This document shows positions 1-64,000 of a stretch of DNA of 64,000 bases, piece after piece. Position 1 is the stretch's first letter; every line of letters starts with the position of its first letter. The notes beneath the pieces are model-generated. The model was not told the DNA's origin and searched no databases. It saw nothing but the letters and a program-made list of their open reading frames with translations. The stretch is taken from the IMG/VR virus record IMGVR_UViG_3300005056_000001, positions 248,001 to 312,000 of that record; one strand, given 5' to 3'. A program made the translations under genes and the position numbers.

Positions 1-480
1 GAACAGGGTGTGGATGGTGAGGCTAATAATGCCAAGACATTGCTAAATCAACAGCTTAGAAAATATGGGCTAACAATAGAAGATCTCTCATCAAATGATA
101 TTTTTGACTACTATGTTAAATACAAGACTGACAATGACAGACAGCTAATCGTGCAAATATGTGCAAAATTAGATATAGAAATATTCGCAGTCAGAAGAGT
201 TAAGAAATTAAAAAAGTATTGTCTTGAATGTGATGCTATCACATATGCAGAGTTTTCGAGCATGTTGGAGTTCCATAAGACCCTTTTGGAAAAGGAAATG
301 AAAATTTTTCTTTCGTCTTACATCCACAAACACGACTTGTTTAGTGCAAACAATGACGGAAAGAACAGACCAAAACCAACGGCTGAACAGTTGGCAGACA
401 CTAAGGCCATGTTTGCTATGATGGGAAATCTGTCGGACAAAAAATATGAATCCAATAAGCTACGATTGGGTGAAGAGTAA
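1..480 (+). CDS. DUF2786-like protein (5' end probably outside the window)
   Basis: Frame is open from base 1. GEANNAKTLLNQQLRKYGLT resembles the DUF2786 helical motif (GEa.nA..l...l.kYgl). Confidence 0.5.
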   Translation, partial: EQGVDGEANNAKTLLNQQLRKYGLTIEDLSSNDIFDYYVKYKTDNDRQLIVQICAKLDIEIFAVRRVKKLKKYCLECDAITYAEFSSMLEFHKTLLEKEMKIFLSSYIHKHDLFSANNDGKNRPKPTAEQLADTKAMFAMMGNLSDKKYESNKLRLGEE

Positions 481-483
481 AGT

Positions 484-545
484 GTTAAATAAATGTTAAG
501 GGTACGGGAATATTTGGCAATGGTTTTAATGTTCCCGTACTTAGC
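484..545 (+). promoter_or_regulatory. GTTAA-N6-GTTAA direct repeat + inverted repeat + putative -7 box
   Basis: gttaaataaatgttaa (484-499), inverted repeat gtacgggaatatt/aatgttcccgtac (502-540), tacttag at 538. The same architecture recurs at six other loci. Confidence 0.55.
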
Positions 546-582
546 GTCAACGAAATAATCAATAACAAAAACAGTAATTATC

Positions 583-909
583 ATGAAAAACACAACAATA
601 TTCCAAGTGTCCATAAACAACACGGTTGTTGGTGCAATTTCGGAACACAGTCTTGTATTGGCAGTTTCACACCCTAGGGGGCAAGGTGCATGTGTGTATA
701 AAGATATTAATACATGGCTCCTGACAATGCTAGAAAAATTTGAGAATGTCAAGGAAGCATTCGAGAGTATCGAAATGATTCCCTCAGAAGGTTTTGACTT
801 CTTGGAAGGTTTTGAGCCGCAAGAACGTGTGATTCTAATTTTTGGGGACAATGGATTAGTCAGAATAGACTTTTGTCCTATAGAATACTTGTCAGAAATA
901 ATCAAATAA
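583..909 (+). CDS. hypothetical protein
   Basis: 108-aa ORF with A-rich leader, first gene after the promoter motif. Confidence 0.75.
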   Translation: MKNTTIFQVSINNTVVGAISEHSLVLAVSHPRGQGACVYKDINTWLLTMLEKFENVKEAFESIEMIPSEGFDFLEGFEPQERVILIFGDNGLVRIDFCPIEYLSEIIK

Positions 910-943
910 CAGTAAAAAGTAAACAAATTCAAAATTCAAAATA

Positions 944-1213
944 ATGCGCACAACACAAGATTTAATCGCAATACTTAAGGCCCTTAATTGTGCCAATAAT
1001 TCATATTTCATTACAGGGGCAGCATGGGAGGACAGAAACGGGACAGAACTCGCTATAAGTCTTGACCGAAACACTCCTCTAAGAGAGCAAATGGCATTCG
1101 ATGCCAAGGTAAAGTCACTAAACTTCGAGATGATCATGAATGCAACGCTCACAAGCAAGGGTGTGCATTACATCTTGGGTGTCGGCGAATTCAAATCAAC
1201 GCTCGATGAATAG
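944..1213 (+). CDS. hypothetical protein
   Basis: 89-aa ORF, A-rich leader, co-directional cluster. Confidence 0.7.
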   Translation: MRTTQDLIAILKALNCANNSYFITGAAWEDRNGTELAISLDRNTPLREQMAFDAKVKSLNFEMIMNATLTSKGVHYILGVGEFKSTLDE

Positions 1214-1553
1214 ACACATGATCCTTGACAAGGCATTCACACAGGAATGTCATCCGTACAACACACGCAAGGCCTTTGTTTATATGATACACAAAAAAGC
1301 CTTTGCATATTGTCCGAGTGTATGGAATTTCGATTTCGTGCCGTTAGATGGCGAACTAAAGGGGTATGTGAGGGTCAATATAAAGGATGGCGAGTTCTTC
1401 CAATTACATCGAAATGAGGTTCACCAAGAAATAGATATACCATCGGATATTATATCTTCACAGGCACCAAATGGCAATAGTCTAATTTCTGTTGTTGGAC
1501 GACCAAGAACAAGGGTGTGTATTGAAGACTTTAACCCTGAAAATGATAAATAA
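1206..1553 (+). CDS. hypothetical protein
   Basis: ORF 1140..1553; the likely start is the ATG at 1206 overlapping the upstream stop; followed by a terminator. Confidence 0.65.
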   Translation: MNRHMILDKAFTQECHPYNTRKAFVYMIHKKAFAYCPSVWNFDFVPLDGELKGYVRVNIKDGEFFQLHRNEVHQEIDIPSDIISSQAPNGNSLISVVGRPRTRVCIEDFNPENDK

Positions 1554-1585
1554 AAAAAATCCTCACCTAGTGGGGATTTTTTTTT
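1552..1585. terminator. bidirectional intrinsic terminator
   Basis: aaaaaaaatcctcac-cta-gtggggatttttttt between convergent genes. Confidence 0.75.
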
Positions 1586-2154
1586 GTTGGTAACTGAACC
1601 GATGCACTTCCTATCTTGAACGCAATGCTTAGCTCAAATGTCCCAAAGTCGTTGTTTGTGGTTTCGCTGTCTAGTGGAATATCGTCTAGTGCAGCAAACA
1701 GAAAGTCCTTGAATGAGAATACAAATGCGGTCTGACGTTTCGTGTTTTTTATCACAATGTCAAGGCTGTCTTTGATGGTGTTCTTGTGGTTGGCCGAATA
1801 CTGCCTCTGAAAACTCTCCCACAGGAATAGGTACGACATGTATGCATCCACATGATGTAGCTCAAGTGTGACCGTCTTTGAGGACAGTCCTTGTACCCAA
1901 CTTTTTGTGCCCAATTGTGGTGCTGTTGTATGACTAAAACCACCGCCTTGTTCTTGTGTCACAAAGCTGTCTGTAAATCCGACTATATTGACCTTTTTAA
2001 TGGTGGCATTCAGGAGCGATATAATGTCCTTTATATAGTCGTCGTCGTCGGCATCCATATATGTATTATATTTGTCAACCAATGACTGTTCAAACCAATG
2101 AGTTTTGAATTTCACGTCTACCAAATCAGACGATGGAGGGTTGAAGTATTTCAT
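1567..2154 (-). CDS. tail tube-like / baseplate tail-tube initiator (T4 gp54/gp19-like fold)
   Basis: 195 aa with the tube-fold pattern (TLELHHVD..YLFLWE..; FSFKDFLF..L; FELSIAF); GTACATA box at 2168-2174. Confidence 0.5.
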   Translation of the reverse strand: MKYFNPPSSDLVDVKFKTHWFEQSLVDKYNTYMDADDDDYIKDIISLLNATIKKVNIVGFTDSFVTQEQGGGFSHTTAPQLGTKSWVQGLSSKTVTLELHHVDAYMSYLFLWESFQRQYSANHKNTIKDSLDIVIKNTKRQTAFVFSFKDFLFAALDDIPLDSETTNNDFGTFELSIAFKIGSASVQLPTKKNPH

Positions 2155-2574
2155 ATTAATTTTATGCTATGTACCAATATTGTTGGTTGTGCCTAAAATC
2201 TATTAGTGGCATATAACGTTATTTGCCACTTTTTGGTAAATTTTACTGTATCAGCTAAAATCGGAAAAAAGCCTAATAACAGCTATACCACTCAACGCCT
2301 GTGTTTGTCGGCTGTTCGGTAGGGGGAATTTTTTGATTTTTTATCAGAAAAAAATGACCACTCTTGCACTTATCAGGGGAAACACGTGATTATTGGACAT
2401 CAAAAACACTTTTGCACGTGCAAAAATAAGCAAAAACTGTTTGAGCTTCGTGACGTTATAATATTAATACATACCACACAGTCGACGTATAAAGGGTTAC
2501 AGCCGATTTTTAAAAAATGTCATTTTTGGTGTCTACTATATAAAACAAAGAATACTTAATTAATAAATAGTAAT

Positions 2575-3501
2575 ATGAACAAATTAGAGAAAGTTTTATC
2601 AGAAATAAACAAGTGTTATGTCAATCGGATAACCTCGAATACATTCATAATTAATGAGGATTTTTGTGTGATATTGGCAGACAAATTAACATTGGATATT
2701 GGTACCTATAAACAACAAAAAGAAGGCTTGGTTAAACACGAGATTCCCGACGATTTATTGGTGCCTGATGGCCCCACAAAAACACTTGGCACAATCTCCC
2801 GAACAGACCTGTTGCATATTTATGAATGTACGGCACAAAACACAGCCAATGGTTGGAGCGATATCGTGTTGTCAGACGGTTTTTTGATTGGCACAGACAA
2901 TATTGGCTTGATGGCCTGCAAACTTATCACAACAAAGAACCTTCCTAGGCCATGTTTGTTCCCCAAGGAGTTATTGCCATTCGTCACAATGGTTTTGGAC
3001 GACAAGCCTATCGGGGTTTTTGTAAAAAAATATAATGGCAAGTTTGTGTTTGGCCTCACAGACGGAAGCAACGGTGTTTTATATCTAAAGAAGTCTCCAT
3101 ATACAAACACGCTCCCTCCCATCAACAAGATCGCACCGAGTTTCAGTGTGGGGGAATATATCAAGATAGGCAAGACCGAGCGTAACTTTATTGGATCGCT
3201 AAACAATCGTTTGTGTTTGCTCCATCAAGATTATATTCGTTCGAACGAAAGAAAAATAAAGTGTCCAATCAAAAAAGGAAAGGAGAACACAACATGGCAC
3301 AGCAACCGAATGTTGAAATTTGCAACCCTGCGGACACCGAAATCTGTTACTGACCATACATACCCAACCATCGGCAAGGAGGTGACAACAGTCAAATTTA
3401 TACCCAATGATCTGCTAAAATTAATTGGTGACCAAGACTGTTTGTTGAGATGGGGCTTGCCTATCAAGGACGAAATGCTTTTGTATGTGGAATATTTGTA
3501 A
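2575..3501 (+). CDS. hypothetical protein, possible DNA pol III beta-clamp-like fold
   Basis: LIGTDNIGLM resembles the clamp motif vATDghRL, and LPPINKIAP resembles yPdy.rviP. Weak. Confidence 0.35.
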   Translation: MNKLEKVLSEINKCYVNRITSNTFIINEDFCVILADKLTLDIGTYKQQKEGLVKHEIPDDLLVPDGPTKTLGTISRTDLLHIYECTAQNTANGWSDIVLSDGFLIGTDNIGLMACKLITTKNLPRPCLFPKELLPFVTMVLDDKPIGVFVKKYNGKFVFGLTDGSNGVLYLKKSPYTNTLPPINKIAPSFSVGEYIKIGKTERNFIGSLNNRLCLLHQDYIRSNERKIKCPIKKGKENTTWHSNRMLKFATLRTPKSVTDHTYPTIGKEVTTVKFIPNDLLKLIGDQDCLLRWGLPIKDEMLLYVEYL

Positions 3502-3568
3502 TGATTTAGTACATAACAAGAAGCCCGACACAAGATTTTATATAAACAGATTTTACGTTCTGTAAAAC

Positions 3569-3922
3569 ATGACAGTAGCAGTCCGCAACAAAAATAACAT
3601 GGAAAAAACAATACAGGCAGCAAAGTACAAGTTCATAGAACTCATGAAGGGTTCTTTGTTTAAGGACGACAAACCCTCGTCATCAAGGATTTTTGGGTAT
3701 GTAATGATGCTCATAATTTTCTTGTTTTCCGTGGTATTTATTGCCACCGAAATAGGAAACGCCATACTTTCTTGGAAAAACGGAAATGTTTATGTACCTT
3801 CATGGCAAACGATTACATTTTTTGGGATGTGTTTGACGCAAAAGTTGACATTACTTGGGATTTACAAAAAAGCAGAGAGTCTTATTCCTAAAAAAACAAT
3901 CGAAAAAAAGCCTGTCCAATAA
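3569..3922 (+). CDS. putative holin / two-TM membrane protein
   Basis: DDKPSSSRIFG followed by two hydrophobic segments and a basic C-terminus; GTACATA box at 3509-3515. Confidence 0.45.
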   Translation: MTVAVRNKNNMEKTIQAAKYKFIELMKGSLFKDDKPSSSRIFGYVMMLIIFLFSVVFIATEIGNAILSWKNGNVYVPSWQTITFFGMCLTQKLTLLGIYKKAESLIPKKTIEKKPVQ

Positions 3923-3972
3923 CAAAAGGACTCACAGGTTAATGAGAATTACATAACTAAACATTGAAATAA

Positions 3973-4584
3973 ATGAGACGAGTTTTTAGATCATCACAAT
4001 ACATTCCTGTTAATATCATACAGGGTGACGATGCCGACAAATGGAACGAGAAGATCTCTGATGGTCGCCATGAGTATGTGATTAGACAACTAGATCAAGG
4101 AATTGATTACAACACGAAAACCGAAGACCTTCCAACCAATTACAACAAATACGAATCCGAGGATGGTATGCACGTTTTAGCATACGGAAAGTATTCTAGT
4201 TTTGTGGGGTTGTACAAAGAAGCAAAGTACAAGTACTTTGACAGCGATTGGTCTTGGAGCGGTCTAGGGGCTGCCCAAATAGAGGATGCTGTTGGTGTTT
4301 TTTCACATAAAGATGTCCGTAATTATTACTACATGTTCCCGCTTAGTGACTATGACAAGAACGAATTTTCTTATATAAACCTAAGAGACAATGAGGGACT
4401 ATTCAGAGTCGAAACAGAAAGAATGAAATTTGGAGGATTTAGACCCCTTGTTAAGGTCAATGTGGCACGTGGGCTTATATACTTCATAGAAGACATGGAT
4501 GTTGAACCTATATCTTTTGAAAAAAAAGGAACCAAGGTGCAATTTATGAGACTCAATCTTTCACAATCCTACATGTTGCAGTAG
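3973..4584 (+). CDS. hypothetical protein (possibly virion-associated)
   Basis: 203-aa ORF in a late-type cluster; variant box TTACATA upstream. Confidence 0.7.
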   Translation: MRRVFRSSQYIPVNIIQGDDADKWNEKISDGRHEYVIRQLDQGIDYNTKTEDLPTNYNKYESEDGMHVLAYGKYSSFVGLYKEAKYKYFDSDWSWSGLGAAQIEDAVGVFSHKDVRNYYYMFPLSDYDKNEFSYINLRDNEGLFRVETERMKFGGFRPLVKVNVARGLIYFIEDMDVEPISFEKKGTKVQFMRLNLSQSYMLQ

Positions 4585-4634
4585 CATAAACTACAAAAAA
4601 CAAAATATACTTAAATCAGTCAACAACCATCAAC

Positions 4635-5819
4635 ATGCATTTCAGAACTATAGACCCTAAATGGCTAACGCAAAACATCGTGACTATCAACGAAGAGGCA
4701 GACAGCACAGGCGAGATTGACCTACAAATGTATGTTGATGCCTATAGTGAATGGCTTTCGTCCAAGTTTGAGGACATCATTAATGTATACAAAAACGTGG
4801 AGGTAAGCACTGCCATTACAATCAATTTCATTGATGACAAGTTGGTTATCGTGGGTAGCATTCGTGGTATATCGTTTCGTGTCATGGATGAGGTATTGTC
4901 ATTTGCAGAAGACTACGACCTTTCAGGAACATTGGAATTAGGACTAAGCTACACGGCATCCTTTCCTGAAGATTTCTTTAACGAGTACTTTGAGAAGGAC
5001 GACAAAAAAGAAACCGACGAGAATGAAGAACCCGAAGAAGAGACAGACGACGACGATGTTGACGACATAAAGGACGATGATATTGACAATGCATCCGACG
5101 AGGTCAAGGAGATGCGTGAGTCCAAGGATCATATAGACCTTAACAAGGGGCTTGTCACAAAATGGTTTGACCACTTCAACAATTTATTGTTTGGTAACAG
5201 GCTTATTTTACCCCCAATTTCTTTTATGAGGTCTAAGTATGTATTGGCTAGTGTGGTATCAAACAGAAAAGTCAATGAATTGGGTAAATACCCCCCAATT
5301 TCCTTTAAGTTTAGCAGATTCTACAAGTTGGATTTGACAACATTTAAGGGTATTATGGTTCATGAAATGATACACATTGAGTTGTTACAATACGACGGTA
5401 TCGTTTCGGGCAAGGATGGTCACGGCGACGAGTTTGAGTACAGACGTGTCAGACTAAATAAACAAGTAGAGTTCGATGTCCCAAGAACCGAGAATGCAAA
5501 GCTTGAGGTTGACAGCAAGTCGGGCAAGAGATGGGATGTTATCGTTTTTAATCAGGTTGACGGCAGCAAGTCCATGCTTGTATACAAGAGCGGTTATTTG
5601 TCGGACAAGCTCGACGAGGTACAGTCAATTTTTGCATATTGGGTTACACATTACAACAAGAAAGGCGATTTTTCAATTGAGGTTTATAATACGGGTGCCA
5701 CAAACGTGGCCATGTACCGTCAAAAAAGAAATCTTAAAACAACAAATGCCCAAGTCCTAGACAGTACGCTTGCCCAAGAAATCAAAGATGAGGGCAAGTT
5801 GATCTACACCGTAAAATAA
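4635..5819 (+). CDS. SprT-like zinc metalloprotease domain protein with acidic linker
   Basis: FDHFNNLLFGNRL...IMVHEMIH...DGHGDEF is the SprT signature (HExxH plus downstream H). Confidence 0.8.
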   Translation: MHFRTIDPKWLTQNIVTINEEADSTGEIDLQMYVDAYSEWLSSKFEDIINVYKNVEVSTAITINFIDDKLVIVGSIRGISFRVMDEVLSFAEDYDLSGTLELGLSYTASFPEDFFNEYFEKDDKKETDENEEPEEETDDDDVDDIKDDDIDNASDEVKEMRESKDHIDLNKGLVTKWFDHFNNLLFGNRLILPPISFMRSKYVLASVVSNRKVNELGKYPPISFKFSRFYKLDLTTFKGIMVHEMIHIELLQYDGIVSGKDGHGDEFEYRRVRLNKQVEFDVPRTENAKLEVDSKSGKRWDVIVFNQVDGSKSMLVYKSGYLSDKLDEVQSIFAYWVTHYNKKGDFSIEVYNTGATNVAMYRQKRNLKTTNAQVLDSTLAQEIKDEGKLIYTVK

Positions 5820-5842
5820 TATTGGTACATATTTAAAAAGAT

Positions 5843-6679
5843 ATGGCTATTACAACTCCCGAAGAATTTCTTGCCAACAGAACCTTGCCGACAGTAAGAC
5901 CTGTTGATGCCGCATTCATTCAAGACATCATGAATGAACTGAACGAGGAATGTGGTCTTTCTGTAAATATTGACCCAAAAAAAATATTGCGACAAATTCG
6001 CAAGGTTGCCCGATATGTCTATAAGCATTACCAATACATGACTCTCCAACAAAAGGTGGCACTATTAAGATACGAAGACTTCAAGGATAGTTATGCGGCC
6101 AATGGTGGTATGTATGCAACCGTAACGCTCCCAAATTCAATCGAGGGGCTGTGGGGCATAAGTCCTGCAAATAATGGGTCATACGGCACATCTTCTAGGA
6201 TTTTAGACATTCCGTTATTGCGCTCGGTATCACTCACACAGGCAGCAGGCGGTTTTAGTATACAGACCAATGCGGCCAATCAATATAATTATTCTGTGTC
6301 TGATGCCACAATTGCACTCTACGAACAGGCCTCCTATCAGAATCATTTTCAGTCGGGGTTCCCGTTTAGTTTTTCTCATGCAAGCAAGGAGTTGGTAATC
6401 AGGCCCAAGGTAAGACAATCATGTGGTGTCATATTGGGCGTTTATGTTCAGACAGACATATCAAACCTATACAACGATTATTATTTCAGGGAGCATGTGA
6501 TGGGTGAATGCATGATTAGTGCTGCCCGAATTTTTGGAACATTTGACATTGAGTTGGGTGGTGGTGCCACGATTAATTGGAAGGACATAAAAGACGACGG
6601 AAGAGAAAAGGTTGACGAATGCAAAGACCACTATAAAACGACGACATTTATGCCAAAAACATTTTTCAAGGGCAAGTAG
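5843..6679 (+). CDS. neck protein (T4 gp13-like)
   Basis: C-terminal ARIFGTFDIELGGGATINWKDIKDDG matches the gp13 motif (LPGGvtinG..I..eg); GTACATA at 5825-5831. Confidence 0.75.
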   Translation: MAITTPEEFLANRTLPTVRPVDAAFIQDIMNELNEECGLSVNIDPKKILRQIRKVARYVYKHYQYMTLQQKVALLRYEDFKDSYAANGGMYATVTLPNSIEGLWGISPANNGSYGTSSRILDIPLLRSVSLTQAAGGFSIQTNAANQYNYSVSDATIALYEQASYQNHFQSGFPFSFSHASKELVIRPKVRQSCGVILGVYVQTDISNLYNDYYFREHVMGECMISAARIFGTFDIELGGGATINWKDIKDDGREKVDECKDHYKTTTFMPKTFFKGK

Positions 6680-6680
6680 T

Positions 6681-6730
6681 TTTTGCCTAACTCTCGGTTC
6701 TTGGAGTCGATAACCGTGAGTTAGGCAAAA
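6681..6730. terminator. long inverted repeat downstream of the neck gene
   Basis: ttttgcctaactc-tcggtt...aaccgt-gagttaggcaaaa. Confidence 0.55.
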
Positions 6731-6801
6731 ATATGGTAACTAAACAAAAAAATGTTCGATAATTTTTATAATTATCGAACATTTTTTTGTTACATTTGTT
6801 C

Positions 6802-7812
6802 ATGGAATACACAACAGAAGAACACAAACGCCTTGATTTAATATTTAGTGACAACCTAGAATTGGTCAAAGAATTAGAAAAAGGCAACCCGACAGGGGTA
6901 TTTGCCAAGTTGTCTGTCGATTTTATCGACCTTATAAATTTAACAGGCAAGGGTTTTGAGGATGTCTATCTCTTGGATAATGTCGATTCTTTGCTCTATA
7001 ACATGAACCACATACCCGAATGTGTGTTCATGTTACGAAACCTAAAACGGTTGGTGTGGGACGAGAAACACTTAACAGAAATCCCTCAAGGAATTGGAAA
7101 GCTAGTCAATCTCGAGTACCTATCCTTGGCGTTCAACGAAATATCAACACTTCCCGACTGCATGTCCAACCTAAAGAAGTTAACACACCTTGAACTCAAA
7201 GGAAATAAAATTGTAGACTTTCCACGGTCTATTTTTGACATGCCCTCATTGACGTTTCTATCACTTAGCGGGAATGAAATCAAAAACATACCACAGGAAA
7301 TTGGACAATTAACAAGTCTACATACTATTATGATTTACAGTAATAGACTAACATCTCTCCCAAATTCATTGTCTATACTGCCCAACCTTAGAAGCTTGCT
7401 CATTAAACATAACAAGATTAAAAACCTGCCATCAGACTCGCATAACTTGTCGGGTCTTACCTTTCTTTCTTGGGGTGACAATGGACTGACAGAATTCCCG
7501 ACCGAAATCAGGAACCTAACAAACCTAGAAACATTATACCTAGACGATAATAATATAAAAACAGTCCCTGATTGGATAAGCGAACTCACAGAATTAGATA
7601 TGTTTAATTTGTCGGATAACAACATTACACAGCTCCCCGACTCTTTGTGCAAAATGGATTTGTTGGGGTCTTTGTCAGTCACCCGAAACCCTATTACACA
7701 CCTGCCCCAAGCAATCGGAAGTATTAAAAGTCTATATGAGTTATATATTTATTCGACAAACATAACGGTATGTCCACAAATCGACGGTGTGGAGGTTCAT
7801 TTTTTGCAATAA
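6802..7812 (+). CDS. leucine-rich repeat protein
   Basis: About eleven 23-aa repeats LxxLxxLxLxxNxI/LxxLPxxI. Likely start MEYTT at 6802, directly after an inverted repeat (6747-6788) and a TACATTTG box (6791-6798). Confidence 0.95.
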   Translation: MEYTTEEHKRLDLIFSDNLELVKELEKGNPTGVFAKLSVDFIDLINLTGKGFEDVYLLDNVDSLLYNMNHIPECVFMLRNLKRLVWDEKHLTEIPQGIGKLVNLEYLSLAFNEISTLPDCMSNLKKLTHLELKGNKIVDFPRSIFDMPSLTFLSLSGNEIKNIPQEIGQLTSLHTIMIYSNRLTSLPNSLSILPNLRSLLIKHNKIKNLPSDSHNLSGLTFLSWGDNGLTEFPTEIRNLTNLETLYLDDNNIKTVPDWISELTELDMFNLSDNNITQLPDSLCKMDLLGSLSVTRNPITHLPQAIGSIKSLYELYIYSTNITVCPQIDGVEVHFLQ

Positions 7813-7909
7813 TGAGGATGTGTTATACTTTAATAAAATGTTAAAATTATGCACAACACTTGTTTATTTCAAGATATTTTGTATATTTACATCACAACCA
7901 ATACAACAC

Positions 7910-8242
7910 ATGCAACAAGAAGACTATAAAAACGAACACAGCAGGCTAGAAGGTCAAATATTAAGGCTACAATCCGAGCTCCGAGAATCGAAAGCCAAAT
8001 ATATAAAGGACTATTCAGAGTTCCAACTTGACGAAAAGGTAATAATTTGCACACCTACACATACAAATAGTCATGGACAGGTTCCTTGTTCGGAAAGATT
8101 TGCCTACATACACGAGGTTAGTTTAGACTATATTGCAGATTTTCGATACGAATTAAAACAGGCCAAAAAGAACGGCAAGAAGTCAAGGAACAACGAATGG
8201 CTACACACGCATAATTATGTGGAATATCTAAAAAAAATATAA
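7910..8242 (+). CDS. hypothetical protein
   Basis: ORF 7787..8242, likely start MQQEDY at 7910, downstream of a TTAA-N6-GTTAA motif (7829-7844). Confidence 0.7.
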   Translation: MQQEDYKNEHSRLEGQILRLQSELRESKAKYIKDYSEFQLDEKVIICTPTHTNSHGQVPCSERFAYIHEVSLDYIADFRYELKQAKKNGKKSRNNEWLHTHNYVEYLKKI

Positions 8243-8243
8243 A

Positions 8244-8636
8244 ATGAATATACTTAAACCGATTCGTATAGATGGCGAGGATGTTATTGTCCAACTCCCA
8301 CATGGTGGAGAAGTCACAAAGGAAATGTATGAGGACGAGAATGGGACATACTTTATGGGCTTTGGTTTTGTTGCAAATTACATCCCACAACATATCTTAG
8401 ACGGAAAGCCTCCACATGGCGATGACGTGGTATTGGAAGACATGAAAATCATACAATTTGATATTATTAAATCAAAAAGGTACCCACTAAAGTCTTCGGC
8501 ACATATCATACATCCAAACGACAAATCAATAAGCGTCATGGGTCTGAAGCTCCCAATAAAAACATATAAATCAATCACTAAACCAAGTATGCAACAAATA
8601 AAAATGTGGCACAAACTAAACAATAAACAATGGTAG
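8244..8636 (+). CDS. hypothetical protein
   Basis: 130-aa ORF abutting its neighbours. Confidence 0.7.
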   Translation: MNILKPIRIDGEDVIVQLPHGGEVTKEMYEDENGTYFMGFGFVANYIPQHILDGKPPHGDDVVLEDMKIIQFDIIKSKRYPLKSSAHIIHPNDKSISVMGLKLPIKTYKSITKPSMQQIKMWHKLNNKQW

Positions 8637-8935
8637 GTAAATACATAAGTCAAAAAACTAGAAAGTCGGCAACAGAAAACGGAATGTTCGTGACCGAAAA
8701 AACAACTATTTCTGAATTGAGTGGACGTCTGAGAGATGCAGGGGTTGAAATTAATATGAACACAGTATACAACACCGAGGCTGTTAAGGTTGGATACAAT
8801 TTTATTGTGTTTAGCACACTCCCCCAAAAAATAGATGCAGAACTAAGCATGCTCTGCGAGGATTGGTTCGTAAAAGATTATTATGATGCATTGGATCAGG
8901 CATTGCTTGAGGGTCTAGAATTTTTACAAAAATAA
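8630..8935 (+). CDS. hypothetical protein
   Basis: 101 aa; the C-terminus YYDALDQALLEGL is a common Bacteroidota-phage pattern. Confidence 0.7.
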   Translation: MVGKYISQKTRKSATENGMFVTEKTTISELSGRLRDAGVEINMNTVYNTEAVKVGYNFIVFSTLPQKIDAELSMLCEDWFVKDYYDALDQALLEGLEFLQK

Positions 8936-8996
8936 TTTAATAGGTTGAATATCCATATTCGGACATTATCTAGAACAATTGAACAATACACAAAAA

Positions 8997-10082
8997 ATGA
9001 AACCATACGATAAATTATTAGAAGAGATTTTCGGGGCATTCTTAGAAATGATGGGATGTGTTATCGACGAAAAAATTATAAAAAATGTTGTTCAGTACTC
9101 TAGTGTCACCATAGAAATGGACGATAGCGAATACTCGGAAGACCCGTCGAACACTTACTATGGAAACGTTAAATACATCAGCACACACCTAAAATATTTT
9201 AATGCTGTTATTGCCGTATACACCAATACAGGAGGTGAATTTTGTATGGGTACATGGGAATTCACCACAAAGGGTCGAGAGGTATTATTTCCTATGATTG
9301 TTCGTGCAATGGGCATAGTAAATAGTACACATATACCAAAGACACTAAAGGTTTGGTGTGGTGACGAGGAGGAGTATGACGGAACATATGGTCTACACCC
9401 CATAAAACAGGTCGAAAAGGCAAAGTTTGACATTAAAAGGTTGCTAGACGACCCCCAATACGAAAAGAATGTATATACCAACAGCACTGATTACCTGTGT
9501 ATGATCAAGGCGTATGCAGAACTGAAGGGTGTGGTTGTCGAATATAGTCTGAACATGAGAGAATCCGACTTTGACGGTATCATGAAAAACTTGGGTGGTG
9601 GTATGGCAGAGGTCGAAAAGATAGAAACCGAAATCAAAGAAAAGAACTTTGCAAAAAAACGTTGTAATATTTTTGACAGGCTCAAGGAAGTATATGACAT
9701 GGACAATCGGGTCTATGTGTCACATCTACACTTCATTGCCTACCTGACCAACCACGATTTCACAAAGGGTAATTTTAAATGGTCATACCTAAAGAATATA
9801 ATCAACGGATTAAGCGGTGATCAGACATTGGACTTGTATTGTCGAATTTTTATTGGAACGCTTGATGTTATTTTACTAGGAGCCGTAGAGAACGCCGACG
9901 TGACCAAGAAGGATTGGTTTTATGATATCCTAGAAAATGCGGTGGTGCCTAAAATACACAAGGAATCACTTTTGGAACAGTGTAAGTCTTGGTGTACACA
10001 CAGCAATGGCGAAGAGGGTCTACGTGAAAGAATGTATGAATGGATCAAGGATATTGATTGGACTAAAACACAGATATTATGA
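8997..10082 (+). CDS. multi-domain hypothetical protein containing an ABC-ATPase C-terminal-like (LHP...TNS) domain
   Basis: Residues around LHPIKQVEKAK...VYTNSTDYLCMIKAY align by eye with the whole of ORF 40896..41234. Confidence 0.65.
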   Translation: MKPYDKLLEEIFGAFLEMMGCVIDEKIIKNVVQYSSVTIEMDDSEYSEDPSNTYYGNVKYISTHLKYFNAVIAVYTNTGGEFCMGTWEFTTKGREVLFPMIVRAMGIVNSTHIPKTLKVWCGDEEEYDGTYGLHPIKQVEKAKFDIKRLLDDPQYEKNVYTNSTDYLCMIKAYAELKGVVVEYSLNMRESDFDGIMKNLGGGMAEVEKIETEIKEKNFAKKRCNIFDRLKEVYDMDNRVYVSHLHFIAYLTNHDFTKGNFKWSYLKNIINGLSGDQTLDLYCRIFIGTLDVILLGAVENADVTKKDWFYDILENAVVPKIHKESLLEQCKSWCTHSNGEEGLRERMYEWIKDIDWTKTQIL

Positions 10083-10462
10083 TATTTATATACATAACAA
10101 GGCAGTGCGATCGCTACCATTTTATTGGGGATTCACTTGTCGAAAAGCACTCGCTCCGTATTATGCAGGTCGAGGATTCTGAAGATTCCGACAGGTTGCA
10201 ACAAGACGTAATGGAACTCCTAGACAAGCAGCACCGCATAGACGAACTGCTTACTAGGGACGTATTGAATACCATTTTCGATGCCCACAAACAAAACCCT
10301 CCATTTTGTGACTTTTGGACTGATGGCACAGGATGGCAAGAGTACGAGTTTGACACGGAAGAAATAATGAGACAGGCAGAGACCGTTCTTTGCAAAAAAT
10401 GGGACATGGAAAATGTCACCGAAATGTTTAATAAAAACAACAACAAACCACAGAGATTATGA
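10079..10462 (+). CDS. hypothetical protein
   Basis: 127 aa, ATGA overlaps on both sides. Confidence 0.7.
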   Translation: MIFIYITRQCDRYHFIGDSLVEKHSLRIMQVEDSEDSDRLQQDVMELLDKQHRIDELLTRDVLNTIFDAHKQNPPFCDFWTDGTGWQEYEFDTEEIMRQAETVLCKKWDMENVTEMFNKNNNKPQRL

Positions 10463-10779
10463 AATACTTCACAGCAGGTAACCGTTTATATCTAGAACTA
10501 AAAGGGGCGACCAACACGGAACGTGCCATCACAGACGGAGCCAAGGACGCATCTGTTTGGCAAGACAAACGAGTCAAATTAAAGGACGGCAAGTTTATCC
10601 ATTCTCAGAATATTGACACCAACGATCTAGGCGGGACATTATTTTTTGGCTACGAATTTATAACCAAAGAAGCATTAGACTTGTATGTAAAAAAGATTTG
10701 GGTTGTTGATTTGCTATTCATTGACTTCACGCTTGAATGTGTCACAAAGGAGTATGAGGATCTTGCTAATCATGCGTAG
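10459..10779 (+). CDS. hypothetical protein
   Basis: 106 aa, ATGA overlap with the upstream gene. Confidence 0.7.
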   Translation: MKYFTAGNRLYLELKGATNTERAITDGAKDASVWQDKRVKLKDGKFIHSQNIDTNDLGGTLFFGYEFITKEALDLYVKKIWVVDLLFIDFTLECVTKEYEDLANHA

Positions 10780-10832
10780 GGTTTTGGTAAAGCTAAACCT
10801 TTACTTTTTTCATTGAAAGTAAAGCCAACCCT

Positions 10833-11483
10833 TTACTTATCGTCCTCCACACGTTCCACCTTTCCTATCTGAGACTGTATCAACATCTGAATATACAATG
10901 CATAGTTCATCATGTCGTTCATGTCCATACATGTCTTTTCGGTGGCCGTTTTCAATCCTTGATGTCTAAACATTTTCGCTTTCATGACATCAAGGATTGT
11001 TTCTATTGACCCCAATTTCCATGCGCTTGCATAGTAAATTTCCTTGTACGGGATTATTGATATTGCATCCTTGTAGGCCTCCGAAAACTTTCTGTTGCCA
11101 ACCATGGCAGAATACATACGTATTTCTTGCATCAGGTTAAACACGATATCCATTTTACCCATCCCATAGGCGGCATGTGCAGCCACAACCTTGAATATTG
11201 TTTGGTCGATCATCCCATTCGTGCTATACGAAGCCACTGTGTCGCCATATTGGGCCTGTTTTTCATTATACAAAACTATGTCAATCGAAAACCTTTCGAC
11301 CGCATAGGCAAGCGTTTCTGTGAGTCCCAAGGACTTCCATCGTGGATTTCCATATTTAACAAGGCAATCTTTGGGTAATTCTAGTCCGAATGGCGTTTGG
11401 TGCTTTTGGTGACGGTATTTGTCTATTTTTTTAGACTCTTCCTCGAGTGACACACTTGCTTGTTTTCTTAATATTTCTCTCAT
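10833..11483 (-). CDS. tandem DUF1599 (nucleotide-modification-associated, all-alpha NTP-PPase-related) protein
   Basis: Two units, LYNEKQAQYGD..MIDQTIFK and YKEIYYASAWK..ILDVMKAKMFR...DMMNYA, match the Bacteroidota two-domain DUF1599 pattern (K..DYG.AW..D.I..K..R...D.iNYa). Confidence 0.65.
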   Translation of the reverse strand: MREILRKQASVSLEEESKKIDKYRHQKHQTPFGLELPKDCLVKYGNPRWKSLGLTETLAYAVERFSIDIVLYNEKQAQYGDTVASYSTNGMIDQTIFKVVAAHAAYGMGKMDIVFNLMQEIRMYSAMVGNRKFSEAYKDAISIIPYKEIYYASAWKLGSIETILDVMKAKMFRHQGLKTATEKTCMDMNDMMNYALYIQMLIQSQIGKVERVEDDK

Positions 11484-11535
11484 GTTTTATTTTTTGGTAT
11501 GTAAAAGGCCTAATGTCATGTACAATACATAACGC

Positions 11536-11564
11536 AAAAAGGGAACAAACTTTCGTTTGCCCCC
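11536..11564 (-). terminator. intrinsic terminator
   Basis: Minus strand gggggcaaac-gaaa-gtttgttccc-ttttt. Confidence 0.8.
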
Positions 11565-11669
11565 TGTCCTCAAAACCGTAGCGAAACTTTGGCGGTGAGT
11601 CTTATTGTCGGCTTTTGTCTTATTGTCGGCTTTTGCCTTATCGACCTCGGCCTTATTTCTGAACATCCA

Positions 11670-11906
11670 TCACCTTCTATATTTTTTAGACATAGACTTT
11701 TGCTTGGCAACAGATTCCTCGTTTCGACGTTGTTGTGTTTTCCTGTTTTTGTATATTTGCTCAAGATCCTTTGAAAAAATCTTAAGCTCATAGAAAGACA
11801 TTTTTTCAAATTCTTTTTTAGAAACGCCTTGTTCCTTTTTCATTCTTAACCACAAGGCACTAAAGTCGATGTCGGATTGGAATGACTGAAGAATCTGATA
11901 GTCCAT
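11670..11906 (-). CDS. baseplate hub assembly protein (T4 gp51-like)
   Basis: 78 aa with EFEKMSFYELKIF (gp51-like M.pyE..i), directly after a gp26-like gene. Confidence 0.55.
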   Translation of the reverse strand: MDYQILQSFQSDIDFSALWLRMKKEQGVSKKEFEKMSFYELKIFSKDLEQIYKNRKTQQRRNEESVAKQKSMSKKYRR

Positions 11907-11916
11907 AACATTTAGA

Positions 11917-12795
11917 CTAGATAGTAAATTCTCTTTTAGACTTGATAAAACCTGTCCAATCGGTTGGAGTAATCCATGTTTTACTTTCTTGAAAGCAACT
12001 TTTACATGTCACTGTACCCTCCTCAGTACCATCCAACACGTATTGTGTCAAGAATTGTAGTTCTTCCATGTCACTGTCAGAAAGTTCTTTGTTAAAACGC
12101 CTTAGATATGTTTTCATAGTATTGTCAGGCTTCTTGCAAATATCTGTGTCTGATGGGTGGTCACGCAAAAAAGTAAACACCTTTGAAAATTCCATAACTC
12201 GTTCCCGTTCCATTTCTCCGCTGTCAACCAACGGTTTTAGTAATTCGTTGGCGGCACTTACCTCATCCAAGGTGGCGGGTAAGTAATACCATACCTTACT
12301 GAAGTGCTCGTTGCCGATAGCAAAAACCTTGCCGTCCCAATACTTGTTGATATGGTCAGGCGTGACTGTGATTAGGTCAGGCGTGAAATGGTTGAACTGT
12401 TTGTGATTGCAACTACCACACGTGCTTTTGAATTGTAGAGGATTTTCAAATTTATTCAATTCACGTATTTTCATCAATAGCTTGGTTCTGTCCAAGCCGA
12501 AAAGATAGTTACCCGAAAGAGGTTTGTCTACACTAGGTACTCTGACACGTGCATGTTTTGCAACCACATATCCCCACATAGTTGCCAACTGCACAGGATT
12601 CTCTAGGTTGATTCCTCCAATCCATTGAAGCGTCTTTACATTCATTTTAGATATCTCAACAGATGAGCCGTTTGGGTAATATTTTCCCCCATAACCCAAT
12701 TCGGACATATCCACTGTAATCCATTTCGTTGGTGAAACAGGCGTTTTTACATTGCCTTTCATCAGTGCCTTTAGGGCGGTTTTTTCTTTTGCCAT
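11917..12795 (-). CDS. baseplate hub subunit (T4 gp26-like)
   Basis: GKYYP, DRTKLLMKIRE and two CxxC pairs (CGSC, CKSC), as in gp26-family proteins. Confidence 0.65.
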   Translation of the reverse strand: MAKEKTALKALMKGNVKTPVSPTKWITVDMSELGYGGKYYPNGSSVEISKMNVKTLQWIGGINLENPVQLATMWGYVVAKHARVRVPSVDKPLSGNYLFGLDRTKLLMKIRELNKFENPLQFKSTCGSCNHKQFNHFTPDLITVTPDHINKYWDGKVFAIGNEHFSKVWYYLPATLDEVSAANELLKPLVDSGEMERERVMEFSKVFTFLRDHPSDTDICKKPDNTMKTYLRRFNKELSDSDMEELQFLTQYVLDGTEEGTVTCKSCFQESKTWITPTDWTGFIKSKREFTI

Positions 12796-12798
12796 AAT

Positions 12799-13152
12799 TT
12801 ATTGTTCAGTATCCCCATTATATATGGCATCCAAAGAGACACCATCCCGTTCCAATTGGGGGTAAGAGTTAATTATTAGATTGGTAATTGTTGTAGTGTA
12901 ATAAGAAAATGGGTTCTTTCTATTGAAATTGAATTTATAATACCTTGTTAACAACCCTTCCATGGCAAACGAAACGACATCGTTTCTGTCTTCTTCTATG
13001 ACATATTTAAAAAGATCCGCCAATTTTTGGGACATGTCATAAAACATTTGCACAAGTTTTCGGGTTGGTTCCCCTTGCCACATAGACATAACCATTTCAT
13101 TGTACATCACTTGTTTGTCGATATCGAGTTTGTCGATCTTTTTTTTTGACAT
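12799..13152 (-). CDS. late-transcription sigma factor (T4 gp55-like)
   Basis: EDRNDVVSFAMEGLLTRYYKFNFNRKNPFSYYTT is the gp55 region-2 motif (FdpeksNPFaYfT). Likely start MSKKK at 13152. Confidence 0.8.
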   Translation of the reverse strand: MSKKKIDKLDIDKQVMYNEMVMSMWQGEPTRKLVQMFYDMSQKLADLFKYVIEEDRNDVVSFAMEGLLTRYYKFNFNRKNPFSYYTTTITNLIINSYPQLERDGVSLDAIYNGDTEQ

Positions 13153-13162
13153 GTATATGTTT

Positions 13163-13321
13163 TTATGAAAGTAAGTGGTCACGCAAATCGTCTTTCTTTA
13201 CCACTTTTGTTCCTTCCTTGAATTCGACGCTGACCTTATCGGTTGTTGATTCAGAAACATTAGCCGAAACTTTTCCTAGTCCGTGTTTTGGGTGATATAC
13301 TTTATCTTCTTCGTTTTTCAT
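13163..13321 (-). CDS. 52-aa Tudor/SH3-like small protein (not in ORF track)
   Basis: Translated by hand: MKNEEDKVYHPKHGLGKVSANVSESTTDKVSVEFKEGTKVVKKDDLRDHLLS; GTACATT box at 13353-13359 upstream. Confidence 0.6.
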   Translation of the reverse strand: MKNEEDKVYHPKHGLGKVSANVSESTTDKVSVEFKEGTKVVKKDDLRDHLLS

Positions 13322-13470
13322 GCTATTTTGTTTTTGTTAAATAATGTTATATAATGTACAATAATCATATTTTTTGTTTGTATTGTACATAATACACAAC
13401 GTTAAAAAATCCGTTTAGTACATATATCGAAGATTTTTTAATAATTAATAGCACACAAAATATTTGCCTC

Positions 13471-15870
13471 ATGAAAAAAGTATATGAATTACAAGCTAAG
13501 CAATTGGTAGATGCGATGAACATCACAAAGCTACTAGGCGATGTTGTTCCATTAACGGTAGAGGGCGTTAGTCTGCGTAAAAGACTGTTGTTAAAGTATT
13601 CCGATGGTTTTAACACCATTACCGAAGCTAATCATGCCTATGCATGTATCAACACACACTGCCAATCAAAATTGGGCAGTATGGACACCCCAATGTTTAA
13701 CATTATCAAAACCCTAAAGGAATCGTTCGACAAGGACATGACACGTATTCGCTTAATTAGTATGGCAGAGCATCTGTCTCTCAGCGAAAATATCGGTTCA
13801 AGGTCTATTGTTGAGGACATTTGTAAAGCCCTCGAAACCAAAGACGATAGTTTGAATTACATTATTGGCGAAGGGGTTTCCCAATACAAGAACGACTACA
13901 AACCGCTAAGTTCTTTGGTTGCCGAAACACGCAAGAATAACCTAAACAAAAATAAGTCGGCAAGTTACACAGTAACAATCCCTGTTGGCTTTGTTGGCGA
14001 AAAGGACAACAAAAAATATTTAAGATTTAAGGACATTTGGTTGTCTATTGACGAAAACAAGAATGTGGCACAGGTTAGCCATGCACCAACCGAATTTATC
14101 ACCATCACGGATGCCATGGAAAAATGCTGTGAATGGAAAGGCGAAGAAAAACGTTACCTTGTTAAGGTTGGCGACAAAAAGTTCTTTGTGAACGACAAGG
14201 GTATTTTTGAGGGTCGTGTAAAATACGACAAGGACAAGTTTGTTGCAAAGGCCCAACTAATGGGCGAATCATGCTCCGAGGCAGCCAATGTTGTTTTATT
14301 CCTGTCTGAACATTTTGAGAATGTCTTTGAATTTGACGAGTGTGTAATGTCTACCAATGAATACAACGACAGAGTTATTTCGGGTAAAATCGGAAACCAA
14401 CCTCTTGTTCTTGTTTTGGAGGGTCGTTACCCGATTGAGGCACGATTTGTGGAAAGCGTTGCAGAAGCAACCCGAATTGCAAGTAAAATTGTGGGCATTG
14501 ACCTAAACGAGGCAATGGTCGAAACAATCGAATCCGAGAAACGCACCAAGGCACAAAAGGAAACCTTCATTAAGGTACAAGAAAAGAAAAGAACCACTTT
14601 CTTGGAAAAGAAAGCAATCACTCTCGAAAAAATTGCAGCAACCGACAAAGGCACAAAACGTCACGAGAAATTGGTAGAGACTCTTCAGATAATCGAGGGG
14701 CATCTAACAAAAACTCAAAACATTATCGAAGGCAAAGACGAGGACAACAAGTTTGTTCCGTTGTCTGAGCGTAAATCTAGTTACAAGGAAGGTGTTGATT
14801 TGAATGAGGCCAAAGACAAGGACGCTGACAAGGATAAAGACAAGGACAAAGACGCTGACAAAGACAAAGATAAGGACGCTGATAAGGACAAAGACAAAGA
14901 TAAGGACGCTGATAAGGATAAAGACAAAGATAAGGACGCTGATAAAGACAAGGACGCTGATAAAGATAAAGATAAAGATAAAGATAAAGATAAAGACAAG
15001 GACGCTGACAAGGATAAAGATGAGGACGCTGACAAGGATGCCGATAAGGACAAAAAATCCGAATCAAAACGTGCCCACATCAAAAATATGGTTGAAAAAT
15101 ACTATCAAAAAGATGCGTCGAACAGCCTACAGGAAAACATGTTGAAGCTTCTTGATGACGAGACTAAAAATCGTTTTTTGGAAAGTCAAAAACAACCTGT
15201 TGGTGACGGAAGAATGGCTGTGCAAAATATCCTTGAGGGTAAGTACAGAAACAAATCGTTTCCGACGATCAACGAGAGCAAGGATGTGTCCGCAACAAGC
15301 CGTATCAAGCAAATGTTGGAGGAGGAGTTTAATTACAAAAGCAAGAACGACAAGCCGCTTACACGTAAGGAGATTATTGAAATGCGTGATGGTGTTAACG
15401 AGCCTATTGTTACTTACGAAGACGCTTATATTAAATGGCTTGATTACGAAGCAAGAGAAGGACTTCTTGAAATTAGTACAGACTTTAGCAAGTCGGAAGT
15501 TATTTATGCATTCGAAAGTTTCTTGAGGGATAATACAAGCTTTGCAATTTCTAAGAGAAAAATGGAATCTGTGGTCAATACAAAAGTATTTAAACGAACC
15601 ATTGAGCCATTTGGATACCGAGTTGTGGGATTAGATGGGTATAAGAGGATTAACGAGGCAAAAGTCTTGCCAACATTTTTAATACGCCTTTCAGACACTT
15701 CGTATTCACAAAAGGAGTTGGTTGCAATGATCAAAAAGGAGGTCAAGAATGACATTGATGTAAATAAAGAAGAAAATGATTTGCTCATTACACCTTCAGA
15801 CAAAAAAGATTTCAAATCTATTATGAAGTTTTTGAAAGATAATGACATCAAGTTAGATTTTGAACTATAA
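13471..15870 (+). CDS. large prohead core / internal head protein with DK low-complexity tract
   Basis: 799 aa, two GTACATA boxes upstream, many (L/I)xE sites (LNEAK, INESK, ILEGK, INEAK) like T4 gp21 cleavage sites, and a coiled-coil. Confidence 0.5.
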   Translation: MKKVYELQAKQLVDAMNITKLLGDVVPLTVEGVSLRKRLLLKYSDGFNTITEANHAYACINTHCQSKLGSMDTPMFNIIKTLKESFDKDMTRIRLISMAEHLSLSENIGSRSIVEDICKALETKDDSLNYIIGEGVSQYKNDYKPLSSLVAETRKNNLNKNKSASYTVTIPVGFVGEKDNKKYLRFKDIWLSIDENKNVAQVSHAPTEFITITDAMEKCCEWKGEEKRYLVKVGDKKFFVNDKGIFEGRVKYDKDKFVAKAQLMGESCSEAANVVLFLSEHFENVFEFDECVMSTNEYNDRVISGKIGNQPLVLVLEGRYPIEARFVESVAEATRIASKIVGIDLNEAMVETIESEKRTKAQKETFIKVQEKKRTTFLEKKAITLEKIAATDKGTKRHEKLVETLQIIEGHLTKTQNIIEGKDEDNKFVPLSERKSSYKEGVDLNEAKDKDADKDKDKDKDADKDKDKDADKDKDKDKDADKDKDKDKDADKDKDADKDKDKDKDKDKDKDADKDKDEDADKDADKDKKSESKRAHIKNMVEKYYQKDASNSLQENMLKLLDDETKNRFLESQKQPVGDGRMAVQNILEGKYRNKSFPTINESKDVSATSRIKQMLEEEFNYKSKNDKPLTRKEIIEMRDGVNEPIVTYEDAYIKWLDYEAREGLLEISTDFSKSEVIYAFESFLRDNTSFAISKRKMESVVNTKVFKRTIEPFGYRVVGLDGYKRINEAKVLPTFLIRLSDTSYSQKELVAMIKKEVKNDIDVNKEENDLLITPSDKKDFKSIMKFLKDNDIKLDFEL
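14812..15052 (+). repeat. coding tandem repeat (DKDKDA)n
   Basis: About 80 codons of gacaag/gataaa/gacgct units inside 13471..15870. Confidence 0.95.
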
Positions 15871-15893
15871 TTTTAATAGACCAAATAATACCC

Positions 15894-15930
15894 AAAAACC
15901 GAACCAATACATTATTGGTTCGGTTTTTTT
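15894..15930 (+). terminator. intrinsic terminator
   Basis: aaaaaccgaaccaata-cat-tattggttcggttttttt. Confidence 0.85.
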
Positions 15931-15983
15931 AATGGTACATACCCTATATTAGCAATTATTTACTATCTTTGAAAAAAATATAA

Positions 15984-17045
15984 ATGAAATTACATAAATT
16001 GTCAGAACGTCTACAGGGTGGTGCGTTCATGGAAGAAAGAGGAATCGAAATAAATTACGGCAACAAAATAAAATACAGCCAACATCAGGGTGATCGTGAA
16101 ATGGCAATTGAACGACTAACAGAATTGTCCATACGTACCATCATGAATCTTTCTTCTAGCAAGATCAAGGGCACCATGAAGGAGTTGTATGACTTGGGTG
16201 TGGCACATGGTGTTCAGAACCTTGTCATTTCCATGGCAAAAGAGTACAATGACAAATATGTCAATACGGATGTTATTACAGACGGTGTCGTGGGTGTTAT
16301 TGAGCGGTACGAGAATAACGGACATCCGTTGTTCCCAAAAAGCCCCAACGGTAAGGCACAGGTCAAACAATATACAATTAGATACCACGAGGGTTCGTAT
16401 CAATACGACAACGAGGTATTCAAGGGTACACTAAAGGATGCCAAGGAGCATGCCAAGTCAAAATTGCAAGAACTGCATGATTATCGTAACGGTAAACTAG
16501 AAGACAGTATTTGGGCAACATTTAGCGATTCAGAGGACGGCGACGAGATGTTTGATGAGCGTGTTAGTATGAAAAGAGGTAAATTTGGCGAAGCACTAAG
16601 CGGGGCAGAATATATAATCGGACAAATACAGCTTGGAAATTCCTTGTATCTATATATGGATGAATATTTAAAACTTGATTTAAAGAGTCAGCGTTTGGTT
16701 ATGGCGGCAAATGCGAAATATGTGAAAGACAAGGAAGCTGCCGAAGACGAAGATTTAAAAAGAAAGGATATTTCTCCTAAAGGTCAAAAGACTCTCGATT
16801 TGTTAATTGCAAGATACAACGATGATCTTGACTATTTAAAAGACCGAATTACTAGAGGCGCACCTAGAGACAAACGAAGAGTGTTTAAGTCGTTTATGGC
16901 AAGATGGGCTGTGTACGATGATGAAATGCACAGTTTACTTAGGGATGAATACGGTCTTAAATGGTCTTATAATCAAAAGGCAAATGATATATATAAGAAG
17001 ATTGAGACGTATGAACCAATCAAGCACAAATATATAGGAAGATAG
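15984..17045 (+). CDS. hypothetical late protein (possible internal head protein)
   Basis: 353 aa; GTACATA at 15935-15941; N-terminal MKLHKLSE looks like a protease-cleaved leader. Confidence 0.6.
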   Translation: MKLHKLSERLQGGAFMEERGIEINYGNKIKYSQHQGDREMAIERLTELSIRTIMNLSSSKIKGTMKELYDLGVAHGVQNLVISMAKEYNDKYVNTDVITDGVVGVIERYENNGHPLFPKSPNGKAQVKQYTIRYHEGSYQYDNEVFKGTLKDAKEHAKSKLQELHDYRNGKLEDSIWATFSDSEDGDEMFDERVSMKRGKFGEALSGAEYIIGQIQLGNSLYLYMDEYLKLDLKSQRLVMAANAKYVKDKEAAEDEDLKRKDISPKGQKTLDLLIARYNDDLDYLKDRITRGAPRDKRRVFKSFMARWAVYDDEMHSLLRDEYGLKWSYNQKANDIYKKIETYEPIKHKYIGR

Positions 17046-17070
17046 AGACTTAAGTATAATTACAATAAAT

Positions 17071-17101
17071 AAAAAAAGCCTGTCAAATGACAGGCTTTTT
17101 T
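17071..17101. terminator. bidirectional terminator
   Basis: aaaaaaagcctgtca-aa-tgacaggcttttt between convergent genes. Confidence 0.85.
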
Positions 17102-18608
17102 ATGCTTTCATATATGCCTTCGGGAAGTTCCATGGCTCGACCAAATACATTTCCTTGCCCTTTAAATGTGGGTATTCGGTGGTTATGTATAGTATGGCAC
17201 TCTTGGAATACTTCTTGTATATCAAAATATCCATTGAAGGTTTTGGTGCCCATGTTGGGGGCAATTCAGAGTCGTCGATGTCCCACGAAAAATATTGAAT
17301 CTCTTTTCCCACAATAAAAGGATACGATTTAACTTTGGATCCATTTCCCAAATGTCTTTCGTTAATTTTTTGATCAATAATAATGTTGTTATAGGTCGTG
17401 ATACCTTTTTCGTTGACCCCTGCGCCTTTGGTGGTGACATACCGCCCATTAACCATCTCTGTTTTGTTGCTAAACTTACGAACGGTTTGTGTATTACTAA
17501 GCTCCTCCACGCCCAATTTATTGAGCTCCTGAATATGTTTCGACATCATGTCCAACAGGTACGGAAGGTTATTGTGCTCGGAATTTGAACTTCGTAACAT
17601 AATATTTAGTAAATCCTTTAGCTTTTTCCTGATTATTTTTGGATACGATGTCTTCTTGACAACGATCCCTCCTGCCTTAACATCTTCCTCGTCTGACTTG
17701 TCTGTGCCATCCAATATAATAAGAGACGAACAGTAGCATTTTTTGGCATAAATATGCATCTTTTCAAGTATTTGCTCACACTCAAGAACATAGAAGTTGG
17801 TGGCATTTCTCATGTCACACATATTCTGAATTATCTTGTGATAGAATGGTATCAATCCCTCTAGACAGAACCATTCGATAAATCTACAAATACGAAGTAT
17901 GTCATCCGTTTCGGGGTCAATACCGTAAGACCGACATATATTTTCAAAGCCAATACAAATAGAATCGGTGTCCCCATACAAAACAGTGTGGCGGGTTGGT
18001 GTTTTGTCAATAAATTCTACCTTTGGATTGCCACGATTGCCACGTGGTTTGTGTTCAATGACCTCTTGTGATTCCACGAGATGAGGAATTGATTTTGGTG
18101 ACGTGTCCACACGAACAATATCCCCAAACCTTTCTTTCATCTCTTTAAAGTCGATGTACAAATCAAGTAGTCCTATTTTACCACCCTTGTAAGGAACCTC
18201 AACATTATCAAGAAGCCTTGTTGTTTCGACATCCAATGTCTTGAATATCCAACGCCCCTCTGCCGTAATGTCTGCGGCAACCTCCATTGATGTGTATTCG
18301 GCAAAAGATGCACCAACATAACCATAAAGACCATTCGAGTCCAATTTCTTGTTTTGTTCCAAATCGTAATAAAACGTTCGTGCTGCCTTGACCTTTGTGA
18401 GTAGTTGCTTGGCACCGTCAAGTCCCAAGAGCTTAATTGACTTGACTGTGTCAAGAAATTCGGCTGTCGATTCCTTGTTCTTGTCAAGTGCATTAACCCC
18501 TCCCTTGACTTTGTCGTGGTATGGATTCAACGGTGCCACCAAATCCCAATACATCAAGTCTGTTTCACCGACCTCGTTGCGCCTAGGAAAGTTATTAGGC
18601 TTATTCAT
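17100..18608 (-). CDS. family B DNA polymerase, C-terminal subunit (gp43B-like)
   Basis: Motif B (EQNKKLDSNGLYG), ITAEGR, motif C (YGDTDS), KKCY. No exonuclease domain and no DxxSLYP motif A. Confidence 0.85.
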   Translation of the reverse strand: MNKPNNFPRRNEVGETDLMYWDLVAPLNPYHDKVKGGVNALDKNKESTAEFLDTVKSIKLLGLDGAKQLLTKVKAARTFYYDLEQNKKLDSNGLYGYVGASFAEYTSMEVAADITAEGRWIFKTLDVETTRLLDNVEVPYKGGKIGLLDLYIDFKEMKERFGDIVRVDTSPKSIPHLVESQEVIEHKPRGNRGNPKVEFIDKTPTRHTVLYGDTDSICIGFENICRSYGIDPETDDILRICRFIEWFCLEGLIPFYHKIIQNMCDMRNATNFYVLECEQILEKMHIYAKKCYCSSLIILDGTDKSDEEDVKAGGIVVKKTSYPKIIRKKLKDLLNIMLRSSNSEHNNLPYLLDMMSKHIQELNKLGVEELSNTQTVRKFSNKTEMVNGRYVTTKGAGVNEKGITTYNNIIIDQKINERHLGNGSKVKSYPFIVGKEIQYFSWDIDDSELPPTWAPKPSMDILIYKKYSKSAILYITTEYPHLKGKEMYLVEPWNFPKAYMKA

Positions 18609-19401
18609 CGTGTGTAAATCTTGTCAAGTCCAAGAATGATGATAATTCTTTATCTTGGCTTTCGACGATATCACCCTCCATTGGAGTTGTGGCAATATAG
18701 AATTTCGAATTTCCTTGTTCAATAACAATCGAATCTGAGCCTGTATGAATATTGAACGAAGTTTTCTTTATGGATTCCAAATCTTTTTTATAGACCTTAA
18801 ACGGCTTGTTGATTTTGGCAATACCACATTCAAAAAAATCGTTAGTACAAGAACACATAACAGAGGGAAATCCACTTTCGTTATAGAACTTAATATGCAG
18901 TGGGTTGCCCTGTGCATCAAAACCGTCGGTTCTTGACACGCTTTCCATGAAAACTTTTCCGTCAAGAACAGGGATGACAACACCGCCATCAATATCGAAA
19001 ATTTTATCGTAAGGGTTTGCATCGTCACCCTCTAGGTTGTATTCGGGTGTTGGATGGTACAGGGTAAATCTAAGCCTTGGGCTTGAGCAAGAAAATGTTA
19101 TTTCTCTTGCGACTCTAAACCCTTCAAAATCATCGTCGGCATACTCAAAATCAATGTTTAAGTCATGACCATGAAGCCCGTTAAACTTCTTGACGGTTTC
19201 GTTGATGTCATAGAAGCAAAAACAGAAGCTTGAGGTAATATCGGTAAAAATAGTATCACTATCGAATGTTTGTAATAAAGAAACACCGCCATCCGTATTG
19301 GTTGCATAAGTCTTTTCAGGCGTTACAAAGAATACAGTTTTTTTGGTAACGCCATTTATGGCGGTACTCTTCAAAAGAGAAATGAAGTTTTTAATGTTCA
19401 T
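18601..19401 (-). CDS. sliding clamp (T4 gp45-like)
   Basis: About 266 aa, alternating beta/alpha pattern ending in SKFYIAT plus an acidic tail; overlaps the polymerase start. Confidence 0.5.
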   Translation of the reverse strand: MNIKNFISLLKSTAINGVTKKTVFFVTPEKTYATNTDGGVSLLQTFDSDTIFTDITSSFCFCFYDINETVKKFNGLHGHDLNIDFEYADDDFEGFRVAREITFSCSSPRLRFTLYHPTPEYNLEGDDANPYDKIFDIDGGVVIPVLDGKVFMESVSRTDGFDAQGNPLHIKFYNESGFPSVMCSCTNDFFECGIAKINKPFKVYKKDLESIKKTSFNIHTGSDSIVIEQGNSKFYIATTPMEGDIVESQDKELSSFLDLTRFTHDE

Positions 19402-19588
19402 AAAATATATCGGTTTGTGTAAAATCAAAAGCAATTTTTAAACCGTAACACAAAAATAGCCTTTTAATTTAATAATATCAAATACATAACGGTTTTTTAT
19501 AAAAAAAATTAAAATCAATGGGATTGTACACATTTAAAATGTACATATTTTGACTAATTTTTTAATAAACAACTAAAACGATACGCTC

Positions 19589-20080
19589 ATGATATTAGTT
19601 TTTAAAAAAAAGGGAACGTGTTTATACACATCTTACACCGACTACAATTTTTATGTTGCAGGAAAAGAGATCGAGGTTATTCCAAATTTACCCTATGAAT
19701 GCGGTGGTTTGAAAAAATTCAGGCGTAACGCCAAGGGTCGAGCACGTAGCGGATTTGTTGTCACACAAGCCGAGTTGGTCACGTCTGATATAGTTTTCAA
19801 ACTCGTCAATGAAAGAATACTACTTTTTAAGGACGGCAAAAAAACAAAACATGAGATTCATCTAGACAGGGCCACAATTCATAGGTCGAAGAAAAATTGG
19901 CTCTGTGAATTAGAGAAGGCACACACATCCGAACGTAAATGTGTCAATATATTTGCAAAACACTTCAAAATATCACCCGATGAATTGGGTGAGTCATACG
20001 ACATGCTTAGGCAATGTGTAAACGATGTCCATGCGCACAAAAAGACATGTCCATGGTTTAGGGCAAGAACATGGACATAG
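19589..20080 (+). CDS. hypothetical basic protein
   Basis: 163-aa ORF, GTACATA at 19541-19547. Confidence 0.65.
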   Translation: MILVFKKKGTCLYTSYTDYNFYVAGKEIEVIPNLPYECGGLKKFRRNAKGRARSGFVVTQAELVTSDIVFKLVNERILLFKDGKKTKHEIHLDRATIHRSKKNWLCELEKAHTSERKCVNIFAKHFKISPDELGESYDMLRQCVNDVHAHKKTCPWFRARTWT

Positions 20081-20182
20081 AGACTTTGTACATAGATCAC
20101 ATAACGGTCTAATAATTATACTATATTGCCCAAAAACCGTTATAACCAAAACAACTATAATTTTACATACATAACAAAAAAT

Positions 20183-20911
20183 ATGAAAAAGACCAATCTA
20201 GGACAAAATGTCGTAAGACCACACTTAAAAGACGGTAAATATCCTGCCCGAATTTACGCAACAAACCTATGGGTAGACATCAATGGCGAACGAAAACATT
20301 TTATCATTCCACATCTTGTTGACAGACCAACCGATGGCATACTAGCCGTAAGTGGTCTGTATTACACATTCTACCACGAAGAAATTGTTGATTCAATCAC
20401 ATCAAAAAAGTCGATTGGTATCGCATACGACACAGAGGTTACACTCGACAAAACCACGGAAGAATTGTTTATTGAGGATATTGAAGTGAAGGACGAAACG
20501 ATTGCGGGGATTGACGAAGACGAACAGAAAGACGAGGTGGCAAAGTCGGAACAAGAAAATGTTGTGACAGAACCAAAAGCAGAGAACGTGCCAATTGTGA
20601 CTGTTCCTGAAATTGTAGAAAATGTTGTAACAGAAGCCGAAACCACGGAAGAACCCACAATCGTACCCGAACCAATCGTAGAAGATCCCTTAACTGGCAT
20701 TGAGGAAGTTATCGAGAATGGTGAATCTGTTGAGGACGATATAATGACTGTTGAAAAAATAAATGAGATGGGATTCAATGGGATGAAAAAATATCGCAAG
20801 GAATTGTTTGCAGAATTAGCTACCAAGGGTATTGATACATCTTCAATCAAAAAAGGAAGCAAAAAGAATGAGGTACTTGCAGAGGTGTTGGCATTGTTTG
20901 CACTAAAATAA
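20183..20911 (+). CDS. acidic protein with C-terminal HeH/Rho-N-like helical domain
   Basis: E/P/V-rich linker, then INEMGFNGMKKYRKEL..GI..SKKNEVLAEVL. Likely start MKKTN at 20183. Confidence 0.55.
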   Translation: MKKTNLGQNVVRPHLKDGKYPARIYATNLWVDINGERKHFIIPHLVDRPTDGILAVSGLYYTFYHEEIVDSITSKKSIGIAYDTEVTLDKTTEELFIEDIEVKDETIAGIDEDEQKDEVAKSEQENVVTEPKAENVPIVTVPEIVENVVTEAETTEEPTIVPEPIVEDPLTGIEEVIENGESVEDDIMTVEKINEMGFNGMKKYRKELFAELATKGIDTSSIKKGSKKNEVLAEVLALFALK

Positions 20912-20934
20912 GCACATAATACATATAATATATT

Positions 20935-20972
20935 AAAAAGGCAAGTCGTTATTTACAACGACTTGCCTTTTT
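20935..20972. terminator. bidirectional terminator
   Basis: aaaaaggcaagtcgtt-atttac-aacgacttgccttttt. Confidence 0.85.
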
Positions 20973-20992
20973 CTTTAGACTTGACCCGTTGT

Positions 20993-22096
20993 TTACTCAA
21001 AAAACTTTTTGATATTCTCTTCATTAATCATTGCCATCTCTAACATACCCTTTGTTCGACCATACTCGATTAAATCATCGGCTTTTAATGACTTCTTTTT
21101 TTCGCACACATCAAAGTTATCCTGTGCTAATTTCACTTGTTCCTCTGCCAAGGCTATCGGCGACGGTGCAAAGTGTTTATACTCGTCTTCCTTAAAGTTC
21201 CCTGTTGCCTCGATCCTAACCAATTCTAATAATTTCTTTTTGCCTCTTTTTGCCACTTTATCCCAACCATACCTTCCTTCCAAAACATCGGACAGTTTAA
21301 GTGCTATGGTGTTGGTATCCATATAAATCAATTCGTCTGAATCACTTGGGTTAATACCAACAAATGTGTATGAAATTGCTCGAACGCCATCATAAACACT
21401 TTTATTAAAATCAATCGGTTTAATGTAACTAATTGTATGGTGATGTTTTTGTAGATACACCATACGTATATTTAGCGGTAGGGATTTAAAGCCCTCAAGG
21501 GTCAAATCCCCTATTTCTATCAACACATCAATCACGGCTTGTTTTGCAATCGTGAGAGCACTTTCGGGAATGTGTGTGTCTGATGGTGTATAATAATCGG
21601 TAGGGCGGCCATTGACCATTAAAAAACCCTTGTCAAAGCTTAGATTATTTCTAAAATCTCGGGATAGCATATGCAAAAAATCTTCTTTGTCGTGCATGCG
21701 ACATCCTCTACACATTCTGTTAGCAATTTTTTCGACCTGAGATTTTCGGTATTGTATGGTCTTCATTATATGAACACCCTTAATTCCTATACCGTCAATG
21801 CGGAGCAGTCCACGAATATTAACCGATATGTATTGGGCATATTCAGGATGTTGTGTTTTCAGAAATTCAATAACCTCTTCTTGTGTAAACAAGGCTTCAT
21901 TCTGCTTGATGATTGAAACGTACCGATCCATTTGTTCTTGCGTACAAGTTTCTGTATCATAAAATTTAATTCCGTCCACCCTGTCGCCGTCGATTTGTAT
22001 GTATGCCCAACCCGATTCTTGTTGAATCTTTCCGCCATACTGAGGCAATTCCTTGTTGAGGTAGGCAATAACCTCTTCTGTATTATACGTTTTCAT
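20993..22096 (-). CDS. hypothetical protein with internal ~70-aa repeats
   Basis: YNTEEVIAYLNKELPQY, FTQEEVIEFLKTQHPEY and HDKEDFLHMLSRDF units. Likely start MKTYN at 22096. Confidence 0.7.
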   Translation of the reverse strand: MKTYNTEEVIAYLNKELPQYGGKIQQESGWAYIQIDGDRVDGIKFYDTETCTQEQMDRYVSIIKQNEALFTQEEVIEFLKTQHPEYAQYISVNIRGLLRIDGIGIKGVHIMKTIQYRKSQVEKIANRMCRGCRMHDKEDFLHMLSRDFRNNLSFDKGFLMVNGRPTDYYTPSDTHIPESALTIAKQAVIDVLIEIGDLTLEGFKSLPLNIRMVYLQKHHHTISYIKPIDFNKSVYDGVRAISYTFVGINPSDSDELIYMDTNTIALKLSDVLEGRYGWDKVAKRGKKKLLELVRIEATGNFKEDEYKHFAPSPIALAEEQVKLAQDNFDVCEKKKSLKADDLIEYGRTKGMLEMAMINEENIKKFFE

Positions 22097-22239
22097 GTAT
22101 ATATTTTTTTGTTTAAATAAATAACTTACGCAATAATAACAAAAATATTCAAGAATCAAAAATAAATATACACTTTTAACTTTTTTGTACATAAACAACA
22201 CACAATTATTGTAACATCTCAACAACAAACCTATGATCT

Positions 22240-22902
22240 ATGGCAGGATTGATAAATAATGCTATCGTTAAGCTAAAAGGGTTTTTTAACAAGATAAAAG
22301 ACCGCTATCGGTTTAATTTTTTAACCGAGGCAGAAAAAGCATTTAAAAGCGCACCAAACAAACCAACCGAGGCACTTAGATGGTTCAAGAAGATTAAGAC
22401 CACCAAGGAGTACATGCACGGGAGGAAACCGCTAAAGGCAGGGCGATTGTATTGGTTTAAATACCAAAATCCTATCCATGAAAAAACACTTCCTTATTGG
22501 GACATGGAACCATTGGTTATTATGAGTTCAACATTTACGGTCGCCAATGGCGTGCGTAGACAATTGGGACTTAACCTACATCTTTTGCCGCCACATATAA
22601 GGGTTCGTGTGTTTGCCGATATTTGGGCGGCACACCAATCAACATTTAAGAAGGGTCTGAACGACAAAAAAAATCAGCCAACGTTCATGTTCTCATGGAA
22701 AACATTAAAAAGTAAAATCGGGCCGTATGGCGGAGACTTTGCGATTCGTATGTATGCCCCCGAACGAATAAAGGGCGCAATTGAGTTCGCCACAGAAGAT
22801 TGGCCAAAAGCGGTACATATACCGAGTAGACGCTACAAGAACACAAACCTAGTCAAACTCAACGAGGAGTTTAAAAAATTTCTTAAATCAAAAAGAAGCT
22901 AG
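22240..22902 (+). CDS. DNA end protector protein (T4 gp2-like)
   Basis: GRLYWFKY..TLPYWDMEPLVI..GLNLHLLPP..R is the gp2 signature; GTACATA at 22187-22193. Confidence 0.85.
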   Translation: MAGLINNAIVKLKGFFNKIKDRYRFNFLTEAEKAFKSAPNKPTEALRWFKKIKTTKEYMHGRKPLKAGRLYWFKYQNPIHEKTLPYWDMEPLVIMSSTFTVANGVRRQLGLNLHLLPPHIRVRVFADIWAAHQSTFKKGLNDKKNQPTFMFSWKTLKSKIGPYGGDFAIRMYAPERIKGAIEFATEDWPKAVHIPSRRYKNTNLVKLNEEFKKFLKSKRS

Positions 22903-22940
22903 GAATTTATTAAAATCGAGTCAAAGAAGAATACGTAAAT

Positions 22941-24758
22941 ATGTTCAGTTTTTTTAATCCAAAGAAATCACCTGTTATTAAAAATATATCCGAAAAAAAG
23001 GATAGCAACAATGTTAATGTCAATGTAACACTTAGCGGAACCAACGACACATTCGGGAAATCAACTACCATACAGGGCACTAACAATTTTGACCGTATTC
23101 GAAACAATTTCGGAAAGCATCAGGCGATTCTACAAAGACTTTCTCAGTACAACAGTAACATACAGGCTGTAACCACGGACACATTGTCCAAGATGGAGAC
23201 AATGCCCAAGGCCCAAGAATTCATTCAGGACTATTATAGTATGCTTTCGAATCACGAAACCAAGTCAAGGAAGGGTCGGGGCGGCGGATTCAATAACAAT
23301 ACAGGATATGAGCAACAATTAAGACTAAAACAAGTTGCTGCATTGGATGAGGTTGACGAGGTATTAACCAAGCTGACAACAGAATTGACTATGCCAACAG
23401 AGGGCGAAAAACACTTCTTCCAATATGATATAGACAGGGTCGAGCTAGAAAAGGCAGAGGTCAAGAAAGAATACATCGAAAAAATAGAAAAAATCGCCAC
23501 AGATTTTTTACCAAAAATATACCGTGAGTTAGGATTTAAGTTGAATGGGGCAAACAATGCCATGCACAATTACCTAATAGAGGGTCGAAAGGCCTATGAG
23601 TTGATTTATGACGACCCCGACAAACCCAAAAAGTTTTTACATGCCATTGAAATTGATGCACAGAGCCTAACAAAATTTTACCATAATGGTAGTGTGTTTT
23701 GGAAGTATGAATTTAGTCTTGATTCTAAATACGCAAGAACCGTGGCGCAATACAATAATGCACTGCTCAAAAACAAGCAGTTTCAAAACGGATCCCGAAT
23801 CTTGTATGATTGGCAAGTAAATCATGTTGATTGGTACGAGGACAGCGTAAAAGGGCATATCAGTTATGTTCATAGCATGATGAAATCATCCAATATATTA
23901 CGTATCATGGAAGAAACTATGATTGTGTGGTATGTCACAAACTCGTCTTATAGAACCGTCCATAAAGTTCCCACACAAGGATTGATGGGTAGCTATGCGG
24001 CCACAGCCGTACTACAAGAAAAAGAGGAATATACAACAGACATTGAATATACTTCTGCCACAGGCGAGATTATGATTGAGGACTCTGCCAACATACCATT
24101 TGAGAGAACCACATTTATAAGCGACGGCGAATATGGAGAGCCCTCTATTGAGGTGTTGAATGACAGGGGGGCCGCACTCGACAAAACGGATGTGGTTGAT
24201 TACTTCAAGGGCAAACTATACCGTGCATCCAAGATGCCACAGTCAAGGTTTGACGAGGAGGGAGGTGATTGGGCAATCGACCCGACTCGTGCACAACGGG
24301 AAGAGGTCTATTTTGCAGGATTCTGTCACAGAATTCGCAATACATTTGCACCGCTATTGCTAAAACCCTTGTTCATACAGATCGGTCTAGAAATCCCCGA
24401 ACTCGAAGGCGATGTTACGATTTTTGACAATATAAACATAAAGTGGAACAGTGTCAATCAATTCAAACAGTTGCTAGACTTGGCAGTGCTCACAGAGAAG
24501 CTAGGATATATTGAAAAGATACGGGACTCTTTAGTGATGACCACTATTGATGGTGATGATATTCCTATTATCCCATGGAGGTTATTGCTCCAACAACATT
24601 TGGGATACACCGCCGAAGATCTTGAAATAATCGAAAAGGCCCGATACGAAGAAACAGAAAAGTTATTAATCGAACGTAAGAATATTAATGAACTGAAAAA
24701 AAAGTACGGAATTGACGACGACGAGGAAGGTGGTGGTCGTGGTGGCAGATTTCGTTAA
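22941..24758 (+). CDS. portal vertex protein (T4 gp20-like)
   Basis: YLIEGR, NILRIMEETMIVW, DVVDYFKGKLYRASKMPQSRF, REEVYFAGFCHRIR are gp20 motifs. Confidence 0.92.
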   Translation: MFSFFNPKKSPVIKNISEKKDSNNVNVNVTLSGTNDTFGKSTTIQGTNNFDRIRNNFGKHQAILQRLSQYNSNIQAVTTDTLSKMETMPKAQEFIQDYYSMLSNHETKSRKGRGGGFNNNTGYEQQLRLKQVAALDEVDEVLTKLTTELTMPTEGEKHFFQYDIDRVELEKAEVKKEYIEKIEKIATDFLPKIYRELGFKLNGANNAMHNYLIEGRKAYELIYDDPDKPKKFLHAIEIDAQSLTKFYHNGSVFWKYEFSLDSKYARTVAQYNNALLKNKQFQNGSRILYDWQVNHVDWYEDSVKGHISYVHSMMKSSNILRIMEETMIVWYVTNSSYRTVHKVPTQGLMGSYAATAVLQEKEEYTTDIEYTSATGEIMIEDSANIPFERTTFISDGEYGEPSIEVLNDRGAALDKTDVVDYFKGKLYRASKMPQSRFDEEGGDWAIDPTRAQREEVYFAGFCHRIRNTFAPLLLKPLFIQIGLEIPELEGDVTIFDNINIKWNSVNQFKQLLDLAVLTEKLGYIEKIRDSLVMTTIDGDDIPIIPWRLLLQQHLGYTAEDLEIIEKARYEETEKLLIERKNINELKKKYGIDDDEEGGGRGGRFR

Positions 24759-24816
24759 TATAAGTAAATAGTACATACCGTAACATTATTGATTAAAAAT
24801 AACAATTTCAGATAAG

Positions 24817-26898
24817 ATGGAAAAAAAGATAATAGTCCAAACGCATCCCAAAATGTTTTTAGGAGAACACAAAGCAGACTCCATAAGAATTGATGAGTCT
24901 AGTGGCAAAGCATACACAATGTTATGGGAGAGTTCTGCAAAACCCTTAAAATACTATATTCCTGAAGGAATGTTATTGATCGAGGGTGTTATTGGGGTCG
25001 CCGATATATTAAACGAAAATGAACGAATGTACCCATTTGCTCAGTACGAGGAACATATCGAAAAACTACAACCAAGCATCCGAAGGGGACTGTACGGGGA
25101 AATGTTTCATCCTGACGGTATGGAGGTCAATATCGACCGTGCAACACACCGAATCCTAGAGATAAGAATCGAGGCAAACGGAAACGTGTGGGGGAAATTT
25201 TTGCTATTAGACAACAAGCACGGACTACAATGCCAATCAATCGTAAGGAGTGGTGGTTGTTTGCCTGTGTCTTCTCGTGGTTATGGTTCTATTGACGAGA
25301 ACAATGTCGTAACACTAGACGTACTTGCAACATGGGACACTGTCAATGAGGGTGGATTCTCGCAGGCATTAATGAGAGTGTCGGAGCAGTTGACCGAAAG
25401 CAAAAAGAACGGCTACACAACATATGTTTTTGAAAGCAAAAAAGGTTCGTACAAAACGACAACCGAGGCTGTCGAACAAACCAATAAAACGGTTTCAAAA
25501 CTAGAATCAAAAGTAACATCCCTTGAGTCTGCCCTAGAAAAAAGTAACACGCTTATGACTAAAATGTTGGCAGAATTTAAAGAGGGTGCCAAGAAGAAGG
25601 ACGAGGACGGCGATGACAAGTCTGACGACAAAAATACGTCTGACGACAAGAAAAAAGAAGACAAAGACGATAAGTCTGACGACAAAAATACGTCTGACGA
25701 CAAGAAAAAAGAAGACAAAGACGGTAAGTCTGACGACAAAAATAAGTCTGACGACAACAAGAAAAAAGACGATGTCGGCGCAGACAGCAAATCCGACAAG
25801 GAAGGTGTTAAAGAAATGTTGGCAAATCATGAGGCACGACTTCAGGTTATGGTGGCAGAACGATTTTTGTCTTTTGTGACAAAAATTAAGATTTTTCTTA
25901 AAGAAGATTATACGAATTTTGTTTCTGCAAACACAATCGAAACAATCAAAGAAAACAATACCAAATTAGCAACCGAGTTTGATAGTATTTTTGAGGCAAA
26001 CATACGGGTGGTTCTTGATGAGGTAAAGGGTTACATAGGAAATATCGAAGTTTCTGAGAGTGTCCCAACAATTACCCCACGTACATCGGTTACCGAAACC
26101 AAAGGCTTGATTATTGATATTGTTTCCAAGGCAGTTTCTCATAGTGAGGCAAGTACCAAAGAAAGTGTCGGGAAAATTTTCCATGTAGTTTCTGAGAGCG
26201 TGGATGCACTTGCTGTGAGAGTGGCACAATTGGTCGAGACGTCGGAGACGGTTGACAAAGAAGCAATCAAACAGATTAGAGGTTCAATTTCTTCGATTAA
26301 CAAAAAAATTGCAGAAAGCGTGATTGGTATTAATCGCACTATCACAGAGAATTCAGCGGCATCAAAAGAACAATCAGAAACGCTTCAATCAAAACTTGTA
26401 GAGTCCGAAAATAAAAACTTGTTGCTCAAGAAGTGGATGGAAAACGAATACTTGGTAGAGAATGTTTTGCCGCTATTTAACGAGGATGCAAAAAATTACA
26501 AGGCCGATGAATTGGTTCATGATTCCTATGTCAGCGTCAAAGAGAAATTAATCAATAAAAATGTCACACATGAACATGTTAGCGAGATTGACGAGATGTT
26601 GAATGATGCCGATAATATGACATTCAAGGAGAGCACCCAAATCACCGAGGGTTTTGAGTCAACAAAGATCTTCCGACAAATGCCAAATGAATATACAGGA
26701 CTTTGGGCCACAACAAGCCAAGCTGTTAAATCAAAAATTGAGGAATCCGCCAAGGTAAGAAACTTCACCAATGAAAAAAGCATCAAGGCTTTTTGGGAAG
26801 CACAGGAGTCTAAAATGTTTCATGTTGAAGTAGCAAAGCCAAAAGACATTCCTAGTAATACTACAGAACCCGTTTATAAACTCGATCCGAATCTATAA
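24817..26898 (+). CDS. prohead protease fused to scaffold/core domain (T4 gp21+gp22-like)
   Basis: NENERMY, GEMFHP, VSSRGYGS, TWDTV..GFSQA (gp21 catalytic motifs) followed by about 490 aa of coiled-coil rich in xxE sites. Confidence 0.9.
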   Translation: MEKKIIVQTHPKMFLGEHKADSIRIDESSGKAYTMLWESSAKPLKYYIPEGMLLIEGVIGVADILNENERMYPFAQYEEHIEKLQPSIRRGLYGEMFHPDGMEVNIDRATHRILEIRIEANGNVWGKFLLLDNKHGLQCQSIVRSGGCLPVSSRGYGSIDENNVVTLDVLATWDTVNEGGFSQALMRVSEQLTESKKNGYTTYVFESKKGSYKTTTEAVEQTNKTVSKLESKVTSLESALEKSNTLMTKMLAEFKEGAKKKDEDGDDKSDDKNTSDDKKKEDKDDKSDDKNTSDDKKKEDKDGKSDDKNKSDDNKKKDDVGADSKSDKEGVKEMLANHEARLQVMVAERFLSFVTKIKIFLKEDYTNFVSANTIETIKENNTKLATEFDSIFEANIRVVLDEVKGYIGNIEVSESVPTITPRTSVTETKGLIIDIVSKAVSHSEASTKESVGKIFHVVSESVDALAVRVAQLVETSETVDKEAIKQIRGSISSINKKIAESVIGINRTITENSAASKEQSETLQSKLVESENKNLLLKKWMENEYLVENVLPLFNEDAKNYKADELVHDSYVSVKEKLINKNVTHEHVSEIDEMLNDADNMTFKESTQITEGFESTKIFRQMPNEYTGLWATTSQAVKSKIEESAKVRNFTNEKSIKAFWEAQESKMFHVEVAKPKDIPSNTTEPVYKLDPNL
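25612..25772 (+). repeat. 57-bp coding tandem repeat (DDKSDDKNTSDDKKKEDK)
   Basis: About 2.7 near-identical copies of aagtctgacgacaaaaatacgtctgacgacaagaaaaaagaagacaaagacg. Confidence 0.9.
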
Positions 26899-26918
26899 AC
26901 GATACAATAAAACATTTC

Positions 26919-26955
26919 AAAAAGCACCAAATAACCGTATTTGGTGCTTTTTTTT
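26919..26955 (+). terminator. intrinsic terminator
   Basis: aaaaagcaccaaata-accg-tatttggtgctttttttt. Confidence 0.85.
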
Positions 26956-26970
26956 GTCCTTTGGCTTCTT

Positions 26971-26977
26971 GTACATA
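26971..26977 (+). promoter_or_regulatory. candidate late promoter GTACATA (representative copy, before major capsid)
   Basis: The same heptamer precedes at least 16 late/virion genes on the coding strand (see findings). Confidence 0.75.
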
Positions 26978-27016
26978 TCACGAACTTAAATATTATTAAA
27001 CAATAACCCAAAGATA

Positions 27017-28924
27017 ATGGCATTAATTAATCTAAAAGAGTATAGATACCATAACCTTGACCGTAAAAAAGCCTCTACCAAATGGAAGAATCCATTGAAA
27101 GAGTTAGTCGAGAATAAAGTTGGTATTACATTGGACGAGAAGAATCCTAACAATGTAAGAAAATTGAAATGGATGAGTACATTGAACGAGGCAGTTTGCG
27201 CTCGTGACCATGGACGTTCGATCCTTATTACAGAGAGTGGATACGATTCTGTTGATCCTGCTCACTTGGTTGGTATGGGAGCAATCACAAATCCTAATTC
27301 AACAAACACAGGTAACACTCGCACCACGGCTGATTCAGACAAGGGTAGCGGCGACTACTCGAAGCGTTTGACAATTACGTCTATGCACATTGCTGCTGCG
27401 ACAATTGCGTTTGAATTGCTTCCTGTAATTGCTATTGAAGTGCCTATGGTACAGATGACTTTTGTTGAGTCTGTATATGGTGGTACTAAAGTGGCAGATA
27501 CCGAAAAATCTCCACAGTATATTGAAATCCCTGTTAAGATGTTCAAGGCTTTGGATGCTTTAACAACAGATTTTGAGGGTGCAGGAACCGTTGTTGCAAT
27601 TAATGGTATCGTTAAATTAACAGAACAAACTATTTATTACCTAGTGGGTAATGGTGTGGCTGTTGATACTTTGCTTGCAGACAAAGGATTGCAATTGCGT
27701 TTTGCAGGTCAACACCATGTAACAGGCGCATACCGTTTTCAAGTACTTTCTAACATTACCGTTACGAATGCTGCAACAGGGACATTTACACAAACACCAA
27801 CTGAATTTGTGTCTACATTCTTGAATGACTTTGCCGTGATTGGTGCCAATGCTTATGCGTTGACATGGAACAATGGTGGTACTTTGGCATTCACAGATGC
27901 ACAAACAGTTAAAGTGGGTAGTGCAACAACTTCTGCCGATATAATCCCTATTGGATTGGTTGACACAAAAGAAACTGCGATTTATGGTGCTTCACATTCG
28001 GACGGTTTTACTACTGCTCCGATGAACAGAGAAGTTTCTGAATTGGGTACCGAAAACTCAATCACTGTTCGTTCATGGTCTACTTCTGCAAAGGTATCCG
28101 ATTTTGATATTACTTGTGCAGTAACCACAAAACAAGAACGTGACTTCCGTGCGATGGGACTTAGTGCTTTTGAAATTGCTCTTGAGGCAGCAAAAACACA
28201 ATTGGTTCAATCAACAAACAACCACATCTTGGACACTATGTTCAAATTGGGTGTTGAGAATCACATTCAAGTATTTGAGGCGTCTAATTTGAATTTGCAT
28301 TTGTATGTTGATGATCCATTGGTTGCCAACTCTCTTATTTCTGCAATGAACATTAGCAGTGTTGGTTCTTTCAATTTGCAAAAATTGGATGGTACTGATG
28401 TTTCTGCTCAATTTGGTGCGATTAACAACTTTCGCCAAACAAACTATGCAGACGGTTACCAAGATGTAATCCGTATGGTTAAGTCTCGTACTAACCTTGT
28501 ATCTGCCTTGATTGGTAAATTGAATCGTACAACAAAGGCAGACTTTGTTGTTTGTGCAACAGGTTTGTCTGCTTCACTTGTTGACAACCGCAATCACGAT
28601 CTAGCTCCTGTTGAGCAAAATCTTTTGATTGGTGCCGATGTTCTATCTTACTTTGGTAAGTGTGAAGGTATGGACTTGTATGTTGACCCAAGAATGGACT
28701 TGGCAGATAACCGTATTTTGGTTGGACGAAGAGGAAACGAATTGGATAGTGGCTTAAAATATTTCGTATACGATCTATTGAGCGAAATCCAAACAATCGA
28801 AGGATTGTCTATGAGCAAAAAAGCCCTAGTTTCGACTAGTTACGCTTTAATCTCTGCGGGACATCACCCTGAGACTAACTACATGACCTTTATTGCTGAA
28901 AATGCAGGCGGACTTTGGTCTTAA
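27017..28924 (+). CDS. major capsid protein (T4 gp23-like)
   Basis: Follows portal and protease; IAFELLPVIAI, QLVQSTNNHIL, ADFVV, LYVDP..ILVGRRG; strongly biased codons. Confidence 0.9.
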   Translation: MALINLKEYRYHNLDRKKASTKWKNPLKELVENKVGITLDEKNPNNVRKLKWMSTLNEAVCARDHGRSILITESGYDSVDPAHLVGMGAITNPNSTNTGNTRTTADSDKGSGDYSKRLTITSMHIAAATIAFELLPVIAIEVPMVQMTFVESVYGGTKVADTEKSPQYIEIPVKMFKALDALTTDFEGAGTVVAINGIVKLTEQTIYYLVGNGVAVDTLLADKGLQLRFAGQHHVTGAYRFQVLSNITVTNAATGTFTQTPTEFVSTFLNDFAVIGANAYALTWNNGGTLAFTDAQTVKVGSATTSADIIPIGLVDTKETAIYGASHSDGFTTAPMNREVSELGTENSITVRSWSTSAKVSDFDITCAVTTKQERDFRAMGLSAFEIALEAAKTQLVQSTNNHILDTMFKLGVENHIQVFEASNLNLHLYVDDPLVANSLISAMNISSVGSFNLQKLDGTDVSAQFGAINNFRQTNYADGYQDVIRMVKSRTNLVSALIGKLNRTTKADFVVCATGLSASLVDNRNHDLAPVEQNLLIGADVLSYFGKCEGMDLYVDPRMDLADNRILVGRRGNELDSGLKYFVYDLLSEIQTIEGLSMSKKALVSTSYALISAGHHPETNYMTFIAENAGGLWS

Positions 28925-28942
28925 TAAGGTTTGTTACAATAT

Positions 28943-28980
28943 AAAAATGGTGCTTGTCTTTGACAAGCACCATTTTTTTT
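28943..28980 (+). terminator. intrinsic terminator after capsid gene
   Basis: aaaaatggtgcttgtc-ttt-gacaagcaccatttttttt. Confidence 0.9.
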
Positions 28981-29024
28981 GTGTATACACGTAATCTTTT
29001 ATTGCCAATAATTCGGGTTCCGAC

Positions 29025-29417
29025 TCAATGACCCCTCAAGACTATACATTTGTTTTGTAAAGCCGTCCTGTGTTCCATTAGCGACCTAAGCCGTTTTGTG
29101 TCGTTATCTCCTTGAATAAATATCCAAATACTAGGAGGAACGTTGAACGTTGTCGATATTTTTTTAATAAAATCAACATTAAAATTCTTTTTATTGTTAC
29201 AATACCTGCTTATCGTAAGAGGTTTAATCCCCCAAAACTCGGCCATTTTTTTATTGGGGATTCCATACACATTCTTAATGGCTGTGAGATATTCCTTTAG
29301 GTAATCGCCTGTGGTTTTCATGAAAAAACAGTCATTCGATATTATATAGTCGGACATTGACTTGTGTATATCCTCAAACAAGGATTCTAAATGTTTCAAT
29401 TTGTTGTTTGCTTCCAT
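29025..29417 (-). CDS. HigA/VapI-like XRE-family HTH protein
   Basis: TGDYLKEYL..MAEFWGIKPLTISRYCNNKKNFNVDFIKKISTTFNVPPSIWIFIQ matches the HigA antidote pattern (..f.....W...Q). Confidence 0.7.
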   Translation of the reverse strand: MEANNKLKHLESLFEDIHKSMSDYIISNDCFFMKTTGDYLKEYLTAIKNVYGIPNKKMAEFWGIKPLTISRYCNNKKNFNVDFIKKISTTFNVPPSIWIFIQGDNDTKRLRSLMEHRTALQNKCIVLRGH

Positions 29418-29431
29418 TATATTTTGGGTAA

Positions 29432-29734
29432 TTATTTAATAAGTCCTAATTTTTTGGCATCCGAAACAAGTACATCAAAAACACTATGGTCTGTGATTTT
29501 CTTTGTGTACAAATCACGATATAGGTGGTCGGTAACATCGCAAAACGTTTCCCAACCACAACACAGCCTGATTTGTAGATAAGATATCTGTATTTTTTTG
29601 TCCGTGTCTAATTGTCCGTGTCTACTTTTGAAACATTCATCAAAACCGATTGAATCTTCGTCAGGTAATTGTGCGTTACTATAACCATCTATCCATGCCG
29701 CCCGTAAGTCTTCTTTGGTATAAACCCGTTTCAT
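29432..29734 (-). CDS. hypothetical protein
   Basis: 100 aa; YTKEDLRAAW N-terminal motif common in Bacteroidota phages. Confidence 0.7.
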   Translation of the reverse strand: MKRVYTKEDLRAAWIDGYSNAQLPDEDSIGFDECFKSRHGQLDTDKKIQISYLQIRLCCGWETFCDVTDHLYRDLYTKKITDHSVFDVLVSDAKKLGLIK

Positions 29735-29806
29735 AATTTTATATTTTTTAGTTCTTTGGTAATATACTAAAAAAGTTGGACATACATAACAAAAAATTAT
29801 AACTAT

Positions 29807-30247
29807 ATGAAAATATTAATTTCCGACGACAGAAAGTGTGGTTATATTCACGAAAAAGATTACCATTGGACAAAGAATGGCGAGGTGCTGATGTTCGGAC
29901 AATTCCAAACCGAGAATAATAGAAAAACAAATGAGTGGTCAATGCTCGGGATTGAAAGCCGAAAATTCACAACACATATATTTGTAAGGGACTTACCCCT
30001 GACAAAACAATTCTACAAAGAAATGATTGTTGACTCGGTTGAAAAGGCCATGAAAACTAGTATCGGTAATGACGGTGTGTATATTGTCTCATTCGGGGAT
30101 TGGGGGTTCAATTTCAACATAAACGATATGGTGGATGAACTTATCCAAAAGGCTAGTGTGTTTTCCGACGGAGACAAGCTCGTTTGTGTAGGAAGGATCC
30201 TTGAAAAGTTCAAAGAAAACGATGCTAACATAACGCCTGTGCCTTAA
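29807..30247 (+). CDS. hypothetical protein
   Basis: 146-aa ORF, A-rich leader. Confidence 0.7.
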   Translation: MKILISDDRKCGYIHEKDYHWTKNGEVLMFGQFQTENNRKTNEWSMLGIESRKFTTHIFVRDLPLTKQFYKEMIVDSVEKAMKTSIGNDGVYIVSFGDWGFNFNINDMVDELIQKASVFSDGDKLVCVGRILEKFKENDANITPVP

Positions 30248-30256
30248 GGCGTTTCT

Positions 30257-30412
30257 CTAGGGTGGCGATTGTTTTCCTATATCTTTCTTTTCTTGATGTA
30301 TCGCAAATGCATTGGAAATATCATCAGCGTTCGGACTCGTAAGATTGTTGTAATACTCTATTAAGGATTGGAGTTGTTTTTGTTTCTTTGTTAAAAATGA
30401 TAATTTATTCAT
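30257..30412 (-). CDS. small hypothetical protein (51 aa, not in ORF track)
   Basis: MNKLSFLTKKQKQLQSLIEYYNNL..., ATG 3 nt after the stop of 30416..34264. Confidence 0.4.
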   Translation of the reverse strand: MNKLSFLTKKQKQLQSLIEYYNNLTSPNADDISNAFAIHQEKKDIGKQSPP

Positions 30413-30415
30413 TGT

Positions 30416-33400
30416 TTATTGATGTATAAAATTGACCGTACAATTGCCTGTTGAAATATTGTCTAGTGACAATATTTTGACAACTGTGTCGGTTATTTTT
30501 GTTGTGTCATGTTCGACCCCGTCAACAATAACATTGGACACTCTCATCACATCAATCAATACATTCCGTATTAATGCATTTGTGATAACATCTCTTACCT
30601 CCTCGTCTGTGATATTGTCTGTATTAACATCATAAACACGCAAGGCTGTTACATATTCGTTTGGGTCAAATAAAAAGTTAATAATTCCTTGGTTGTCTAG
30701 TATTTTTCGTGCATAAACAAAAAGAACATCCAATAGATCGAACTGTCCGTCAACAAATGTTGTTCCAACAGAAAGTGTTTCTGTTACATTTATGGACTTC
30801 GACAAGAAACCACGGATCTCGGACGGTGTGTACATCCAACGTACAGGCTCTATATCGGTTTTGTTGAGACTGTACGAGTAATATAAATCTAGGTCTAGGT
30901 CGGATATATTCTTTTCAAGAATTGGTATGGCTTGACCATTTCTGCTATTATTATCAAATAATGGCAATTTTAACGATACCGAGGCTTTTCTAAACCAAAC
31001 AATATCATCATGTTTTATTTCTATCCTTGTGGTCTGCGACGGGATGATTACCGATGTTATCGGGTCGTAATAAAACGATGGTCTGATAGCAAGGAATCTA
31101 TGCACGCTTGACTCTCGGCCAACACCAAAATTTGTAAAGTCGTATGACATTGATTGATTTAACGAAATTTCTTCCTTGAATGCCATGGACATATTTACAC
31201 TTCTTTCGTTTGTGTCGTCATCAACCAAGTGTGTTGTTTTTGCATTCACGGTATTGGCAATATTACTCAGCGATATTAGTTCATATCTGTCAACACTAAG
31301 GTTGTTCGAAATGGTTCTGTCAAAAAATGCATTGTAACGTGCAATACTCTCGGCAGTCGCATATTTATTGTCATTAAACAGGATTGTGTTGTCGGCCACA
31401 TAATCGGGCACAATGTCAAAAACCACAGGAACGGTCAACTCTTTCAGTATGACCTCTATGCCTGTACACCAAAAATAGTCGCTGCCGATTTCTACAATAT
31501 TTTTGAATTCAATCTGAATCCCGAACGTTAGCGTAGAAGAAGGGTTAATGTCTCCATGAAAAATAAGAAAATCATCCCCCAATCCTAACATGGTGGTTAG
31601 GTTAAAGTTATTAACAGCAGGATTTAATTTTATATAGGCAACATCTGTTCCGTTGTCATTGTACACCCAATCTGTTCCGACAGAGGCCCCATTGTAACTT
31701 TTGGGTGTTGTGTTATCAAATAGCAACAATGAAATTGCCTCTTCGCCTAATGATGCCAAGGAGACTTCTGTGGTGTTCCCGCCCGAACTATAATACAACA
31801 CCGATCTATCAAGATGATATTCGCCAACCTCTTCCAATCCTGTTAGAATAGGTTCAGGAATAAATTGTTGTATTACAAATGTCAATGTTTTGAATGGTTT
31901 ATTTTCCAATAATTTGAATTCGATATCTGCACCGCTTGGGGCATTGTCTGATATCAACACAACCGAAAATCTATATCCGTCAAATTCGTCGGGGAATATC
32001 AACCGTATCCCACGGAAAAACACTGATGTAACTTTACTCTTGGGGTCTTTTTTGATTACAGACCACTCATGTATATCGTTTTTATAGACATCGACCCCTG
32101 TGTCCAAAATTATAGCCTCAGATATTGCATTAAGGGTATACCCATCAATCACATCGGTTCCGTACCACGGAGGCGTTCCTGACCCAATTAAATACCAAGA
32201 ATGGCTAAATTGCCCAACATCTCTATTTGGTATAGTAAGGGACGGGGTAAAACTGTCATATCTGAACGTCATAGAAGTATTAAACTTCTGTGGAGAATTT
32301 GTGACATCGAAACCATCTCGTATAGAAAGCTTGGACACCCATTCATACATAGAATTTTGTAAGAGTGAAATATCATTAAATTCTTGGAGCGGTTTATATT
32401 CGCTATCCGTTGTCGTGAAGGCAAAGTTGTTTTTATTTATGGTATCAACAAGCATCTCTGTGGAAGGAATGTCGATATTATTAAAAAAACTGTTTACGAT
32501 AACCAAGAGTTCTGCCTTATAGTCCGCAAGCTCCTGTGGGGTTGCCGAAAAATCCAATCTACCAAAAAATGTTGGGTCTGCTATTTTGTTTAGTAAATAA
32601 CTCCTGTATGTGTTCAGATCAAAGTCTAGCGGGTCTGAGTGATAGCTTATATCACGATTATAGTCGAACTTTCGATGTTCAATATTTTGCACAGCATAAT
32701 AGACAATAGGCTTTTCTACCAATAGTTTTATGTCCAACAACGGTTTGTCTGTGACATCAATATCCATTCGGTATGCAAATGTTGACACGTGTCTAAAACC
32801 CAACAACGGAACTGCCACCGAGCCATCAGAGAATCTGACGGCATCAATATCCGTTGTGATGTTTTTGGAGGCAAGTGTTAGTGTTTTTTTGTTTGTACCA
32901 AAAAGGTTTGGTATAGCACCCGTAAACGAACCAATAAAAGGCTCCAATACGGCACATGCAAATGGAACACTTGTGATTGTCACCGTTTCCAACACAACAG
33001 ACGAAATAGTTGTTATAACGTGCAGTTCATCCGAACCGAACCTACGAAAGTTTAACACAAGATTTGTTGACGTTGTCTGCAATTGGGCTGTCATCTCCTT
33101 GATAAGCAAATCAATTGTCTTAGTCACCGTGTCACCTTGTAATTCGGGTGTCATCAAAACAGACGCCTCTATATTACCATCAAACTCGAACGTGAATGCC
33201 TGATTAATGTTTGGAATCGTGTTGAACTTGATAATTGCCATGGGCGGTTTTGAAACGCCCACACTAGCCCCTTTTATCATTCCTGTTGCCTTGTACAATG
33301 GCTCTGTTAATACAATAGGAATGTCTGTTTGGACATATTCTGTTGTTAGGGCAATATTTATATCATTAAGCGGGTCTAGTTCTGTGTCAAGTATTTCATT

Positions 33401-34264
33401 GTTTTTAACATAGATCCCCACAAATTCCACAAATGTATCGTTGTTTTCTATTTTTGTGTTATCAAGACTAAATGTAAATTCCAAATTCAAAAACCTTGGG
33501 TCAATCATGTTGGCGACCTCGTATGATTTTGTCAAAAAAACCTCGGACTCTTCAATGGTTCTTTCGGAAAGTAGGTCTCCGTTTATATAAACATCACTTT
33601 CGGTGATAACACCCGAATTTATATCCATTCCAATCACAGAAACAGTATCTGTATAGTTCACACTTATACCGACTTCTTGTTCTGTAATTTCTTGGTAATG
33701 ATCGTCCAAAAACTTGCCAATTCTTGTTTCACGTGTTAGGTCATAATACTTGACCATCTCGGTATTTTCATTGGTAAGTATATTGATCCCGCTCCTTTGT
33801 ATGTTGCTGTTTAAAACAGGGTTATTGTTCCTTGACACCTTAAAGATGGCAAACCCATCAGGCACACCATCATCGCCCAAAAATAGTGGCGCAAAAAAGC
33901 GATGTGTAGAATCCACACGCTTGTCTGTGTCGCTATATGCCCCATACCTGTATAGAGTGGAGGGTTGTGACGTAAACTTTTCGACCACCTCAAAGTCTTG
34001 GTCGGGTAGTCCATAGATTGCCGACTTGTTATCGACCAAATCACAAAATCTTTTTAGATTAGACCGAAACGGTTTGTCTGTGTCGATTCTATATCCTTTT
34101 AGTTTCGAGTCTTCCATGTCCTCATTTGCACCAATACTCTCAAGATAGCACAATGTGTCATCAACCAATATTTTGATATTTCCCGAAAATTTCGGATTCG
34201 CTGCACTTATTGAGAATGTGTTCTTAAGAAGCTTTGGGTTTAATGATTCTTCCTTGAAAGTCAT
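30416..34264 (-). CDS. large virion structural protein (probably baseplate)
   Basis: 1282 aa, beta-rich, N/T/D-rich; GTACATA at 34318-34324. Confidence 0.55.
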   Translation of the reverse strand: MTFKEESLNPKLLKNTFSISAANPKFSGNIKILVDDTLCYLESIGANEDMEDSKLKGYRIDTDKPFRSNLKRFCDLVDNKSAIYGLPDQDFEVVEKFTSQPSTLYRYGAYSDTDKRVDSTHRFFAPLFLGDDGVPDGFAIFKVSRNNNPVLNSNIQRSGINILTNENTEMVKYYDLTRETRIGKFLDDHYQEITEQEVGISVNYTDTVSVIGMDINSGVITESDVYINGDLLSERTIEESEVFLTKSYEVANMIDPRFLNLEFTFSLDNTKIENNDTFVEFVGIYVKNNEILDTELDPLNDINIALTTEYVQTDIPIVLTEPLYKATGMIKGASVGVSKPPMAIIKFNTIPNINQAFTFEFDGNIEASVLMTPELQGDTVTKTIDLLIKEMTAQLQTTSTNLVLNFRRFGSDELHVITTISSVVLETVTITSVPFACAVLEPFIGSFTGAIPNLFGTNKKTLTLASKNITTDIDAVRFSDGSVAVPLLGFRHVSTFAYRMDIDVTDKPLLDIKLLVEKPIVYYAVQNIEHRKFDYNRDISYHSDPLDFDLNTYRSYLLNKIADPTFFGRLDFSATPQELADYKAELLVIVNSFFNNIDIPSTEMLVDTINKNNFAFTTTDSEYKPLQEFNDISLLQNSMYEWVSKLSIRDGFDVTNSPQKFNTSMTFRYDSFTPSLTIPNRDVGQFSHSWYLIGSGTPPWYGTDVIDGYTLNAISEAIILDTGVDVYKNDIHEWSVIKKDPKSKVTSVFFRGIRLIFPDEFDGYRFSVVLISDNAPSGADIEFKLLENKPFKTLTFVIQQFIPEPILTGLEEVGEYHLDRSVLYYSSGGNTTEVSLASLGEEAISLLLFDNTTPKSYNGASVGTDWVYNDNGTDVAYIKLNPAVNNFNLTTMLGLGDDFLIFHGDINPSSTLTFGIQIEFKNIVEIGSDYFWCTGIEVILKELTVPVVFDIVPDYVADNTILFNDNKYATAESIARYNAFFDRTISNNLSVDRYELISLSNIANTVNAKTTHLVDDDTNERSVNMSMAFKEEISLNQSMSYDFTNFGVGRESSVHRFLAIRPSFYYDPITSVIIPSQTTRIEIKHDDIVWFRKASVSLKLPLFDNNSRNGQAIPILEKNISDLDLDLYYSYSLNKTDIEPVRWMYTPSEIRGFLSKSINVTETLSVGTTFVDGQFDLLDVLFVYARKILDNQGIINFLFDPNEYVTALRVYDVNTDNITDEEVRDVITNALIRNVLIDVMRVSNVIVDGVEHDTTKITDTVVKILSLDNISTGNCTVNFIHQ

Positions 34265-34383
34265 TTATTGATATAATTTGAGAGTGTACCACAATTCGAC
34301 CTTGTGTATTTTTAAGTTATGTACCTTTAAAGGAACAAATATTCATGGTTCTGTGTTTACAAAACGAACAAAAAACATTAAAC

Positions 34384-34587
34384 ATGGCCAAGAAACGTAG
34401 GCGCAAAAATATTAAAGTAGTGGTAGACCTAGACAAGGCACTCGGAAATGGTGCCCGACAGCAGTACCTAGAAAATAACCCGCATGGATATAACAGGGTT
34501 AATAAAATTCACAAATCTAAAAAGGCATATAATCGCAAGACGAAAAATCGTTCTTGTGATTATATGTTTTCGGGGAAAAAATATTAG
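34384..34587 (+). CDS. small basic protein, candidate ribosome-rescue-factor-like
   Basis: 67 aa, K/R-rich, NKIHKSKKAYNRK; strong hairpin 34526-34566 before the stop codon. Confidence 0.6.
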   Translation: MAKKRRRKNIKVVVDLDKALGNGARQQYLENNPHGYNRVNKIHKSKKAYNRKTKNRSCDYMFSGKKY

Positions 34588-34594
34588 AAATCCT

Positions 34595-35026
34595 CTAAAA
34601 TGTATTCGAGGACTGATAATAAACACCAACACCGTTAAGAAATGAAATGTAGGAATTAAACTCGTCAATATTGTTGAATACCGCCTTGAAGTATTTTGTT
34701 GGCACATTTGTTAGGAAATGTTTCTTTGCAGAGGCCTTGGTTGCAGCCTTGGCAACCTTGGTGCCCATTGATTTGTCGTCTCCATACATAACCTTGACTT
34801 GGTACTTCCCAATGTTTTTTGACTCGCCCGTGTATATCTTTGATTCGTATGTTGCGTCAAGTATCTCGCACCATTCGTGTAGGTTGTCTGCTTCGATAAT
34901 ATAACGCAACGGCTCGTCGTTGGTGTCCATTACATAGCACTTACGTGCATAACTTTCCAATGTTTTTAAACTTTCGGGTTTGTGGGCACTATTAAAGGCT
35001 GCCCGAGCCATTCCTAATGTTATCAT
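34595..35026 (-). CDS. hypothetical protein
   Basis: 143-aa ORF. Confidence 0.7.
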   Translation of the reverse strand: MITLGMARAAFNSAHKPESLKTLESYARKCYVMDTNDEPLRYIIEADNLHEWCEILDATYESKIYTGESKNIGKYQVKVMYGDDKSMGTKVAKAATKASAKKHFLTNVPTKYFKAVFNNIDEFNSYISFLNGVGVYYQSSNTF

Positions 35027-35044
35027 GTTTATTTTTAATGTTTA

Positions 35045-35245
35045 TTACAAATTTTTGTCAAGGTACAAAAAGAATTTCCATATATAAAAACATAGCAATG
35101 TCCATAGACACCACACACCAAGCATTACAGACACGGTACATTCGGTTTTAATAATATACAGGCCCCAACATAACAAAATGACAAGCGAAGCCCAAAACAA
35201 GCGTTTCCACGCTCCTGTCTTGGATAGTATGTCATAGTGTTTCAT
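35045..35245 (-). CDS. small two-TM membrane protein (late)
   Basis: Two hydrophobic helices; GTACATA at 35262-35268. Confidence 0.55.
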   Translation of the reverse strand: MKHYDILSKTGAWKRLFWASLVILLCWGLYIIKTECTVSVMLGVWCLWTLLCFYIWKFFLYLDKNL

Positions 35246-35326
35246 GTTGGGGTGAATGTTTTATGTACAAAATGTATATATGTCGTTTTTTAATGATGCG
35301 ATACAGGTATGCTTAAAGAGGATGTT

Positions 35327-35722
35327 TTACACATCAATAACCTCAAACTCGTCTTTGTCAATCCATCTGTATTTCGGGAAATGTACAAGATTTTTGCTCA
35401 TTGATCCGTCGATATTTATTCCACACACGGCATAATAAAATCTTAGACGCCCCTTGGTGTCAATCCAAGGGCTGATGTCAGAAACAATACCTTCTACATC
35501 CACAAAAGGATCCATAAGCGAGCCACCATCGTCCTTACATTTAAACACATTTACACGAACACCAATTCCCACAGGGGCAAATTGAATACACTGTCGTAAA
35601 ACATCTTTTTTCTGCTGAGCCAACTCGTCGTCTTTCTTGTTGAGTTTTGATAGTGCCAAATTATTGTCCTCAATTTCGCCTTCGATTACACGGTATTGTT
35701 TAAAGAAGTCTTCAAATTGCAT
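35327..35722 (-). CDS. hypothetical protein
   Basis: 131 aa, overlaps the ligase stop. Confidence 0.7.
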   Translation of the reverse strand: MQFEDFFKQYRVIEGEIEDNNLALSKLNKKDDELAQQKKDVLRQCIQFAPVGIGVRVNVFKCKDDGGSLMDPFVDVEGIVSDISPWIDTKGRLRFYYAVCGINIDGSMSKNLVHFPKYRWIDKDEFEVIDV

Positions 35723-36926
35723 TTTTATGGTTTTTAATTTCTATTTTCAAGGCCTTCAAAATATTTTTTGCCTTCATTTCCCAAATGGCATCCTTGAACA
35801 CACTTTCGGGATTTAATCTAAGCGAGTGTATTGGCCCAAGGAAAACACGCAAATGTTTCTTGTGATCGGTGGCTTTTTGGGCAAATGTGTAAAAATCCTT
35901 GTCACACATTTCTTTACCGTCAAGGTTGGCTACTTTTTCTTTTAATTGGTCAAACACCTGTTCGCAGCGTGCGATTAAAACATCGTACGGTGTCTTTAGC
36001 GGGTAAATTTCCTTGGCCAACAAAGGAAAGTACCCAATAATAGTTTCCTCTTCTCCTGCCCTGATAGCATCAACAAACCTCCACTTGGAGGTTATTGTTT
36101 TGTATGTTTCGTTCCATTGGTGGTGTATAACATAGGAGTTTGACTTTATCTTAAGACGGTTGCCGTGTTTGTCAACCACAACATATCCCTCAAAATTTTG
36201 ATCGCCCAACTTGACATTGTGTAAAGATTTAAGTATCTCATCCTTTCCTTTGTAGGGATACCTTTTTGGACGGTCGCAATTAAACACCATTGCAATCATA
36301 TCCAATTCATCTGTGTCATATTCCTGTAGGGTGTCCATCTCCCTTGCTGCCAACAGAACAATGTTGCCTTGTTGATAGGTGTTAATGACCTTGTTGTCTG
36401 CACTAATACATTCAAAAACATAGGTCACACCTTTTTTTGAATGTGTGAGGTCAACATGGTTTTCTTTGGCGATACGATTGAATAGGTGAGTATAATCAAA
36501 GTCTTGCTCAACCAATATGCTATGGTTATGCTTGTCACGATAGCTAACCTTATCAATTGCATACCCACTCTTTTTTGTGCCAACAACCCACTCGTTTATG
36601 ACATTATCATAGTAGCGTTGTATCATGGCACCATCCCCTTTATCCTCCCCGACCGCACTTTCCCAATCCAAAACACCTTTATGACCTGCCTTATACTCGC
36701 CAAAACGATACAAGGGCATGGACATTGCCTCGAACTTTTCGCCAACACGTTTTATAATAACCCCACGACATTCATTTGTGGTCGGGTTCTTGGGTGTCTT
36801 GAGTTGGTCATAGTGTAGAATTATTCTGTGTTCAGACTCTCTAAGCTCAAGTCTATATTTATCGACCGTGGCCTTCAGTCCTTTTTGGTTGAGCTCCTTG
36901 ATTATGTTAAGTTCCTTCTTTTCCAT
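35712..36926 (-). CDS. RNA ligase (T4 Rnl1-like)
   Basis: ECRGVI, motif I EDKGDGAM (KxDG), FECIS..N, EGYVV, RLKIKS..Y. Confidence 0.88.
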   Translation of the reverse strand: MEKKELNIIKELNQKGLKATVDKYRLELRESEHRIILHYDQLKTPKNPTTNECRGVIIKRVGEKFEAMSMPLYRFGEYKAGHKGVLDWESAVGEDKGDGAMIQRYYDNVINEWVVGTKKSGYAIDKVSYRDKHNHSILVEQDFDYTHLFNRIAKENHVDLTHSKKGVTYVFECISADNKVINTYQQGNIVLLAAREMDTLQEYDTDELDMIAMVFNCDRPKRYPYKGKDEILKSLHNVKLGDQNFEGYVVVDKHGNRLKIKSNSYVIHHQWNETYKTITSKWRFVDAIRAGEEETIIGYFPLLAKEIYPLKTPYDVLIARCEQVFDQLKEKVANLDGKEMCDKDFYTFAQKATDHKKHLRVFLGPIHSLRLNPESVFKDAIWEMKAKNILKALKIEIKNHKNAI

Positions 36927-37218
36927 TTTTGATATTTTCTTTGAATTGGTTTCGAAATTCTTCGATGCCTTGGTCTGTCACATAGAAGAAAATGTTTTCG
37001 CTCTCTTCCATTGTTTCGGATCCCATATACCCCATTTCGACCAATGTCATTAGCTCCGAGTAACTACCCGTTTTCCCTGTCGTGATATATCTGTTCCGAT
37101 AGAATTGTTTTGGTAGTTTTTTGTCTTCTTTTTTGGCATCAGGAAGCATTACACCATAATAGTGTATTCCTAGCGAGTGCCCGACCTTACAAATTTGATT
37201 GTATGATAATTTTTTCAT
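36907..37218 (-). CDS. conserved phage hypothetical protein
   Basis: HSLG...YRNRY...LVEMGYM...FYVTDQG; likely start MKKLSY at 37218. Confidence 0.65.
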   Translation of the reverse strand: MKKLSYNQICKVGHSLGIHYYGVMLPDAKKEDKKLPKQFYRNRYITTGKTGSYSELMTLVEMGYMGSETMEESENIFFYVTDQGIEEFRNQFKENIKNGKEGT

Positions 37219-37232
37219 AGTACTTGCTGTTT

Positions 37233-37493
37233 TTACCATTTGATAATGTATTCTCCGCCTCCTTTTACGTCTACTACATAACCCAAACCTTCCAAAATTT
37301 CTTGTTCTTGGTATGACATTTCGTCTTGTTCCCAATCCCCTGCTTGGTATGTCAATTCACGGATTGGTGTATGTGAAGACTCTATTAATATTTTTATTTT
37401 TTCCATTATGACTCTAAGCGTGTTTGTTCTTGCTGCCAATGATTTATACATTGCAGTCTTTTGCTCTTTGGCCGTTTTTATCTTGCTAGACAT
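37233..37493 (-). CDS. hypothetical protein
   Basis: 86 aa ending LEGLGYVV...IKW. Confidence 0.7.
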   Translation of the reverse strand: MSSKIKTAKEQKTAMYKSLAARTNTLRVIMEKIKILIESSHTPIRELTYQAGDWEQDEMSYQEQEILEGLGYVVDVKGGGEYIIKW

Positions 37494-37588
37494 TTTTCGG
37501 TTTTAATGTTATTAAAGCACCAAGGTAAAGAAATATATCCGAAAACAAAAGGAGTCGTCCAAAAAGAATTCATACTTTTACAAAAAAA

Positions 37589-38368
37589 CTACAACAAACT
37601 ACTAGAATCAATACTACCATCCTCTTCTCTTAGAGGGTTGTTGTTTACGTTTCCTTCCTGTGTCACATCTATTCCGTCGGCTATTTGATTGTCTACCTCC
37701 AATGCCGCCTTTTGGGCCTCCATAATCTCACGTACTTTGTCTAACACAGCACCCTGTCCTCGTTGGGGACTGTCTAGCATTGTATATTCCTCGTCGGTGT
37801 CTTCGCCCTCAATTGCTCCTGATTGACCCTCAAATTCTTCGTAGTCGTCATAATCTTCTTCTTCGTCGCTAAAGTCGGCACCCCTTGTCGTCATATCTTC
37901 TGATAGCTCCTTAAAAAACGTTGGTATGGAACGCATGTGCTTGTATAATGTTTTTGTCACATCACTCAACGAACTTTGTGCCTCGGCAATTCTTTTATAG
38001 AGAGCATCGTCCGAGGCACCCCCCGCATTTAAGTGTACTATCAAAGACTCAAGGACATGTTCACCTAATTTAACTTGGTACATCATTGTTCTTAGTGGAA
38101 TAATTTCCATTTTTGCCTGTTGAATTGCAGCCTTCTGAAATTTGGTGATATAGACAAGATCCTCGCTATGTTCCTCGTCTCCAAAATCCCTTTCTATGTC
38201 CAATCCTGCATAAACGGCCGCCATTGAGATAACAAATTTTTTGCACGAATTCTCTATGCGTTTTTTTGCAACCTCAATGTCCAATTTATTGTATGTGTTT
38301 TTGTATTCCAAGGCCTCTCCTAGACCATCACCAATAAAACCGCTAAAATCATCCTCGTCCTCAAACAT
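37589..38368 (-). CDS. acidic helical protein, possibly terminase small subunit
   Basis: Helical hairpin LNAGGASDDALYKRIAEAQSSL loosely recalls the gp16 core; acidic tails. Weak functional call. Confidence 0.35.
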   Translation of the reverse strand: MFEDEDDFSGFIGDGLGEALEYKNTYNKLDIEVAKKRIENSCKKFVISMAAVYAGLDIERDFGDEEHSEDLVYITKFQKAAIQQAKMEIIPLRTMMYQVKLGEHVLESLIVHLNAGGASDDALYKRIAEAQSSLSDVTKTLYKHMRSIPTFFKELSEDMTTRGADFSDEEEDYDDYEEFEGQSGAIEGEDTDEEYTMLDSPQRGQGAVLDKVREIMEAQKAALEVDNQIADGIDVTQEGNVNNNPLREEDGSIDSSSLL

Positions 38369-38535
38369 AATATTTTTTTGTAGTGTTATAACCTTTCTTT
38401 ATTAACGGCAAGAAACAACACAAAATAGGTACAGGTGTTAATATTTACAGATAAATTCATAAATAAATTCATAAATAGGTATGATGGTGTTAATTTTTTG
38501 TATATTGTCATTTTTAAAGAAACAAAACGTAACAA

Positions 38536-38856
38536 ATGAAGGATACAAACAATAATAACAAGGGCCTGTGTCAGTCCCCATTTATAGGACGCTATGTCAA
38601 CGGGAATTTTAAGAAAGATGGTTGGTGTCCTATATCCTATACATTTGTGATGTTAGATGACGGAAAGGACGACACCAATGCCGAATGCCTAGAGATTGTT
38701 GATTTGGTACCCTGTAATATTGAGTGGGTTAAGAGACCATGCACGGTGTACGAACTCCACCTCAAAGGGCTCGAAGAAACTCCACTCTTTGTCTATGTAA
38801 AAAACGGCGAATTATTTAAATTCCTTTCAGACATTAGAATTTCGATGGCAAATTAA
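38536..38856 (+). CDS. hypothetical protein
   Basis: 106-aa ORF, A-rich leader. Confidence 0.7.
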   Translation: MKDTNNNNKGLCQSPFIGRYVNGNFKKDGWCPISYTFVMLDDGKDDTNAECLEIVDLVPCNIEWVKRPCTVYELHLKGLEETPLFVYVKNGELFKFLSDIRISMAN

Positions 38857-38863
38857 CACAAAC

Positions 38864-38923
38864 GTTAAGGAAGTGTTAATTTACTTGATTTGTGTGTAAC
38901 TAGAACATTTTTACTTACCTTTA
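38864..38923 (+). promoter_or_regulatory. GTTAA-N6-GTTAA repeat + putative -7 box
   Basis: gttaaggaagtgttaa (38864-38879); taccttta at 38916. Confidence 0.55.
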
Positions 38924-38955
38924 TACTATCAATTAAATAACACATAAAATCAGGC

Positions 38956-39141
38956 ATGAACTACCAAGAAAGTCAAGAAGAAGCAAAACGAATACAATCA
39001 ATATGTGAGCAAACTGCAATTGATTATGACATGGAGGTCGAGGATGTTAAGCGTATATATAGCAGATCAAAAAAAGGGTACGAAGATTTCTATGAAGAAT
39101 TAGAACGCTTCATCAGTGAGCGTGTAGAATCCGACTGCTAA
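38956..39141 (+). CDS. hypothetical protein
   Basis: 61-aa acidic ORF. Confidence 0.65.
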   Translation: MNYQESQEEAKRIQSICEQTAIDYDMEVEDVKRIYSRSKKGYEDFYEELERFISERVESDC

Positions 39142-39229
39142 ATATATACAGCAAATCATTCAAGGACTCTTACGAGCTATCAAATTGGGTTGTAGAGACC
39201 AAAGATTATTAATATTACTAGAAAATAAA

Positions 39230-39856
39230 ATGAACCTAACAAACAACGAACTACAACTCCTGTCTAACATGACAGGGAAACAATTCAACGACCTAAAAGA
39301 CATGGTTGAACATTCCAATACGAATGGTTTTAAACACACACTAACAGAGGTCATTGTACGGATGAAAAATGTACATTATGGTGCATGTCCCGAAAACACA
39401 ACCGAGTTGGAACGTCTGTTTTTGAATCCCGACACAACAACCAATTGGTTTGGAGTGGTTTGTGAAAATTTCCGTAAGGAAAAATCCATTATCAGATCAC
39501 ATGGCATTAAAAAATGTGACTTGGTTCCTTTAAAAAAAGGATGGCTTGACACATTTTCCGAAAATAAGGCAGAGCGTATTACGCTAATGTGCATGATAGA
39601 CATTGCCCTTTATAGATTGGAGCAGTTTAAAGCAAAACAAAAGATTTCGGGTGTATCCAAATTGTCGAATCCTGTAACAAAAGAAGAATGGGTCGAGGAT
39701 TTTTTGACAGAATATATTGTTAGACACTCCAACGAACACGAAAATACAAAGGATCGTAAGACCAACCCATTTTATCTAATAGGAGGCAATCCATATGCAC
39801 TACTCGAAAACGAGGACAATCTTGTAAGATTCAGAAAAGTGTTAAGGAAATGTTAA
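39230..39856 (+). CDS. hypothetical protein
   Basis: Likely start MNLTN at 39230. Confidence 0.7.
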   Translation: MNLTNNELQLLSNMTGKQFNDLKDMVEHSNTNGFKHTLTEVIVRMKNVHYGACPENTTELERLFLNPDTTTNWFGVVCENFRKEKSIIRSHGIKKCDLVPLKKGWLDTFSENKAERITLMCMIDIALYRLEQFKAKQKISGVSKLSNPVTKEEWVEDFLTEYIVRHSNEHENTKDRKTNPFYLIGGNPYALLENEDNLVRFRKVLRKC

Positions 39857-39912
39857 AGTCGTGTCTTATCAAAGACAGGGCTTTTTTTATTGGAGTATTT
39901 GTTGTACATTTG
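39841..39912 (+). promoter_or_regulatory. GTTAA-N6-GTTAA repeat + hairpin + TACATTTG -7 box
   Basis: gttaaggaaatgttaa (39841-39856), hairpin aaagtcgtgtctt/aagacagggcttt, tacatttg at 39905. Confidence 0.55.
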
Positions 39913-39958
39913 ATTTATCAAAGGATGAAACATTAAGGAACAGCAAAACACATATATC

Positions 39959-40348
39959 ATGTCAAATACACCATTAGAACAAGCAAAGAAACAATTAGAG
40001 AAGGCTCAGGTAACGTATAATTACTACAACACCATTGAGGAGCTTTTGGCTTTTATGGAATCTTTGGTATATCCAACGGTCAATTGGTGGGCAGGGGAAA
40101 CTTACTCAAAAACAGGGATGTTAGTTTTTGATTCTTTTGATTTCAGGGCAATTATAGAAGATGAAAGTAAGTACTGTAAAACAGGACTTGGCATAAGATA
40201 TTATTCGTCTAAACTAAGCTGTGGTGTGTCAACAGAAGACCTTGGCACCGAACCCGAGTACAAAAAATGGTTACTCTCAAACAGAAGAGTGCTGAATAAA
40301 TTATACAAGGCTTATGCACAAGCCATAAAATTATTCGAAAATAGTTAG
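39959..40348 (+). CDS. hypothetical protein
   Basis: 129-aa ORF. Confidence 0.7.
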   Translation: MSNTPLEQAKKQLEKAQVTYNYYNTIEELLAFMESLVYPTVNWWAGETYSKTGMLVFDSFDFRAIIEDESKYCKTGLGIRYYSSKLSCGVSTEDLGTEPEYKKWLLSNRRVLNKLYKAYAQAIKLFENS

Positions 40349-40498
40349 GATATTTTGAATTCTTAACATTTTGTTTTATATTACAACAACCAAGGGATAT
40401 TTATATTTCACATTTGAAATTTTACTTAAAAATTAGTATTGATCGCTATTATTGAGTGTGTGTATAAATACTCCTTTGGTTTTAATAATTCGAAAAAC

Positions 40499-40891
40499 AT
40501 GCAAATGCTCAAAAAAGAATTAGTAGAAGAAAACGCCCTACTAAAGGCCCAAATAGAAAAACTAACAAAACCTAAAACAACGGGTTTGTATAACAAGCTT
40601 TTTGGTCTTACGGCGGAGGATATCGAAAAAGAGGACGAGGAAGAAGGAGAGGAAGGTGATGGCTCATTTCAATTGATGCATGATCTATTAGACACATATC
40701 ACGGCTGTAAAATGATTCGTGAAGACTCTGAAAACGTTTCCGAGACCGAGGGAGCAATTATCATCGAGGATGATTATGATATGCCATTACCGATGTCCAC
40801 ATTGGGTGATGCCATTAAGGAAATAATTTCCCGAAAGGATATTGTTTGGCTTGCGAATCGTTTGGAGGATATTATTGAAAATGAAATATAG
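40499..40891 (+). CDS. hypothetical acidic protein
   Basis: Likely start MQMLKK at 40499. Confidence 0.7.
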   Translation: MQMLKKELVEENALLKAQIEKLTKPKTTGLYNKLFGLTAEDIEKEDEEEGEEGDGSFQLMHDLLDTYHGCKMIREDSENVSETEGAIIIEDDYDMPLPMSTLGDAIKEIISRKDIVWLANRLEDIIENEI

Positions 40892-40895
40892 CATA

Positions 40896-41234
40896 ATGAA
40901 AAAATTTAAGGTTTATACAGGCACCGACATCGAAGATATGTGTGGACGCCAATTGCACCCGCTAAATGAGGTGAAGTCTGCAAAGGCTACTATTGACACG
41001 TATTTGAAGTGTCACAAAGAATGCAAGGGTGACACCAAAACAAAGGCTGTCGTAGATTACATATTCACAAACAGCCCCGATTTTGTGGCTGCCATAAAAG
41101 AATATGGCGAAACAAACGATTTGTTTGTTGAATTCTACCTAAATGGTGTTTCTAAGGGGTATGATATCGAACCGATTTTTGAAGACTTTAACAGGTCATT
41201 CGATGAGGGTCAGAAATTAATTACACAAAAATAG
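40896..41234 (+). CDS. stand-alone ABC-ATPase C-terminal-like (LHP...TNS) protein
   Basis: RQLHPLNEVKSAK...IFTNSPDFVAAIKEY...EFYLN...DIEPIFEDFNRSF; paralogous to a domain in 8997..10082. Confidence 0.65.
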   Translation: MKKFKVYTGTDIEDMCGRQLHPLNEVKSAKATIDTYLKCHKECKGDTKTKAVVDYIFTNSPDFVAAIKEYGETNDLFVEFYLNGVSKGYDIEPIFEDFNRSFDEGQKLITQK

Positions 41235-41308
41235 TAAGACACTGCCTAGGAAAGACATTGGATTTTGTTGATTCGAAATCCTGATCAGTACATTTTATAC
41301 AAAAAAAT

Positions 41309-41887
41309 ATGCAAATTAAAATAACAGACTTTTACTATCCATTGGCCAAAGAATGGATGTGGGACTACTGCACACCGCTAGGAAAATTTATTGACTGTCA
41401 GGGTGTCAAGTGGGATTTGGGGATATTGATAAAATCAGAGGGTGATTGGTCTGCTGCCTGTGTTTATGGCGACACCGACGGTCATTATAATTCGGGCTCT
41501 TCTTATGGAATTTTATCCCAACCAAAAAGAATGGATTTTATTGATGAAATGATTAATCGGGCAGTAAAGGAAGGGTTGATAAAAGACGAGAGAGTAAAAA
41601 CCAAGGAAGAGGCCGAAATTTGGCTTGACAATTTCTCTAGCACCATAGAGTTCTGTGAGAATATTGATCAACCAATCAGCGTGTCAGGGTTTTTAAAACC
41701 GTTCAAGAAAATGCTTGCCGACAAAAAATATATTTTCTTGGACACGATATTATTTTCTATGGTCTTCAAGTATTATAAGATGGAATACTTGGAAGCATTT
41801 CGGGAAATGTTACTACCCCACAAATCAGAGCTAAGGATGTTTAACTTATTGGAGCTCAATTTAATCGTAAGAACCCCACCAAAATAA
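41309..41887 (+). CDS. hypothetical protein
   Basis: 192-aa ORF. Confidence 0.7.
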   Translation: MQIKITDFYYPLAKEWMWDYCTPLGKFIDCQGVKWDLGILIKSEGDWSAACVYGDTDGHYNSGSSYGILSQPKRMDFIDEMINRAVKEGLIKDERVKTKEEAEIWLDNFSSTIEFCENIDQPISVSGFLKPFKKMLADKKYIFLDTILFSMVFKYYKMEYLEAFREMLLPHKSELRMFNLLELNLIVRTPPK

Positions 41888-41889
41888 TT

Positions 41890-42666
41890 ATGCAGTACAA
41901 TAGAGAGACCATTGACAGTGTCCTTAAACTAAGAAGTGTTGCTGACCCGTACTCGGATATATTAGAAATCTGCAAGGAGAATAGTTCTCGTCTTGGTAAA
42001 TACATGGATAAGTATGAAATGTTATTCAGAATAATTTCATGTCTAGGCAAGGAAAGTTTTAACGATTTTTTGGAGACCGTTATTGGAGACCTGCAACACG
42101 GCACGATAGATTGTTTGTTCGAGGCATTAAGCAAGGGTCTTAGACAATGGGATGTGTTCGACAACGGAGACTTGGACATGCTTTTTAGATGTATGCTATT
42201 CGAAAGTAAAATACCAAAAATTGTGTTTATGGAGGTCTTTGTTGATGGTAAAAACAGACGTGTTCATGACGACTTCAAAAAAAGATTTGTTGGCGACCTA
42301 AAAGAAGAACACCTGTCCAATCGTGTTTGGGGGAGTCAGAAGGCAAAGGATTGCGTCCTGAAGGATTACAATAACATACACTTTGATTATGTTAAAATGT
42401 TGTTGTCTGAAGCCAATAAGATTTCATTTCCTGCCTATAAAATCTCTGAGAAGATTAGGAAAAAGTTTGGTATCGAACTATTTCCTTTAATTTTAAGCAG
42501 TGGACAGGTCGGTATGTTGAAAAAGCCCAAGCCAAATGGTAATCACTTTTACATGGCAAGCAGCGAGGGGGTTTATTACACCCTTATAGGAAGTCCGACA
42601 CATTATTTCAAACACGGTATTACCATAAATATTGAAAATTTAAATATATCAATCAATGAAAGATAA
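41890..42666 (+). CDS. hypothetical protein
   Basis: 258-aa ORF. Confidence 0.7.
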   Translation: MQYNRETIDSVLKLRSVADPYSDILEICKENSSRLGKYMDKYEMLFRIISCLGKESFNDFLETVIGDLQHGTIDCLFEALSKGLRQWDVFDNGDLDMLFRCMLFESKIPKIVFMEVFVDGKNRRVHDDFKKRFVGDLKEEHLSNRVWGSQKAKDCVLKDYNNIHFDYVKMLLSEANKISFPAYKISEKIRKKFGIELFPLILSSGQVGMLKKPKPNGNHFYMASSEGVYYTLIGSPTHYFKHGITINIENLNISINER

Positions 42667-42961
42667 AGAGTACATCCTGTGTGCGGCAACTTGGTACAAG
42701 GAGGTCGAAAAACCTGTTCATAGCCCGATTAACATAACAGAGGGTGTTGTTGTTTGTGGATTTAGACACCCAAATGTAATAGGCATCGTTCATGCACTAT
42801 CCACGAAACCAAGTTCTGCGTTTGACTATGCCAAGGTTGTGCAAGGGTTTCTGTCAAGCAAAAACAGATTCCTGACAAGAGAGGAGGCTGCCGACATTGC
42901 ATTCGTTGCAGGACAAATTGACACCAAAATTAAGCGTTTATATAGCGAAGATTTATATTAA
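42656..42961 (+). CDS. conserved phage protein (QGF..RFLTREEA..IA..AGQ...LYSEDLY family)
   Basis: ILCAA, G.RH and QGFLSSKNRFLTREEA...LYSEDLY form a widespread phage motif set; function unknown to me. Confidence 0.7.
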   Translation: MKDKEYILCAATWYKEVEKPVHSPINITEGVVVCGFRHPNVIGIVHALSTKPSSAFDYAKVVQGFLSSKNRFLTREEAADIAFVAGQIDTKIKRLYSEDLY

Positions 42962-43111
42962 TAAAAATATAGTTTATGTTAGACAAAAAAGTTATTAAGA
43001 GCATTAAAAAGGTTAGACAGGTCAGCAAGTGTAATCTTTTTCAGGCAATCGTTGATTCTGTGGTACAAGACTTGAAGTCTGTCAAAAAATTGGTCAAATA
43101 AAATCGCTGAT

Positions 43112-44797
43112 CTAACAATTATTATTTACGTCATCCGACAAACCAATTATATCGTTTAGTGGAGGAGAGGCGTTGTTGTTTGATTGTACGATCTTGCTGT
43201 CGTCTGTAAAGATATTATCAAAATGATTAATAGGGAATAGGTGTGCCAATAGGTTTGATTTGCTTACTATTTTAGAATTCATTTTTATCATGCCCAAGGT
43301 GATCGGATTTTTGTTACAAACAAATTCCAAAACATTTATTGTGTTGTCGGAAAGTGAGTTCACAAACACTCCTTCTTGGATAGTTAACAATGCTGCCGTT
43401 GTTTTGTCATACTCGCTTATTGTTATAGTCAAATGCGACTGTGTTTTGTTGATATGAAAGTTGTAATACTTACCCACGACCAATGGCGTTGTGGGTGTTG
43501 TGAATACTTTTTTTGATTGTGCGCCACTAAAGACCTCCAACGAAACATTACCACCTGATTCTAAACTAAATTGGTGGGCAAGATTGCCTAGTCTAAATGT
43601 TTTGTATATTGTGCGATCTTCTATCAAGGAGAATGAGGCCCAAAACGAAAGTGAATATGTGCTAGTATCAAAATTGCTCACATCATATTTAAGCATTGTG
43701 GTGTCTGCCTCTAATTCGGGACTTCTGTATAACCAATCAACACCCATCAATCCTCTGTGTTGAATAGATGCCCTAATGGCATATAACGGGCTTATTCGTT
43801 CTCTTAGTAGAGAATGATAATTATGGTTGTCCATGTCTTTGGAAACCTCGCTGTCCTGTACCGAGCTGTCTGCCTGCGATGCCTCGATGTATTCTTTTGT
43901 CTCCTCAACATCTTGCATAATTCCTGCACCATCAATATAGTCACCAAAGTCTTCCGTAATATGGTCGATACGTTCTGTGTTTACGCTTGCATCATCAACA
44001 TATTTAATTAGCGACAATTCGTAGGCCACAAATCGGTTCATAAAGTCCAAATCTCCAACAACTTTCGATACTGTCATTCTTCTTTTGAACATCGGCAACC
44101 AAATTGAATCTTTTGGGGTCGGAGGAGCCGAGAAGTTATTGTCCCATTCGGTTCTGTCGATAAACACCTTGATACCGCCATAGTACATTTGAAATTCGTC
44201 TATGTGTAGATCATCCTTTGGGGTGTTCTCGGCATTTATGATTACCTTTATTTTTGAGTCCTCTGTCACATTATGGATTGTGTATGTTTTGAACGTCATA
44301 TTCTTGCCCGTATTGTCTGTGCGAAAATAATGACCATCAAAACCCATGTTATTGCTGAGGGCATAACTAAGAGCCTTTCGCATTTCATGCACAGATTCTA
44401 AATCATCATGATACCTCCATAGGTTGGCATTCAAACAAGAATGAACAACAGAGTTTTGTTTCGGAAACGAAACGGCTTCCACACACATCGGAACACCGTC
44501 TGCAAGTAGTGATCTAAAAAAAATGGTGTTGTAAGTACTTATCTTGGGCTTTACCGATACTTGTGCCCTAACATGTATTTTGTTGTACGCAAGGGTCTGA
44601 ATAATCACATTGAACACATTTTCTGTGCTATAGTCCGAATATGTTGTGCCGTCAATGCTATATGCATATATAACATTGATATCATATTCGCTCACCACAC
44701 CATCAAAATTAGATACGATGGTATTCACATTACCCCCCAAAGGAAGGAATGTGAATATCTGAACACTCTCGTTTTCGTAAAATGTAATAAAGCTCAT
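43112..44797 (-). CDS. neck/head-tail connector (T4 gp14-like core) with C-terminal LamG-like domain
   Basis: FDGHYFRT, FIDRTEW..F..PPTPKDSIWLPMFKRRMTV resembles gp14; C-terminal YSLSFW..GKYYNFHI resembles a concanavalin/LamG fold. Confidence 0.55.
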   Translation of the reverse strand: MSFITFYENESVQIFTFLPLGGNVNTIVSNFDGVVSEYDINVIYAYSIDGTTYSDYSTENVFNVIIQTLAYNKIHVRAQVSVKPKISTYNTIFFRSLLADGVPMCVEAVSFPKQNSVVHSCLNANLWRYHDDLESVHEMRKALSYALSNNMGFDGHYFRTDNTGKNMTFKTYTIHNVTEDSKIKVIINAENTPKDDLHIDEFQMYYGGIKVFIDRTEWDNNFSAPPTPKDSIWLPMFKRRMTVSKVVGDLDFMNRFVAYELSLIKYVDDASVNTERIDHITEDFGDYIDGAGIMQDVEETKEYIEASQADSSVQDSEVSKDMDNHNYHSLLRERISPLYAIRASIQHRGLMGVDWLYRSPELEADTTMLKYDVSNFDTSTYSLSFWASFSLIEDRTIYKTFRLGNLAHQFSLESGGNVSLEVFSGAQSKKVFTTPTTPLVVGKYYNFHINKTQSHLTITISEYDKTTAALLTIQEGVFVNSLSDNTINVLEFVCNKNPITLGMIKMNSKIVSKSNLLAHLFPINHFDNIFTDDSKIVQSNNNASPPLNDIIGLSDDVNNNC

Positions 44798-44806
44798 GCG
44801 ATTGGG

Positions 44807-47197
44807 TTAGTTTATTGGAAAGGTGATATTAGACACACGTGACAGATAGAAATTTATGTTTATATCCCCTCCTTCTAAGGCTTGGTATTCTAGCATAGAA
44901 GTTATGAACACAGAACCGCCCGTTGATATTATTATTCGATACAGTCTGTCGTTTGCATATAAGATTGAACTCGGAACACCTTTTGCCCTGCCGTAAATAT
45001 AAAAAAACTGAGTAGTAGAAGGTCTATAACCAACGGGCAGTTGGAATATTTGACCTAGTGTGGTTCCTGTAGTAATGTTAGTGGTGTTGAAATCACCCTC
45101 GATTGTAACCTTATCCGTAAATTTCCGAAACCTTAAAAACTGTGTCGATAGCGGGAGTGCACTTTCATATGTACCCAAGAATGTGGTGCCCAAACCCGTT
45201 CCTGCGTCTCCTACATTATGCCATGTGTCTAATGGAACATAATCACCTCTAATCACACTATCCAAATCACCGATAGCGGCCGAATGACTTCTGCCGTGTG
45301 TGTCAACCGACATATTTGTTATGTACGGGAATATTGCTGTTGTCGGGAATGATGTCCCGCCCGAACCACTTGCATGTGCCGCAACACCATCCTCAAGATT
45401 AAGTGTGTGTTTATTGTTAAGGTAATCGAAGGCATATTCAAGACCAATACCTTCCATGTCAAACATTCCGTCATGGTGTATGGTTTCCCATTCCGAAAAA
45501 TTAAAAGTTCCTAGTGGCGTCGAGGAACTGCCTGTTCTTGTCATAATAAGTTGCCCCCTATTCATGTTTGTCAAAAAAGGTACCCCGTCAGGCACATTTA
45601 TAAACAAGACTTGTAGCACCATGTCATAGGCAGAAATAGAGAGAGTTTTTGTGTTGTCATACCTAAACGCAAGCAATGCGCCACCATCACTCGACTGAAG
45701 TCCAATTCCGTTTCCTATATCGGCAAGTGTGCCTGTTAAGTCGGGTAAATTCGAATAGTCAGGCACAGGGTTCGGGTTTATTTGATAAATCCCTGCCTCT
45801 ATGGCTGTATTCAAATCTTGTGGACAAGCCCCACGCTGAATAAAATGGTTTTCTGCTATAAGTGTTGCAACCAAATTATTGAAATTGTTTAGGTTGGTGT
45901 TTATGCCACTGCTCAATGACACATTTAAGTTATTCATTAAGTCGGATGTGACAATCAATGAGGGGTCGTTATCCAAAAATGTACTTGCTAGACTAAGTCC
46001 CGAATCAGAAAGCAAATTGTTGCTAAGACTCAAGAACTTGACATCTGTTCCAAGGTCGGAAAATATATGCATTTCATGGGTATAAAAGGCAATGTCATTC
46101 GAATCTAGTGCATTGCCAATTCTCATGACACTATCAAGTGTCAAGAATTTTTGTTGGACGGTTTCCGTGTTAATTTGTAAAACACCCTGTGATGCCTCGG
46201 TGCTAATCGTCACAATGTCTTTTCCGTACAGTGTGGCATTAACAGACGCCAAATCAAGGTATGTCATATCACCCTCCGAAAGTTCGTTTCTTCCTGTAAT
46301 CCGAAGAGAATTTGAGGCTGTTTTGTATATTTTAGAATACAGACGCATAGACGTCTCGTCTCTGTGCCCAATAAAAATTCCGCTATTATAATCATTTTGT
46401 AGCATAACCATAATGGGGGCATTGTCGAATCCCGCAGCATAATCATGCGTATCGTTCTCTAGTGTGTTTTGAATGACCCTGTGATAATCCTGTGCCGCTC
46501 CTCTGATAAATACAGGAATATCCGTAATGCCTATCTTGGCCTCCTTTGGGGCAATTAGCTTATAATCCGACAACTGAACACCGCCGCCTGCACCAATGGC
46601 AGGAATATCAAGCACACTGTCGTTGTTTGCCACGGTATTTATGCCACCACTAACATCGGAAAATAATTTACCGACCGCAAGATATATCGCATCAATAGAA
46701 TCGTCGGATGTACTGCCTGCCAACATGGCGGTTACAATGTCCTGTACTTGTTGCACAGTCAAGGAAGAACCATTTGCGAATGTGATACCTGTGTCCTCGA
46801 ACATGGACACGTTTTCGTTATAAATTATCACAGACAGGTCGGGTAACACGATAACATCACCATGTACCAACTCTGTATATCCAAAATTTAATAAAAATGC
46901 AGGGAGATCTGCCACGATTTGTACATTAACAAATCCCAATGTAATTTGATTGGGGGATGTCAACCCATAGGCAGACATAATAGAGGCAGATAATACCGTA
47001 TCAATAACCTTCCATACCGACCCACGGATACCAACAGAACCAACACCATCATCTCCTTCGTCTCCCTTGATGCCCTTGTAGGCAGGAAGCTTTAATATCA
47101 TAGAGAAGTTGTGGTTAATGTCGGCAACCAAAGACGCCAAGTCTGCTATATTTAGGGTTTTAAGAATTAAACCAAGTTCTGCAAGATTCTTCATCAA
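44807..47197 (-). CDS. tail fibre / baseplate-associated structural protein
   Basis: INHNF..GIKGDEG collagen-like start, DLNTAIEAGIY and FRKFTDKVTIEG..FQLPVGYRPS tail-fibre motifs; GTACATA at 47221-47227. Confidence 0.65.
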   Translation of the reverse strand: MMKNLAELGLILKTLNIADLASLVADINHNFSMILKLPAYKGIKGDEGDDGVGSVGIRGSVWKVIDTVLSASIMSAYGLTSPNQITLGFVNVQIVADLPAFLLNFGYTELVHGDVIVLPDLSVIIYNENVSMFEDTGITFANGSSLTVQQVQDIVTAMLAGSTSDDSIDAIYLAVGKLFSDVSGGINTVANNDSVLDIPAIGAGGGVQLSDYKLIAPKEAKIGITDIPVFIRGAAQDYHRVIQNTLENDTHDYAAGFDNAPIMVMLQNDYNSGIFIGHRDETSMRLYSKIYKTASNSLRITGRNELSEGDMTYLDLASVNATLYGKDIVTISTEASQGVLQINTETVQQKFLTLDSVMRIGNALDSNDIAFYTHEMHIFSDLGTDVKFLSLSNNLLSDSGLSLASTFLDNDPSLIVTSDLMNNLNVSLSSGINTNLNNFNNLVATLIAENHFIQRGACPQDLNTAIEAGIYQINPNPVPDYSNLPDLTGTLADIGNGIGLQSSDGGALLAFRYDNTKTLSISAYDMVLQVLFINVPDGVPFLTNMNRGQLIMTRTGSSSTPLGTFNFSEWETIHHDGMFDMEGIGLEYAFDYLNNKHTLNLEDGVAAHASGSGGTSFPTTAIFPYITNMSVDTHGRSHSAAIGDLDSVIRGDYVPLDTWHNVGDAGTGLGTTFLGTYESALPLSTQFLRFRKFTDKVTIEGDFNTTNITTGTTLGQIFQLPVGYRPSTTQFFYIYGRAKGVPSSILYANDRLYRIIISTGGSVFITSMLEYQALEGGDININFYLSRVSNITFPIN

Positions 47198-47254
47198 TAT
47201 ATATTTTTTGTCTTTTTATATATGTACAAAAACAAAAGAGTTGAAGGTCTTTAA

Positions 47255-47291
47255 CACAAAAAACACGTCTAACATAGACGTGTTTTTTGTG
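47255..47291 (-). terminator. intrinsic terminator
   Basis: cacaaaaaacacgtcta-aca-tagacgtgttttttgtg. Confidence 0.8.
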
Positions 47292-47297
47292 GTGGTG

Positions 47298-47570
47298 CTA
47301 ATCGGTTGCGCCCGTGCTTATGTAGTTGTATAGTTTTTCTGTCGCTACAATAACATCACTGATAGAGGTACCCATTCCTATATTTGTTTGTTCCCAACGG
47401 AATTCGCTCCAAACCTTGTCCAAGCATTCTGATCGTAAAGATTGCTCATGTCTAATCTTTTCAAGATCCAATTCTTGGTTATACAGGTCTAGTTCTTGGG
47501 CCGACTTGTCTAAGATGTCCCAAGAACTTTTTTCTTTAGCTCCTGCTTCTTTAACTCCTGACTTTTTCAT
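47298..47570 (-). CDS. hypothetical protein (paralog of 47578..47931)
   Basis: CLDKVWS..WE...TEKLYNYISTG. Confidence 0.7.
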   Translation of the reverse strand: MKKSGVKEAGAKEKSSWDILDKSAQELDLYNQELDLEKIRHEQSLRSECLDKVWSEFRWEQTNIGMGTSISDVIVATEKLYNYISTGATD

Positions 47571-47577
47571 ATTCACT

Positions 47578-47931
47578 TTAGTTTTTGGGCACAATACCCT
47601 TTGTTATATAATTGTATAATACTTCTGCACAACTCAGGGATTCTATTACATGCTCGGCTTTGCGAGACCCCGAAAGACTCTCCCAATCAACAATAGACCA
47701 CACCTTGCCCAAGCAACGGTCTCTCATTACTTGGGTGTAAATATTGTCGTTTTGTCCTTTGGTTTCAACCTCAAGGAATTTATTTTTTGCTAGTTGGTAT
47801 TCAATATATTCTATTGCACTAGGGCCGCCACCAACACATTTGTGTTGGTTTGTAATAGACCTGAGTTCATCCTTGTCCATTGTGTCTAGTAGCTCCTTGA
47901 GTAACGTGAGATTTTTTGATTCTTTTTCCAT
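47578..47931 (-). CDS. hypothetical protein (paralog of 47298..47570)
   Basis: CLGKVWS..WE...AEVLYNYITKG. Confidence 0.7.
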   Translation of the reverse strand: MEKESKNLTLLKELLDTMDKDELRSITNQHKCVGGGPSAIEYIEYQLAKNKFLEVETKGQNDNIYTQVMRDRCLGKVWSIVDWESLSGSRKAEHVIESLSCAEVLYNYITKGIVPKN

Positions 47932-47944
47932 AACCACATAACGT

Positions 47945-47976
47945 AAAAAAATCCCATATTTTCGGTATGGGATTTT
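47945..47976 (-). terminator. terminator after tail tube gene
   Basis: aaaaaaatcccatat-tttc-ggtatgggatttt. Confidence 0.7.
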
Positions 47977-48008
47977 GTTTATAATGAAATTAAAGATTTT
48001 CTATGTAA

Positions 48009-48551
48009 TTAAATTGAGGTTTCGGGGAAATATTCGCCTGCAACATTCACTTCCATCATCTTCAGTTCCGAATCAGCAATGTCGGCATCAAAAATTCCTG
48101 CACCAAATGCACCAAAGAACATACAATTTTTCAATGTTCGCTCATACACCTTGACATTATTTCGCAAGAAATATTCAACATTGATATCGAAGGCATAGTC
48201 TCTTTTTAGTCCTAGCTCGAATGTGTTGTGATTATTCATGGCATTTTTTGCAGCCAAGAGTGATGTGTAAATATACAGATCATTCTCCTCGTTAAAGTTT
48301 AGACTTAGAGTAATGGCCAACTCCTGTTTTGTGGAAATTTTGTTTTTTGCAAAAAGACGAATTGCCCCCTGATCTTGCTCGGCAAGTTCTGTTTCGGGAA
48401 TTTGCCAACCCGTACAAGACATTACGTGCTCTGTAATCAATGGCTCAAAGGCTATTGTGGGCGAGAAAATAAAAGTAAGACGGAAGTTGTCGGTTTGGAA
48501 TCCCTCCCATTTATTCAAACCTGCCGCCGTCTGTGTGATATGACTTAACAT
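48009..48551 (-). CDS. tail tube protein (T4 gp19-like)
   Basis: 180 aa directly downstream of the sheath; tube-fold pattern; GTACATA at 48612-48618. Confidence 0.8.
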   Translation of the reverse strand: MLSHITQTAAGLNKWEGFQTDNFRLTFIFSPTIAFEPLITEHVMSCTGWQIPETELAEQDQGAIRLFAKNKISTKQELAITLSLNFNEENDLYIYTSLLAAKNAMNNHNTFELGLKRDYAFDINVEYFLRNNVKVYERTLKNCMFFGAFGAGIFDADIADSELKMMEVNVAGEYFPETSI

Positions 48552-48625
48552 AATAGATGTATTGTAGGGGTTATTTAAAATATTGCCCGAACATATGTTC
48601 GGGCTTTAAGGTATGTACTATTTGA

Positions 48626-51577
48626 TTATACGATTATAACAGTACCGATTTCGCTTGTGCTATTGAATGTTGTTGTTCGTATAACAACCTTCTCGGCAAC
48701 GCTGCTAACAATGACTTCAATGTCTATTACCAACATTTGTGCAGCAAGAACGTCACCATCGTTGTTGGTCGAATCAACTATAGATCTTCCGAATGTAAGT
48801 GCACCATTTGCCAAGTATCGTTCCAATACAGAATCCACACGGGCCTTAACTGTTGCACGCAATTGTTCGGTATTCAACTTGCCCAATGCACCCTTTGCGA
48901 TAGGTGTCACTTCTAGTTGTAGCACATTCAATGTTTCACGTACATGGAGCGATTTAAGTGCCGTGCCGTCCTGATTCAAGGTTCGGTTTCCCATTACAGT
49001 AAAGTCTTGCATAATAGGATTTACACCAAGACGTTCTAGGATTGCCCTGTCATCATTGGTCAATTCCATGCCGACCTTTCCGAGTCCTGATGCAGCAACC
49101 CGAAAATCTGATCCGAAAATCGGGATGTGTCCTTGTCCTGCCAACCATTTAGCAGCAAACAAGTTACTCACGATTGGAGCCATAGGCATTTTAATGTCTC
49201 TGCCATTGTCTTTGATCGTTGCATTAGGAAAATAAGTTGCACCATAAGCCGCACCTTGTTGTTTTGTCGGGAGCGTGAATAATTGACTATAAGGCAACAA
49301 TAGATTACCACCATCCTCAAAATGTTCTATGTTAATTTTGGTGTCTGTTGGTGAATCCTTGAAAAATGGATCCGTAGAGTTCTTGAATGTTTTTACAAAT
49401 GGCGTGTTTATCAAAGATGTAATGCCACCCTGACGGTCTCTCGCCACAACAGTAAACTGTGATTTTATATTTGCTGTTGGGTAACTCTCAAACGAATCAA
49501 CCAAATAACTGTATGTTTCATATTCCCTGTCGGTTAGTAAGTCCAATAATTGTCCGCTAATTGTACCATTTAACACATCTTCCAATCGTGTTGGTGTACC
49601 GTTAACAAATTGGTCATTACGAACAGCAAGCCCTTTCATTGAAATTGGATTAAATTGCTTTGTGGTATCTACAACCCTATTCAACTGTAACATGTAGTTG
49701 GCATTGGTAGAAGGCTCACGATACAGAATAATCTCAAGTGAGTTGTCTAGTGTCAAGACGGAAAAATTGCTCCTTGCACCAACAGATGTTGGTACGGATA
49801 CATCGTCATCTCCGCCATACAACGGACGATCAAACTCGGCCACGAAGTAGTTTAGCTCGACCGAAAATGTTGGATTCGCCAAAACAAGTGCCGCAATCGC
49901 AGCGTCATCAATATCAGGGAACGCTATGACGGTTCCACCAACTTGATCTTTTGGATAACCAAAAGTCGGGTCGGTCGGGTCAATGCCTGTGTAGTTATAT
50001 TCAACAGGCAGTCCGAGACTAACACCACCCAAGTATTCCCAATTACCGCTAATAGTATTAAATGTGGCCAATGGAGCCCCAACACTATCAAGCGGAAACG
50101 TCGAAGTGTGTAGTCCGCCAAAAACAACCTTTTTCCCAATAAAATTGAAACGTGTTACTGTTGTTGGGTTGCCATCCATTCCAAGGAATAATGTGCCTGT
50201 TTTTACGGCTGTGGCATTCGTCATGATACACGACCGTCTTGGGTCGTAATCTTGGCCACTAATAGAGATAACGTTTGAGCTAGGTTTCGAGTAATCAAAA
50301 TCTGCCACGACAGGTGTCTCTAACCCTAAAAGCATGGGATTGTTATGGACAATATGATTTCCAATAATTGTAAAATTATTTACATCTTCCTGTGCCGTTA
50401 TTTTTCCGCTCTCAAGGACGTATGCCTGTGACAACGTATTACTATCGTTTGACAACGAGTTATAGTTTGTCGTCACAAAGTCGGCATCAATACTCATTGC
50501 CGAATACTTGTCGCTTGGTGTGTAGTCCATGTTTGAACCCGTCCAATCAATAGTTTTTGTTCCATAAAACTCCATTGGGATAGGACGTTTGCCGTTAGAC
50601 AGCGCAGATGCCGTTGCAACACTTGAAAGTTCTGCCAATGTCGGAGGTTCAAAATCTGCCGCATTATCCAATACATCTTCGTTTATTTTACAGATCAATC
50701 CTGTCAAATCAGAGTCGATATTAATCAAGTTGTCAATCGCCAAGGTTGCAGATGATTGGTTTGTTAATGTTGAAATCAACGAACCTTCATAAGAATTTAA
50801 AAAGCGTGCATCCTCTTCGTTTGATAAACGTTGTAACGCATCAATATCACGTCCATTTGCATCAATAACATCGTTTCTAAGGTTTCCCGCAGAATTAAAC
50901 AGGTAAGCCACAGAGGATGGAATACCAAATGTCAAATCAATGTTAAACACAAAAACCTCCACAAACGTGTCATTCAACAACATTGTTGGCTCTATGGATT
51001 CAGGCAGGGCTTGGTCAAGCAATTCGTAATATTCCCCAATAGTTTGTTTGTAAATAACATTCTTTAGTGGTCGCACAAAAACGGTTAGGTCTTTATTTCC
51101 GATATTTACAATATGCAACAAATCAGTGTCGTTGCTAGGAATGATATTTTCTTCATCAACAAACCAATTTCTGTCGGTATTAAAGTAGTTGGTATATGGT
51201 CTGTCAGAAAGCACACTGTTTCCGTTGTCATCCATTTGTATGTTAAGACCAATTGCTTGTACAACATCCAATGTGTCATCATAACTTCTGACATTCATTA
51301 CCTTTATCGGGCCTTGCGCAAGCATGATCTCGGCAGAACGATGGAAAAAACCGCCTCTACGTTCTAGTCGTCTGTCAATATCACCAAATAACTGAACAAA
51401 TTGTGGGTATGTATCAATACGAATTATTTTATTGGTCACACCTTTTTTGGATTGTCCAATCAATAGTCTATATCCATCAAGCTCTGCCGCTGCACTGAGT
51501 GGCGGAGAAGTGCGCTCAATAAAGTACAAACCCGCCGCTTGTCTACTTATTTGTTGTAATCTAACACTTAGTGCCAT
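48626..51577 (-). CDS. contractile tail sheath protein (T4 gp18-like)
   Basis: AGLYFIE, IGQSKKG, FVQLFG, LERLGVNPI, GNRTL, LHVRE; GTACATA at 51616-51622. Confidence 0.9.
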   Translation of the reverse strand: MALSVRLQQISRQAAGLYFIERTSPPLSAAAELDGYRLLIGQSKKGVTNKIIRIDTYPQFVQLFGDIDRRLERRGGFFHRSAEIMLAQGPIKVMNVRSYDDTLDVVQAIGLNIQMDDNGNSVLSDRPYTNYFNTDRNWFVDEENIIPSNDTDLLHIVNIGNKDLTVFVRPLKNVIYKQTIGEYYELLDQALPESIEPTMLLNDTFVEVFVFNIDLTFGIPSSVAYLFNSAGNLRNDVIDANGRDIDALQRLSNEEDARFLNSYEGSLISTLTNQSSATLAIDNLINIDSDLTGLICKINEDVLDNAADFEPPTLAELSSVATASALSNGKRPIPMEFYGTKTIDWTGSNMDYTPSDKYSAMSIDADFVTTNYNSLSNDSNTLSQAYVLESGKITAQEDVNNFTIIGNHIVHNNPMLLGLETPVVADFDYSKPSSNVISISGQDYDPRRSCIMTNATAVKTGTLFLGMDGNPTTVTRFNFIGKKVVFGGLHTSTFPLDSVGAPLATFNTISGNWEYLGGVSLGLPVEYNYTGIDPTDPTFGYPKDQVGGTVIAFPDIDDAAIAALVLANPTFSVELNYFVAEFDRPLYGGDDDVSVPTSVGARSNFSVLTLDNSLEIILYREPSTNANYMLQLNRVVDTTKQFNPISMKGLAVRNDQFVNGTPTRLEDVLNGTISGQLLDLLTDREYETYSYLVDSFESYPTANIKSQFTVVARDRQGGITSLINTPFVKTFKNSTDPFFKDSPTDTKINIEHFEDGGNLLLPYSQLFTLPTKQQGAAYGATYFPNATIKDNGRDIKMPMAPIVSNLFAAKWLAGQGHIPIFGSDFRVAASGLGKVGMELTNDDRAILERLGVNPIMQDFTVMGNRTLNQDGTALKSLHVRETLNVLQLEVTPIAKGALGKLNTEQLRATVKARVDSVLERYLANGALTFGRSIVDSTNNDGDVLAAQMLVIDIEVIVSSVAEKVVIRTTTFNSTSEIGTVIIV

Positions 51578-51636
51578 GATTTATATTGTTTATAGGTTTT
51601 TAAAATATTATGTTATATGTACTATTCAAAATATGA

Positions 51637-53535
51637 CTACGAATCTTCATATTTAAGCCTATTGCGCAAATCATCAAAATTATAGGCAAACCTCCAATCA
51701 ACACCCGCCATTTTTTTTTGTGCATAATATTGCTCAATGAAAGCCGTAAGTCCACTATTCCTTGACAGTATCGTAAAACCTAGATGTAAGTATGGCACAA
51801 CATTGTCGTCATTGCCCAATTCTGCTTGGTACGTTCCTTTCTTGTTTACTTGGAAAAATCCTATTTGTTCTATAGTTTTCTCGTCGGATATGTCAAATAA
51901 ATTATTTTCCATTGCAAGCTTGAATGCATTGACAGACACTTTTTTAATCGCCCTGTTTGTTGTTAATCCTACCGCACGTCCGCCAACCCGTTTTCCTTTC
52001 GTGTTTCGGCTACTCCGTTCACCGTACCTAAGAAAACAGGCAGGAGGGATAAAAATATTATTCTTCCTCATTGCCTCGTTTATTTGAGTCATGAAGTAGT
52101 CACCATAGGTGTTTCGTTCTATGATGATTCTAATATTTTCAAACGTTGTGAATGTTGCCAACGTATGCACGATAAGTGTAGGCATCTCGGTTTCTAACGG
52201 TATGTCGTTTGCCTCCAAAACAAATTCTTGCCTGAAGGATATTTTACTTTTGAAATTCCCGTCCTTTCGGTGTTGGACAGACAAAAAATGTGCGGTTGTT
52301 GAATCGCCGCCAATACCCTCTGCAAGGTCTATGATCACCACATAGTGTTTATCCCTTAGTTTTTCGGCATCGGGCCTAAATCTAATCTTCGGACTGTATT
52401 TCTCAATACCCCTAAATCTTAAGTCATGGGTTTTGAACGGAACTTTTTTCTCGTCCAACTCACGCATTGTAAATGGAGACAACAGCTTATTCAGTTGGGT
52501 ATCAAAAGACATCTCAAACTGAATCTTGAATTTTTGAAGCGTAATCTTACTGATCATTTTCTTTGCCCACTCAACATCACGTGAGGGTATTTGCCACCAA
52601 TAAACCGTTGATGGTCTGTAAGAGTTTTTACCCTTGACAGCCCCGTCATAAAGCTCATAGAATAAGTCTTTACCATTTGGAGTACTTGTGATAATAAGCT
52701 TGGGATTCTCTACTGCTGCCTGTGCAGGTGCCGCATTTGACAGAAATTCTGCCTGCTTTTCCTTGTTCCCATCAAAGCACAGTGCAAACTCATCAATATA
52801 CAGGGTGTGCACGGTAAGACCGTTGATTGCATCCTTGGTACAGGGTGCCGCCAATATCGAACAACCGTTATCGAACTTGATGTTCTTCTCGTTCCATATC
52901 TCAACACCTGCTTTCATATAAAAAGGAAGTCTGTAATAAATTTCCTTTATTTTGTCCAATACCTCATTGGATGTCTTTTGTTTGTTGGCAAGTATTGCAA
53001 CATTTCTATTCTTGTGAAACATGACATTCCACAGTATATATATAGCAGCCGTTGTTGTTTTTGAGGCCTGCCTCGACCATGCCTGTATGTGGTCATCGTG
53101 TCGTAGGTATGACACCAATTGCTTTAGCTGATGTGGAAATAAATTACATAGCTGATAACTTTGGTCACGTTGTTTTAGGTATGCAAAATTACGGGCAAAA
53201 TGCAACATGTTGGTCATGCACGAAACCATCTCCAATGTTTCGCTATTGGACGGTCGATACACCAACTCTGCCCGTTTTAGTTTTGGGTTATTGTCAAAAA
53301 ATGGGGTTTTCTTAAGGGGCTGACCAACAGCAATCGCATCAATGGCCAATTTTGCACTCTTTGATGTCCATACAATTGCATCCACAGCACCGTTGCCTGT
53401 AAGTGGCTTACGTGGATCATAATGTTTTATGCCACCCTTATCTGCCTTTATTTTCTTTCGGGCTTTTTTTCTTGCACGCTTGACGGGCTTTGTGACCGTC
53501 GTGGTGTTTTTTGCCTTCTCGGGTGGTATAATCAT
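51637..53535 (-). CDS. terminase large subunit (T4 gp17-like)
   Basis: LFPHQ, SRQASKTT (Walker A), ILANK, YIDEFA (Walker B), ITSTPNG, DLAEGIGGD, IERN..G, NDDNV. Confidence 0.95.
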   Translation of the reverse strand: MIIPPEKAKNTTTVTKPVKRARKKARKKIKADKGGIKHYDPRKPLTGNGAVDAIVWTSKSAKLAIDAIAVGQPLKKTPFFDNNPKLKRAELVYRPSNSETLEMVSCMTNMLHFARNFAYLKQRDQSYQLCNLFPHQLKQLVSYLRHDDHIQAWSRQASKTTTAAIYILWNVMFHKNRNVAILANKQKTSNEVLDKIKEIYYRLPFYMKAGVEIWNEKNIKFDNGCSILAAPCTKDAINGLTVHTLYIDEFALCFDGNKEKQAEFLSNAAPAQAAVENPKLIITSTPNGKDLFYELYDGAVKGKNSYRPSTVYWWQIPSRDVEWAKKMISKITLQKFKIQFEMSFDTQLNKLLSPFTMRELDEKKVPFKTHDLRFRGIEKYSPKIRFRPDAEKLRDKHYVVIIDLAEGIGGDSTTAHFLSVQHRKDGNFKSKISFRQEFVLEANDIPLETEMPTLIVHTLATFTTFENIRIIIERNTYGDYFMTQINEAMRKNNIFIPPACFLRYGERSSRNTKGKRVGGRAVGLTTNRAIKKVSVNAFKLAMENNLFDISDEKTIEQIGFFQVNKKGTYQAELGNDDNVVPYLHLGFTILSRNSGLTAFIEQYYAQKKMAGVDWRFAYNFDDLRNRLKYEDS

Positions 53536-53711
53536 TTTCGCATTGTTTTATGATAATATATCGCAGCAACCATTTGTGGTCGCACATTGATACATTAGGG
53601 TTATATATTTTTTGATATATGTACAAAACATTTTACTTATTTGCACGTTCGGATATTTTTACCTAACTTGGCACAACAGAACATACATTACAATAACAGA
53701 TACAGGATAAT

Positions 53712-53978
53712 ATGACAACACAAGAAAAAATATTACATAATCTTAAGAGTCGTGGTCTCGGACACAACGATGCGATAGACGCATTGGACTATGCTAGTGT
53801 AAATCTTGTTATAGACTTGTCAGTGTGTGCACATACATTATCACAGCCTCACTTTGGAGATATTTTACATCAGTGCGATGTTTACATAGGAAGGTGGATA
53901 GGATTATACAGACCAAATAAATGGTACATTATAAATTTCCCTAAACTAACGATCAACAAGTATTTAATAGAACATTGA
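53712..53978 (+). CDS. hypothetical protein
   Basis: 88-aa ORF. Confidence 0.65.
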   Translation: MTTQEKILHNLKSRGLGHNDAIDALDYASVNLVIDLSVCAHTLSQPHFGDILHQCDVYIGRWIGLYRPNKWYIINFPKLTINKYLIEH

Positions 53979-53988
53979 ACAAGAAAAA

Positions 53989-54327
53989 ATGAAAAGAACA
54001 ATTGTAACATTATGTGGCTCCACAAAATTTGAAAAGGAGTTTCACGAAGTAAACAAACAATTAACAGCAAGAGGACATATTGTAATTTCTTGTGGTATAT
54101 TTGGACACACAATGCCACCCAAAGAAAAGGAATTGTTTTTCTCTACAACAGTAAAGGCAAAGTTGGATTGTCTCCATAACGACAAGATCCTGATGTCGGA
54201 TTGTATTCTAGTTATTGATGTTAAGGGCTACATAGGGTCAAGCACAAAAAAAGAAATCGACTTTGCCAAGAAGCATAAAAAGGGTGTGTATTATTACTCA
54301 AAAGATGTTATTGATTCTATTGGTTGA
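53989..54327 (+). CDS. nucleoside 2-deoxyribosyltransferase-like (NDT/DUF4406-type Rossmann) protein
   Basis: TLCGSTKF..GHIV..HNDKILMSDCILVIDVKGYIGSSTKKEIDFA. Confidence 0.7.
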   Translation: MKRTIVTLCGSTKFEKEFHEVNKQLTARGHIVISCGIFGHTMPPKEKELFFSTTVKAKLDCLHNDKILMSDCILVIDVKGYIGSSTKKEIDFAKKHKKGVYYYSKDVIDSIG

Positions 54328-54341
54328 TTGTCCAAACAGAT

Positions 54342-54378
54342 AAAAAAAGCGTTTTACTTTGGTAGAACGCTTTTTTTT
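54342..54378 (+). terminator. intrinsic terminator
   Basis: aaaaaaagcgttttac-tttg-gtagaacgctttttttt. Confidence 0.8.
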
Positions 54379-54404
54379 GTACATATCAAAAAACCCAATA
54401 GTTA

Positions 54405-57400
54405 ATGAGCACACTTAATGACCAAATAGCCCAATTACAATTGTTGATGAATAATGCGTTGGCAATTCTTACGGCATTTAACGAGACAAATTTTTCGGAT
54501 GTTGCATTCGCAGAAATTGCCATTGATAATGGTGACGGAACAAACACAGTATTTAACCTGCCTTCCAATATCAATAACGACAGAAAAATTAAGGCACTTC
54601 AAAACACCGTGGATGCTCTTACATCACTGTCGGATAGTGGACAAACGTTAACCGTTTCGATTGCCGACCCCAATGTTAGAATATTGTATATTGGCTCATT
54701 TGAGCGTGCGTTTTCTGAATTGTTATCAACAGATTATGTGGTTAGTACAACACTATCAATCAAACAGAATCATTTGTTGGAGGCATTAACGGATCCAATT
54801 TGTAGAGTGCAAGTAACACTACCGCCACAATTTTCGCATATACAACATGTCAGACTGTCTAAGTTTGTTATTACAGGATCGGACAAGAACGACAAATTTG
54901 ACACACTCAATGTCACAACCACAAGCACAAGAAGTGCCGTATTACAGGCATTAAACGACACGGCTACCACCTATAAGGAGTTTGACTCTGTGTTTACTTT
55001 GGATGCCCAAAAGGTAAGGTTCTATGGGGCATTCTCTGTGTTAAATATAGCCAACGAAACAAATGGTGATTTTACTTGTCGATTGGACAAGAATACATAC
55101 AACGACTCTATTAGTACGGTCATCAACAGCAAACAATTGACAGTCGGGGATGTTTTGGTAACAGCCAACGGTGATTCTATTTGGGACGTTATCAACATAA
55201 CACTAATTAATGGTGTGTTTGTGACCCTACGCAAAAAAGGCGGGTTCAAGGCAATAACGTCAGGTATACAAACGCTTAGATTTCATGACCAAAATGATAT
55301 CACAAAAACTGTATCAATACCTATCGAGGGTGGCGAACGTTCCTTTGCTTTTTTTGCCCCAATCAAACCCGACACGGGAATTGCAGGCGAATGGAGTCAA
55401 AATATACCAATCTCAAGTGCGAACTACTCGGTTGATGTAAGTGGCATAACAGTACCATTTGACGAATACTACAACACAAATGTTCTGCCTATTGGACAAT
55501 TCATCCTGAGTCAAGTTTCCGATCAATCGGTATCACGTGCCGTGGCATTGGATATAGCAAAACCAACACTAAAAACAGAAAATTTTAGTGTGGTTCAAAT
55601 CAATGCCCATCTATCAAGAACAGGCGAATTTGAAAAAATAAAAAGACTGCAAGAAGTCAAAAACAATACATCAACAAAATTAGCATCATTGTCCAACGAA
55701 ATTTCTGAAATACGGAATCGCTTGGCACGTTCGACATATAGAAGTTCGACTGCCAAAATTCAGGACGAAACTATACTAGGGTCGAAGGAGTCAGCACGAA
55801 ATCTGCAATCAAAAAAACTCCAAACAACCATTAAGGAAATTTCTAGTGTTAGCTCAACAACATCCGCAAACAAGGTTCAGCCAATATACCATGTGCGTGG
55901 ATTTTTTAAAATTGACGAGCCCGTATCAAATGATGGGCAAACACAACGACTCGTGTCTTATGAAGTGCGGTATAAATATGTACCCTCAAATTCAAGAGCC
56001 TCAATTTCACAATCATTGAGTAGCATTGACGGTGTTGACGGCACGAAATCTCCATGGTTTGATGCGCCCCCAATAGTTTTGGAAAAAGAATTCAATTCTG
56101 ATACCGAAAAATATGAATGGGAACAAAATGACATAGCCAATGCCCAAAAAAACAATATAAACCAAGTGGATATTCCATTAACATACGGCGAGGCTGTTAT
56201 CATACAGGTCAGGGCAGTGAGTGAGGCAGGATACCCGTCCAACCCTGCAAAGTCGTTATTTTCGGATGATTTAAGAATCGAGTTTCCGACATCGTTGGCA
56301 CAAAACGAAACCATTAGTGCAATAGTTTCACAAAATGCAGAGGATGAACAGATAGTGAAACTTGACGAGTTTTTAAGAGACAAGGGGTATGATAAATTAA
56401 CTGCCGAAAGTTACGAAACAACCGAGCAATATTTTGTTACAAAGGCGAACACCATTGATTCCACGTTCAAGAATGATGCAGGGCTTGTTCAAAACCTAAG
56501 AGATTTTTTAACAACATTGGTAAACAGAGTCGGAACACTTGAAGAAACTGTGCTGCGACAAAGCGTGTCTTGGTCTATTGAGATTATTGACTCGAACGGT
56601 AAATCTTATCCTATCGGGAACAGGAGCAGTCTTAAGCTTTTTGCAGGATATTACACCGAAAGTGTTGATGTTACAGATGTCGCAAACTACGGAGATTTTA
56701 TTCAGGAACAATTCCTGTTAAAAATCACCAACAACAGTGCAAGCGCAGGCGATATATTGACACTGTCGGCAGGTGACATAACGGCACGAACAACCGACAT
56801 TAACTATACAACCGCACCTTTTCAGGCGGTTACAACACCTTTGCAATTCCAAAAGAACGGTCAAATATTCTACCTAAGAACCAATTCGTTAAGTGGTGCC
56901 GACACGTTCTACACCAACGACACAACGATTTCAACAAATACGGTGACACCTTCTGACATTGACACAGGTGCACTTACGGCACAAAAAAATGTTGTTTCAT
57001 GGGACGGAGTTGCCGCATCCTTAATTAAATTATTGGACGGGGCAACATCGCCTAGTTATGTTGCACTTCTGAAGACACATCCGATATATGCCGCTTATTT
57101 GACCAATCCATCACCCGCAAACTTGGCTCTATTGGCCGATGAATTTGCACGTATTACAAATTACACACAAATATTGAGAGACGGATTTAAACAGCGTGAT
57201 TATGATTCGCTTGTCAATCCACAATTTTTGTCTGATGATAAATATTTGGTTGGTGGAAATTCGTGTGGATCCATGTTGTTTACAAGACCACAACAACAAG
57301 ACAGCGTTCAGGTATCAACGGCAGATGCCTCTTCGCCAAGAACGGTTGAGGGTGGCAAGTCGATTCAGATACCAATCATCTTTCAATACAGAATGACGGA

Positions 57401-57617
57401 TGGTATTGGCCGACTGAACGGTGACGGCAGCAAGTCGTTGGCAGCATCAAATCTGACCTACAAAAAAAGAATCGGATTTGACATCTACCTAGGATCACAA
57501 ATACAATTTGATATCGAGGTCGAAGCCTCTTTCAGACCAACCCTACAATCGAGCCGCCGATCCGTTGACAACACACCCATTATAACAACCACAAATGGTG
57601 ATGCAACCACGTTGTAA
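54405..57617 (+). CDS. large virion structural protein (baseplate/tail)
   Basis: 1070 aa, T/S/N-rich, FN3-like IQVRAVSEAGYPSNP; GTACATA at 54379-54385. Confidence 0.6.
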   Translation: MSTLNDQIAQLQLLMNNALAILTAFNETNFSDVAFAEIAIDNGDGTNTVFNLPSNINNDRKIKALQNTVDALTSLSDSGQTLTVSIADPNVRILYIGSFERAFSELLSTDYVVSTTLSIKQNHLLEALTDPICRVQVTLPPQFSHIQHVRLSKFVITGSDKNDKFDTLNVTTTSTRSAVLQALNDTATTYKEFDSVFTLDAQKVRFYGAFSVLNIANETNGDFTCRLDKNTYNDSISTVINSKQLTVGDVLVTANGDSIWDVINITLINGVFVTLRKKGGFKAITSGIQTLRFHDQNDITKTVSIPIEGGERSFAFFAPIKPDTGIAGEWSQNIPISSANYSVDVSGITVPFDEYYNTNVLPIGQFILSQVSDQSVSRAVALDIAKPTLKTENFSVVQINAHLSRTGEFEKIKRLQEVKNNTSTKLASLSNEISEIRNRLARSTYRSSTAKIQDETILGSKESARNLQSKKLQTTIKEISSVSSTTSANKVQPIYHVRGFFKIDEPVSNDGQTQRLVSYEVRYKYVPSNSRASISQSLSSIDGVDGTKSPWFDAPPIVLEKEFNSDTEKYEWEQNDIANAQKNNINQVDIPLTYGEAVIIQVRAVSEAGYPSNPAKSLFSDDLRIEFPTSLAQNETISAIVSQNAEDEQIVKLDEFLRDKGYDKLTAESYETTEQYFVTKANTIDSTFKNDAGLVQNLRDFLTTLVNRVGTLEETVLRQSVSWSIEIIDSNGKSYPIGNRSSLKLFAGYYTESVDVTDVANYGDFIQEQFLLKITNNSASAGDILTLSAGDITARTTDINYTTAPFQAVTTPLQFQKNGQIFYLRTNSLSGADTFYTNDTTISTNTVTPSDIDTGALTAQKNVVSWDGVAASLIKLLDGATSPSYVALLKTHPIYAAYLTNPSPANLALLADEFARITNYTQILRDGFKQRDYDSLVNPQFLSDDKYLVGGNSCGSMLFTRPQQQDSVQVSTADASSPRTVEGGKSIQIPIIFQYRMTDGIGRLNGDGSKSLAASNLTYKKRIGFDIYLGSQIQFDIEVEASFRPTLQSSRRSVDNTPIITTTNGDATTL

Positions 57618-57637
57618 TCACGAATTAATACAATATT

Positions 57638-57907
57638 ATGAAATACGACAAAGAGTTCCTGTTGGATATAGCCTCAGATCTCGAATTTGACCCGTTTACC
57701 GCCACAATAAATGACGGCGGTAATATTACCAAAAAGAAGTTTAAGGATCCTATCGTATGGGTATTTTACGAAGAGGACAGATTGGATATCGAAGACAAAA
57801 GATCGCCAATAAAGCTTTCTGTAAAAATAAGCGATATTGATACAATTACCACAGGACATAATACCATAGAATTTCATATGGGCGATATGCACATATTATT
57901 TCTGTGA
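57638..57907 (+). CDS. hypothetical protein
   Basis: 89-aa ORF. Confidence 0.65.
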   Translation: MKYDKEFLLDIASDLEFDPFTATINDGGNITKKKFKDPIVWVFYEEDRLDIEDKRSPIKLSVKISDIDTITTGHNTIEFHMGDMHILFL

Positions 57908-57940
57908 TAATTTAGACACGATAGAAGTGTACAAGACAAA

Positions 57941-57971
57941 TAGAAATGGCTCCCAATTGGGAGCCATTTCT
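57941..57971. terminator. bidirectional hairpin/terminator
   Basis: tagaaatggctccc-aatt-gggagccatttcta, a perfect palindrome. Confidence 0.75.
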
Positions 57972-58515
57972 ATTGTGGTTCGTCGGTCGTGTCCGAAACT
58001 ATTCCTCCTTGAAAGTAACTCAAGACCTTTCTGTCGATATATTGGGTTATAATGTCCTCGAATTTTTGTATCAATCCTATCCTAGGCAACAACACATGAA
58101 GAGTAACAGCCAATACCGCCAATGCAATTGGTGCAATCATGATTACCGAAATTTGTTTATCCAATAAGAGAAATGATGGTACAACCGAAATGAATGTTGC
58201 AATAAACTGTGTCAGACTTCTAGAGCTTACAATAGAAGCAATCGTAACAAACATGGCAGCCATAAAAACACCGTGGACATGGAAATTGCCAAAGTTGTTT
58301 GGGTAAACCCATTGTCCTAGATGGATAGACACGTTCATAGACAAAACAAGTACGGCAATGGTGCTTGCCAAAACCATGTTCAATCGGGTCTTTGCCTCGC
58401 TTGGCATTTTGTGTTTTGTTTCTCGGATTTTTTGGAGTGTTCTGAGCCCAAATGAGCCAAATGTAATCATTGTCAAATAAATAATAAATACTATAATTGT
58501 AATTGTTTGATGCAT
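57970..58515 (-). CDS. multi-pass membrane protein
   Basis: About five hydrophobic segments. Confidence 0.7.
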   Translation of the reverse strand: MHQTITIIVFIIYLTMITFGSFGLRTLQKIRETKHKMPSEAKTRLNMVLASTIAVLVLSMNVSIHLGQWVYPNNFGNFHVHGVFMAAMFVTIASIVSSRSLTQFIATFISVVPSFLLLDKQISVIMIAPIALAVLAVTLHVLLPRIGLIQKFEDIITQYIDRKVLSYFQGGIVSDTTDEPQ

Positions 58516-58543
58516 TATTGTTGTTTTTTGTTGGTTAAAAAAT

Positions 58544-59419
58544 TTAGTCGTATTTTATCTTCCTTGGTTTTCTACACCATGTGTTCGGGACGTTTATGTA
58601 TCTAATTTTAGGAAGCTCCTCGATCCATTCGGGTAATTCCATTCTTTCGTTTCCGCCTAGCCATAGACATTCAAGGTTGTTTAGATTTTTCATTGACTCA
58701 GGAAGGTGTGTGATATCATTACCCGACAAGTATAGAAACTTAAGAGATTCTAGCTCACCAATACTTTCGGGTAACTCGTTTAAATTATTGTTTTGGAAAT
58801 TCAAGTCTGTAATATTTTTAAGATCACCGATGTGTTTTGGCATTGTTTCTATGAGACCATCACGAACATTCAATACACTCAACATTTTCAGGTCACATAG
58901 CGAGTCGGGCAATTCGGTCAATTTATTTCCGATTAAACCAAGATATGACAAGTGTTTAAGGTTCCCAATATCTTTTGGTATCGAGGACACATCACACCTT
59001 ATCAAATCTAAACCTCTAAGGTTTTGTAAACTACACAACCAATCAGGCAAGTCTCCAAGCACACAATCACAGGTGACAAAAGTTCGTAGACTTTTAAGAT
59101 TCTTCATGCTATCAGGAAGATGTGTGATATTGCAGTATTCTAATTTAATCTTTTCTAAATGTGTCAGTAGTCCGATATTTTCGGGAATTGTATATTTATG
59201 CATAAAGCCTCTTGTTAGGGTTTTCGTACTGCCCAACTTTCTTAATAAGTCCAATAAAGGGAAATTTATACTTAACGGATTAAAAGAAATGTACAGCTCA
59301 TAATACCCGCTAAAATCCATCACAATATTATTGGACTCAACCAATTGCAATGCAAGTTCAATATTGTTGCTGTCCCATGTGTGAATGAGGTCTAGTATTT
59401 TTTGTTCGTCTGTTGTCAT
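58544..59419 (-). CDS. leucine-rich repeat protein
   Basis: About nine 23-aa LRRs (..LPESIGELESLKFLYLSGN..); start MTTDEQ at 59419 forms an ATGA overlap with the upstream gene. Confidence 0.95.
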   Translation of the reverse strand: MTTDEQKILDLIHTWDSNNIELALQLVESNNIVMDFSGYYELYISFNPLSINFPLLDLLRKLGSTKTLTRGFMHKYTIPENIGLLTHLEKIKLEYCNITHLPDSMKNLKSLRTFVTCDCVLGDLPDWLCSLQNLRGLDLIRCDVSSIPKDIGNLKHLSYLGLIGNKLTELPDSLCDLKMLSVLNVRDGLIETMPKHIGDLKNITDLNFQNNNLNELPESIGELESLKFLYLSGNDITHLPESMKNLNNLECLWLGGNERMELPEWIEELPKIRYINVPNTWCRKPRKIKYD

Positions 59420-60045
59420 TTTGTATAGGTTATCCAATCATATAATAATTCACCGTTGTGCTTACTAACCACACAATCATAAGAAACTTTCTTGTGCTCG
59501 TTGTGTGCCCAAAGATGTGTAATAATATTTGCCTTTACTTTGTCGGGCTTGAGGTTCTTCAATAAGTGTGTTACTAGGTTCGGGTGGATTCGCTTGTTTA
59601 TACACCAAAGAAGAATAATATCCACATGATTGACATAGTATAGCAAAACAAAAATATACTTCATACAGTGTCCAATATTTTCAATGGGCATTATGACATT
59701 GGGACAAGTCGAAAAAGCGTAGCCTTCTGAGGTTAGTATCAGGTCTGTATGACTATCTCCCATGCCTGTCGAAAGAAAGTTTTTGGCTGTCTCATTGAAA
59801 TTATTGTCACAATCCAAGGCAGCGGTAACTGTCCCGAATAATTCGTCAATACGTTTATTGTCGTATATGTCTAACACAAGAAACGACAAATCAAGATTTG
59901 TTGCAGGAACATCACCAACGGTAAATCGAAGATTCTTAAAATCCTCAAGTAGTGGCCCTGAATCCATAAACAGGGTCGTGTCGTTTATAATCCATGACGA
60001 CCCATTTTTTAGGTATAAATTAAGCCCCTCAAATTTTATAGTCAT
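59416..60045 (-). CDS. degenerate (predicted inactive) ABC/AAA_21-type ATPase-like protein
   Basis: FEGLNLYLKNGSS (eroded Walker A), PIENIGHCMK (signature-like), IILLWCINKRIHP (Walker B/D-loop without DE), NIITH (H-loop). Confidence 0.55.
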   Translation of the reverse strand: MTIKFEGLNLYLKNGSSWIINDTTLFMDSGPLLEDFKNLRFTVGDVPATNLDLSFLVLDIYDNKRIDELFGTVTAALDCDNNFNETAKNFLSTGMGDSHTDLILTSEGYAFSTCPNVIMPIENIGHCMKYIFVLLYYVNHVDIILLWCINKRIHPNLVTHLLKNLKPDKVKANIITHLWAHNEHKKVSYDCVVSKHNGELLYDWITYTK

Positions 60046-60063
60046 TGTGTGATAATTTATATG

Positions 60064-60573
60064 TTAATAACCTTCCCATTCATCGTCTGTGTCAATACTA
60101 GGCACATCACTTGTTGTGTCACAGGAAAATGGCAAGTCCTCGTTATCTTTAGGCGCAAACACAGGATGGTTTCCGAGCCATTCTTCAAAGTCGGGCGAAT
60201 CGCTACCGCTATTATTGGAATGTGCCTCGGACTGTCCTGCCATGAATGCCTGTTCAAGTATATCTGTTAGTTTAGTTTTTGTGAATGAAAAATCTGTTAC
60301 TGAAAAATCTTGATGAGGATCCCGACGTCGGTCTGTTGCCTTGAATACAAGTTCTCCGTCTCCACCAATTTCGCTTACCTTAAATACGAAATCATTTAAT
60401 CCGTCATCCGTCCATAAGAAGTCTTCAAACTCTTTTACTGCACCAAAACTAGCGGCCTTGATTAGGTTTGTGTGTAATAAGATCGCCTTTAAATCCACCA
60501 AGAAGTTATCCAAATTGGCAGTTGTAACACAGTCCGTGATATCCTGAAACGTTTTTATTTTATATGTTTTCAT
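60064..60573 (-). CDS. hypothetical protein
   Basis: 169-aa ORF. Confidence 0.7.
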   Translation of the reverse strand: MKTYKIKTFQDITDCVTTANLDNFLVDLKAILLHTNLIKAASFGAVKEFEDFLWTDDGLNDFVFKVSEIGGDGELVFKATDRRRDPHQDFSVTDFSFTKTKLTDILEQAFMAGQSEAHSNNSGSDSPDFEEWLGNHPVFAPKDNEDLPFSCDTTSDVPSIDTDDEWEGY

Positions 60574-60841
60574 TGTCTATTTTTATTAGATTAATTTTTT
60601 CGGTATGTAATTCGCTGTAATACATTGTGTTCATGGCAATATGCACGGCCTCAAGGCATACACAATTAGATCTTAGTCTATAGGAATAATCTTGAATATC
60701 TCCCTTAGACCTTGCTGCCACACAGTCGGGTCTGTTGGCCCATTGTTCCAAGCAAAATTCTATGTCTTTTTTAAGGGTTTTTGAATGCTCCTTGAGTGTT
60801 TCTAGGCTACATTTTGACAATGTTTTTTTGTCGTAAACCAT
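60560..60841 (-). CDS. hypothetical protein
   Basis: 93-aa ORF. Confidence 0.7.
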   Translation of the reverse strand: MVYDKKTLSKCSLETLKEHSKTLKKDIEFCLEQWANRPDCVAARSKGDIQDYSYRLRSNCVCLEAVHIAMNTMYYSELHTEKINLIKIDNENI

Positions 60842-60882
60842 AATGTTTTATTTTAATGTTTAGAAAGAATTAAAAAGAGAGT

Positions 60883-61098
60883 TTAATCTTTTTTATTACT
60901 TCGTGCCACTTTTTCGGCCCAACTACATTTTCTTCTTTTTGCATTTAATACAACGTTCTCATCACCGTCTATGCTACAACCATCTAAATTAACACCTTCT
61001 CGGTGTGCCTTTTGGACTGTCTTTCGGATCGTGTTACCTTCCTCTTCGTGTGTGTAGATAGTTTTATTGTCCCTGTCTTGGATTTCAATTTTTCTCAT
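60883..61098 (-). CDS. truncated pentapeptide-repeat-protein N-terminal domain
   Basis: KIEIQDR..IYTHEEEGNTIRKTVQKA..GVNLDG resembles the leader of phage pentapeptide-repeat proteins, but the repeats stop after about one unit. Confidence 0.4.
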   Translation of the reverse strand: MRKIEIQDRDNKTIYTHEEEGNTIRKTVQKAHREGVNLDGCSIDGDENVVLNAKRRKCSWAEKVARSNKKD

Positions 61099-61109
61099 TG
61101 CTTATCTGT

Positions 61110-61313
61110 TTATCTGTTTAATTCGATTAAAATAAGAGGCTCTTTCTTGCCATTAAATTCAAATTGCTTGTGTGTGACCTTTACCACATTTAAAGTCGTT
61201 TCTTGACCATCAATACGTACAGCCACGGACTCACCCTCACGAGGAATAGTTTCAAACACGGTCACGTAACAATCTGTGTTGTCAATATTGCTTTTACAAA
61301 ATCCTTTTAGCAT
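61110..61313 (-). CDS. hypothetical protein
   Basis: 67-aa ORF (IPREGE..V..VTH). Confidence 0.6.
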   Translation of the reverse strand: MLKGFCKSNIDNTDCYVTVFETIPREGESVAVRIDGQETTLNVVKVTHKQFEFNGKKEPLILIELNR

Positions 61314-61407
61314 TTTTTTGATTTAAAGTGACGGGTTCATATGATCCCGTCACAATAATAGTAATATTTTTCGTAATATCAAAACTTTTTGGGGTAATGT
61401 GATGGTA

Positions 61408-61683
61408 TTATTTTTTGACGTTCCCAACATTATTGATCACAACATTATTGTATCCCATTGCCAACAACATTCCTGTTGTTAAATGGTTTAAAAAATGAAA
61501 CACATTCCCGTTCAGGAAATCAATCTTTACCAATGTGTTTCGGATCATCTTGTGTTCCGACTTTGCTGCACAGATATAATCAACCAACATTTGCCATGTT
61601 AAGCCGATATGACCATCAACACCAATTTCTGCATCAATGTCCATGCCTTTTTCTGAAAGTAGATTTAATAGGTAAGTTCTCAT
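61408..61683 (-). CDS. conserved phage hypothetical protein
   Basis: IRNTLVKIDFLNGNVFHFLNHL motif; own promoter cassette upstream. Confidence 0.7.
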   Translation of the reverse strand: MRTYLLNLLSEKGMDIDAEIGVDGHIGLTWQMLVDYICAAKSEHKMIRNTLVKIDFLNGNVFHFLNHLTTGMLLAMGYNNVVINNVGNVKK

Positions 61684-61703
61684 CTTTTATTTTTTTTTGT
61701 GTC

Positions 61704-61776
61704 TTTACTAATGATTGCCTTACAAATATAGACAAAAATCCGTGCCCACAAGCATGGACACGGATTTTAACATTTC
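61704..61776 (-). repeat. 73-bp exact duplicated promoter cassette, copy 1
   Basis: Identical to 62588-62660; contains a hairpin and TATATTTG on the minus strand. Confidence 0.9.
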
Positions 61777-61790
61777 TTTAACGTTTTTAA

Positions 61791-62573
61791 CTAAATTTTC
61801 ATTTTGGAGTTGTTCTTTAAAATACTACTGAGCTCTGTTTTTGAATCCTTCAAAAGCTTTTTGTGTGCCTTAACACTGTCGGTTGCCCATTTAATATGTT
61901 TTTTATAGGAGTTAACACAATCCTTGATGCACTCTTTTTGATATTTCTTGTAACCCTCAATATCATTTTTGTATAATTTGTAATTGTGACAAGATTTGTC
62001 AATACTCTCAAAATCATCCAATAACCAAGAAACATTTTTATGTTCCAATATTTGTGTGACAGTCTTTATGTTTTTCTTGGTGGCTAGGTACTCAAGGTTT
62101 CTGTTAATCGAAGATTTGGCCAATGTAATCACATCGTTCAATTTTTTTGTGCGGTTATTTTGGCGTTTAACGGCCTTTGACAGTGCTTCGTACTTGTCTG
62201 TCACATCTTGTCTGTTTGTTTGAGGAAGGGTGGTTTGTGTGGTGTAGCGTGTATGAAACCGTTGCTTGTTCCATCCACCCGCATAAATAACATCAGTAGT
62301 CAATGTATACTCTCTTTCGTCACGTATGATAATGGCATTAATTGTAACATTCCCACAATCAAGATTTGCCGTGAACGATTTTAGTTTGTCTGTTGGAAGT
62401 GTGTATTTATTTATTGATGTTGCCATCTTATAAACCATGTCCAACCTAAGACATTGTTTGTCGTACTTGCTTAATGCCTTGCCATTCTTTTGGATGTTGT
62501 GGTCATTAACCTTTTTGATAATGGTATTGATCCAAGAGTTTGACTTTTCGATAATTGTTTCCAAGATATGCAT
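61791..62573 (-). CDS. conserved phage hypothetical protein (AGG.N.QR.H.RY motif)
   Basis: TTDVIYAGGWNKQRFHTRY plus a coiled-coil. Confidence 0.7.
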   Translation of the reverse strand: MHILETIIEKSNSWINTIIKKVNDHNIQKNGKALSKYDKQCLRLDMVYKMATSINKYTLPTDKLKSFTANLDCGNVTINAIIIRDEREYTLTTDVIYAGGWNKQRFHTRYTTQTTLPQTNRQDVTDKYEALSKAVKRQNNRTKKLNDVITLAKSSINRNLEYLATKKNIKTVTQILEHKNVSWLLDDFESIDKSCHNYKLYKNDIEGYKKYQKECIKDCVNSYKKHIKWATDSVKAHKKLLKDSKTELSSILKNNSKMKI

Positions 62574-62587
62574 AATGACTATTTTTG

Positions 62588-62660
62588 TTTACTAATGATT
62601 GCCTTACAAATATAGACAAAAATCCGTGCCCACAAGCATGGACACGGATTTTAACATTTC
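62588..62660 (-). repeat. 73-bp exact duplicated promoter cassette, copy 2
   Basis: Identical to 61704-61776. Confidence 0.9.
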
Positions 62661-62679
62661 CTTAACAGTATGTCATTAA

Positions 62680-63180
62680 TTAACGATTGTATATATCTTC
62701 TTCCTCATCTGTTAGGGGTATATTACCTTTTACCTTAGTTAAAGCAATTTCGGCTTTTATGGCCTCGACTTTACGGTGAAAATTACCCATTTCAGCATAG
62801 ACATTCTCGGAATCACTGTGTCTAAGGTTGTTGGAATCTATACGCAATTCTGAAATAGATCTTTCCATCGTGTCGATTTCGGATAACAAAATTTGCTCTC
62901 TGCGTAATTTATCCTGAATTAAAGATTTAGGTTCCCCTATTAAGGCTTTAATTATTTTTGCCAACAGGAAAAATCCCCAAAACAGGCTTAGTAACCACAT
63001 ATCATTGTGACTATAAGAATATTGTTTCAATTTAATCAGGTTATATTTTGTAGGATCCTTGTATTTATTGGTTATAAATATATTATATAACCTTATACAT
63101 CCGAACATCACAAGAGATAAATAGAAATATCCAATAACAAATAATACATTAAAAGGAATTGTTTTTATATACTCAAACAT
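62680..63180 (-). CDS. two-TM membrane protein with coiled-coil
   Basis: Two hydrophobic segments, then a charged helix. Confidence 0.7.
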   Translation of the reverse strand: MFEYIKTIPFNVLFVIGYFYLSLVMFGCIRLYNIFITNKYKDPTKYNLIKLKQYSYSHNDMWLLSLFWGFFLLAKIIKALIGEPKSLIQDKLRREQILLSEIDTMERSISELRIDSNNLRHSDSENVYAEMGNFHRKVEAIKAEIALTKVKGNIPLTDEEEDIYNR

Positions 63181-63215
63181 TTTTTATTTTTAAAAGGTTG
63201 AAGAATTATAAGTCA

Positions 63216-63416
63216 TTACGATTGTGTCAGTCTACCCTTTCCGATCCAAATGATCAACGTGTCACCGTCGGTTCTGTGCATGGTAGTCAATTCGGCAGCC
63301 ATACAGTCTTCTAGTATGCTACACAATCTCTCGGCAGAGTACTTAAACTCGCTATTGTGTTCATAACCAACCTCTTTTAGCTTAGATTTCCAATATAAAA
63401 TTCTAATAGTTTTCAT
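63216..63416 (-). CDS. hypothetical protein
   Basis: 66-aa ORF downstream of a promoter cassette. Confidence 0.6.
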   Translation of the reverse strand: MKTIRILYWKSKLKEVGYEHNSEFKYSAERLCSILEDCMAAELTTMHRTDGDTLIIWIGKGRLTQS

Positions 63417-63449
63417 AGTCGTAAATTAATGTTGTTTTAATCAATAGCA

Positions 63450-63511
63450 CAATATTAAACAAAAAAGTCCGTACCAAAAAATTTTAGTACGAACTTTAAC
63501 ATTTTCTTAAC
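63450..63511 (-). promoter_or_regulatory. GTTAA-N6-GTTAA repeat + hairpin + TAATATTG box
   Basis: Minus strand gttaagaaaatgttaa-agttcgtactaaaa..ttttggtacggact...taatattg. Confidence 0.55.
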
Positions 63512-63520
63512 ATATACATG

Positions 63521-63829
63521 CTATTTTATGTACTTGCCCTCTACGCCACGACGTTTTCTGTCTTTCGTGCGCCTGTTTTGAGTTTTCAGTGCCACGTTTA
63601 TAAGGTCTATAGTCTTTTCGTTTTCTTTACAAGGAAGCGCATCATTAAGGCTAGTGTAGAGGTTTCTTACAAATTCTAGCATGTCGGTTGCCTGACATCC
63701 ATTAATACCAACATCGCCAATTGGAGCATCCTGTACCTCAAACGTTACGCTATGATCTTCCTGTGATAGTTGAACATATACTCTTACGTCATGCTCCAAT
63801 TTATTTCGTGCCTCTGTTACGTGTTTCAT
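63521..63829 (-). CDS. tad1: Tad1-like anti-Thoeris / cyclic-nucleotide sponge protein
   Basis: Q..P..GINGCQATDMLEFVR...CKEN...AL..QNRRTKDRKRRGVEG matches the Tad1 pattern (FQ.G...G..D.LEIVRD...REN...EEAL.W.NRR..DR..R.V.G). Confidence 0.75.
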   Translation of the reverse strand: MKHVTEARNKLEHDVRVYVQLSQEDHSVTFEVQDAPIGDVGINGCQATDMLEFVRNLYTSLNDALPCKENEKTIDLINVALKTQNRRTKDRKRRGVEGKYIK

Positions 63830-63878
63830 ATTTTTGTTTTTATTAATTACTGATTGTTATGGTTGTCGTGCTTGGTTT

Positions 63879-64000
63879 CTATCGCTTACTTTTCGTGTTC
63901 CTCTGAATGTGTCTGAATTTTACGATAATATTCAAATCTAATTTGATGGGTATTTCGCCAATAAAAGGTCTGTAGTAATACTCACCCGTCAGATGATTGG
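63879..64000 (-). CDS. partial hypothetical protein (3' end)
   Basis: Open frame from the window edge: ...NHLTGEYYYRPFIGEIPIKLDLNIIVKFRHIQRNTKSKR*. Confidence 0.4.
   Translation of the reverse strand, partial: NHLTGEYYYRPFIGEIPIKLDLNIIVKFRHIQRNTKSKR

What the first reader, a model, noticed from the sequence alone, without database searches (positions are those of the whole stretch)
484..63511. GTTAA-N6-GTTAA direct repeat at a fixed distance upstream of host-type promoters (OmpR/PhoB-like box)
Seen at 484-499, 7829-7844 (first unit TTTAA), 38864-38879 and 39841-39856 on plus, and at 61767-61782, 62651-62666 and 63496-63511 on minus. It is always oriented with the downstream accessory genes and lies 36-38 nt before a TAnnTT(T/A)(G/A)-like box (48 nt at 39841, about one helical turn more). 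Known: an 11-bp-period direct repeat is the hallmark of winged-helix OmpR/PhoB-family sites (TTAACA-like Pho boxes), and TAnnTTTG is the Bacteroidota sigmaA -7 element. Inference: accessory operons are wired to a host two-component regulator (possibly phosphate status) or to a phage activator.
Basis: partly seen in the sequence, partly recalled or inferred. Interest (0 to 1): 0.6.

Follow-up and report, generated by a model that had tools for sequence, protein, structure and literature searches.

The report
Pho-box-like repeat upstream of phage promoters
A 16-base double repeat sits at a fixed, helix-phased distance in front of about 35 host-type promoters of a 368-kb Bacteroidota jumbo phage and of hundreds of other Bacteroidota phage contigs; the same hexamer repeat marks phosphate-transporter (pstS) promoters across the host phylum, so the phage most likely plugs its small accessory genes into a host two-component regulator, probably PhoB.

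Summary
GTTAA-N6-GTTAA occurs 6 times in the window (0.34 expected) and 32 times in the 368-kb phage genome. A weight matrix finds 36 sites. Of these, 34 are intergenic, co-oriented with the next gene and 36-38 nt (25 sites) or 47-49 nt (9 sites) before a Bacteroidota -7 box (TAnnTTTG).

The same composite is spacing-specific across IMG/VR: more than 106 contigs at 36-38 nt, 84 one helical turn further, and only 11-15 at half-turn offsets. It is about 2,500 times rarer per base in Bacteroidota genomes.

Read on the other strand the element is TTAACA-N5-TTAACA. Arrays of this hexamer at 11-bp period lie upstream of pstS in 9 of 37 Bacteroidota loci (none in 30 recA control loci) and before one of three phoX genes examined.

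The phage has no OmpR-type domain and shares no candidate activator with other motif-bearing phages.

Best reading: one binding site for a dimer of a host OmpR/PhoB-family regulator, PhoB being the leading candidate, in an inverted, class-I-like position. In 15 sites the upstream gene's terminator hairpin sits between repeat and -7 box, forming reusable terminator-promoter cassettes. Binding and phosphate dependence are inferred, not shown.

The parts
484..499 (+). Double repeat GTTAAATAAATGTTAA, 3 nt after the stop codon of the upstream ORF (1-480)
500..542 (+). Spacer hairpin (dG -21.3, z -5.7) without a clear T-run; its 3' arm overlaps the -7-like box TACTTAGC (about 538-545)
583..909 (+). 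Downstream ORF, 108 aa, no Pfam match
7829..7844 (+). Variant repeat TTTAATAAAATGTTAA (matrix score 19.3)
7882..7889 (+). -7 box TATATTTA, 37 nt after the repeat; CTTG (-33-like) 19 nt upstream of it; ORF 7910-8242 follows
38864..38879 (+). Double repeat GTTAAGGAAGTGTTAA, 7 nt after the stop of ORF 38536-38856
38916..38923 (+). -7 box TACCTTTA, 36 nt after the repeat; ORF 38956-39141 (61 aa) follows
39841..39856 (+). Double repeat GTTAAGGAAATGTTAA; its last TAA is the stop codon of ORF 39185-39856
39855..39891 (+). Terminator-like hairpin plus T-run (dG -13.5) directly after the repeat
39905..39912 (+). -7 box TACATTTG, 48 nt after the repeat (the class one helical turn further); ORF 39959-40348 (129 aa) follows
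61767..61782 (-). Double repeat GTTAAAGAAATGTTAA, 8 nt after the stop of ORF 61791-62573
61735..61768 (-). A-run/stem/T-run terminator hairpin (dG -21.3, z -6.0); loop CTTG is the -33-like element
61723..61730 (-). -7 box TATATTTG, 36 nt after the repeat; conserved leader TAAGGCAATCA; ORF 61683-61408 (91 aa)
62651..62666 (-). Double repeat GTTAAGGAAATGTTAA, 13 nt after the stop of ORF 62680-63180
62607..62652 (-). Hairpin (62619-62652) and -7 box TATATTTG (62607-62614). This cassette is 97% identical to the one at 61767 although the genes are unrelated; ORF 62573-61791 (260 aa)
63496..63511 (-). Double repeat GTTAAGAAAATGTTAA, 9 nt after the stop of ORF 63521-63829
63450..63497 (-). Hairpin plus T-run (63464-63497, dG -16.4) and -7 box TAATATTG (63450-63457), 38 nt after the repeat; ORF 63416-63216 (66 aa)

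Best explanation
The 22-bp element AA-R-Y-GTTAA-N5-Y-GTTAA-AA consists of two 11-bp units. Read on the other strand it is TTAACA-N5-TTAACA. It is most likely one binding site for a head-to-tail dimer of a host OmpR/PhoB-family response regulator. PhoB is the leading candidate (roughly 60% of this explanation); otherwise it is a paralogue with the same half-site.

The site lies upstream of complete sigmaA promoters (-33 TTG, -7 TAnnTTTG), at about -66 to -51 or one helical turn further. Its orientation is opposite to that in host pst promoters. From there the bound regulator would touch RNA polymerase on one face of the helix, as a class-I-type activator does. That would raise transcription of about 34 mostly monocistronic small accessory or early-type genes when the regulator is phosphorylated (phosphate limitation, or Pho activation caused by infection).

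Because the spacer sequence is free, the phage often places the upstream gene's intrinsic terminator inside it. This gives compact terminator-enhancer-promoter cassettes, some of which are reused almost unchanged before unrelated genes.

Shown: the motif, its geometry, its phasing, its spread among phages, and its identity with the pstS-upstream hexamer.

Inferred: the binding protein, the sign of regulation and the signal.
For: (1) Statistics and anatomy.
- 6 sites in the window against 0.34 expected and 32 in the genome against 3 for the control.
- 36 matrix sites against 0 in the control.
- 34 are intergenic, co-oriented, and 69-117 nt before an ATG.

(2) Helical phasing.
- In the phage the spacing to the -7 box is 36-38 nt (25 sites) or 47-49 nt (9 sites). 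The strict composite gives 8, 2 and 0 for the on-phase, one-turn-further and all off-phase bins.

(3) The element works only as a pair. Lone GTTAA shows no positional peak before -7 boxes.

(4) A host factor is indicated.
- The composite occurs in phage contigs of 25-54% GC and different lineages, and in a relative with 70% TerL identity.
- It occurs in more than 120 bacterial contigs, of which about 74 of the 80 rows shown are Bacteroidota, before conserved host genes and sRNAs.
- The phage has no Trans_reg_C domain.
- No shared candidate protein was found between this phage and the other motif-bearing contigs.

(5) Link to Pho.
- pstS loci (136 kb) hold 6 exact two-repeat matches and 13 triple TTAACA arrays in 9 loci, co-oriented and upstream. 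recA loci from the same genomes (112 kb) hold 0 and 0.
- One of three phoX loci examined has 4 phased units.
- The identical 16-mer GTTAAGAAATTGTTAA is found at pstS promoters (L404, L409) and at phage-type promoters (L143, L045, L090).
- One phage site (genome 141547) has the pst-like orientation with the same 33-nt spacing as L409.

(6) Precedent. The cyanobacterial Pho box is PyTTAAPyPy(T/A), and host PhoB binds cyanophage S-PM2d promoters (PMC10976474).
Against: - In pst promoters the hexamers are in the opposite orientation, come in threes, and lie closer to the -7 box (23-33 nt where one could be placed; the third hexamer about 12 nt from it in L404). None of the 37 pstS loci has the phage geometry.
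- Host operons that do have the phage geometry are a TetR-OEP-HlyD-MFS efflux operon, YceI-DinB-NDH2, DUF1573, an OMP beta-barrel, an ABC ATPase and sRNAs. None of these is a classic Pho gene.
- From my own knowledge, E. coli PhoB activates through sigma region 4 from a -35-proximal box, not from -60.
- Making the main promoters of many phages depend on a starvation signal seems risky. Their near-consensus -33/-7 elements suggest substantial basal activity.
- The phage encodes no PhoH; pstS was not searched in the phage genome.
- No RNA data, transcription start or binding data could be obtained.
Confidence: 0.5

Rival explanations
1. UP-element-like site. The two GTTAA units are optimal docking sites for the two alpha C-terminal domains of Bacteroidota RNA polymerase, giving constitutively very strong phage early promoters with no regulator involved.
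For: - Position upstream of the -33 element and strict helical phasing with a second class one turn further. From my own knowledge, E. coli UP subsites tolerate a shift of one turn.
- A/T-rich flanks.
- Use by many unrelated Bacteroidota phages, usually 1-3 copies per contig, as expected for strong early promoters.
- Invariance of the pentamer across hosts of 25-54% GC fits a highly conserved reader such as alpha.
- Several host cases are sRNA or tRNA genes.
Against: - No enrichment of single half-sites at the phased position in 1,154 host or 3,024 viral -7 boxes.
- Extremely rare in hosts: 9 strict hits in 301 genomes.
- Absent from the four tandem rRNA promoters of the one genome where they could be read.
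- It ends about 14 nt before the -33 element rather than abutting it.
- The same hexamer forms arrays between about -55 and -20 of pstS promoters (the region upstream of and partly over the -33), which is regulator-like and not UP-like.
Confidence: 0.17
2. Site for a phage-encoded activator that switches on a delayed-early or middle class, in the way lambda CII (TTGC-N6-TTGC) or T4 MotA acts. The activator would be packaged or made from plain promoters.
For: - The strict composite is about 2,500 times denser per base in the phage than in host genomes.
- The phage has other promoter classes that could express an activator first: plain -33/-7 promoters, a palindrome-operator class, and GTACATA late-type promoters.
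- Most phage proteins are unannotated.
Against: - The element is conserved before host genes across several Bacteroidota classes (Flavobacterium TetR operon in many species, DUF1573 in four genera, a Sphingobacteriaceae sRNA) and at pstS.
- The only proteins shared at BLAST 1e-6 with many (19-21) of the 158 motif-bearing phage loci are DNA methyltransferases; three unannotated proteins shared with 3-6 loci were not examined.
- No OmpR-type domain in the phage.
- Small phages carry the element on what looks like their main early promoter.
Confidence: 0.1
3. The element binds a host OmpR-family regulator, but the regulator represses or is neutral, or the repeat mainly serves as homology for cassette shuffling (like T4 PeSL elements) rather than for activation.
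For: - Eight near-identical cassettes lie before unrelated genes at 2.7-354 kb.
- Inverted Pho boxes are repressive at some B. subtilis promoters (from my own knowledge).
- The core promoter elements are already near consensus.
Against: - The 16-mer is conserved while the spacer and leader differ completely among most sites (median pair identity 34%) and among unrelated phages. The repeat itself is therefore under selection, not just carried along.
- Repression by occlusion would not need helical phasing at -60 or -70.
Confidence: 0.12

Closest known systems
Pho boxes on cyanophage genes controlled by host PhoBR (P-SSM2 pstS; S-PM2d, PMC10976474)
   Same: Phage promoters carry the host's PhoB-type direct repeat with a TTAA core (cyanobacterial consensus PyTTAAPyPy(T/A)). 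Hypothetical small genes are among the targets. The regulator is supplied by the host.
   Different: In cyanophages there are a few degenerate boxes, mostly near auxiliary phosphate genes, and prediction is unreliable. Here there are about 35 near-perfect copies in one genome, a strict inverted and phased geometry upstream of an intact -33/-7 promoter, no phoH in the phage (phage pstS not searched), and spread over hundreds of Bacteroidota phage contigs.
OmpR/PhoB-family operator sites (B. subtilis PhoP TTAACA repeats, enterobacterial PhoP TGTTTA-N5-TGTTTA, WalR TGTWAH-N5-TGTWAH, CpxR GTAAA-N5-GTAAA), quoted from my own knowledge
   Same: Hexamer or pentamer direct repeats at 10-11 bp period, with two units per dimer. 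TGTTAA-N5-TGTTAA fits the WalR-type degenerate consensus and differs by one base from the PhoP box. Some family members activate from upstream positions in either orientation.
   Different: The binding protein is not identified here. The canonical Pho architecture (box replacing the -35) is met by only one phage site.
E. coli-type UP element (alpha-CTD)
   Same: An upstream, A/T-flanked, two-part element on one helix face that would boost strong phage early promoters.
   Different: Farther upstream, all-or-none pair, G/C-containing specific pentamer, not at rRNA promoters, rare in hosts.
T4-type PeSL cassettes (promoter-early stem-loop; Arbiol et al. 2010, quoted from my own knowledge)
   Same: Repeated intergenic modules that combine a stem-loop terminator and an early promoter between small ORFs of plastic genome regions.
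   Different: Here the terminator lies inside the promoter, between enhancer and -7 box, and the module carries a regulator-type double repeat. Recombination was not tested.
Lambda CII sites (TTGC-N6-TTGC)
   Same: A direct repeat with an N6 spacer on phage promoters.
   Different: CII sites straddle the -35 and the activator is phage-encoded. Neither holds here.

Membership tests
OmpR/PhoB-family response-regulator site (Pho-box type) | Tandem direct repeats of a 5-7 bp core at 10-11 bp period, two units per dimer | tested here: met
   Two 11-bp units, with the core invariant in 32 of 32 exact sites and conserved Y and A flanks.
OmpR/PhoB-family response-regulator site (Pho-box type) | The same core repeat upstream of canonical Pho genes (pstS, phoX) in the host phylum | tested here: met
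   TTAACA arrays in 9 of 37 pstS loci against 0 of 30 recA loci; 6 against 0 exact two-repeat matches; one of three phoX loci with 4 units.
OmpR/PhoB-family response-regulator site (Pho-box type) | Canonical Pho promoter geometry: box in direct orientation taking the place of the -35/-33 element | tested here: not met
   34 phage sites are inverted, lie 36-38 or 47-49 nt before the -7 box and keep a -33 TTG. Only genome site 141547 has the pst-like geometry.
OmpR/PhoB-family response-regulator site (Pho-box type) | Bound by the phosphorylated regulator; output depends on phosphate and phoB | not testable with these tools
OmpR/PhoB-family response-regulator site (Pho-box type) | A winged-helix regulator is available (phage or host) | tested here: inconclusive
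   The phage has no PF00486 match at E<=1. Hosts of the phylum have PhoB (PMC3547664, PMC8115612), but this phage's host is not identified.
UP element (RNA polymerase alpha-CTD) | A/T-rich element abutting the -35, with subsites that work singly, typical of rRNA promoters | tested here: not met
   Gap of about 14 nt to the -33 element; no single-half-site peak; absent from Emticicia rRNA promoters (one genome only).
Bacteroidota sigmaA promoter (-33 TTTG / -7 TAnnTTTG) | -7 box TAnnTTTG with a TTG about 19 nt upstream, 20-50 nt before the ATG | tested here: met
   -7 box or a close variant at 34 sites; CTTG/TTTG 18-20 nt upstream in most. The transcription start was not mapped.
Intrinsic terminator | G+C-rich stem-loop followed by a T-run, downstream of a stop codon | tested here: met
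   15 of 36 spacers fold at dG <= -12 and z <= -3; 12 of these have at least 4 T in the tail; arm changes are compensatory between copies; the stop codon lies 3-30 nt upstream.
PeSL-like mobile regulatory cassette | Near-identical promoter plus stem-loop modules between unrelated small ORFs; evidence of recombination at them | tested here: inconclusive
   Eight similar cassettes (59-97% ungapped identity between listed pairs; top pair 97%) lie before non-paralogous genes. Shuffling between related genomes was not examined.
Lambda CII-type phage activator site | Phage-encoded activator; repeat flanks the -35 | tested here: not met
   The repeat is well upstream of the -33; no candidate protein is shared among motif-bearing phages; host genes carry the element.

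The most novel reading that the evidence does not exclude
A phylum-wide 'phage enhancer'. Bacteroidota phages of many lineages have converged on one inverted PhoB-type dimer site at -58 or -69 as a standard add-on to their early or accessory promoters. Infection itself (phosphate drain or envelope perturbation) activates the host regulator, which then acts as a timer or amplifier for phage genes. This architecture is almost unused by the hosts themselves. Alternatively, the element defines the unknown optimal alpha-CTD site of Bacteroidota RNA polymerase.
Probability: 0.2. Interest if true: 0.85.

Novelty: new variant of a known kind. Interest (0 to 1): 0.68.

Why it matters
If correct, this would give three things.

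1. A sequence definition of the Bacteroidota Pho box (TTAACA at 11-bp period). I could not find one in the literature searched.

2. A second, class-I-like promoter architecture for an OmpR/PhoB-type regulator in a phylum whose transcription signals are poorly known.

3. Evidence that hundreds of Bacteroidota phages, including a 368-kb jumbo phage with about 35 copies, couple accessory-gene expression to a host two-component system. This goes far beyond the few Pho boxes known on cyanophage phosphate genes.

There are practical uses too. The 22-mer plus a phased -33/-7 core is a compact, portable and possibly phosphate-tunable promoter part for Bacteroides and Flavobacterium engineering. The composite pattern is also a cheap marker for Bacteroidota phages in metagenomes.

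Tried and rejected
No transcription starts are available.
- Literature: no paper in the searched library links GTTAA or TTAACA repeats to Bacteroidota promoters, UP elements or Pho boxes.
- rRNA-promoter (UP element) test: only one genome had 16S genes with upstream context, and the element is absent there.
- Non-coding targets: Rfam on 20 host loci without a downstream ORF found tRNAs and one FopS sRNA but no rRNA.
- Raw GTTAA-N6-GTTAA is not enriched in five host genomes against the reversed control, so the idea of a general host promoter element was dropped.
- Phage-encoded machinery: no PF00486, no RNA polymerase beta (PF00562) and no PhoH. One sub-threshold Sigma70_r2 hit was not confirmed by Pfam.
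- Gene duplication as the source of the repeats was rejected: the downstream genes are mostly non-paralogous.
- An antisense promoter read from the inverted box was rejected by eye: the 30 nt upstream of the motif are not conserved.
- Phosphate-regulated expression of host operons with the phage geometry could not be checked: the F. johnsoniae study's main text does not mention them.

Full report
**Context.** The window is bases 248001-312000 of a 368,109-bp virus record with direct terminal repeats, about 38% G+C. It encodes a myovirus-type sheath, portal, protease and large terminase. Its nearest cultured relatives by sheath protein are Tenacibaculum phages pT24 and PTm1, Sphingomonas phage PAU and the Lak phages. 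It is therefore a jumbo phage of a Bacteroidota-type host.

**Observation.**
- GTTAA-N6-GTTAA occurs six times in the window against 0.34 expected.
- In the whole genome there are 32 exact copies, against 3 for the reversed pattern.
- Aligning them shows a longer element, AA-R-Y-GTTAA-N-R-W-W-W-Y-GTTAA-A-A, which is two 11-bp units.
- A weight matrix finds 36 sites at a score where the reversed genome gives none.
- Thirty-four of them are intergenic, start 3-30 nt after the stop codon of the upstream gene, point the same way as the next gene and end 69-117 nt before its ATG.
- There are none between 141.5 and 247 kb apart from one weak site at 195 kb.
- The big structural genes instead carry a different upstream word, T-run plus GTACATA, found in 37 upstream regions against 3.7 expected.

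**Geometry.**
- After correcting a few automatic picks by eye, the distance from the repeat to a Bacteroidota -7 box (TAnnTTTG or a close variant) is 36-38 nt at 25 sites and 47-49 nt at 9 sites. Two sites have no such promoter.
- With a strict regular expression the phage gives 8 hits at N35-37, 2 at N46-48 and 0 in five other bins.
- A TTG or CTTG lies 18-20 nt before the -7 box in most sites. These are therefore complete sigmaA-type promoters with an extra upstream element centred near -58 or -69. Numbering assumes the usual position of the -7 box; no transcription start was mapped.
- In 15 of the 36 sites the spacer is a strong hairpin (dG -12 to -24, z -3 to -9). Its stem is flanked by the A-run of the repeat and by a T-run, and the arms differ between copies by compensating changes. 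The hairpin is the intrinsic terminator of the upstream gene, with the -33-like TTG in its loop.
- Eight cassettes (repeat, hairpin, TATATTTG, TAAGGCAATCA) are closely similar. The two at window 61767 and 62651 are 97% identical, and other listed pairs are 59-85%. They stand before unrelated genes across the genome.

**Genes served.** Of 30 downstream proteins scanned, 26 have no Pfam family. The rest are an N6-methylase/helicase fusion, a GmrSD_N (DUF262) protein, a leucine-rich-repeat protein and one sub-threshold hit. This fits early or accessory functions.

**Not a private signal of this phage.**
- A 137-kb relative (terminase 70% identical) has three sites with the same 36-nt spacing to TATATTTG.
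- The same pattern gave 11 contigs at N30-32, 15 at N41-43 and 84 at N46-48. The two preferred spacings, one helical turn apart, therefore hold across phages, and half-turn offsets are at background. This is the signature of a protein that must sit on one face of the helix relative to RNA polymerase.
- Many of the small contigs belong to one terminase family (65 of 158), but the jumbo phages, a 54% G+C contig and others do not.

**Host genomes.**
- The same pattern hit more than 120 bacterial contigs; about 74 of the 80 rows shown are Bacteroidota, from Flavobacteriia, Sphingobacteriia, Cytophagia, Chitinophagia and Bacteroidia.
- Several cases are conserved orthologous promoters:
  - a TetR-OEP-HlyD-MFS efflux operon in more than 20 Flavobacterium species;
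  - DUF1573 genes in Sphingobacterium, Arcicella, Flectobacillus and a groundwater bacterium;
  - YceI-DinB-NDH2 in Emticicia;
  - an unannotated short transcript with its own terminator in Sphingobacteriaceae;
  - a FopS sRNA and a tRNA.
- The element is nevertheless very rare in hosts. There are 9 strict hits in 301 sampled genomes (about 1 Gb), with control 0. The raw 16-mer pattern is not enriched over its reversed control.
- Per base, the strict composite is about 2,500 times denser in the phage.
- Lone half-sites show no peak at the phased position, so the two units act together.
- The four tandem rRNA promoters of Emticicia lack the element.

**Whose site is it?**
- The phage has no OmpR-type winged-helix domain, no RNA polymerase beta homologue and only a sub-threshold sigma-like hit.
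- The only proteins it shares at BLAST 1e-6 with many (19-21) of the motif-bearing phage loci are DNA methyltransferases; three unannotated proteins shared with 3-6 loci were not examined.
- Together with the conserved host promoters, this points to a host factor.

- Around pstS-type genes (PF12849) of about 38 Bacteroidota genomes (37 loci, 136 kb) there are 6 exact two-repeat matches. About 0.75 are expected from the genome-wide density, and the reversed control gives 1.
- Read in the direction of pstS they are TTAACA-N5-TTAACA, usually followed by a third, weaker hexamer. There are 13 triple arrays in 9 loci, all co-oriented and upstream of pstS or of the first gene of its operon.
- Thirty recA loci from the same genomes (112 kb) have none.
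- One of three phoX loci shows four phased units.
- This is what a Pho box looks like. It also resembles the cyanobacterial consensus PyTTAAPyPy(T/A) quoted in PMC10976474 and, from my own knowledge, the B. subtilis PhoP hexamer TTAACA.
- The phage element is the reverse complement of two such units. Even the spacer agrees: the 16-mer GTTAAGAAATTGTTAA is found at the pstS promoters L404 and L409, at the Sphingobacterium sRNA promoter L143 and on phage contigs L045 and L090.
- One of the two 'orphan' phage sites (genome 141547) is in fact a pst-like, direct-orientation box. It lies 33 nt before the TATATTTG of the gene at 141637, the same spacing as in L409.

**Mechanism proposed.** One dimer of a host OmpR/PhoB-family regulator, most likely PhoB, binds the 22-bp element. 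From about -58 or -69 it contacts RNA polymerase on the same helix face, and so raises initiation at an otherwise complete sigmaA promoter.
- The orientation is inverted relative to pst promoters, where the hexamers lie closer to the -7 box (23-33 nt where one could be placed). The phage therefore uses a class-I-like architecture that is distinct from the canonical Pho promoter.
- The sign of regulation, the identity of the regulator and the signal are inferences.
- Two facts argue for caution: host operons with the phage geometry are not classic Pho genes, and many phages seem to use the element on main promoters.
- The regulator could be a paralogue with the same half-site (for example an envelope-stress type), or PhoB could be activated by infection itself.

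**Rivals.**
- An alpha-CTD (UP-like) site explains the position, phasing and ubiquity. It fits poorly with the all-or-none pairing, the rarity in hosts, the absence from rRNA promoters and the pstS arrays.
- A phage-encoded activator explains the phage enrichment but not the conserved host promoters or the lack of a shared protein.
- A purely recombinational role does not explain conservation of the 16-mer amid unrelated flanks.

**Comparison with the known.** Host PhoB control of phage genes is established for cyanophages (P-SSM2 pstS; S-PM2d, with PhoB gel shifts, PMC10976474). The following are new as far as the searched literature goes:
- the Bacteroidota setting;
- the definition of the hexamer array at pstS;
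- the inverted, phased upstream geometry;
- the embedding of a terminator between enhancer and core promoter;
- the number of copies;
- the spread over phage lineages.

I rate it a new variant of a known kind.

**Limits.**
- The host of this phage is not identified.
- Gene calls are my own simple ORF calls.
- Statements about E. coli PhoB, B. subtilis PhoP, WalR, Salmonella PhoP architectures, lambda CII and T4 PeSLs rest on my own knowledge, not on tool results.

Noticed in passing
window about 51616-51622 (-), 53618-53624 (-), 54379-54385 (+), 34318-34324 (-), 24771-24777 (+), 26971-26977 (+), and about 40 more in the genome: A second promoter-like class: a T-run followed by GTACATA, 10-55 nt before the ATG of large structural genes (sheath, terminase, 1282-aa and 1070-aa proteins, protease). 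The 7-mer is in 37 upstream regions against 3.7 expected. It is probably the late promoter, read by unidentified phage-specific machinery.
   Followed up: partly
window 12799-13182 (-): A 127-aa ORF with a sub-threshold Sigma70_r2 match (19.6 bits, E 2.7e-4). A whole-protein Pfam scan did not confirm it. It is a possible gp55-like late sigma factor.
   Followed up: partly
genome 10724(-), 11099(-), 159050(+), 175001(-) (outside the window): A third promoter class: the palindrome ATTACGTAAAACTTGCGTAAT about 25-45 nt before a TAGATTTG -7 box. It looks like an operator and occurs four times with near-identical flanks.
   Followed up: no
genome 141547-141562 (-) / gene 141637 (+): This 'orphan' repeat reads TTAACAAAACATTAAC in the direction of the opposite-strand gene and lies 33 nt before its TATATTTG. 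That is the same geometry as a host pst operon promoter (L409), so it is the one canonical Pho-type promoter of the phage.
   Followed up: partly
L143, L178, L194, L206, L252 (Sphingobacteriaceae genomes): A conserved short transcript of about 60-70 nt (…CATAATTTAGGTTTATAATTGGTT… plus terminator) lies directly after a promoter with the phage-type repeat. It has no Rfam family and is a candidate new sRNA, possibly regulated by the same factor.
   Followed up: partly
L394, L395, L404, L409, L411, L412, L414, L422, L388 (pstS loci); L425 (phoX): A Bacteroidota Pho-box candidate: three or four (T/G)TAACA hexamers at 11-bp period, co-oriented with pstS or phoX. I found no description of it in the searched literature.
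   Followed up: yes
genome 2708, 31265, 33276, 131351, 247249, 309767, 310651, 353951: Eight closely similar terminator-promoter cassettes (repeat, hairpin, TATATTTG, TAAGGCAATCA) stand before unrelated genes. Ungapped identity between listed pairs is 59-97% (the 309767/310651 pair is 97%). They are possible substrates for gene shuffling, like T4 PeSLs.
   Followed up: partly
L065 (IMGVR_UViG_3300028805_000076, 120 kb) and other large contigs (380 kb, 410 kb, 273 kb): Other large phage contigs carry dense arrays of the repeat (12 copies in 11.7 kb of L065), so the many-copy use is not unique to this genome.
   Followed up: no
genome 60362-63328 (-), 83764-84585 (+): Genes served by the element include an N6-adenine methylase fused to a helicase (988 aa) and a GmrSD_N/DUF262 protein. 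These are plausible anti-defence or DNA-modification functions.
   Followed up: no
L081:6957-7478 and 36 other small phage contigs: A 173-aa protein family weakly similar to phage sigma factors (phrog_1740, E 3.5e-5) is common in the small motif-bearing phage contigs. Pfam finds nothing.
   Followed up: no

What the first reader, a model, noticed from the sequence alone, without database searches (positions are those of the whole stretch)
2168..54385. GTACATA: candidate late promoter replacing T4 TATAAATA
Seen on the coding strand about 11-90 nt upstream of: 2154 (2168-74), 3569 (3509), neck 5843 (5825), 13471 (13385, 13418), 15984 (15935), 19589 (19541), 20183 (20088), gp2-portal (22187), protease (24771), capsid (26971), 34264 (34318), 35245 (35262), 47197 (47221), tube (48612), sheath (51616), terminase (53618) and 54405 (54379). 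It often lies right after a terminator and has no -35 element. Known: T4 gp55 reads a single -10 box. Inference: the 117-aa gp55-like sigma here reads GTACATA, and the motif predicts which hypothetical ORFs are late or virion genes.
Basis: partly seen in the sequence, partly recalled or inferred. Interest (0 to 1): 0.6.

Follow-up and report, generated by a model that had tools for sequence, protein, structure and literature searches.

The report
Variant T4-type late promoter GTACATA
A 7-base signal, GTACATA, sits just upstream of the virion genes of this 368-kb marine jumbo phage and is most likely its late promoter, a two-base variant of the classic T4 late promoter read by a miniature phage sigma factor.

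Summary
All 18 listed GTACATA sites exist (24 in the window against 8.6 expected). Genome-wide, GTACATA is the most over-represented upstream 7-mer: 53 sense copies within 100 nt of ORF starts against 6.3 expected, and 13 times denser in intergenic than in coding DNA. It is strand-specific, has no -35-like partner, and an A peak follows 5 nt after it. Every motif-preceded gene with an annotation is a virion or packaging gene. Replication orthologues lack the motif.

A relative (capsid 67% identical) has the same top motif before the same orthologues, in otherwise unalignable spacers. PAU, PTm1 and MA9V-1 use ATACATA instead. Lak-A1 and probably pT24 use the T4-type ATAAATA. The same pipeline recovers TATAAATA in T4.

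The 117-aa ORF at 12799-13152(-) is the genome's only sigma-like gene. Its family profile matches T4 gp55 (E 3e-10; hhalign 97%). It lacks the gp55 helix-loop-helix but ends in SLDAIY, close to the gp55 clamp-binding SLDFLY.

Verdict: a new variant of a known kind. The two changes from TATAAATA fall at -12 and -9, two of the three bases gp55 flips into pockets. No transcript data exist, so late timing, start sites and the sigma-motif pairing are inferred.

The parts
12799..13152 (-). 117-aa gp55-type minimal sigma: a sigma region-2 domain plus a C-terminal SLDAIY tail. It has no GTACATA of its own on its strand.
   Evidence: Pfam Sigma70_r2 is sub-threshold at 19 bits, and this is the only such hit in the genome. 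A 60-member family profile matches T4 gp55 7d7c_F at E 3e-10; hhalign gives 97.2%, E 3.9e-11, over gp55 residues 4-118. The AF2 model (pLDDT 64.6) finds mostly sigma region-2 folds, with gp55 at TMq 0.62. PHROG 234 'late sigma' scores E 0.004. The tail resembles the gp55 SLDFLY.
2168..2174 (-). GTACATA 13 nt before ORF 1567-2154(-) (195 aa, unknown)
   Evidence: In G001 a GTACATA lies at the start of the orthologue's ORF call.
3509..3515 (+). GTACATA 53 nt before ORF 3569-3922 (117 aa, unknown)
   Evidence: The G001 orthologue also carries the motif.
5825..5831 (+). GTACATA 11 nt before ORF 5843-6679, a head-tail adaptor / neck protein
   Evidence: PHROG 211; orthologue of the PTm1 'neck protein'
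13385..13391 (+). First of two GTACATA copies before ORF 13471-15870 (799 aa, unknown); 79 nt upstream
13418..13424 (+). Second GTACATA before ORF 13471-15870; 46 nt upstream
   Evidence: The G001 orthologue has the motif 42 nt upstream.
15935..15941 (+). GTACATA 42 nt before ORF 15984-17045 (353 aa, unknown), 8 nt after the start of the T-run of a strong hairpin at 15894-15928
19541..19547 (+). GTACATA 41 nt before ORF 19589-20080 (163 aa, unknown)
20088..20094 (+). GTACATA 31 nt before ORF 20126-20911 (261 aa, unknown)
22187..22193 (+). GTACATA 46 nt before the gp2-like DNA end protector gene 22240-22902; the portal gene 22941-24758 follows
   Evidence: PHROG 429, PHROG 213
22813..22819 (+). 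Uncertain: GTACATA inside the 3' end of the gp2-like gene, 121 nt before the portal gene. It is conserved in G001 but encodes the conserved peptide V-H-I, so coding constraint may explain it.
24771..24777 (+). GTACATA 39 nt before the prohead protease/scaffold gene 24817-26898
   Evidence: PHROG 207. Orthologues in G001 (GTACATA) and in PTm1 and PAU (ATACATA) carry the motif.
26971..26977 (+). GTACATA 39 nt before the major capsid protein gene 27017-28924, 19 nt after the start of the T-run of hairpin 26919-26952
   Evidence: The gene is the reciprocal best hit of PAU gp156 'major capsid' (PMC5646251). The motif is conserved in G001, PTm1 and PAU.
34318..34324 (-). GTACATA 53 nt before ORF 30416-34264(-) (1282 aa, PHROG 31887, unknown function)
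   Evidence: Conserved in G001, PTm1 and PAU.
35262..35268 (-). GTACATA 16 nt before ORF 35045-35245(-) (66 aa, unknown)
47221..47227 (-). GTACATA 23 nt before the tail protein gene 44807-47197(-)
   Evidence: PHROG 8763. Conserved in G001 and PAU.
48612..48618 (-). GTACATA 60 nt before the tube-like gene 48009-48551(-). It lies between the sheath stop codon and the hairpin 48604-48585.
51616..51622 (-). GTACATA 38 nt before the tail sheath gene 48626-51577(-)
   Evidence: PHROG 34521. Conserved in G001, PTm1 and PAU.
53618..53624 (-). GTACATA 82 nt before the large terminase gene 51637-53535(-)
   Evidence: The PAU orthologue carries ATACATA.
54379..54385 (+). GTACATA 19 nt before ORF 54405-57617 (1070 aa, PHROG 29329, unknown function), 4 nt after the start of a terminator T-run

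Best explanation
GTACATA (extended context W-W-T-D-GTACATA-N4-A-A-A) is the late-promoter element of this phage. It is a single -10-like box with no -35 partner.

Proposed mechanism. The host (probably Bacteroidota) core RNA polymerase binds the phage's 117-aa gp55-type minimal sigma, encoded at 12799-13152(-). This holoenzyme melts the box and starts transcription about 5-6 nt downstream, at the conserved A-rich position. By analogy with T4, the sigma's C-terminal SLDAIY tail probably tethers the enzyme to a sliding clamp loaded during replication, which would couple late transcription to DNA replication.

Register. Aligned with T4 TATAAATA (-13 to -6), the element reads D-G-T-A-C-A-T-A. It differs only at -12 (A to G) and -9 (A to C). 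These are two of the three bases that gp55 flips out of the non-template strand into protein pockets.

Shown: the motif's existence, enrichment, orientation and conservation; its association with virion genes; the related motifs in relatives; and the gp55 homology of the ORF.

Inferred: that it is a promoter, that it is late, where transcription starts, that this sigma reads it, and that a clamp is involved.
For: Statistics:
- Window: 24 copies against 8.6 +/- 2.9.
- Genome: top-ranked upstream 7-mer, 53 sense against 6.3 expected.
- Intergenic-only shuffles: 53 against 8.5 +/- 3.1. Density is 13-fold higher in intergenic than in coding DNA.
- Single-mismatch variants are barely enriched, and there is no upstream -35-like information.
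- An A peak of 68-79% lies exactly 5 nt after the box in G000, G001, PTm1 and PAU.

Positive control: the identical pipeline on T4 ranks ATAAATA/TATAAATA first (30 of 65 copies upstream, 4.4 expected), followed by the known early -35 GTTTAC.

Regulon:
- Named downstream genes are adaptor, gp2, protease/scaffold, capsid, sheath, tail protein and terminase, with portal following gp2. Outside the window they are baseplate hub, baseplate wedge and head closure.
- Orthologues of PTm1-annotated structural genes carry the motif 5 of 5 times. Orthologues of helicase, RNR, DNA polymerase, sigma and clamp loader carry it 0 of 5 times.

Conservation:
- G001 independently has GTACATA as its top upstream 7-mer: 31 of 46 copies, 2.7 expected.
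- 18 of 72 reciprocal-best-hit pairs carry it in both genomes (Fisher p 3e-6), at similar spacing, with unalignable flanks.

Related motifs:
- PAU (62 of 102 copies), PTm1 (42 of 108) and MA9V-1 (21 of 44) have ATACATA as the leading discrete upstream motif (first in PAU and PTm1, third after two A-rich 7-mers in MA9V-1). GTACATA is not enriched in PAU or PTm1, and ATACATA is not enriched in G000 or G001.
- PAU orthologues of capsid, protease, sheath, tube, terminase and others carry ATACATA (p 0.012).
- Lak-A1 uses AATAAATA (38 of 68 copies, 3.4 expected). pT24 probably uses ATAAATA.

Sigma:
- It is the only Sigma70_r2-like ORF in the genome.
- No Rpb2, Rpb1 or T7-type RNA polymerase domain was found.
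- Family profile against gp55: E 3e-10, hhalign 97.2%. The fold search hits are mostly sigma region 2.
- Each of the five related genomes has exactly one homologue, always with the C-terminal [VILF][SR][LIFY][DS]x[IV][FYL] tail.
- gp55 pocket residues F86 and T99 are conserved (F86 is C in PTm1) and Y97 stays aromatic (F in PAU and PTm1) (roles from PMC7892883).

Other:
- A gp44-type clamp loader is encoded at G000:146986-148017.
- Four window copies lie 4-34 nt after the start of a strong terminator's T-run. That fits a DNA-level restart signal.
Against: - No transcriptome or 5'-end data exist for this phage. Only a few DNA metagenome runs hold part of it. Promoter activity, timing and start sites are unobserved.
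- No gp45-type clamp was detected by Pfam and no gp33 homologue was identified. One candidate was rejected.
- The protein lacks the gp55 helix-loop-helix that chaperones the template strand, so the mechanism cannot be identical to T4.
- I found no simple co-variation between pocket residues and promoter bases. H95 is F in all five relatives whatever their -9 base. A small contig with GTAAATA (n = 4) has a pT24-like pocket.
- Pfam searches can miss the very divergent RNA polymerases of jumbo phages.
- About 10% of ORFs carry the motif, and many of these have no annotation, so 'all are virion genes' is unproven.
Confidence: 0.8

Rival explanations
1. GTACATA is a promoter, but it is read by something other than the 117-aa gp55 homologue. 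Candidates are an undetected, highly divergent phage-encoded RNA polymerase (phiKZ/AR9-like or a novel single-subunit enzyme) or a host alternative sigma.
For: Jumbo-phage RNA polymerases are often too divergent for Pfam, so the negative searches are weak. In particular, the T7-type search rang in no control genome. No residue-to-base co-variation ties the sigma to the motif.
Against: - The phage belongs to the T4-like 'group 2' jumbo phages, which are reported to lack RNA polymerases and to carry minimal sigmas (PMC7824862).
- The motif differs from the gp55-read TATAAATA at only two positions, and natural intermediates exist in relatives that each have exactly one gp55 homologue.
- A host sigma would not explain lineage-specific switches among phages that all appear to infect Bacteroidota hosts.
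Confidence: 0.08
2. GTACATA acts at the RNA level, as GUACAUA in the 5' leader. It would be an endonuclease processing site, a stabiliser or a translational signal rather than a promoter.
For: Strand specificity and a position upstream of start codons fit an RNA signal equally well. Primer-extension 5' ends cannot by themselves separate initiation from processing, a caution made for T4 in PMC2988020.
Against: - The spacing to the start codon ranges from 7 to 90 nt, which does not fit a translation signal.
- Several copies lie directly after strong terminators, where little read-through RNA is expected.
- The base-by-base kinship with the T4 DNA promoter, and the fixed A peak 5 nt downstream, fit initiation.
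- Palindromic TATGTACATA copies sit between divergent genes and would serve both strands, as expected for DNA sites.
Confidence: 0.05
3. GTACATA is the operator of a phage DNA-binding regulator (activator or repressor) that works with a separate, weakly conserved core promoter.
For: The motif is short and almost invariant, with half-palindromic content (GTAC). Some copies form a perfect 10-bp palindrome.
Against: - Most copies are not palindromic; the upstream context is T-rich, not TAT.
- No second conserved element is seen within 30 nt on either side.
- Neither an E. coli-type nor a Bacteroidota-type promoter accompanies it. The two motif classes rarely share a gene: 7 genes carry both, against 45 and 44 with one only.
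Confidence: 0.05
4. The enrichment is a compositional or annotation artefact of AT-rich spacers.
For: Intergenic DNA is AT-rich (31% GC against 38% overall). My ORF map is a crude longest-ORF call.
Against: - Intergenic-only dinucleotide shuffles give 8.5 +/- 3.1 against 53 observed.
- One-mismatch neighbours of similar composition are not enriched.
- The signal is strand-biased, 53 sense against 15 antisense.
- It is independently the top motif in G001.
Confidence: 0.01

Closest known systems
Bacteriophage T4 late promoter TATAAATA, read by gp55 with gp33 and the gp45 clamp
   Same: - A single -10-like box with no -35 element and an AT/A-rich start region.
- About 50 copies per genome, on both strands, in front of virion genes. 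T4 has about 50 listed sites (PMC2988020); this phage has 53-55.
- A phage-encoded sigma region-2-only factor with a hydrophobic C-terminal clamp-binding-type tail (PMC7892883).
   Different: - The sequence differs at -12 (G for A) and -9 (C for A), both of them bases that gp55 flips into pockets.
- The sigma has 117 aa rather than 185 and lacks the helix-loop-helix.
- gp45 and gp33 homologues were not found.
- The host is probably a Bacteroidota bacterium, not an enterobacterium.
In-silico late-promoter variants in other T4-related phages: NATAAATA in cyanophages; a/gC at -13/-12 in Aeromonas phage Aeh1
   Same: These are lineage-specific drift of the gp55-type box, found computationally upstream of late-gene homologues (PMC2984593, PMC2988020).
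   Different: Those variants keep the AAATA core. Here, and in PAU, PTm1 and MA9V-1, the core itself carries a C (TACATA). I found no paper describing GTACATA or ATACATA as a phage promoter.
ATACATA motif of PAU, PTm1 and Chryseobacterium phage MA9V-1
   Same: Same TACATA core, same A peak 5 nt downstream, same orthologous late genes, and the same family of minimal sigma.
   Different: The first base is A there and G here, and the two forms are mutually exclusive. GTACATA is at background in PAU and PTm1, and ATACATA is at background in G000 and G001.
'Minimal sigma factor' of group 2 jumbo phages (Iyer et al. 2021, PMC7824862)
   Same: The 117-aa ORF belongs to this class. Homologues occur in PTm1, pT24, PAU, the Lak megaphages, huge uncultured phages and RsoM2USA.
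   Different: In the passages I read, that paper lists the proteins but gives no cognate promoter. The promoter assignment is new here.

Membership tests
T4-type (gp55-dependent) late promoter | Single -10-like box with no conserved -35 element | tested here: met
   In the information profile of 53 sites, only W-W-T-D immediately 5' of the box and A-A-A at +5 to +7 after it carry signal. E. coli-type -35/-10 pairs are at chance level.
T4-type (gp55-dependent) late promoter | Consensus TATAAATA | tested here: not met
   The consensus is (T/A/G)GTACATA, which matches 6 of 8 positions. [ACGT]TAAATA 7-mers show no comparable enrichment in G000 (at most 3.2-fold, against 7.9-fold for GTACATA). The natural intermediates ATACATA (PAU, PTm1, MA9V-1) and ATAAATA (Lak-A1, pT24) link the two forms.
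T4-type (gp55-dependent) late promoter | Sits upstream, on the coding strand, of virion, packaging and lysis genes and not of replication genes | tested here: met
   Structural orthologues carry it 5 of 5 times; replication and nucleotide-metabolism orthologues 0 of 5.
T4-type (gp55-dependent) late promoter | The phage encodes a gp55 homologue | tested here: met
   ORF 12799-13152(-). Profile against 7d7c_F gives E 3e-10; hhalign gives 97.2%.
T4-type (gp55-dependent) late promoter | Sliding clamp (gp45) and co-activator (gp33) present | tested here: inconclusive
   No Pfam gp45 hit and no gp33 found. A gp44-type clamp loader is encoded, and the sigma carries a clamp-binding-type tail.
T4-type (gp55-dependent) late promoter | Primary transcripts start about 6 nt downstream, late in infection and dependent on replication | not testable with these tools
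   No RNA runs hold this phage. The only indirect support is the A peak 5 nt after the box in four genomes.
gp55 late sigma family | Sigma region-2 homology domain with conserved -10 pocket residues | tested here: met
   Aligned to gp55 residues 4-118. F86, Y97 and T99 correspond to F74, Y84 and T86; H95 is F and N13 is K. 31 of 60 family members hit Sigma70_r2. The fold search hits are mostly sigma region 2.
gp55 late sigma family | Helix-loop-helix motif after region 2 | tested here: not met
   The region-2 alignment ends near residue 104, and only a 13-residue tail follows. All five clade members are 117-155 aa.
gp55 late sigma family | C-terminal sliding-clamp-binding motif | tested here: inconclusive
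   The motif SLDAIY followed by acidic residues resembles gp55 SLDFLY-EAND and is conserved across the family. Binding was not tested and no clamp was identified.
Bacteroidota housekeeping promoter (TTTG ... TAnnTTTG) | -33 TTTG and -7 TAnnTTTG elements | tested here: not met
   GTACATA does not match this pattern. The bipartite pattern is separately and modestly enriched upstream of other genes: 2.6-fold in G000 and 5.8-fold in G001 and pT24.
Promoters of phage-encoded RNA polymerases (phiKZ/AR9-type or T7-type) | The phage encodes its own RNA polymerase | tested here: inconclusive
   No Rpb2_6, Rpb1_2 or T7 RNA_pol Pfam hits in the complete genome. Divergent enzymes could be missed, and the T7-type search rang in no control genome.

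The most novel reading that the evidence does not exclude
Within one clade of Bacteroidota jumbo phages the gp55-type late promoter has been re-specified repeatedly at the flipped-out bases. On the six-protein tree the most parsimonious path is:
- ATAAATA (T4, Lak) to ATACATA (MA9V-1, PAU, PTm1);
- back to ATAAATA in pT24;
- on to GTACATA in this lineage.

This would be a natural series showing how a minimal, region-2-only sigma changes base specificity, including acceptance of a cytosine at -9. Because PAU DNA carries a partly modified cytosine (PMC5646251), that flipped C might even be read as a modified base. That would restrict late transcription to phage DNA.
Probability: 0.3. Interest if true: 0.75.

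Novelty: new variant of a known kind. Interest (0 to 1): 0.55.

Why it matters
1. It gives a simple, testable rule for annotating this largely 'hypothetical' 368-kb genome and its relatives. About 50 GTACATA-preceded transcription units are predicted to be late or virion genes, including several very large unknown proteins of 799, 1070, 1282 and 1743 aa.

2. It assigns candidate late promoters to a neglected group of Bacteroidota jumbo phages and megaphages (PAU, PTm1, MA9V-1, pT24, Lak). I found none reported for them in the papers searched.

3. The three natural forms differ at exactly two of the three bases that gp55 inserts into pockets. Each form is paired with a single small sigma that can be expressed and swapped. 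This makes an attractive system for asking how -10-only promoter recognition evolves and how minimal a sigma factor can be.

Tried and rejected
- RNA evidence.
- Direct BLASTP of the ORF against T4 gp55 was insignificant (E 0.026). A genome search with gp55 found nothing. A five-sequence profile found nothing relevant in the PDB. Homology emerged only after the exhaustive representative search, which I used because the family scans had left the protein open.
- Residue-to-base co-variation at the gp55 pocket positions gave no consistent rule across T4, pT24, PAU, PTm1, G000, G001 and a small GTAAATA contig.
- A wider locus harvest with the sigma alignment failed or gave only short contigs.
- gp45 clamp: Pfam gp45-slide_C and DNA_PPF gave no hit. 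T4 gp45 and gp62 found nothing by phmmer in any relative. The neighbours of the clamp-loader genes gave no shared candidate. DNA polymerase C-termini show no clear shared tail.
- gp33 candidate G000:318825-319178(-) was picked for its ISYDAFY tail. It has no family hit, and its only homologue lacks the tail, so I rejected it.
- 'Follows a terminator' as a defining property was rejected: 6 of 55 motif sites against 28 of 188 controls.
- The internal copy at 22813 as a portal promoter is left open, because it encodes a conserved peptide.
- Sequence searches of the capsid and tube candidates against the PDB were blank.

Full report
**What the window is.** The window is bases 248,001-312,000 of a complete 368,109-bp IMG/VR virus record with direct terminal repeats, 38% G+C. 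By large terminase its nearest named relatives are:
- Tenacibaculum phage pT24 (46% aa identity);
- Tenacibaculum phages PTm1 and PTm5 (37%);
- 'Sphingomonas' phage PAU (31%). PAU's host is in fact a Sphingobacterium, a member of the Bacteroidota (PMC3738902).

The only public runs holding parts of the phage are seawater and subsurface DNA metagenomes. The window carries the T4-like morphogenesis block:
- gp2-like end protector, portal, prohead protease/scaffold, sheath and terminase;
- adaptor and tail protein;
- the major capsid gene, identified as the reciprocal best hit of PAU gp156 'major capsid' (PMC5646251).

It also carries a split family-B DNA polymerase.

**The observation.**
- The window has 24 copies against 8.6 +/- 2.9 in shuffles; none of 100 shuffles reaches 24.
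- The 18 listed copies lie 11-82 nt upstream of a same-strand ORF.
- In the whole genome there are 93 copies, 53-55 of them in the ~10% of intergenic sequence.
- Density is 1.395 per kb in intergenic DNA against 0.106 per kb in coding DNA.
- Shuffling the AT-rich intergenic DNA alone gives 8.5 +/- 3.1 copies against 53 observed.
- One-mismatch variants are hardly enriched.
- The context is W-W-T-D-GTACATA-N4-A-A-A, and nothing is conserved where a -35 element would lie.
- E. coli-type -35/-10 pairs are at chance level.

**Positive control.** The same script on the T4 genome ranks ATAAATA/TATAAATA first (30 of 65 copies upstream, 4.4 expected). The known early -35 element GTTTAC comes next. The method therefore finds a true gp55 promoter, with statistics like those seen here.

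**Which genes follow the motif.** Every motif-preceded gene that can be named is a virion or packaging gene.
- In the window: adaptor/neck, gp2, protease/scaffold, capsid, tail protein, tube-like, sheath and terminase.
- Elsewhere in the genome: baseplate hub, baseplate wedge and head closure.
- Orthologues of genes annotated in PTm1 as structural carry the motif in 5 of 5 cases.
- Orthologues of helicase, ribonucleotide reductase, DNA polymerase, the sigma itself and the clamp loader carry it in 0 of 5 cases.

**Conservation.** A 137-kb fragment of a relative (G001; capsid 67% identical, 34% G+C) independently has GTACATA as its top upstream 7-mer: 31 of 46 copies, 2.7 expected.
- Of 72 reciprocal-best-hit pairs, 18 carry the motif in both genomes (Fisher p 3e-6).
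- The spacings are often nearly identical.
- The flanks cannot be aligned.
- 18 is a lower bound, because some G001 ORF starts were over-extended across a motif copy.

**A graded series in relatives.** I fetched whole genomes and ran the same scan.
- PAU: the top 7-mer is ATACATA (62 of 102 copies upstream, 6.2 expected; TATACATA 44 of 52).
- PTm1: ATACATA (42 of 108).
- Chryseobacterium phage MA9V-1: ATACATA (21 of 44, 2.4 expected), third after two A-rich 7-mers.
- The G-form and the A-form are mutually exclusive. GTACATA is at background in PAU and PTm1, and ATACATA is at background in G000 and G001.
- PAU orthologues of capsid, protease, sheath, tube, terminase and others carry ATACATA.
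- Lak-A1 megaphage, with TAG read through, has AATAAATA (38 of 68, 3.4 expected).
- pT24 has neither TACATA form. Its late-gene orthologues tend to carry ATAAATA (10 of 23 against 5 of 32, p 0.03). This is weaker evidence than for the other genomes.
- All four TACATA-type genomes share an A peak (68-79%) exactly five bases after the box.

Aligned, T4 reads T-A-T-A-A-A-T-A, PAU reads T-A-T-A-C-A-T-A and this phage reads D-G-T-A-C-A-T-A.

**Order of events.** I built a maximum-likelihood tree of six concatenated virion proteins, rooted on T4. It gives (Lak, (MA9V-1, (PAU, (PTm1, (pT24, (G000, G001)))))) with supports 60/82/98/100/100. The most parsimonious reading is:
1. one A-to-C change at -9 early in the clade;
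2. a reversal in pT24;
3. an A-to-G change at -12 in the G000/G001 lineage.

With eight taxa and long branches this is a hypothesis, not a result.

**The sigma.** ORF 12799-13152(-) (117 aa; the database gene call starts at MSKK) scores below threshold on Pfam Sigma70_r2 (19 bits) and on PHROG 234 'late sigma transcription factor'.
- It is the only Sigma70_r2-like ORF in the genome.
- Because the family scans left it open, I ran the exhaustive representative search. It returned 249 relatives, mostly 110-140 aa.
- A 60-member profile matches T4 gp55 (PDB 7d7c chain F) at E 3e-10. hhalign gives 97.2% probability, E 3.9e-11, over gp55 residues 4-118.
- 31 of the 60 members hit Sigma70_r2.
- An AlphaFold model of moderate quality (pLDDT 64.6) retrieves mostly sigma region-2 domains, with gp55 giving the best query TM-score, 0.62.
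- Each related genome has exactly one homologue, next to the DNA polymerase genes in PTm1 and PAU.
- The protein ends shortly after region 2, so it lacks the gp55 helix-loop-helix.
- Every family member ends in a hydrophobic motif followed by acidic residues. Here it is SLDAIY, very like the gp55 clamp-binding SLDFLY (PMC7892883).

**Link to the gp55 structure.** In the gp55 open complex, the non-template bases at -12, -9 and -8 are flipped into pockets: -12 stacks on Y97, -9 contacts N13 and H95, and -8 contacts T99 (PMC7892883).
- In the register above, this phage differs from T4 only at -12 and -9.
- It keeps the A at -8.
- The equivalents of F86, Y97 and T99 are conserved, while H95 is F and N13 is K.
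- I could not derive a residue-to-base rule. H95 is F in all five relatives whatever their box, and a small contig with GTAAATA has a pT24-like pocket.

**What is missing.**
- No RNA data exist for this phage.
- No gp45-type clamp or gp33 was found, although a gp44-type clamp loader is encoded.
- No phage RNA polymerase domain was found. This agrees with the published view that these 'group 2' jumbo phages use host polymerase with minimal sigmas (PMC7824862), but Pfam can miss divergent enzymes.

**Comparison with the literature.** T4 has about 50 late sites that adhere tightly to TATAAATA, have no -35 element and have an AT-rich start region. Related in-silico consensus sequences are known for KVP40, 44RR and S-PM2 (NATAAATA), and a -13/-12 variant is known for Aeh1 (PMC2988020, PMC2984593). 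Full-text searches found no paper that describes GTACATA or ATACATA as a phage promoter.

**Verdict.**
- I put about 0.9 on 'transcription signal of the virion-gene regulon'.
- I put about 0.8 on the full statement, that it is a late promoter read by the 117-aa gp55 homologue with host polymerase.

Timing, start sites, the sigma-box pairing and clamp dependence remain to be shown experimentally.

Noticed in passing
window 48585-48618 (-): The GTACATA before the tube-like gene sits between the sheath stop codon and a GC-rich hairpin (48604-48585). The predicted tube transcript would therefore begin at the foot of that hairpin. G001 has the same layout with a different hairpin sequence. This could be a 5'-terminal stabilising stem or an overlap of promoter and terminator.
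   Followed up: partly
G000:185549-185558 and 364095-364104; G001:46970-46979, 70323-70332, 107885-107894: The perfect palindrome TATGTACATA carries the motif on both strands. At 185.5 kb it lies between divergent motif-preceded genes, which suggests back-to-back overlapping late promoters.
   Followed up: partly
G000:363377-364700 (outside the window, near the terminal repeat): An ORF-poor stretch of about 1.3 kb holds five GTACATA copies on both strands with no obvious downstream gene.
   Followed up: no
window 17100-19434 (-): The family-B DNA polymerase is split into two adjacent ORFs (502 aa and 277 aa). PTm1 annotates an intein-containing split polymerase, and PAU and pT24 are also split.
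   Followed up: partly
window 58544-59437 (-) and 6787-7812 (+): Leucine-rich-repeat proteins: the first hits Pfam LRR_14 and LRR_8, and both hit PHROG 6688. This is unusual phage cargo. Neither has a GTACATA.
   Followed up: no
L106-L114 (Prevotella phage Lak-A1, 140-320 kb): Coding density of a longest-ORF map rises from 0.66 to 0.91 when TAG is not a stop. With that code, AATAAATA is the top upstream 8-mer (38 of 68 copies). It is a T4-type candidate late promoter for the Lak megaphages, which also carry a homologue of the minimal sigma.
   Followed up: partly
whole genomes of pT24, PTm1, MA9V-1 (L015-L038, L095-L105): TATATTTG, which matches the Bacteroidota -7 element TAnnTTTG, is strongly enriched upstream of other genes. 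These are probably the early, host-sigma promoters. In G000 the bipartite TTTG...TAnnTTTG pattern is only 2.6-fold enriched.
   Followed up: partly
window 2168, 5825; G000:216262, 363377 and others: About a quarter of motif copies lie only 7-17 nt from the start codon, and the spacing is conserved at 13/13 nt in G000/G001 for two genes. This implies leaders of only a few bases, i.e. near-leaderless late mRNAs, which is plausible for a host group that does not rely on Shine-Dalgarno pairing.
   Followed up: no
PAU (literature) and the C of TACATA: PAU DNA contains a partly modified cytosine (PMC5646251). The only C in the late box is the base predicted to be flipped into the sigma's -9 pocket. 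Whether it is modified is unknown.
   Followed up: no

What the first reader, a model, noticed from the sequence alone, without database searches (positions are those of the whole stretch)
6802..7812. Two phage-encoded LRR proteins sharing an N-terminal cap
Seen: two long 23-aa-period LRR solenoids 51 kb apart on opposite strands with related N-termini (YTTEEHKRLDLIFSDNLELVKEL vs MTTDEQKILDLIHTWDSNNIELALQL). Known: such LRRs are typical of eukaryotic immune receptors and of some LRR-rich bacteria, and are uncommon in tailed phages. Neither has a signal peptide or a late GTACATA box; the first has a host-type TACATTTG box. Inference: early cytoplasmic binders of host proteins, e.g. decoys for bacterial NLR/LRR immune sensors, or effectors relevant to a eukaryote-associated host.
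Basis: partly seen in the sequence, partly recalled or inferred. Interest (0 to 1): 0.62.

Follow-up and report, generated by a model that had tools for sequence, protein, structure and literature searches.

The report
Jumbo phage leucine-rich repeat gene family
The two leucine-rich-repeat (LRR) genes are real and belong to a family of about 27 such genes, 6% of a 368-kb marine jumbo phage genome; this is rare in phages and most likely gives the phage a set of soluble protein binders used inside the infected cell.

Summary
Both ORFs are real. LRR-A is window 6802-7812 (+), 336 aa. LRR-B is window 58544-59419 (-), 291 aa. Both match Pfam LRR models strongly, have a 23-residue period and fold confidently (pLDDT 90 and 94) into an N-terminal helical cap followed by 10-11 repeats. 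Their N-termini are related beyond chance, although LRR-A's cap is a divergent copy.

The window lies in a complete 368,109-bp jumbo myophage. Its nearest cultured relatives by terminase are Tenacibaculum phages. The genome holds 27 LRR genes (two frameshifted) and one cap-only ORF, together 6.2% of the genome and by far its largest paralog family. A sister phage fragment also carries the family.

The 50-aa cap has no Pfam model. Only 99 of 1.84 billion representative proteins match it. In genomes it turned up only in a few Bacteroidota (Aureispira and other Saprospiraceae, Microscillaceae, Cytophagaceae), which points to the host lineage.

No paralog has a signal peptide, a membrane segment or a catalytic domain. 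The most variable repeat positions lie on the concave face. LRR-A and LRR-B sit in units with a Bacteroidota-type TAnnTTTG box, not the late GTACATA box. Other paralogs follow late structural genes.

Best reading: intracellular protein binders. The targets are unknown, and the decoy and eukaryote-effector ideas are untested.

The parts
6802..7812 (+). LRR-A coding sequence (336 aa plus stop)
   Evidence: ORF listing and sequence. Pfam LRR_14 3.6e-38 and LRR_8 2.3e-37. AlphaFold2 model with pLDDT 90.4.
6802..6981 (+). LRR-A N-terminal helical cap (residues 1-60), a divergent copy of the family cap
   Evidence: Helices at residues 5-14, 19-28, 33-40, 42-48 and 52-56. Pairwise score against the LRR-B cap is 54, reached by 0 of 5000 shuffles. 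Leave-one-out profile score is only 2.7 bits.
7036..7761 (+). LRR-A solenoid, about 11 repeats of 23 residues (LxxLxLxxNxIxxLPxxIGxLxN)
   Evidence: Pfam stretches from residue 79. Eleven strands from residues 83-85 to 313-316. Repeat statistics.
6745..6789 (.). AT-rich palindromic hairpin with T-runs on both strands, terminator-like, between the late adaptor-like gene and LRR-A
   Evidence: sequence.
6782..6798 (+). T-run plus TACATTTG box (6791-6798), a match to TAnnTTTG that ends 3 nt before the ATG
   Evidence: The same arrangement lies 26-100 nt before about 17 other genes of the genome.
5825..5831 (+). Late-type GTACATA box of the upstream gene 5843-6679 (weak head-tail adaptor match). 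Context only, not part of LRR-A.
58544..59419 (-). LRR-B coding sequence (291 aa plus stop)
   Evidence: Pfam LRR_14 6e-32. AlphaFold2 model with pLDDT 94.4.
59225..59419 (-). LRR-B N-terminal four-helix cap (residues 1-65), a canonical family cap (..QKILDLIxTxDxxNIELALQL..)
   Evidence: Helices at residues 4-12, 17-29, 37-46 and 55-63, with pLDDT 90-98. Leave-one-out profile score 43.6 bits against 6.3 for the best shuffle. Alignment A1.
58589..59224 (-). LRR-B solenoid, about 10 repeats
   Evidence: Ten strands from residues 67-71 to 274-276. VIA-align Z 28-29 to SHOC2 and Leptospira LIC11098 over residues 42-290.
61723..61768 (-). Early-type element (hairpin 61735-61768, then TTTTTG-TC-TATATTTG ending at 61723, followed by TAAGGCAATCA). 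It heads the minus-strand unit that contains LRR-B.
62607..62652 (-). Second, near-identical copy of the early-type element, before gene 61791-62573
57939..57974 (-). GC-rich terminator-like hairpin that closes the unit after the membrane-protein gene 57970-58515, which follows LRR-B

Best explanation
LRR-A and LRR-B belong to a lineage-specific multigene family in a 368-kb jumbo myophage of marine Bacteroidota. The family has 27 LRR genes and one cap-only ORF, together 6.2% of the genome.

Each product is a small (about 190-375 aa) soluble protein with two parts. The first is a helical N-terminal cap of about 50 residues that closes the end of the solenoid. The second is 4-13 leucine-rich repeats. 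There is no catalytic, membrane or export module.

I propose that they work as protein-binding modules in the cytoplasm of the infected cell. The conserved leucines, the asparagine ladder and the 'LPxxIGxL' convex side build an invariant scaffold. The solvent-exposed residues of the concave strand (repeat positions 3, 5 and 7) differ from paralog to paralog, so each protein would grip a different target. Targets would be host proteins, or proteins of rival mobile elements, and the effect would be to sequester, block or re-scaffold them.

The two window genes lie in units driven by a host-type (Bacteroidota TAnnTTTG) promoter-like element, so they would act from early in infection, in host takeover or counter-defence. 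The family is shared with a few Saprospiraceae, Microscillaceae and Cytophagaceae genomes. It was therefore exchanged with the probable host lineage and then amplified and diversified in the phage lineage.

Shown here: the fold, family membership, copy number, lack of export signals, motif context, position-specific variability, presence in a sister phage and the narrow bacterial distribution.

Inferred: expression timing, cytoplasmic action, that the concave face is the binding site, and every statement about targets.
For: Fold and family:
- Pfam LRR matches.
- AlphaFold2 models with pLDDT 90.4 and 94.4.
- Best solved matches are LRR-only scaffolds and binders: Leptospira LIC11098/10831/12759, SHOC2, RSU1 and SDS22, with Z 23-29.

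Family size:
- 31 six-frame matches in the phage's own genome.
- 25 ORFs by phmmer plus 5 more by profile.
- It is the largest paralog cluster, with 28 ORFs; the next clusters have 5 and 4.
- The family covers 22,974 nt, 6.2% of the genome.

Old and retained:
- Paralogs are at most 62% identical.
- GC is 0.32-0.42 against 0.381 for the genome.
- 25 of the 27 genes are intact.
- The sister phage G001 (terminase 70% identical) has at least 9 LRR ORFs with the same cap.

Soluble, and nothing but a binder:
- Maximum Kyte-Doolittle hydropathy is 1.55 over 19 residues, and there is no N-terminal hydrophobic region.
- Pfam finds only LRR families.

Diversified face:
- Entropy is highest at repeat positions 3, 5 and 7 (3.8-3.9 bits in the 23-aa subfamily; 3.7, 3.0 and 3.3 bits in the 22-aa subfamily).
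- Scaffold positions stay at or below 2.3 bits.

Timing:
- The late motif GTACATA occurs 24 times in the window against 8.6 expected. It precedes the genes for protease, a 635-aa protein (phrog_28442, function unknown), sheath, terminase and tail protein, but no LRR gene directly.
- The early-type hairpin plus TAnnTTTG element sits at LRR-A, at the head of the LRR-B unit, and 37 nt before the paralog at G000 74517-75314.

Host link:
- The cap profile finds 99 of 1.84e9 proteins.
- 44 of the 47 hits of at least 200 aa carry LRRs behind the cap.
- The genome hits are Aureispira, Saprospiraceae, Microscillaceae and Cytophagaceae, with the cap at residue 1 and no signal peptide.
Against: - There are no expression data. 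No RNA run holds this DNA.
- The TAnnTTTG box of LRR-A ends 3 nt before the ATG, whereas the other copies lie 26-100 nt upstream. Either the mRNA is leaderless or the box is not LRR-A's promoter.
- LRR-A directly follows a late-motif gene with a weak head-tail-adaptor match.
- Two paralogs (G000 213865-214569 and 212904-213845) lie 2 and 19 nt behind a late-motif baseplate-wedge-like gene.
- The sister phage has an LRR gene inside its tail module. At least part of the family may therefore be late or virion-associated.
- High variability at the concave positions is generic to LRR proteins and does not prove diversifying selection. dN/dS could not be computed because divergence is too deep.
- No target is known, and no defence or anti-defence homology was found.
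Confidence: 0.45

Rival explanations
1. Virion-associated adhesion or receptor-binding modules. The shared N-terminal module would dock many different LRR 'heads' onto the baseplate, tail or head as a branched multi-receptor-binding set or a fibre cloud. The paralogs would widen host range or mediate adherence.
For: - A shared N-terminal module with a variable C-terminal binding domain is the classic layout of phage receptor-binding paralogs.
- Two paralogs lie 2 and 19 nt behind a late-motif baseplate-wedge-like gene (phrog_219, 6e-18).
- LRR-A follows a late adaptor-like gene.
- G001 has an LRR gene between homologues of tail-module genes.
- Relatives PTm1/PTm5 and PAU have head fibres and mop-like tail fibres (PMC7824862).
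- In phage Goslar, proteins with an N-terminal DUF7941 module followed by LRR or beta-helix domains are proposed to form a virion fibre cloud (bioRxiv 10.64898/2026.04.21.720040).
Against: - No LRR gene has the late GTACATA box directly upstream.
- About 18 paralogs lie in arrays among small non-structural ORFs with no late motif.
- The same cap plus LRR architecture occurs in bacterial chromosomes in ordinary contexts: a 252-kb contig, contigs over 1 Mb, and next to T9SS and Omp85 genes. The cap is therefore an LRR end-cap, not a virion docking domain.
- The cultured relatives with fibres (pT24, PTm1, PAU) have no LRR match.
- Both models are single solenoids with no trimerisation or fibre-like part.
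Confidence: 0.2
2. Mimics or competitors of the host's own cap-LRR proteins or of LRR-bearing immune sensors. The phage copies would titrate ligands or partners away from host proteins. This is the first reader's 'decoy' idea and a special case of the intracellular-binder model.
For: The family is shared with the putative host lineage, where it is itself multi-copy: 8-31 profile matches per genome at per-genome E<=1e-3, and 1-7 at E<=1e-6. One metagenomic cap-LRR gene lies beside Dnd-like, SNF2 and SMC-like genes.
Against: - No NTPase, TIR, nuclease or other immune effector domain is linked to the cap family in the hits examined.
- The bacterial cap-LRR proteins have no known function.
- The single defence-island neighbourhood is anecdotal, and that contig also carries phage-lysis genes.
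Confidence: 0.1
3. A neutral or selfish expansion. Tandem duplication of a repeat gene would be tolerated because jumbo genomes have slack, with no specific function per copy.
For: The genes lie in tandem arrays (99-102, 108-110 and 114-118 kb). Two members are frameshifted, one by a 1-nt deletion and one by a 7-nt deletion. Gene positions turn over between G000 and G001.
Against: 25 of the 27 genes are intact despite at most 62% identity between paralogs, so the duplications are old. The family is retained in a sister phage whose core proteins are only 50-70% identical. The scaffold positions of the repeats are strongly conserved.
Confidence: 0.08
4. Effectors aimed at a eukaryote that associates with the host bacterium, comparable to the ankyrin proteins of sponge-associated phages. 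I recall those from memory and did not check them here.
For: The repeat type resembles eukaryotic SHOC2, LRRC40 and RSU1. The best viral structure matches are from viruses of eukaryotes.
Against: There is no signal peptide, T9SS domain or other export signal in any paralog. Identity to eukaryotic LRRs is generic (25-35%). The DNA was seen only as small shares in seawater and subsurface metagenomes. The cap is confined to free-living marine Bacteroidota lineages.
Confidence: 0.04

Closest known systems
Unnamed cap-LRR proteins of Aureispira (e.g. WP_052597083.1), other Saprospiraceae, Microscillaceae and Cytophagaceae
   Same: They have the same N-terminal cap motif (..KIxxLLxTGDxxNIELAxQL..) starting at residue 1, followed by 23-residue LRRs. 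They have no signal peptide, occur in several copies per genome and are sometimes tandem.
   Different: They are chromosomal and 249-818 aa long, and their density is far lower: a few to about 30 per 6-11 Mb, against 27 in 0.37 Mb. Their function is unknown as well.
Leptospira LRR proteins LIC11098, LIC10831, LIC12759 (PDB 4u08, 4u06, 4u09)
   Same: These are the best solved-structure matches (Foldseek E 2e-18 to 6e-17; VIA Z 25-29). They are LRR-only proteins of similar size with 23-residue repeats.
   Different: The alignments cover model residues 42-290 only, not the first cap helices. From general knowledge, the Leptospira proteins are exported or surface proteins of a pathogen. The phage proteins have no export signal.
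SHOC2, RSU1 and SDS22 (eukaryotic cytosolic LRR scaffolds)
   Same: They are cytosolic LRR-only proteins that work purely by holding partners on the solenoid. VIA Z is 24-29 at 20-28% identity.
   Different: They are eukaryotic, single-copy and have different N-terminal regions. There is no evidence of shared partners.
LRR, ankyrin and F-box multigene families of giant eukaryotic viruses (Klosneuvirus, Catovirus, Hokovirus, Bodo saltans virus and others)
   Same: A large viral genome devotes many paralogs to a repeat-protein binder. They give the top BFVD structural matches (E down to 2.5e-19), and a Bodo saltans virus LRR protein appears among the sequence hits.
   Different: They are viruses of eukaryotes. 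Some copies are fused to F-box domains that plug into host ubiquitination. No such partner domain is present here.
Goslar (Chimalliviridae) DUF7941-LRR/beta-helix virion proteins
   Same: A jumbo phage with a shared N-terminal module followed by variable domains, some of them LRR-like.
   Different: The N-terminal module is a different one, said to be exclusive to chimalliviruses. It was found by virion mass spectrometry and is fused to carbohydrate-binding and hydrolase domains.
LRR-E3 ligase effectors (IpaH/SspH NEL family; XopL, PDB 4fcg)
   Same: The LRR acts as a target-recognition module of an effector. The XopL LRR gives Z 24.3.
   Different: There is no NEL, XL-box or any other catalytic domain, and no secretion signal.
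Uncultured huge phage LR756500.1 (462 kb)
   Same: It is another very large phage with many LRR matches, 22 places.
   Different: Its LRR ORF has another N-terminus, and the record gives only one marginal match to the cap profile (E 0.005), in a 1530-aa reading frame elsewhere in the record. It looks like an independent expansion.

Membership tests
Leucine-rich repeat superfamily (Pfam LRR_8, LRR_14, LRR_4) | Tandem 20-30-residue repeats with LxxLxLxxN/CxL that score above the curated Pfam cut-offs | tested here: met
   LRR-A scores 131.7 bits on LRR_14 (cut-off 40) and 127 bits on LRR_8 (cut-off 27). LRR-B scores 111.2 and 64.1 bits. The period is 23 in 93 of 106 intervals.
Leucine-rich repeat superfamily (Pfam LRR_8, LRR_14, LRR_4) | Curved solenoid fold with a parallel beta-sheet on the concave side | tested here: met
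   The AlphaFold2 models have pLDDT 90.4 and 94.4, with 11 and 10 regularly spaced strands. Foldseek and VIA matches to solved LRRs reach Z 29. These are predicted structures, not solved ones.
Cap-LRR family (unnamed; this phage lineage plus a few Bacteroidota) | N-terminal helical cap of about 50 aa with the KIxxLLxTGDxxNIELAxQLxxS motif, starting at the first residues | tested here: met
   LRR-B scores 43.6 bits in a leave-one-out profile, against 6.3 for the best shuffle. Its four helices have pLDDT 90-98.
Cap-LRR family (unnamed; this phage lineage plus a few Bacteroidota) | The same cap in LRR-A | tested here: inconclusive
   The leave-one-out profile gives only 2.7 bits, which is not significant. 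However, the pairwise score against the LRR-B cap is 54, reached by 0 of 5000 shuffles, and the helix layout is similar. It is a divergent member with a 3-residue deletion.
Bacterial NLR/STAND (Avs-like) immune sensors | A central STAND NTPase domain plus an effector domain attached to the repeat sensor | tested here: not met
   Pfam finds only LRR families. The proteins are 291-336 aa, fully taken up by cap and repeats.
LRR-NEL and other LRR-E3 effectors (IpaH/SspH/XopL) | A C-terminal E3 ligase domain and type III secretion | tested here: not met
   There is no domain beyond the LRRs. Only about 15-20 residues follow the last repeat.
Internalins and other exported bacterial LRR surface proteins (including T9SS cargo of Bacteroidota) | An N-terminal signal peptide and an anchoring or secretion domain (LPXTG, IR domain, or the Por_Secre_tail C-terminal domain) | tested here: not met
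   There is no hydrophobic N-terminal region (maximum 12-residue hydropathy 1.69) and no membrane segment. There is no PF18962 or other such domain.
Phage receptor-binding proteins or tail fibres | Late expression with the structural genes and presence in the virion | tested here: inconclusive
   No late GTACATA box lies directly before any LRR gene. However, some paralogs are placed to be co-transcribed with late structural genes. Presence in the virion cannot be tested with these tools.
Known anti-defence proteins | Homology to, or a demonstrated block of, a defence system | not tested
   No anti-defence library was available, and I did not scan the proteins against PADLOC. PHROGs gives only phrog_6688 and phrog_21719, both of unknown function.

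The most novel reading that the evidence does not exclude
The jumbo phage maintains a diversified 'recognition repertoire' of about 27 LRR solenoids on one invariant scaffold with variable concave faces. This would be the phage counterpart of the repeat-protein arsenals of giant viruses. Its members would each neutralise or hijack a different host defence or regulatory protein, or a rival mobile element, and the family would have been traded with the LRR-rich host lineage (Aureispira-like Saprospiraceae or Microscillaceae). If so, LRR-based recognition would be used by a virus of bacteria as a weapon in an arms race, and the cap would define a new, unannotated domain family.
Probability: 0.25. 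Interest if true: 0.8.

Novelty: new variant of a known kind. Interest (0 to 1): 0.6.

Why it matters
LRR proteins are standard recognition modules of eukaryotic immunity and of some bacterial surface and effector proteins, but they are almost absent from phages. Only 6 of 50,697 phage records hold a match to LRR-B. A broad comparative survey of 224 jumbo phages does not mention them at all.

A complete jumbo phage that spends 6% of its genome on one diversified LRR family shows that phages too can build large repeat-protein arsenals, as giant viruses do. That gives a concrete set of 27 proteins for testing what such arsenals bind.

The narrowly distributed cap also gives a testable host prediction for an uncultured jumbo phage: Aureispira-like Saprospiraceae or Microscillaceae/Cytophagales. 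It also defines a domain family that has no database model.

Tried and rejected
- **Close phage relatives by DNA:** megablast of 25 kb against INPHARED found nothing.
- **Close orthologues of LRR-A and LRR-B in IMG/VR:** none were found. Population-level or orthologue dN/dS on the concave positions was therefore impossible. Paralogs are at most 62% identical, so synonymous sites are saturated.
- **Word-index search with the cap of a canonical paralog:** no hit. The full cap alignment was too variable for a pattern scan. The stricter pattern NIELA[LF]QL found no other viral contig.
- **Nearest bacterial donor for the whole protein:** only generic LRR matches at 25-41% identity from bacteria, archaea, animals and plants, with no donor signal.
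- **Pfam and Atlas look-ups of the cap:** there is no Pfam family. Atlas feature scores were at most 0.80 and structure rows showed generic small helical bundles. These are leads only, and I rejected them.
- **RNA evidence:** no RNA run holds the stretch. DNA appeared only as small shares (0.08-0.16) in subsurface and seawater metagenomes.
- **Sigma-70-type promoters:** not enriched (7 against 5.9 expected, and 27 against 21.5).
- **The cap as a capsid-targeting or virion-docking signal:** I considered and set this aside, because the cap occurs on ordinary chromosomal bacterial proteins and no LRR gene has its own late box.
- **Complex prediction:** not run, because no specific pair is claimed to bind.
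- **Neighbours of LRR genes:** a 581/711-aa paralog pair and a four-member family have no Pfam or PHROG match.

Full report
**What is at the coordinates**

The ORF at 6802-7812 (+) begins ATG GAA TAC ACA (MEYTTEEHKRL...) and ends with TAA at 7810-7812. I call it LRR-A; it is 336 aa long. A TTG at 6787 would add five residues, but it lies inside the upstream T-run. Homology with the other paralogs supports the ATG instead.

The partner ORF lies at 58544-59419 (-), with ATG MTTDEQKILDLI.... I call it LRR-B; it is 291 aa long.

Both match the Pfam LRR models far above the curated cut-offs. LRR-A scores 131.7 bits on LRR_14 and 127 bits on LRR_8. LRR-B scores 111.2 and 64.1 bits. BLASTP between the two gives 31% identity at E 1e-28, starting at residue 4 of A and residue 2 of B.

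**Are the N-termini really related?**

Taken alone, the first 30-60 residues of the two proteins align with a score of 54. Shuffles give a mean of 18-23 and a maximum of 46, and 0 of 5000 reach 54.

There is a nuance. Against a profile of the other paralogs' N-termini, LRR-B scores 43.6 bits (best of 1000 shuffles 6.3). LRR-A scores only 2.7 bits (best shuffle 11.5). LRR-B carries the canonical cap. LRR-A carries a divergent copy with a three-residue deletion in the turn between the first two helices.

**Structure**

The AlphaFold2 models are confident.
- LRR-A: pLDDT 90.4, helices between residues 5 and 56, then 11 regularly spaced strands.
- LRR-B: pLDDT 94.4, four helices at residues 4-63 with pLDDT 90-98, then 10 strands.

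The best solved matches are LRR-only binders and scaffolds. These are Leptospira LIC11098, LIC10831 and LIC12759, SHOC2, RSU1, SDS22, internalin A and the Chlorobium Roco LRR, with Foldseek E down to 2e-18 and VIA Z 23-29. Most of these alignments, including the low-rmsd ones, begin after about residue 40 of the model. The first cap helices have no counterpart among them.

**The genome**

The window is bases 248001-312000 of a 368,109-bp virus record. The record has direct terminal repeats and is rated 100% complete. The window encodes DNA polymerase, portal, prohead protease, tail sheath, a tail protein and the large terminase.

The closest cultured phages by terminase are Tenacibaculum phage pT24 (46% identity), PTm1 and PTm5 (37%) and Sphingomonas phage PAU (31%). 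An IMG/VR fragment of 137 kb, G001, has a terminase 70% identical. No tRNA gene lies in the window.

**The two genes are the tip of a family**

Several counts agree.
- A six-frame search of the phage's own genome with LRR-A gives 31 matches.
- phmmer finds 25 ORFs, and a family profile adds 5 more.

After merging two frameshifted pairs, there are 27 LRR genes and one ORF that has the cap but no repeats (G000 120934-121380). Together they cover 22,974 nt, 6.2% of the genome. This is by far the largest paralog family, with 28 ORFs in one cluster; the next clusters have 5 and 4.

There are two subfamilies.
- One has 23-residue repeats (LxxLxLxxNxIxxLPxxIGxLxN). It includes LRR-A and LRR-B.
- The other has very regular 22-residue repeats (LxLxxNqLTtPPxLeGLvN). 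Its members lie in arrays at 65-71, 99-102 and 108-110 kb.

Twenty-two ORFs share the cap, with consensus ..KIxxLLxTGDxxNIELAxxLxxxN.. (alignment A1). Two paralogs (73659-74498 and 74517-75314) carry a different N-terminal domain of about 95 residues.

Two members are broken, one by a 1-nt deletion and one by a 7-nt deletion. Paralogs are at most 62% identical. Their GC content (0.32-0.42) brackets the genome's 0.381. The family is therefore old, not a recent acquisition.

**Other phages**

The sister phage G001 carries at least nine LRR ORFs, several with the same cap. They sit at different positions from those in G000. Their best matches to G000 LRRs are 28-35% identical, while core proteins are 50-70% identical.

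In the INPHARED collection only 6 of 50,697 records match LRR-B. They are one 462-kb uncultured phage (22 places), two Leptospira phages and three Listeria phage records. The Tenacibaculum relatives have no match. The LRR ORF I read in the 462-kb phage has another N-terminus, and the cap profile gives only one marginal match elsewhere in that record (E 0.005).

The 50 best matches among predicted viral structures are all from giant eukaryotic viruses or an entomopoxvirus. A comparative survey of 224 jumbo phages contains neither 'LRR' nor 'leucine-rich' (PMC7824862). My literature searches found no description of such a phage family.

**The cap and the host lineage**

The whole protein finds only generic LRR relatives at 25-41% identity, drawn from bacteria, archaea, animals and plants. 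The cap has no Pfam model.

A profile of the 22 caps, scored against 1.84 billion representative proteins, finds only 99 proteins at E<=1e-3. In nearly all of them the cap starts within the first 40 residues. Several of the top hits are the phage's own proteins. Of the 47 hits of at least 200 aa, 44 carry LRRs behind the cap.

Named or placed hits are all Bacteroidota of a few lineages: Aureispira (WP_052597083.1), other Saprospiraceae, Microscillaceae, Cytophagaceae and 'Marine bacterium AO1-C'. In these genomes the cap sits at or next to the first residue of proteins of 249-818 aa. Six of the seven ORFs read carry 23-residue LRRs and the seventh a few LRR-like units and TPR-like repeats; none has a signal peptide.

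Those genomes hold 8-31 profile matches each at a per-genome E<=1e-3. Some lie on contigs of 0.25 to over 1 Mb and some are in tandem.

The distribution is very patchy. At E<=1e-6 the counts of genomes with a match were:
- 0 of 200 sampled genomes of the phylum;
- 0 of 60 genomes of the order of the Aureispira genome;
- 1 of 40 genomes of its family;
- 1 of 60 genomes of the order of the Microscillaceae genome.

One 9.9-kb metagenomic contig made of small same-strand ORFs carries four tandem LRR genes and looks like another phage of this kind.

The direction of transfer, phage to bacterium or the reverse, cannot be decided from a 55-residue domain. Either way the cap ties this phage lineage to Aureispira-like Saprospiraceae or to Microscillaceae/Cytophagales as probable hosts. 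The Bacteroidota-type promoter boxes agree with that.

**Expression signals**

GTACATA is a real upstream motif. It occurs 24 times in the window against 8.6 expected, and 0 of 100 shuffles reach 24. Genome-wide there are 59 sites within 120 nt upstream of genes, mostly 20-60 nt from the start. These include the genes for protease, a 635-aa protein (phrog_28442, function unknown), sheath, terminase, a tail protein and two very large proteins. It behaves as a late promoter box. No LRR gene has it within 100 nt upstream.

A second recurrent element consists of a hairpin, a TTTTTG run, 1-3 nt and TAnnTTTG, often continued by TAAGGCAATCA. TAnnTTTG is the -7 box I know for Bacteroidota promoters; that is my own knowledge and was not tested here. 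The element precedes about 17 mostly small genes at 26-100 nt.
- LRR-A has the hairpin (6745-6789, terminator-like on both strands), the T-run and TACATTTG (6791-6798). The box ends 3 nt before the ATG, so the mRNA would have to be leaderless. This is unresolved.
- LRR-B lies in a minus-strand unit that starts at such an element (61723-61768). The unit runs through three small ORFs, a 169-aa ORF and a 209-aa ORF, then LRR-B, then a 181-aa hydrophobic, probable membrane protein (my reading of its sequence). It ends at a GC-rich hairpin at 57974-57939.
- The paralog at G000 74517-75314 has the element 37 nt upstream.

The family is not uniformly of this type. G000 213865-214569 and 212904-213845 lie 2 and 19 nt behind a late-motif gene with a baseplate-wedge match (phrog_219, 6e-18). 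Three more paralogs lie downstream of late-motif genes. About 18 have neither motif. The gene before LRR-A has a late box and a weak head-tail-adaptor match (1.7e-7). No RNA run was available to settle the timing.

**How it most likely works**

Every paralog is a soluble protein made only of cap and repeats. Within the repeats the scaffold positions are conserved, with entropy at or below 2.3 bits. The most variable positions are 3, 5 and 7 of the repeat, which are the exposed residues of the concave strand. Their entropy is 3.8-3.9 bits in the 23-residue subfamily. In the 22-residue subfamily they are again the most variable and are rich in aromatic and charged residues.

That is the pattern of a family of binders with different specificities, although it is also the generic LRR pattern. 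Taken with the early-type units of the two window genes, the retention of the family in a sister phage and its fast turnover, the best-supported model has the proteins binding different host or rival-element proteins in the cytoplasm during infection. I give this 0.45.

The main rival is a virion-associated adhesin set, at 0.2. Gene positions next to structural genes support it. The chromosomal bacterial homologues, the missing late boxes and the non-structural arrays weaken it.

The decoy idea is an untested special case. The eukaryote-effector idea is disfavoured by the lack of any export signal.

**Verdict**

The domain is a known kind. A 27-gene LRR family with its own unannotated cap in a bacteriophage is a new variant, with no description in the literature searched.

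Noticed in passing
window 5825-5831, 24771-24777, 26971-26977, 48612-48618(-), 51616-51622(-), 53618-53624(-), 54379-54385 and others: GTACATA, usually in the form T/A/G-GTACATA-T/C/A, lies 20-60 nt upstream of structural genes. It occurs 24 times in the window against 8.6 expected, and there are 59 gene-proximal sites in the genome. It is probably the late promoter box of this phage lineage.
   Followed up: partly
window 61723-61768(-), 62607-62652(-); G000 2663, 31221, 33230, 131411, 247309, 353063, 354010: A repeated element of about 60 nt occurs at least 10 times before small genes. It consists of a GC-rich hairpin (..AAAATCCGTGTCC..GGCACGGATTTT), then TGTC-TATATTTG-TAAGGCAATCA. It looks like a combined terminator and Bacteroidota-type promoter cassette for early genes.
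   Followed up: partly
window 6686-6725: A second hairpin lies just after the stop of gene 5843-6679. It has a 9-bp GC-containing stem (GCCTAACTC...GAGTTAGGC) and a 22-nt loop. It is preceded by TTTTT and followed by AAAAA, so it is not a canonical terminator on either strand.
   Followed up: no
G000 100296-101050 and 109484-110526: Two members of the 22-residue LRR subfamily are each split into two overlapping ORFs. One has a 1-nt deletion in a C-run and the other a 7-nt deletion between AAT repeats. These are either pseudogenes or assembly errors.
   Followed up: partly
G000 120934-121380: This ORF has the family cap (MSLKDLINTGNHNNIILAFTLAKSN..) followed by about 100 residues with no LRR and no Pfam match. 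It is the only cap-only member in the phage.
   Followed up: partly
G000 54253-56388 and 71904-73649; G000 75651-79076: A pair of large paralogous proteins (711 and 581 aa) each lie immediately downstream of an LRR gene. A four-member paralog family lies upstream of the LRR pair at 73.6-75.3 kb. None of these has a Pfam or PHROG match.
   Followed up: partly
window 4635-5819: A 394-aa ORF has an acidic middle region and an HExxH motif. It gives a sub-threshold SprT-like match (E 1.9e-4, 21.7 bits against a cut-off of 25.6), so it may be a metalloprotease.
   Followed up: partly
L031 (Logan contig SRR29021620_14227) 10001-11062: A metagenomic cap-LRR gene (P0131) lies between an SNF2 helicase / SMC-like / Dnd-associated gene block and genes for a HIT protein, Amidase_2 and GH108. 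The context is either a defence island or a prophage.
   Followed up: no
LR756500.1 (462-kb uncultured phage), e.g. L041 2944-3702: Another huge phage has 22 LRR-matching places, but its LRR ORF has a different N-terminus. LRR expansions in very large phages seem to have arisen more than once.
   Followed up: partly
window 54405-57617 and 30416-34264(-): Two very large late-motif proteins (1070 and 1282 aa) match only PHROGs of unknown function (phrog_29329 and phrog_31887). They are 60-67% identical in the sister phage and are probably structural.
   Followed up: no
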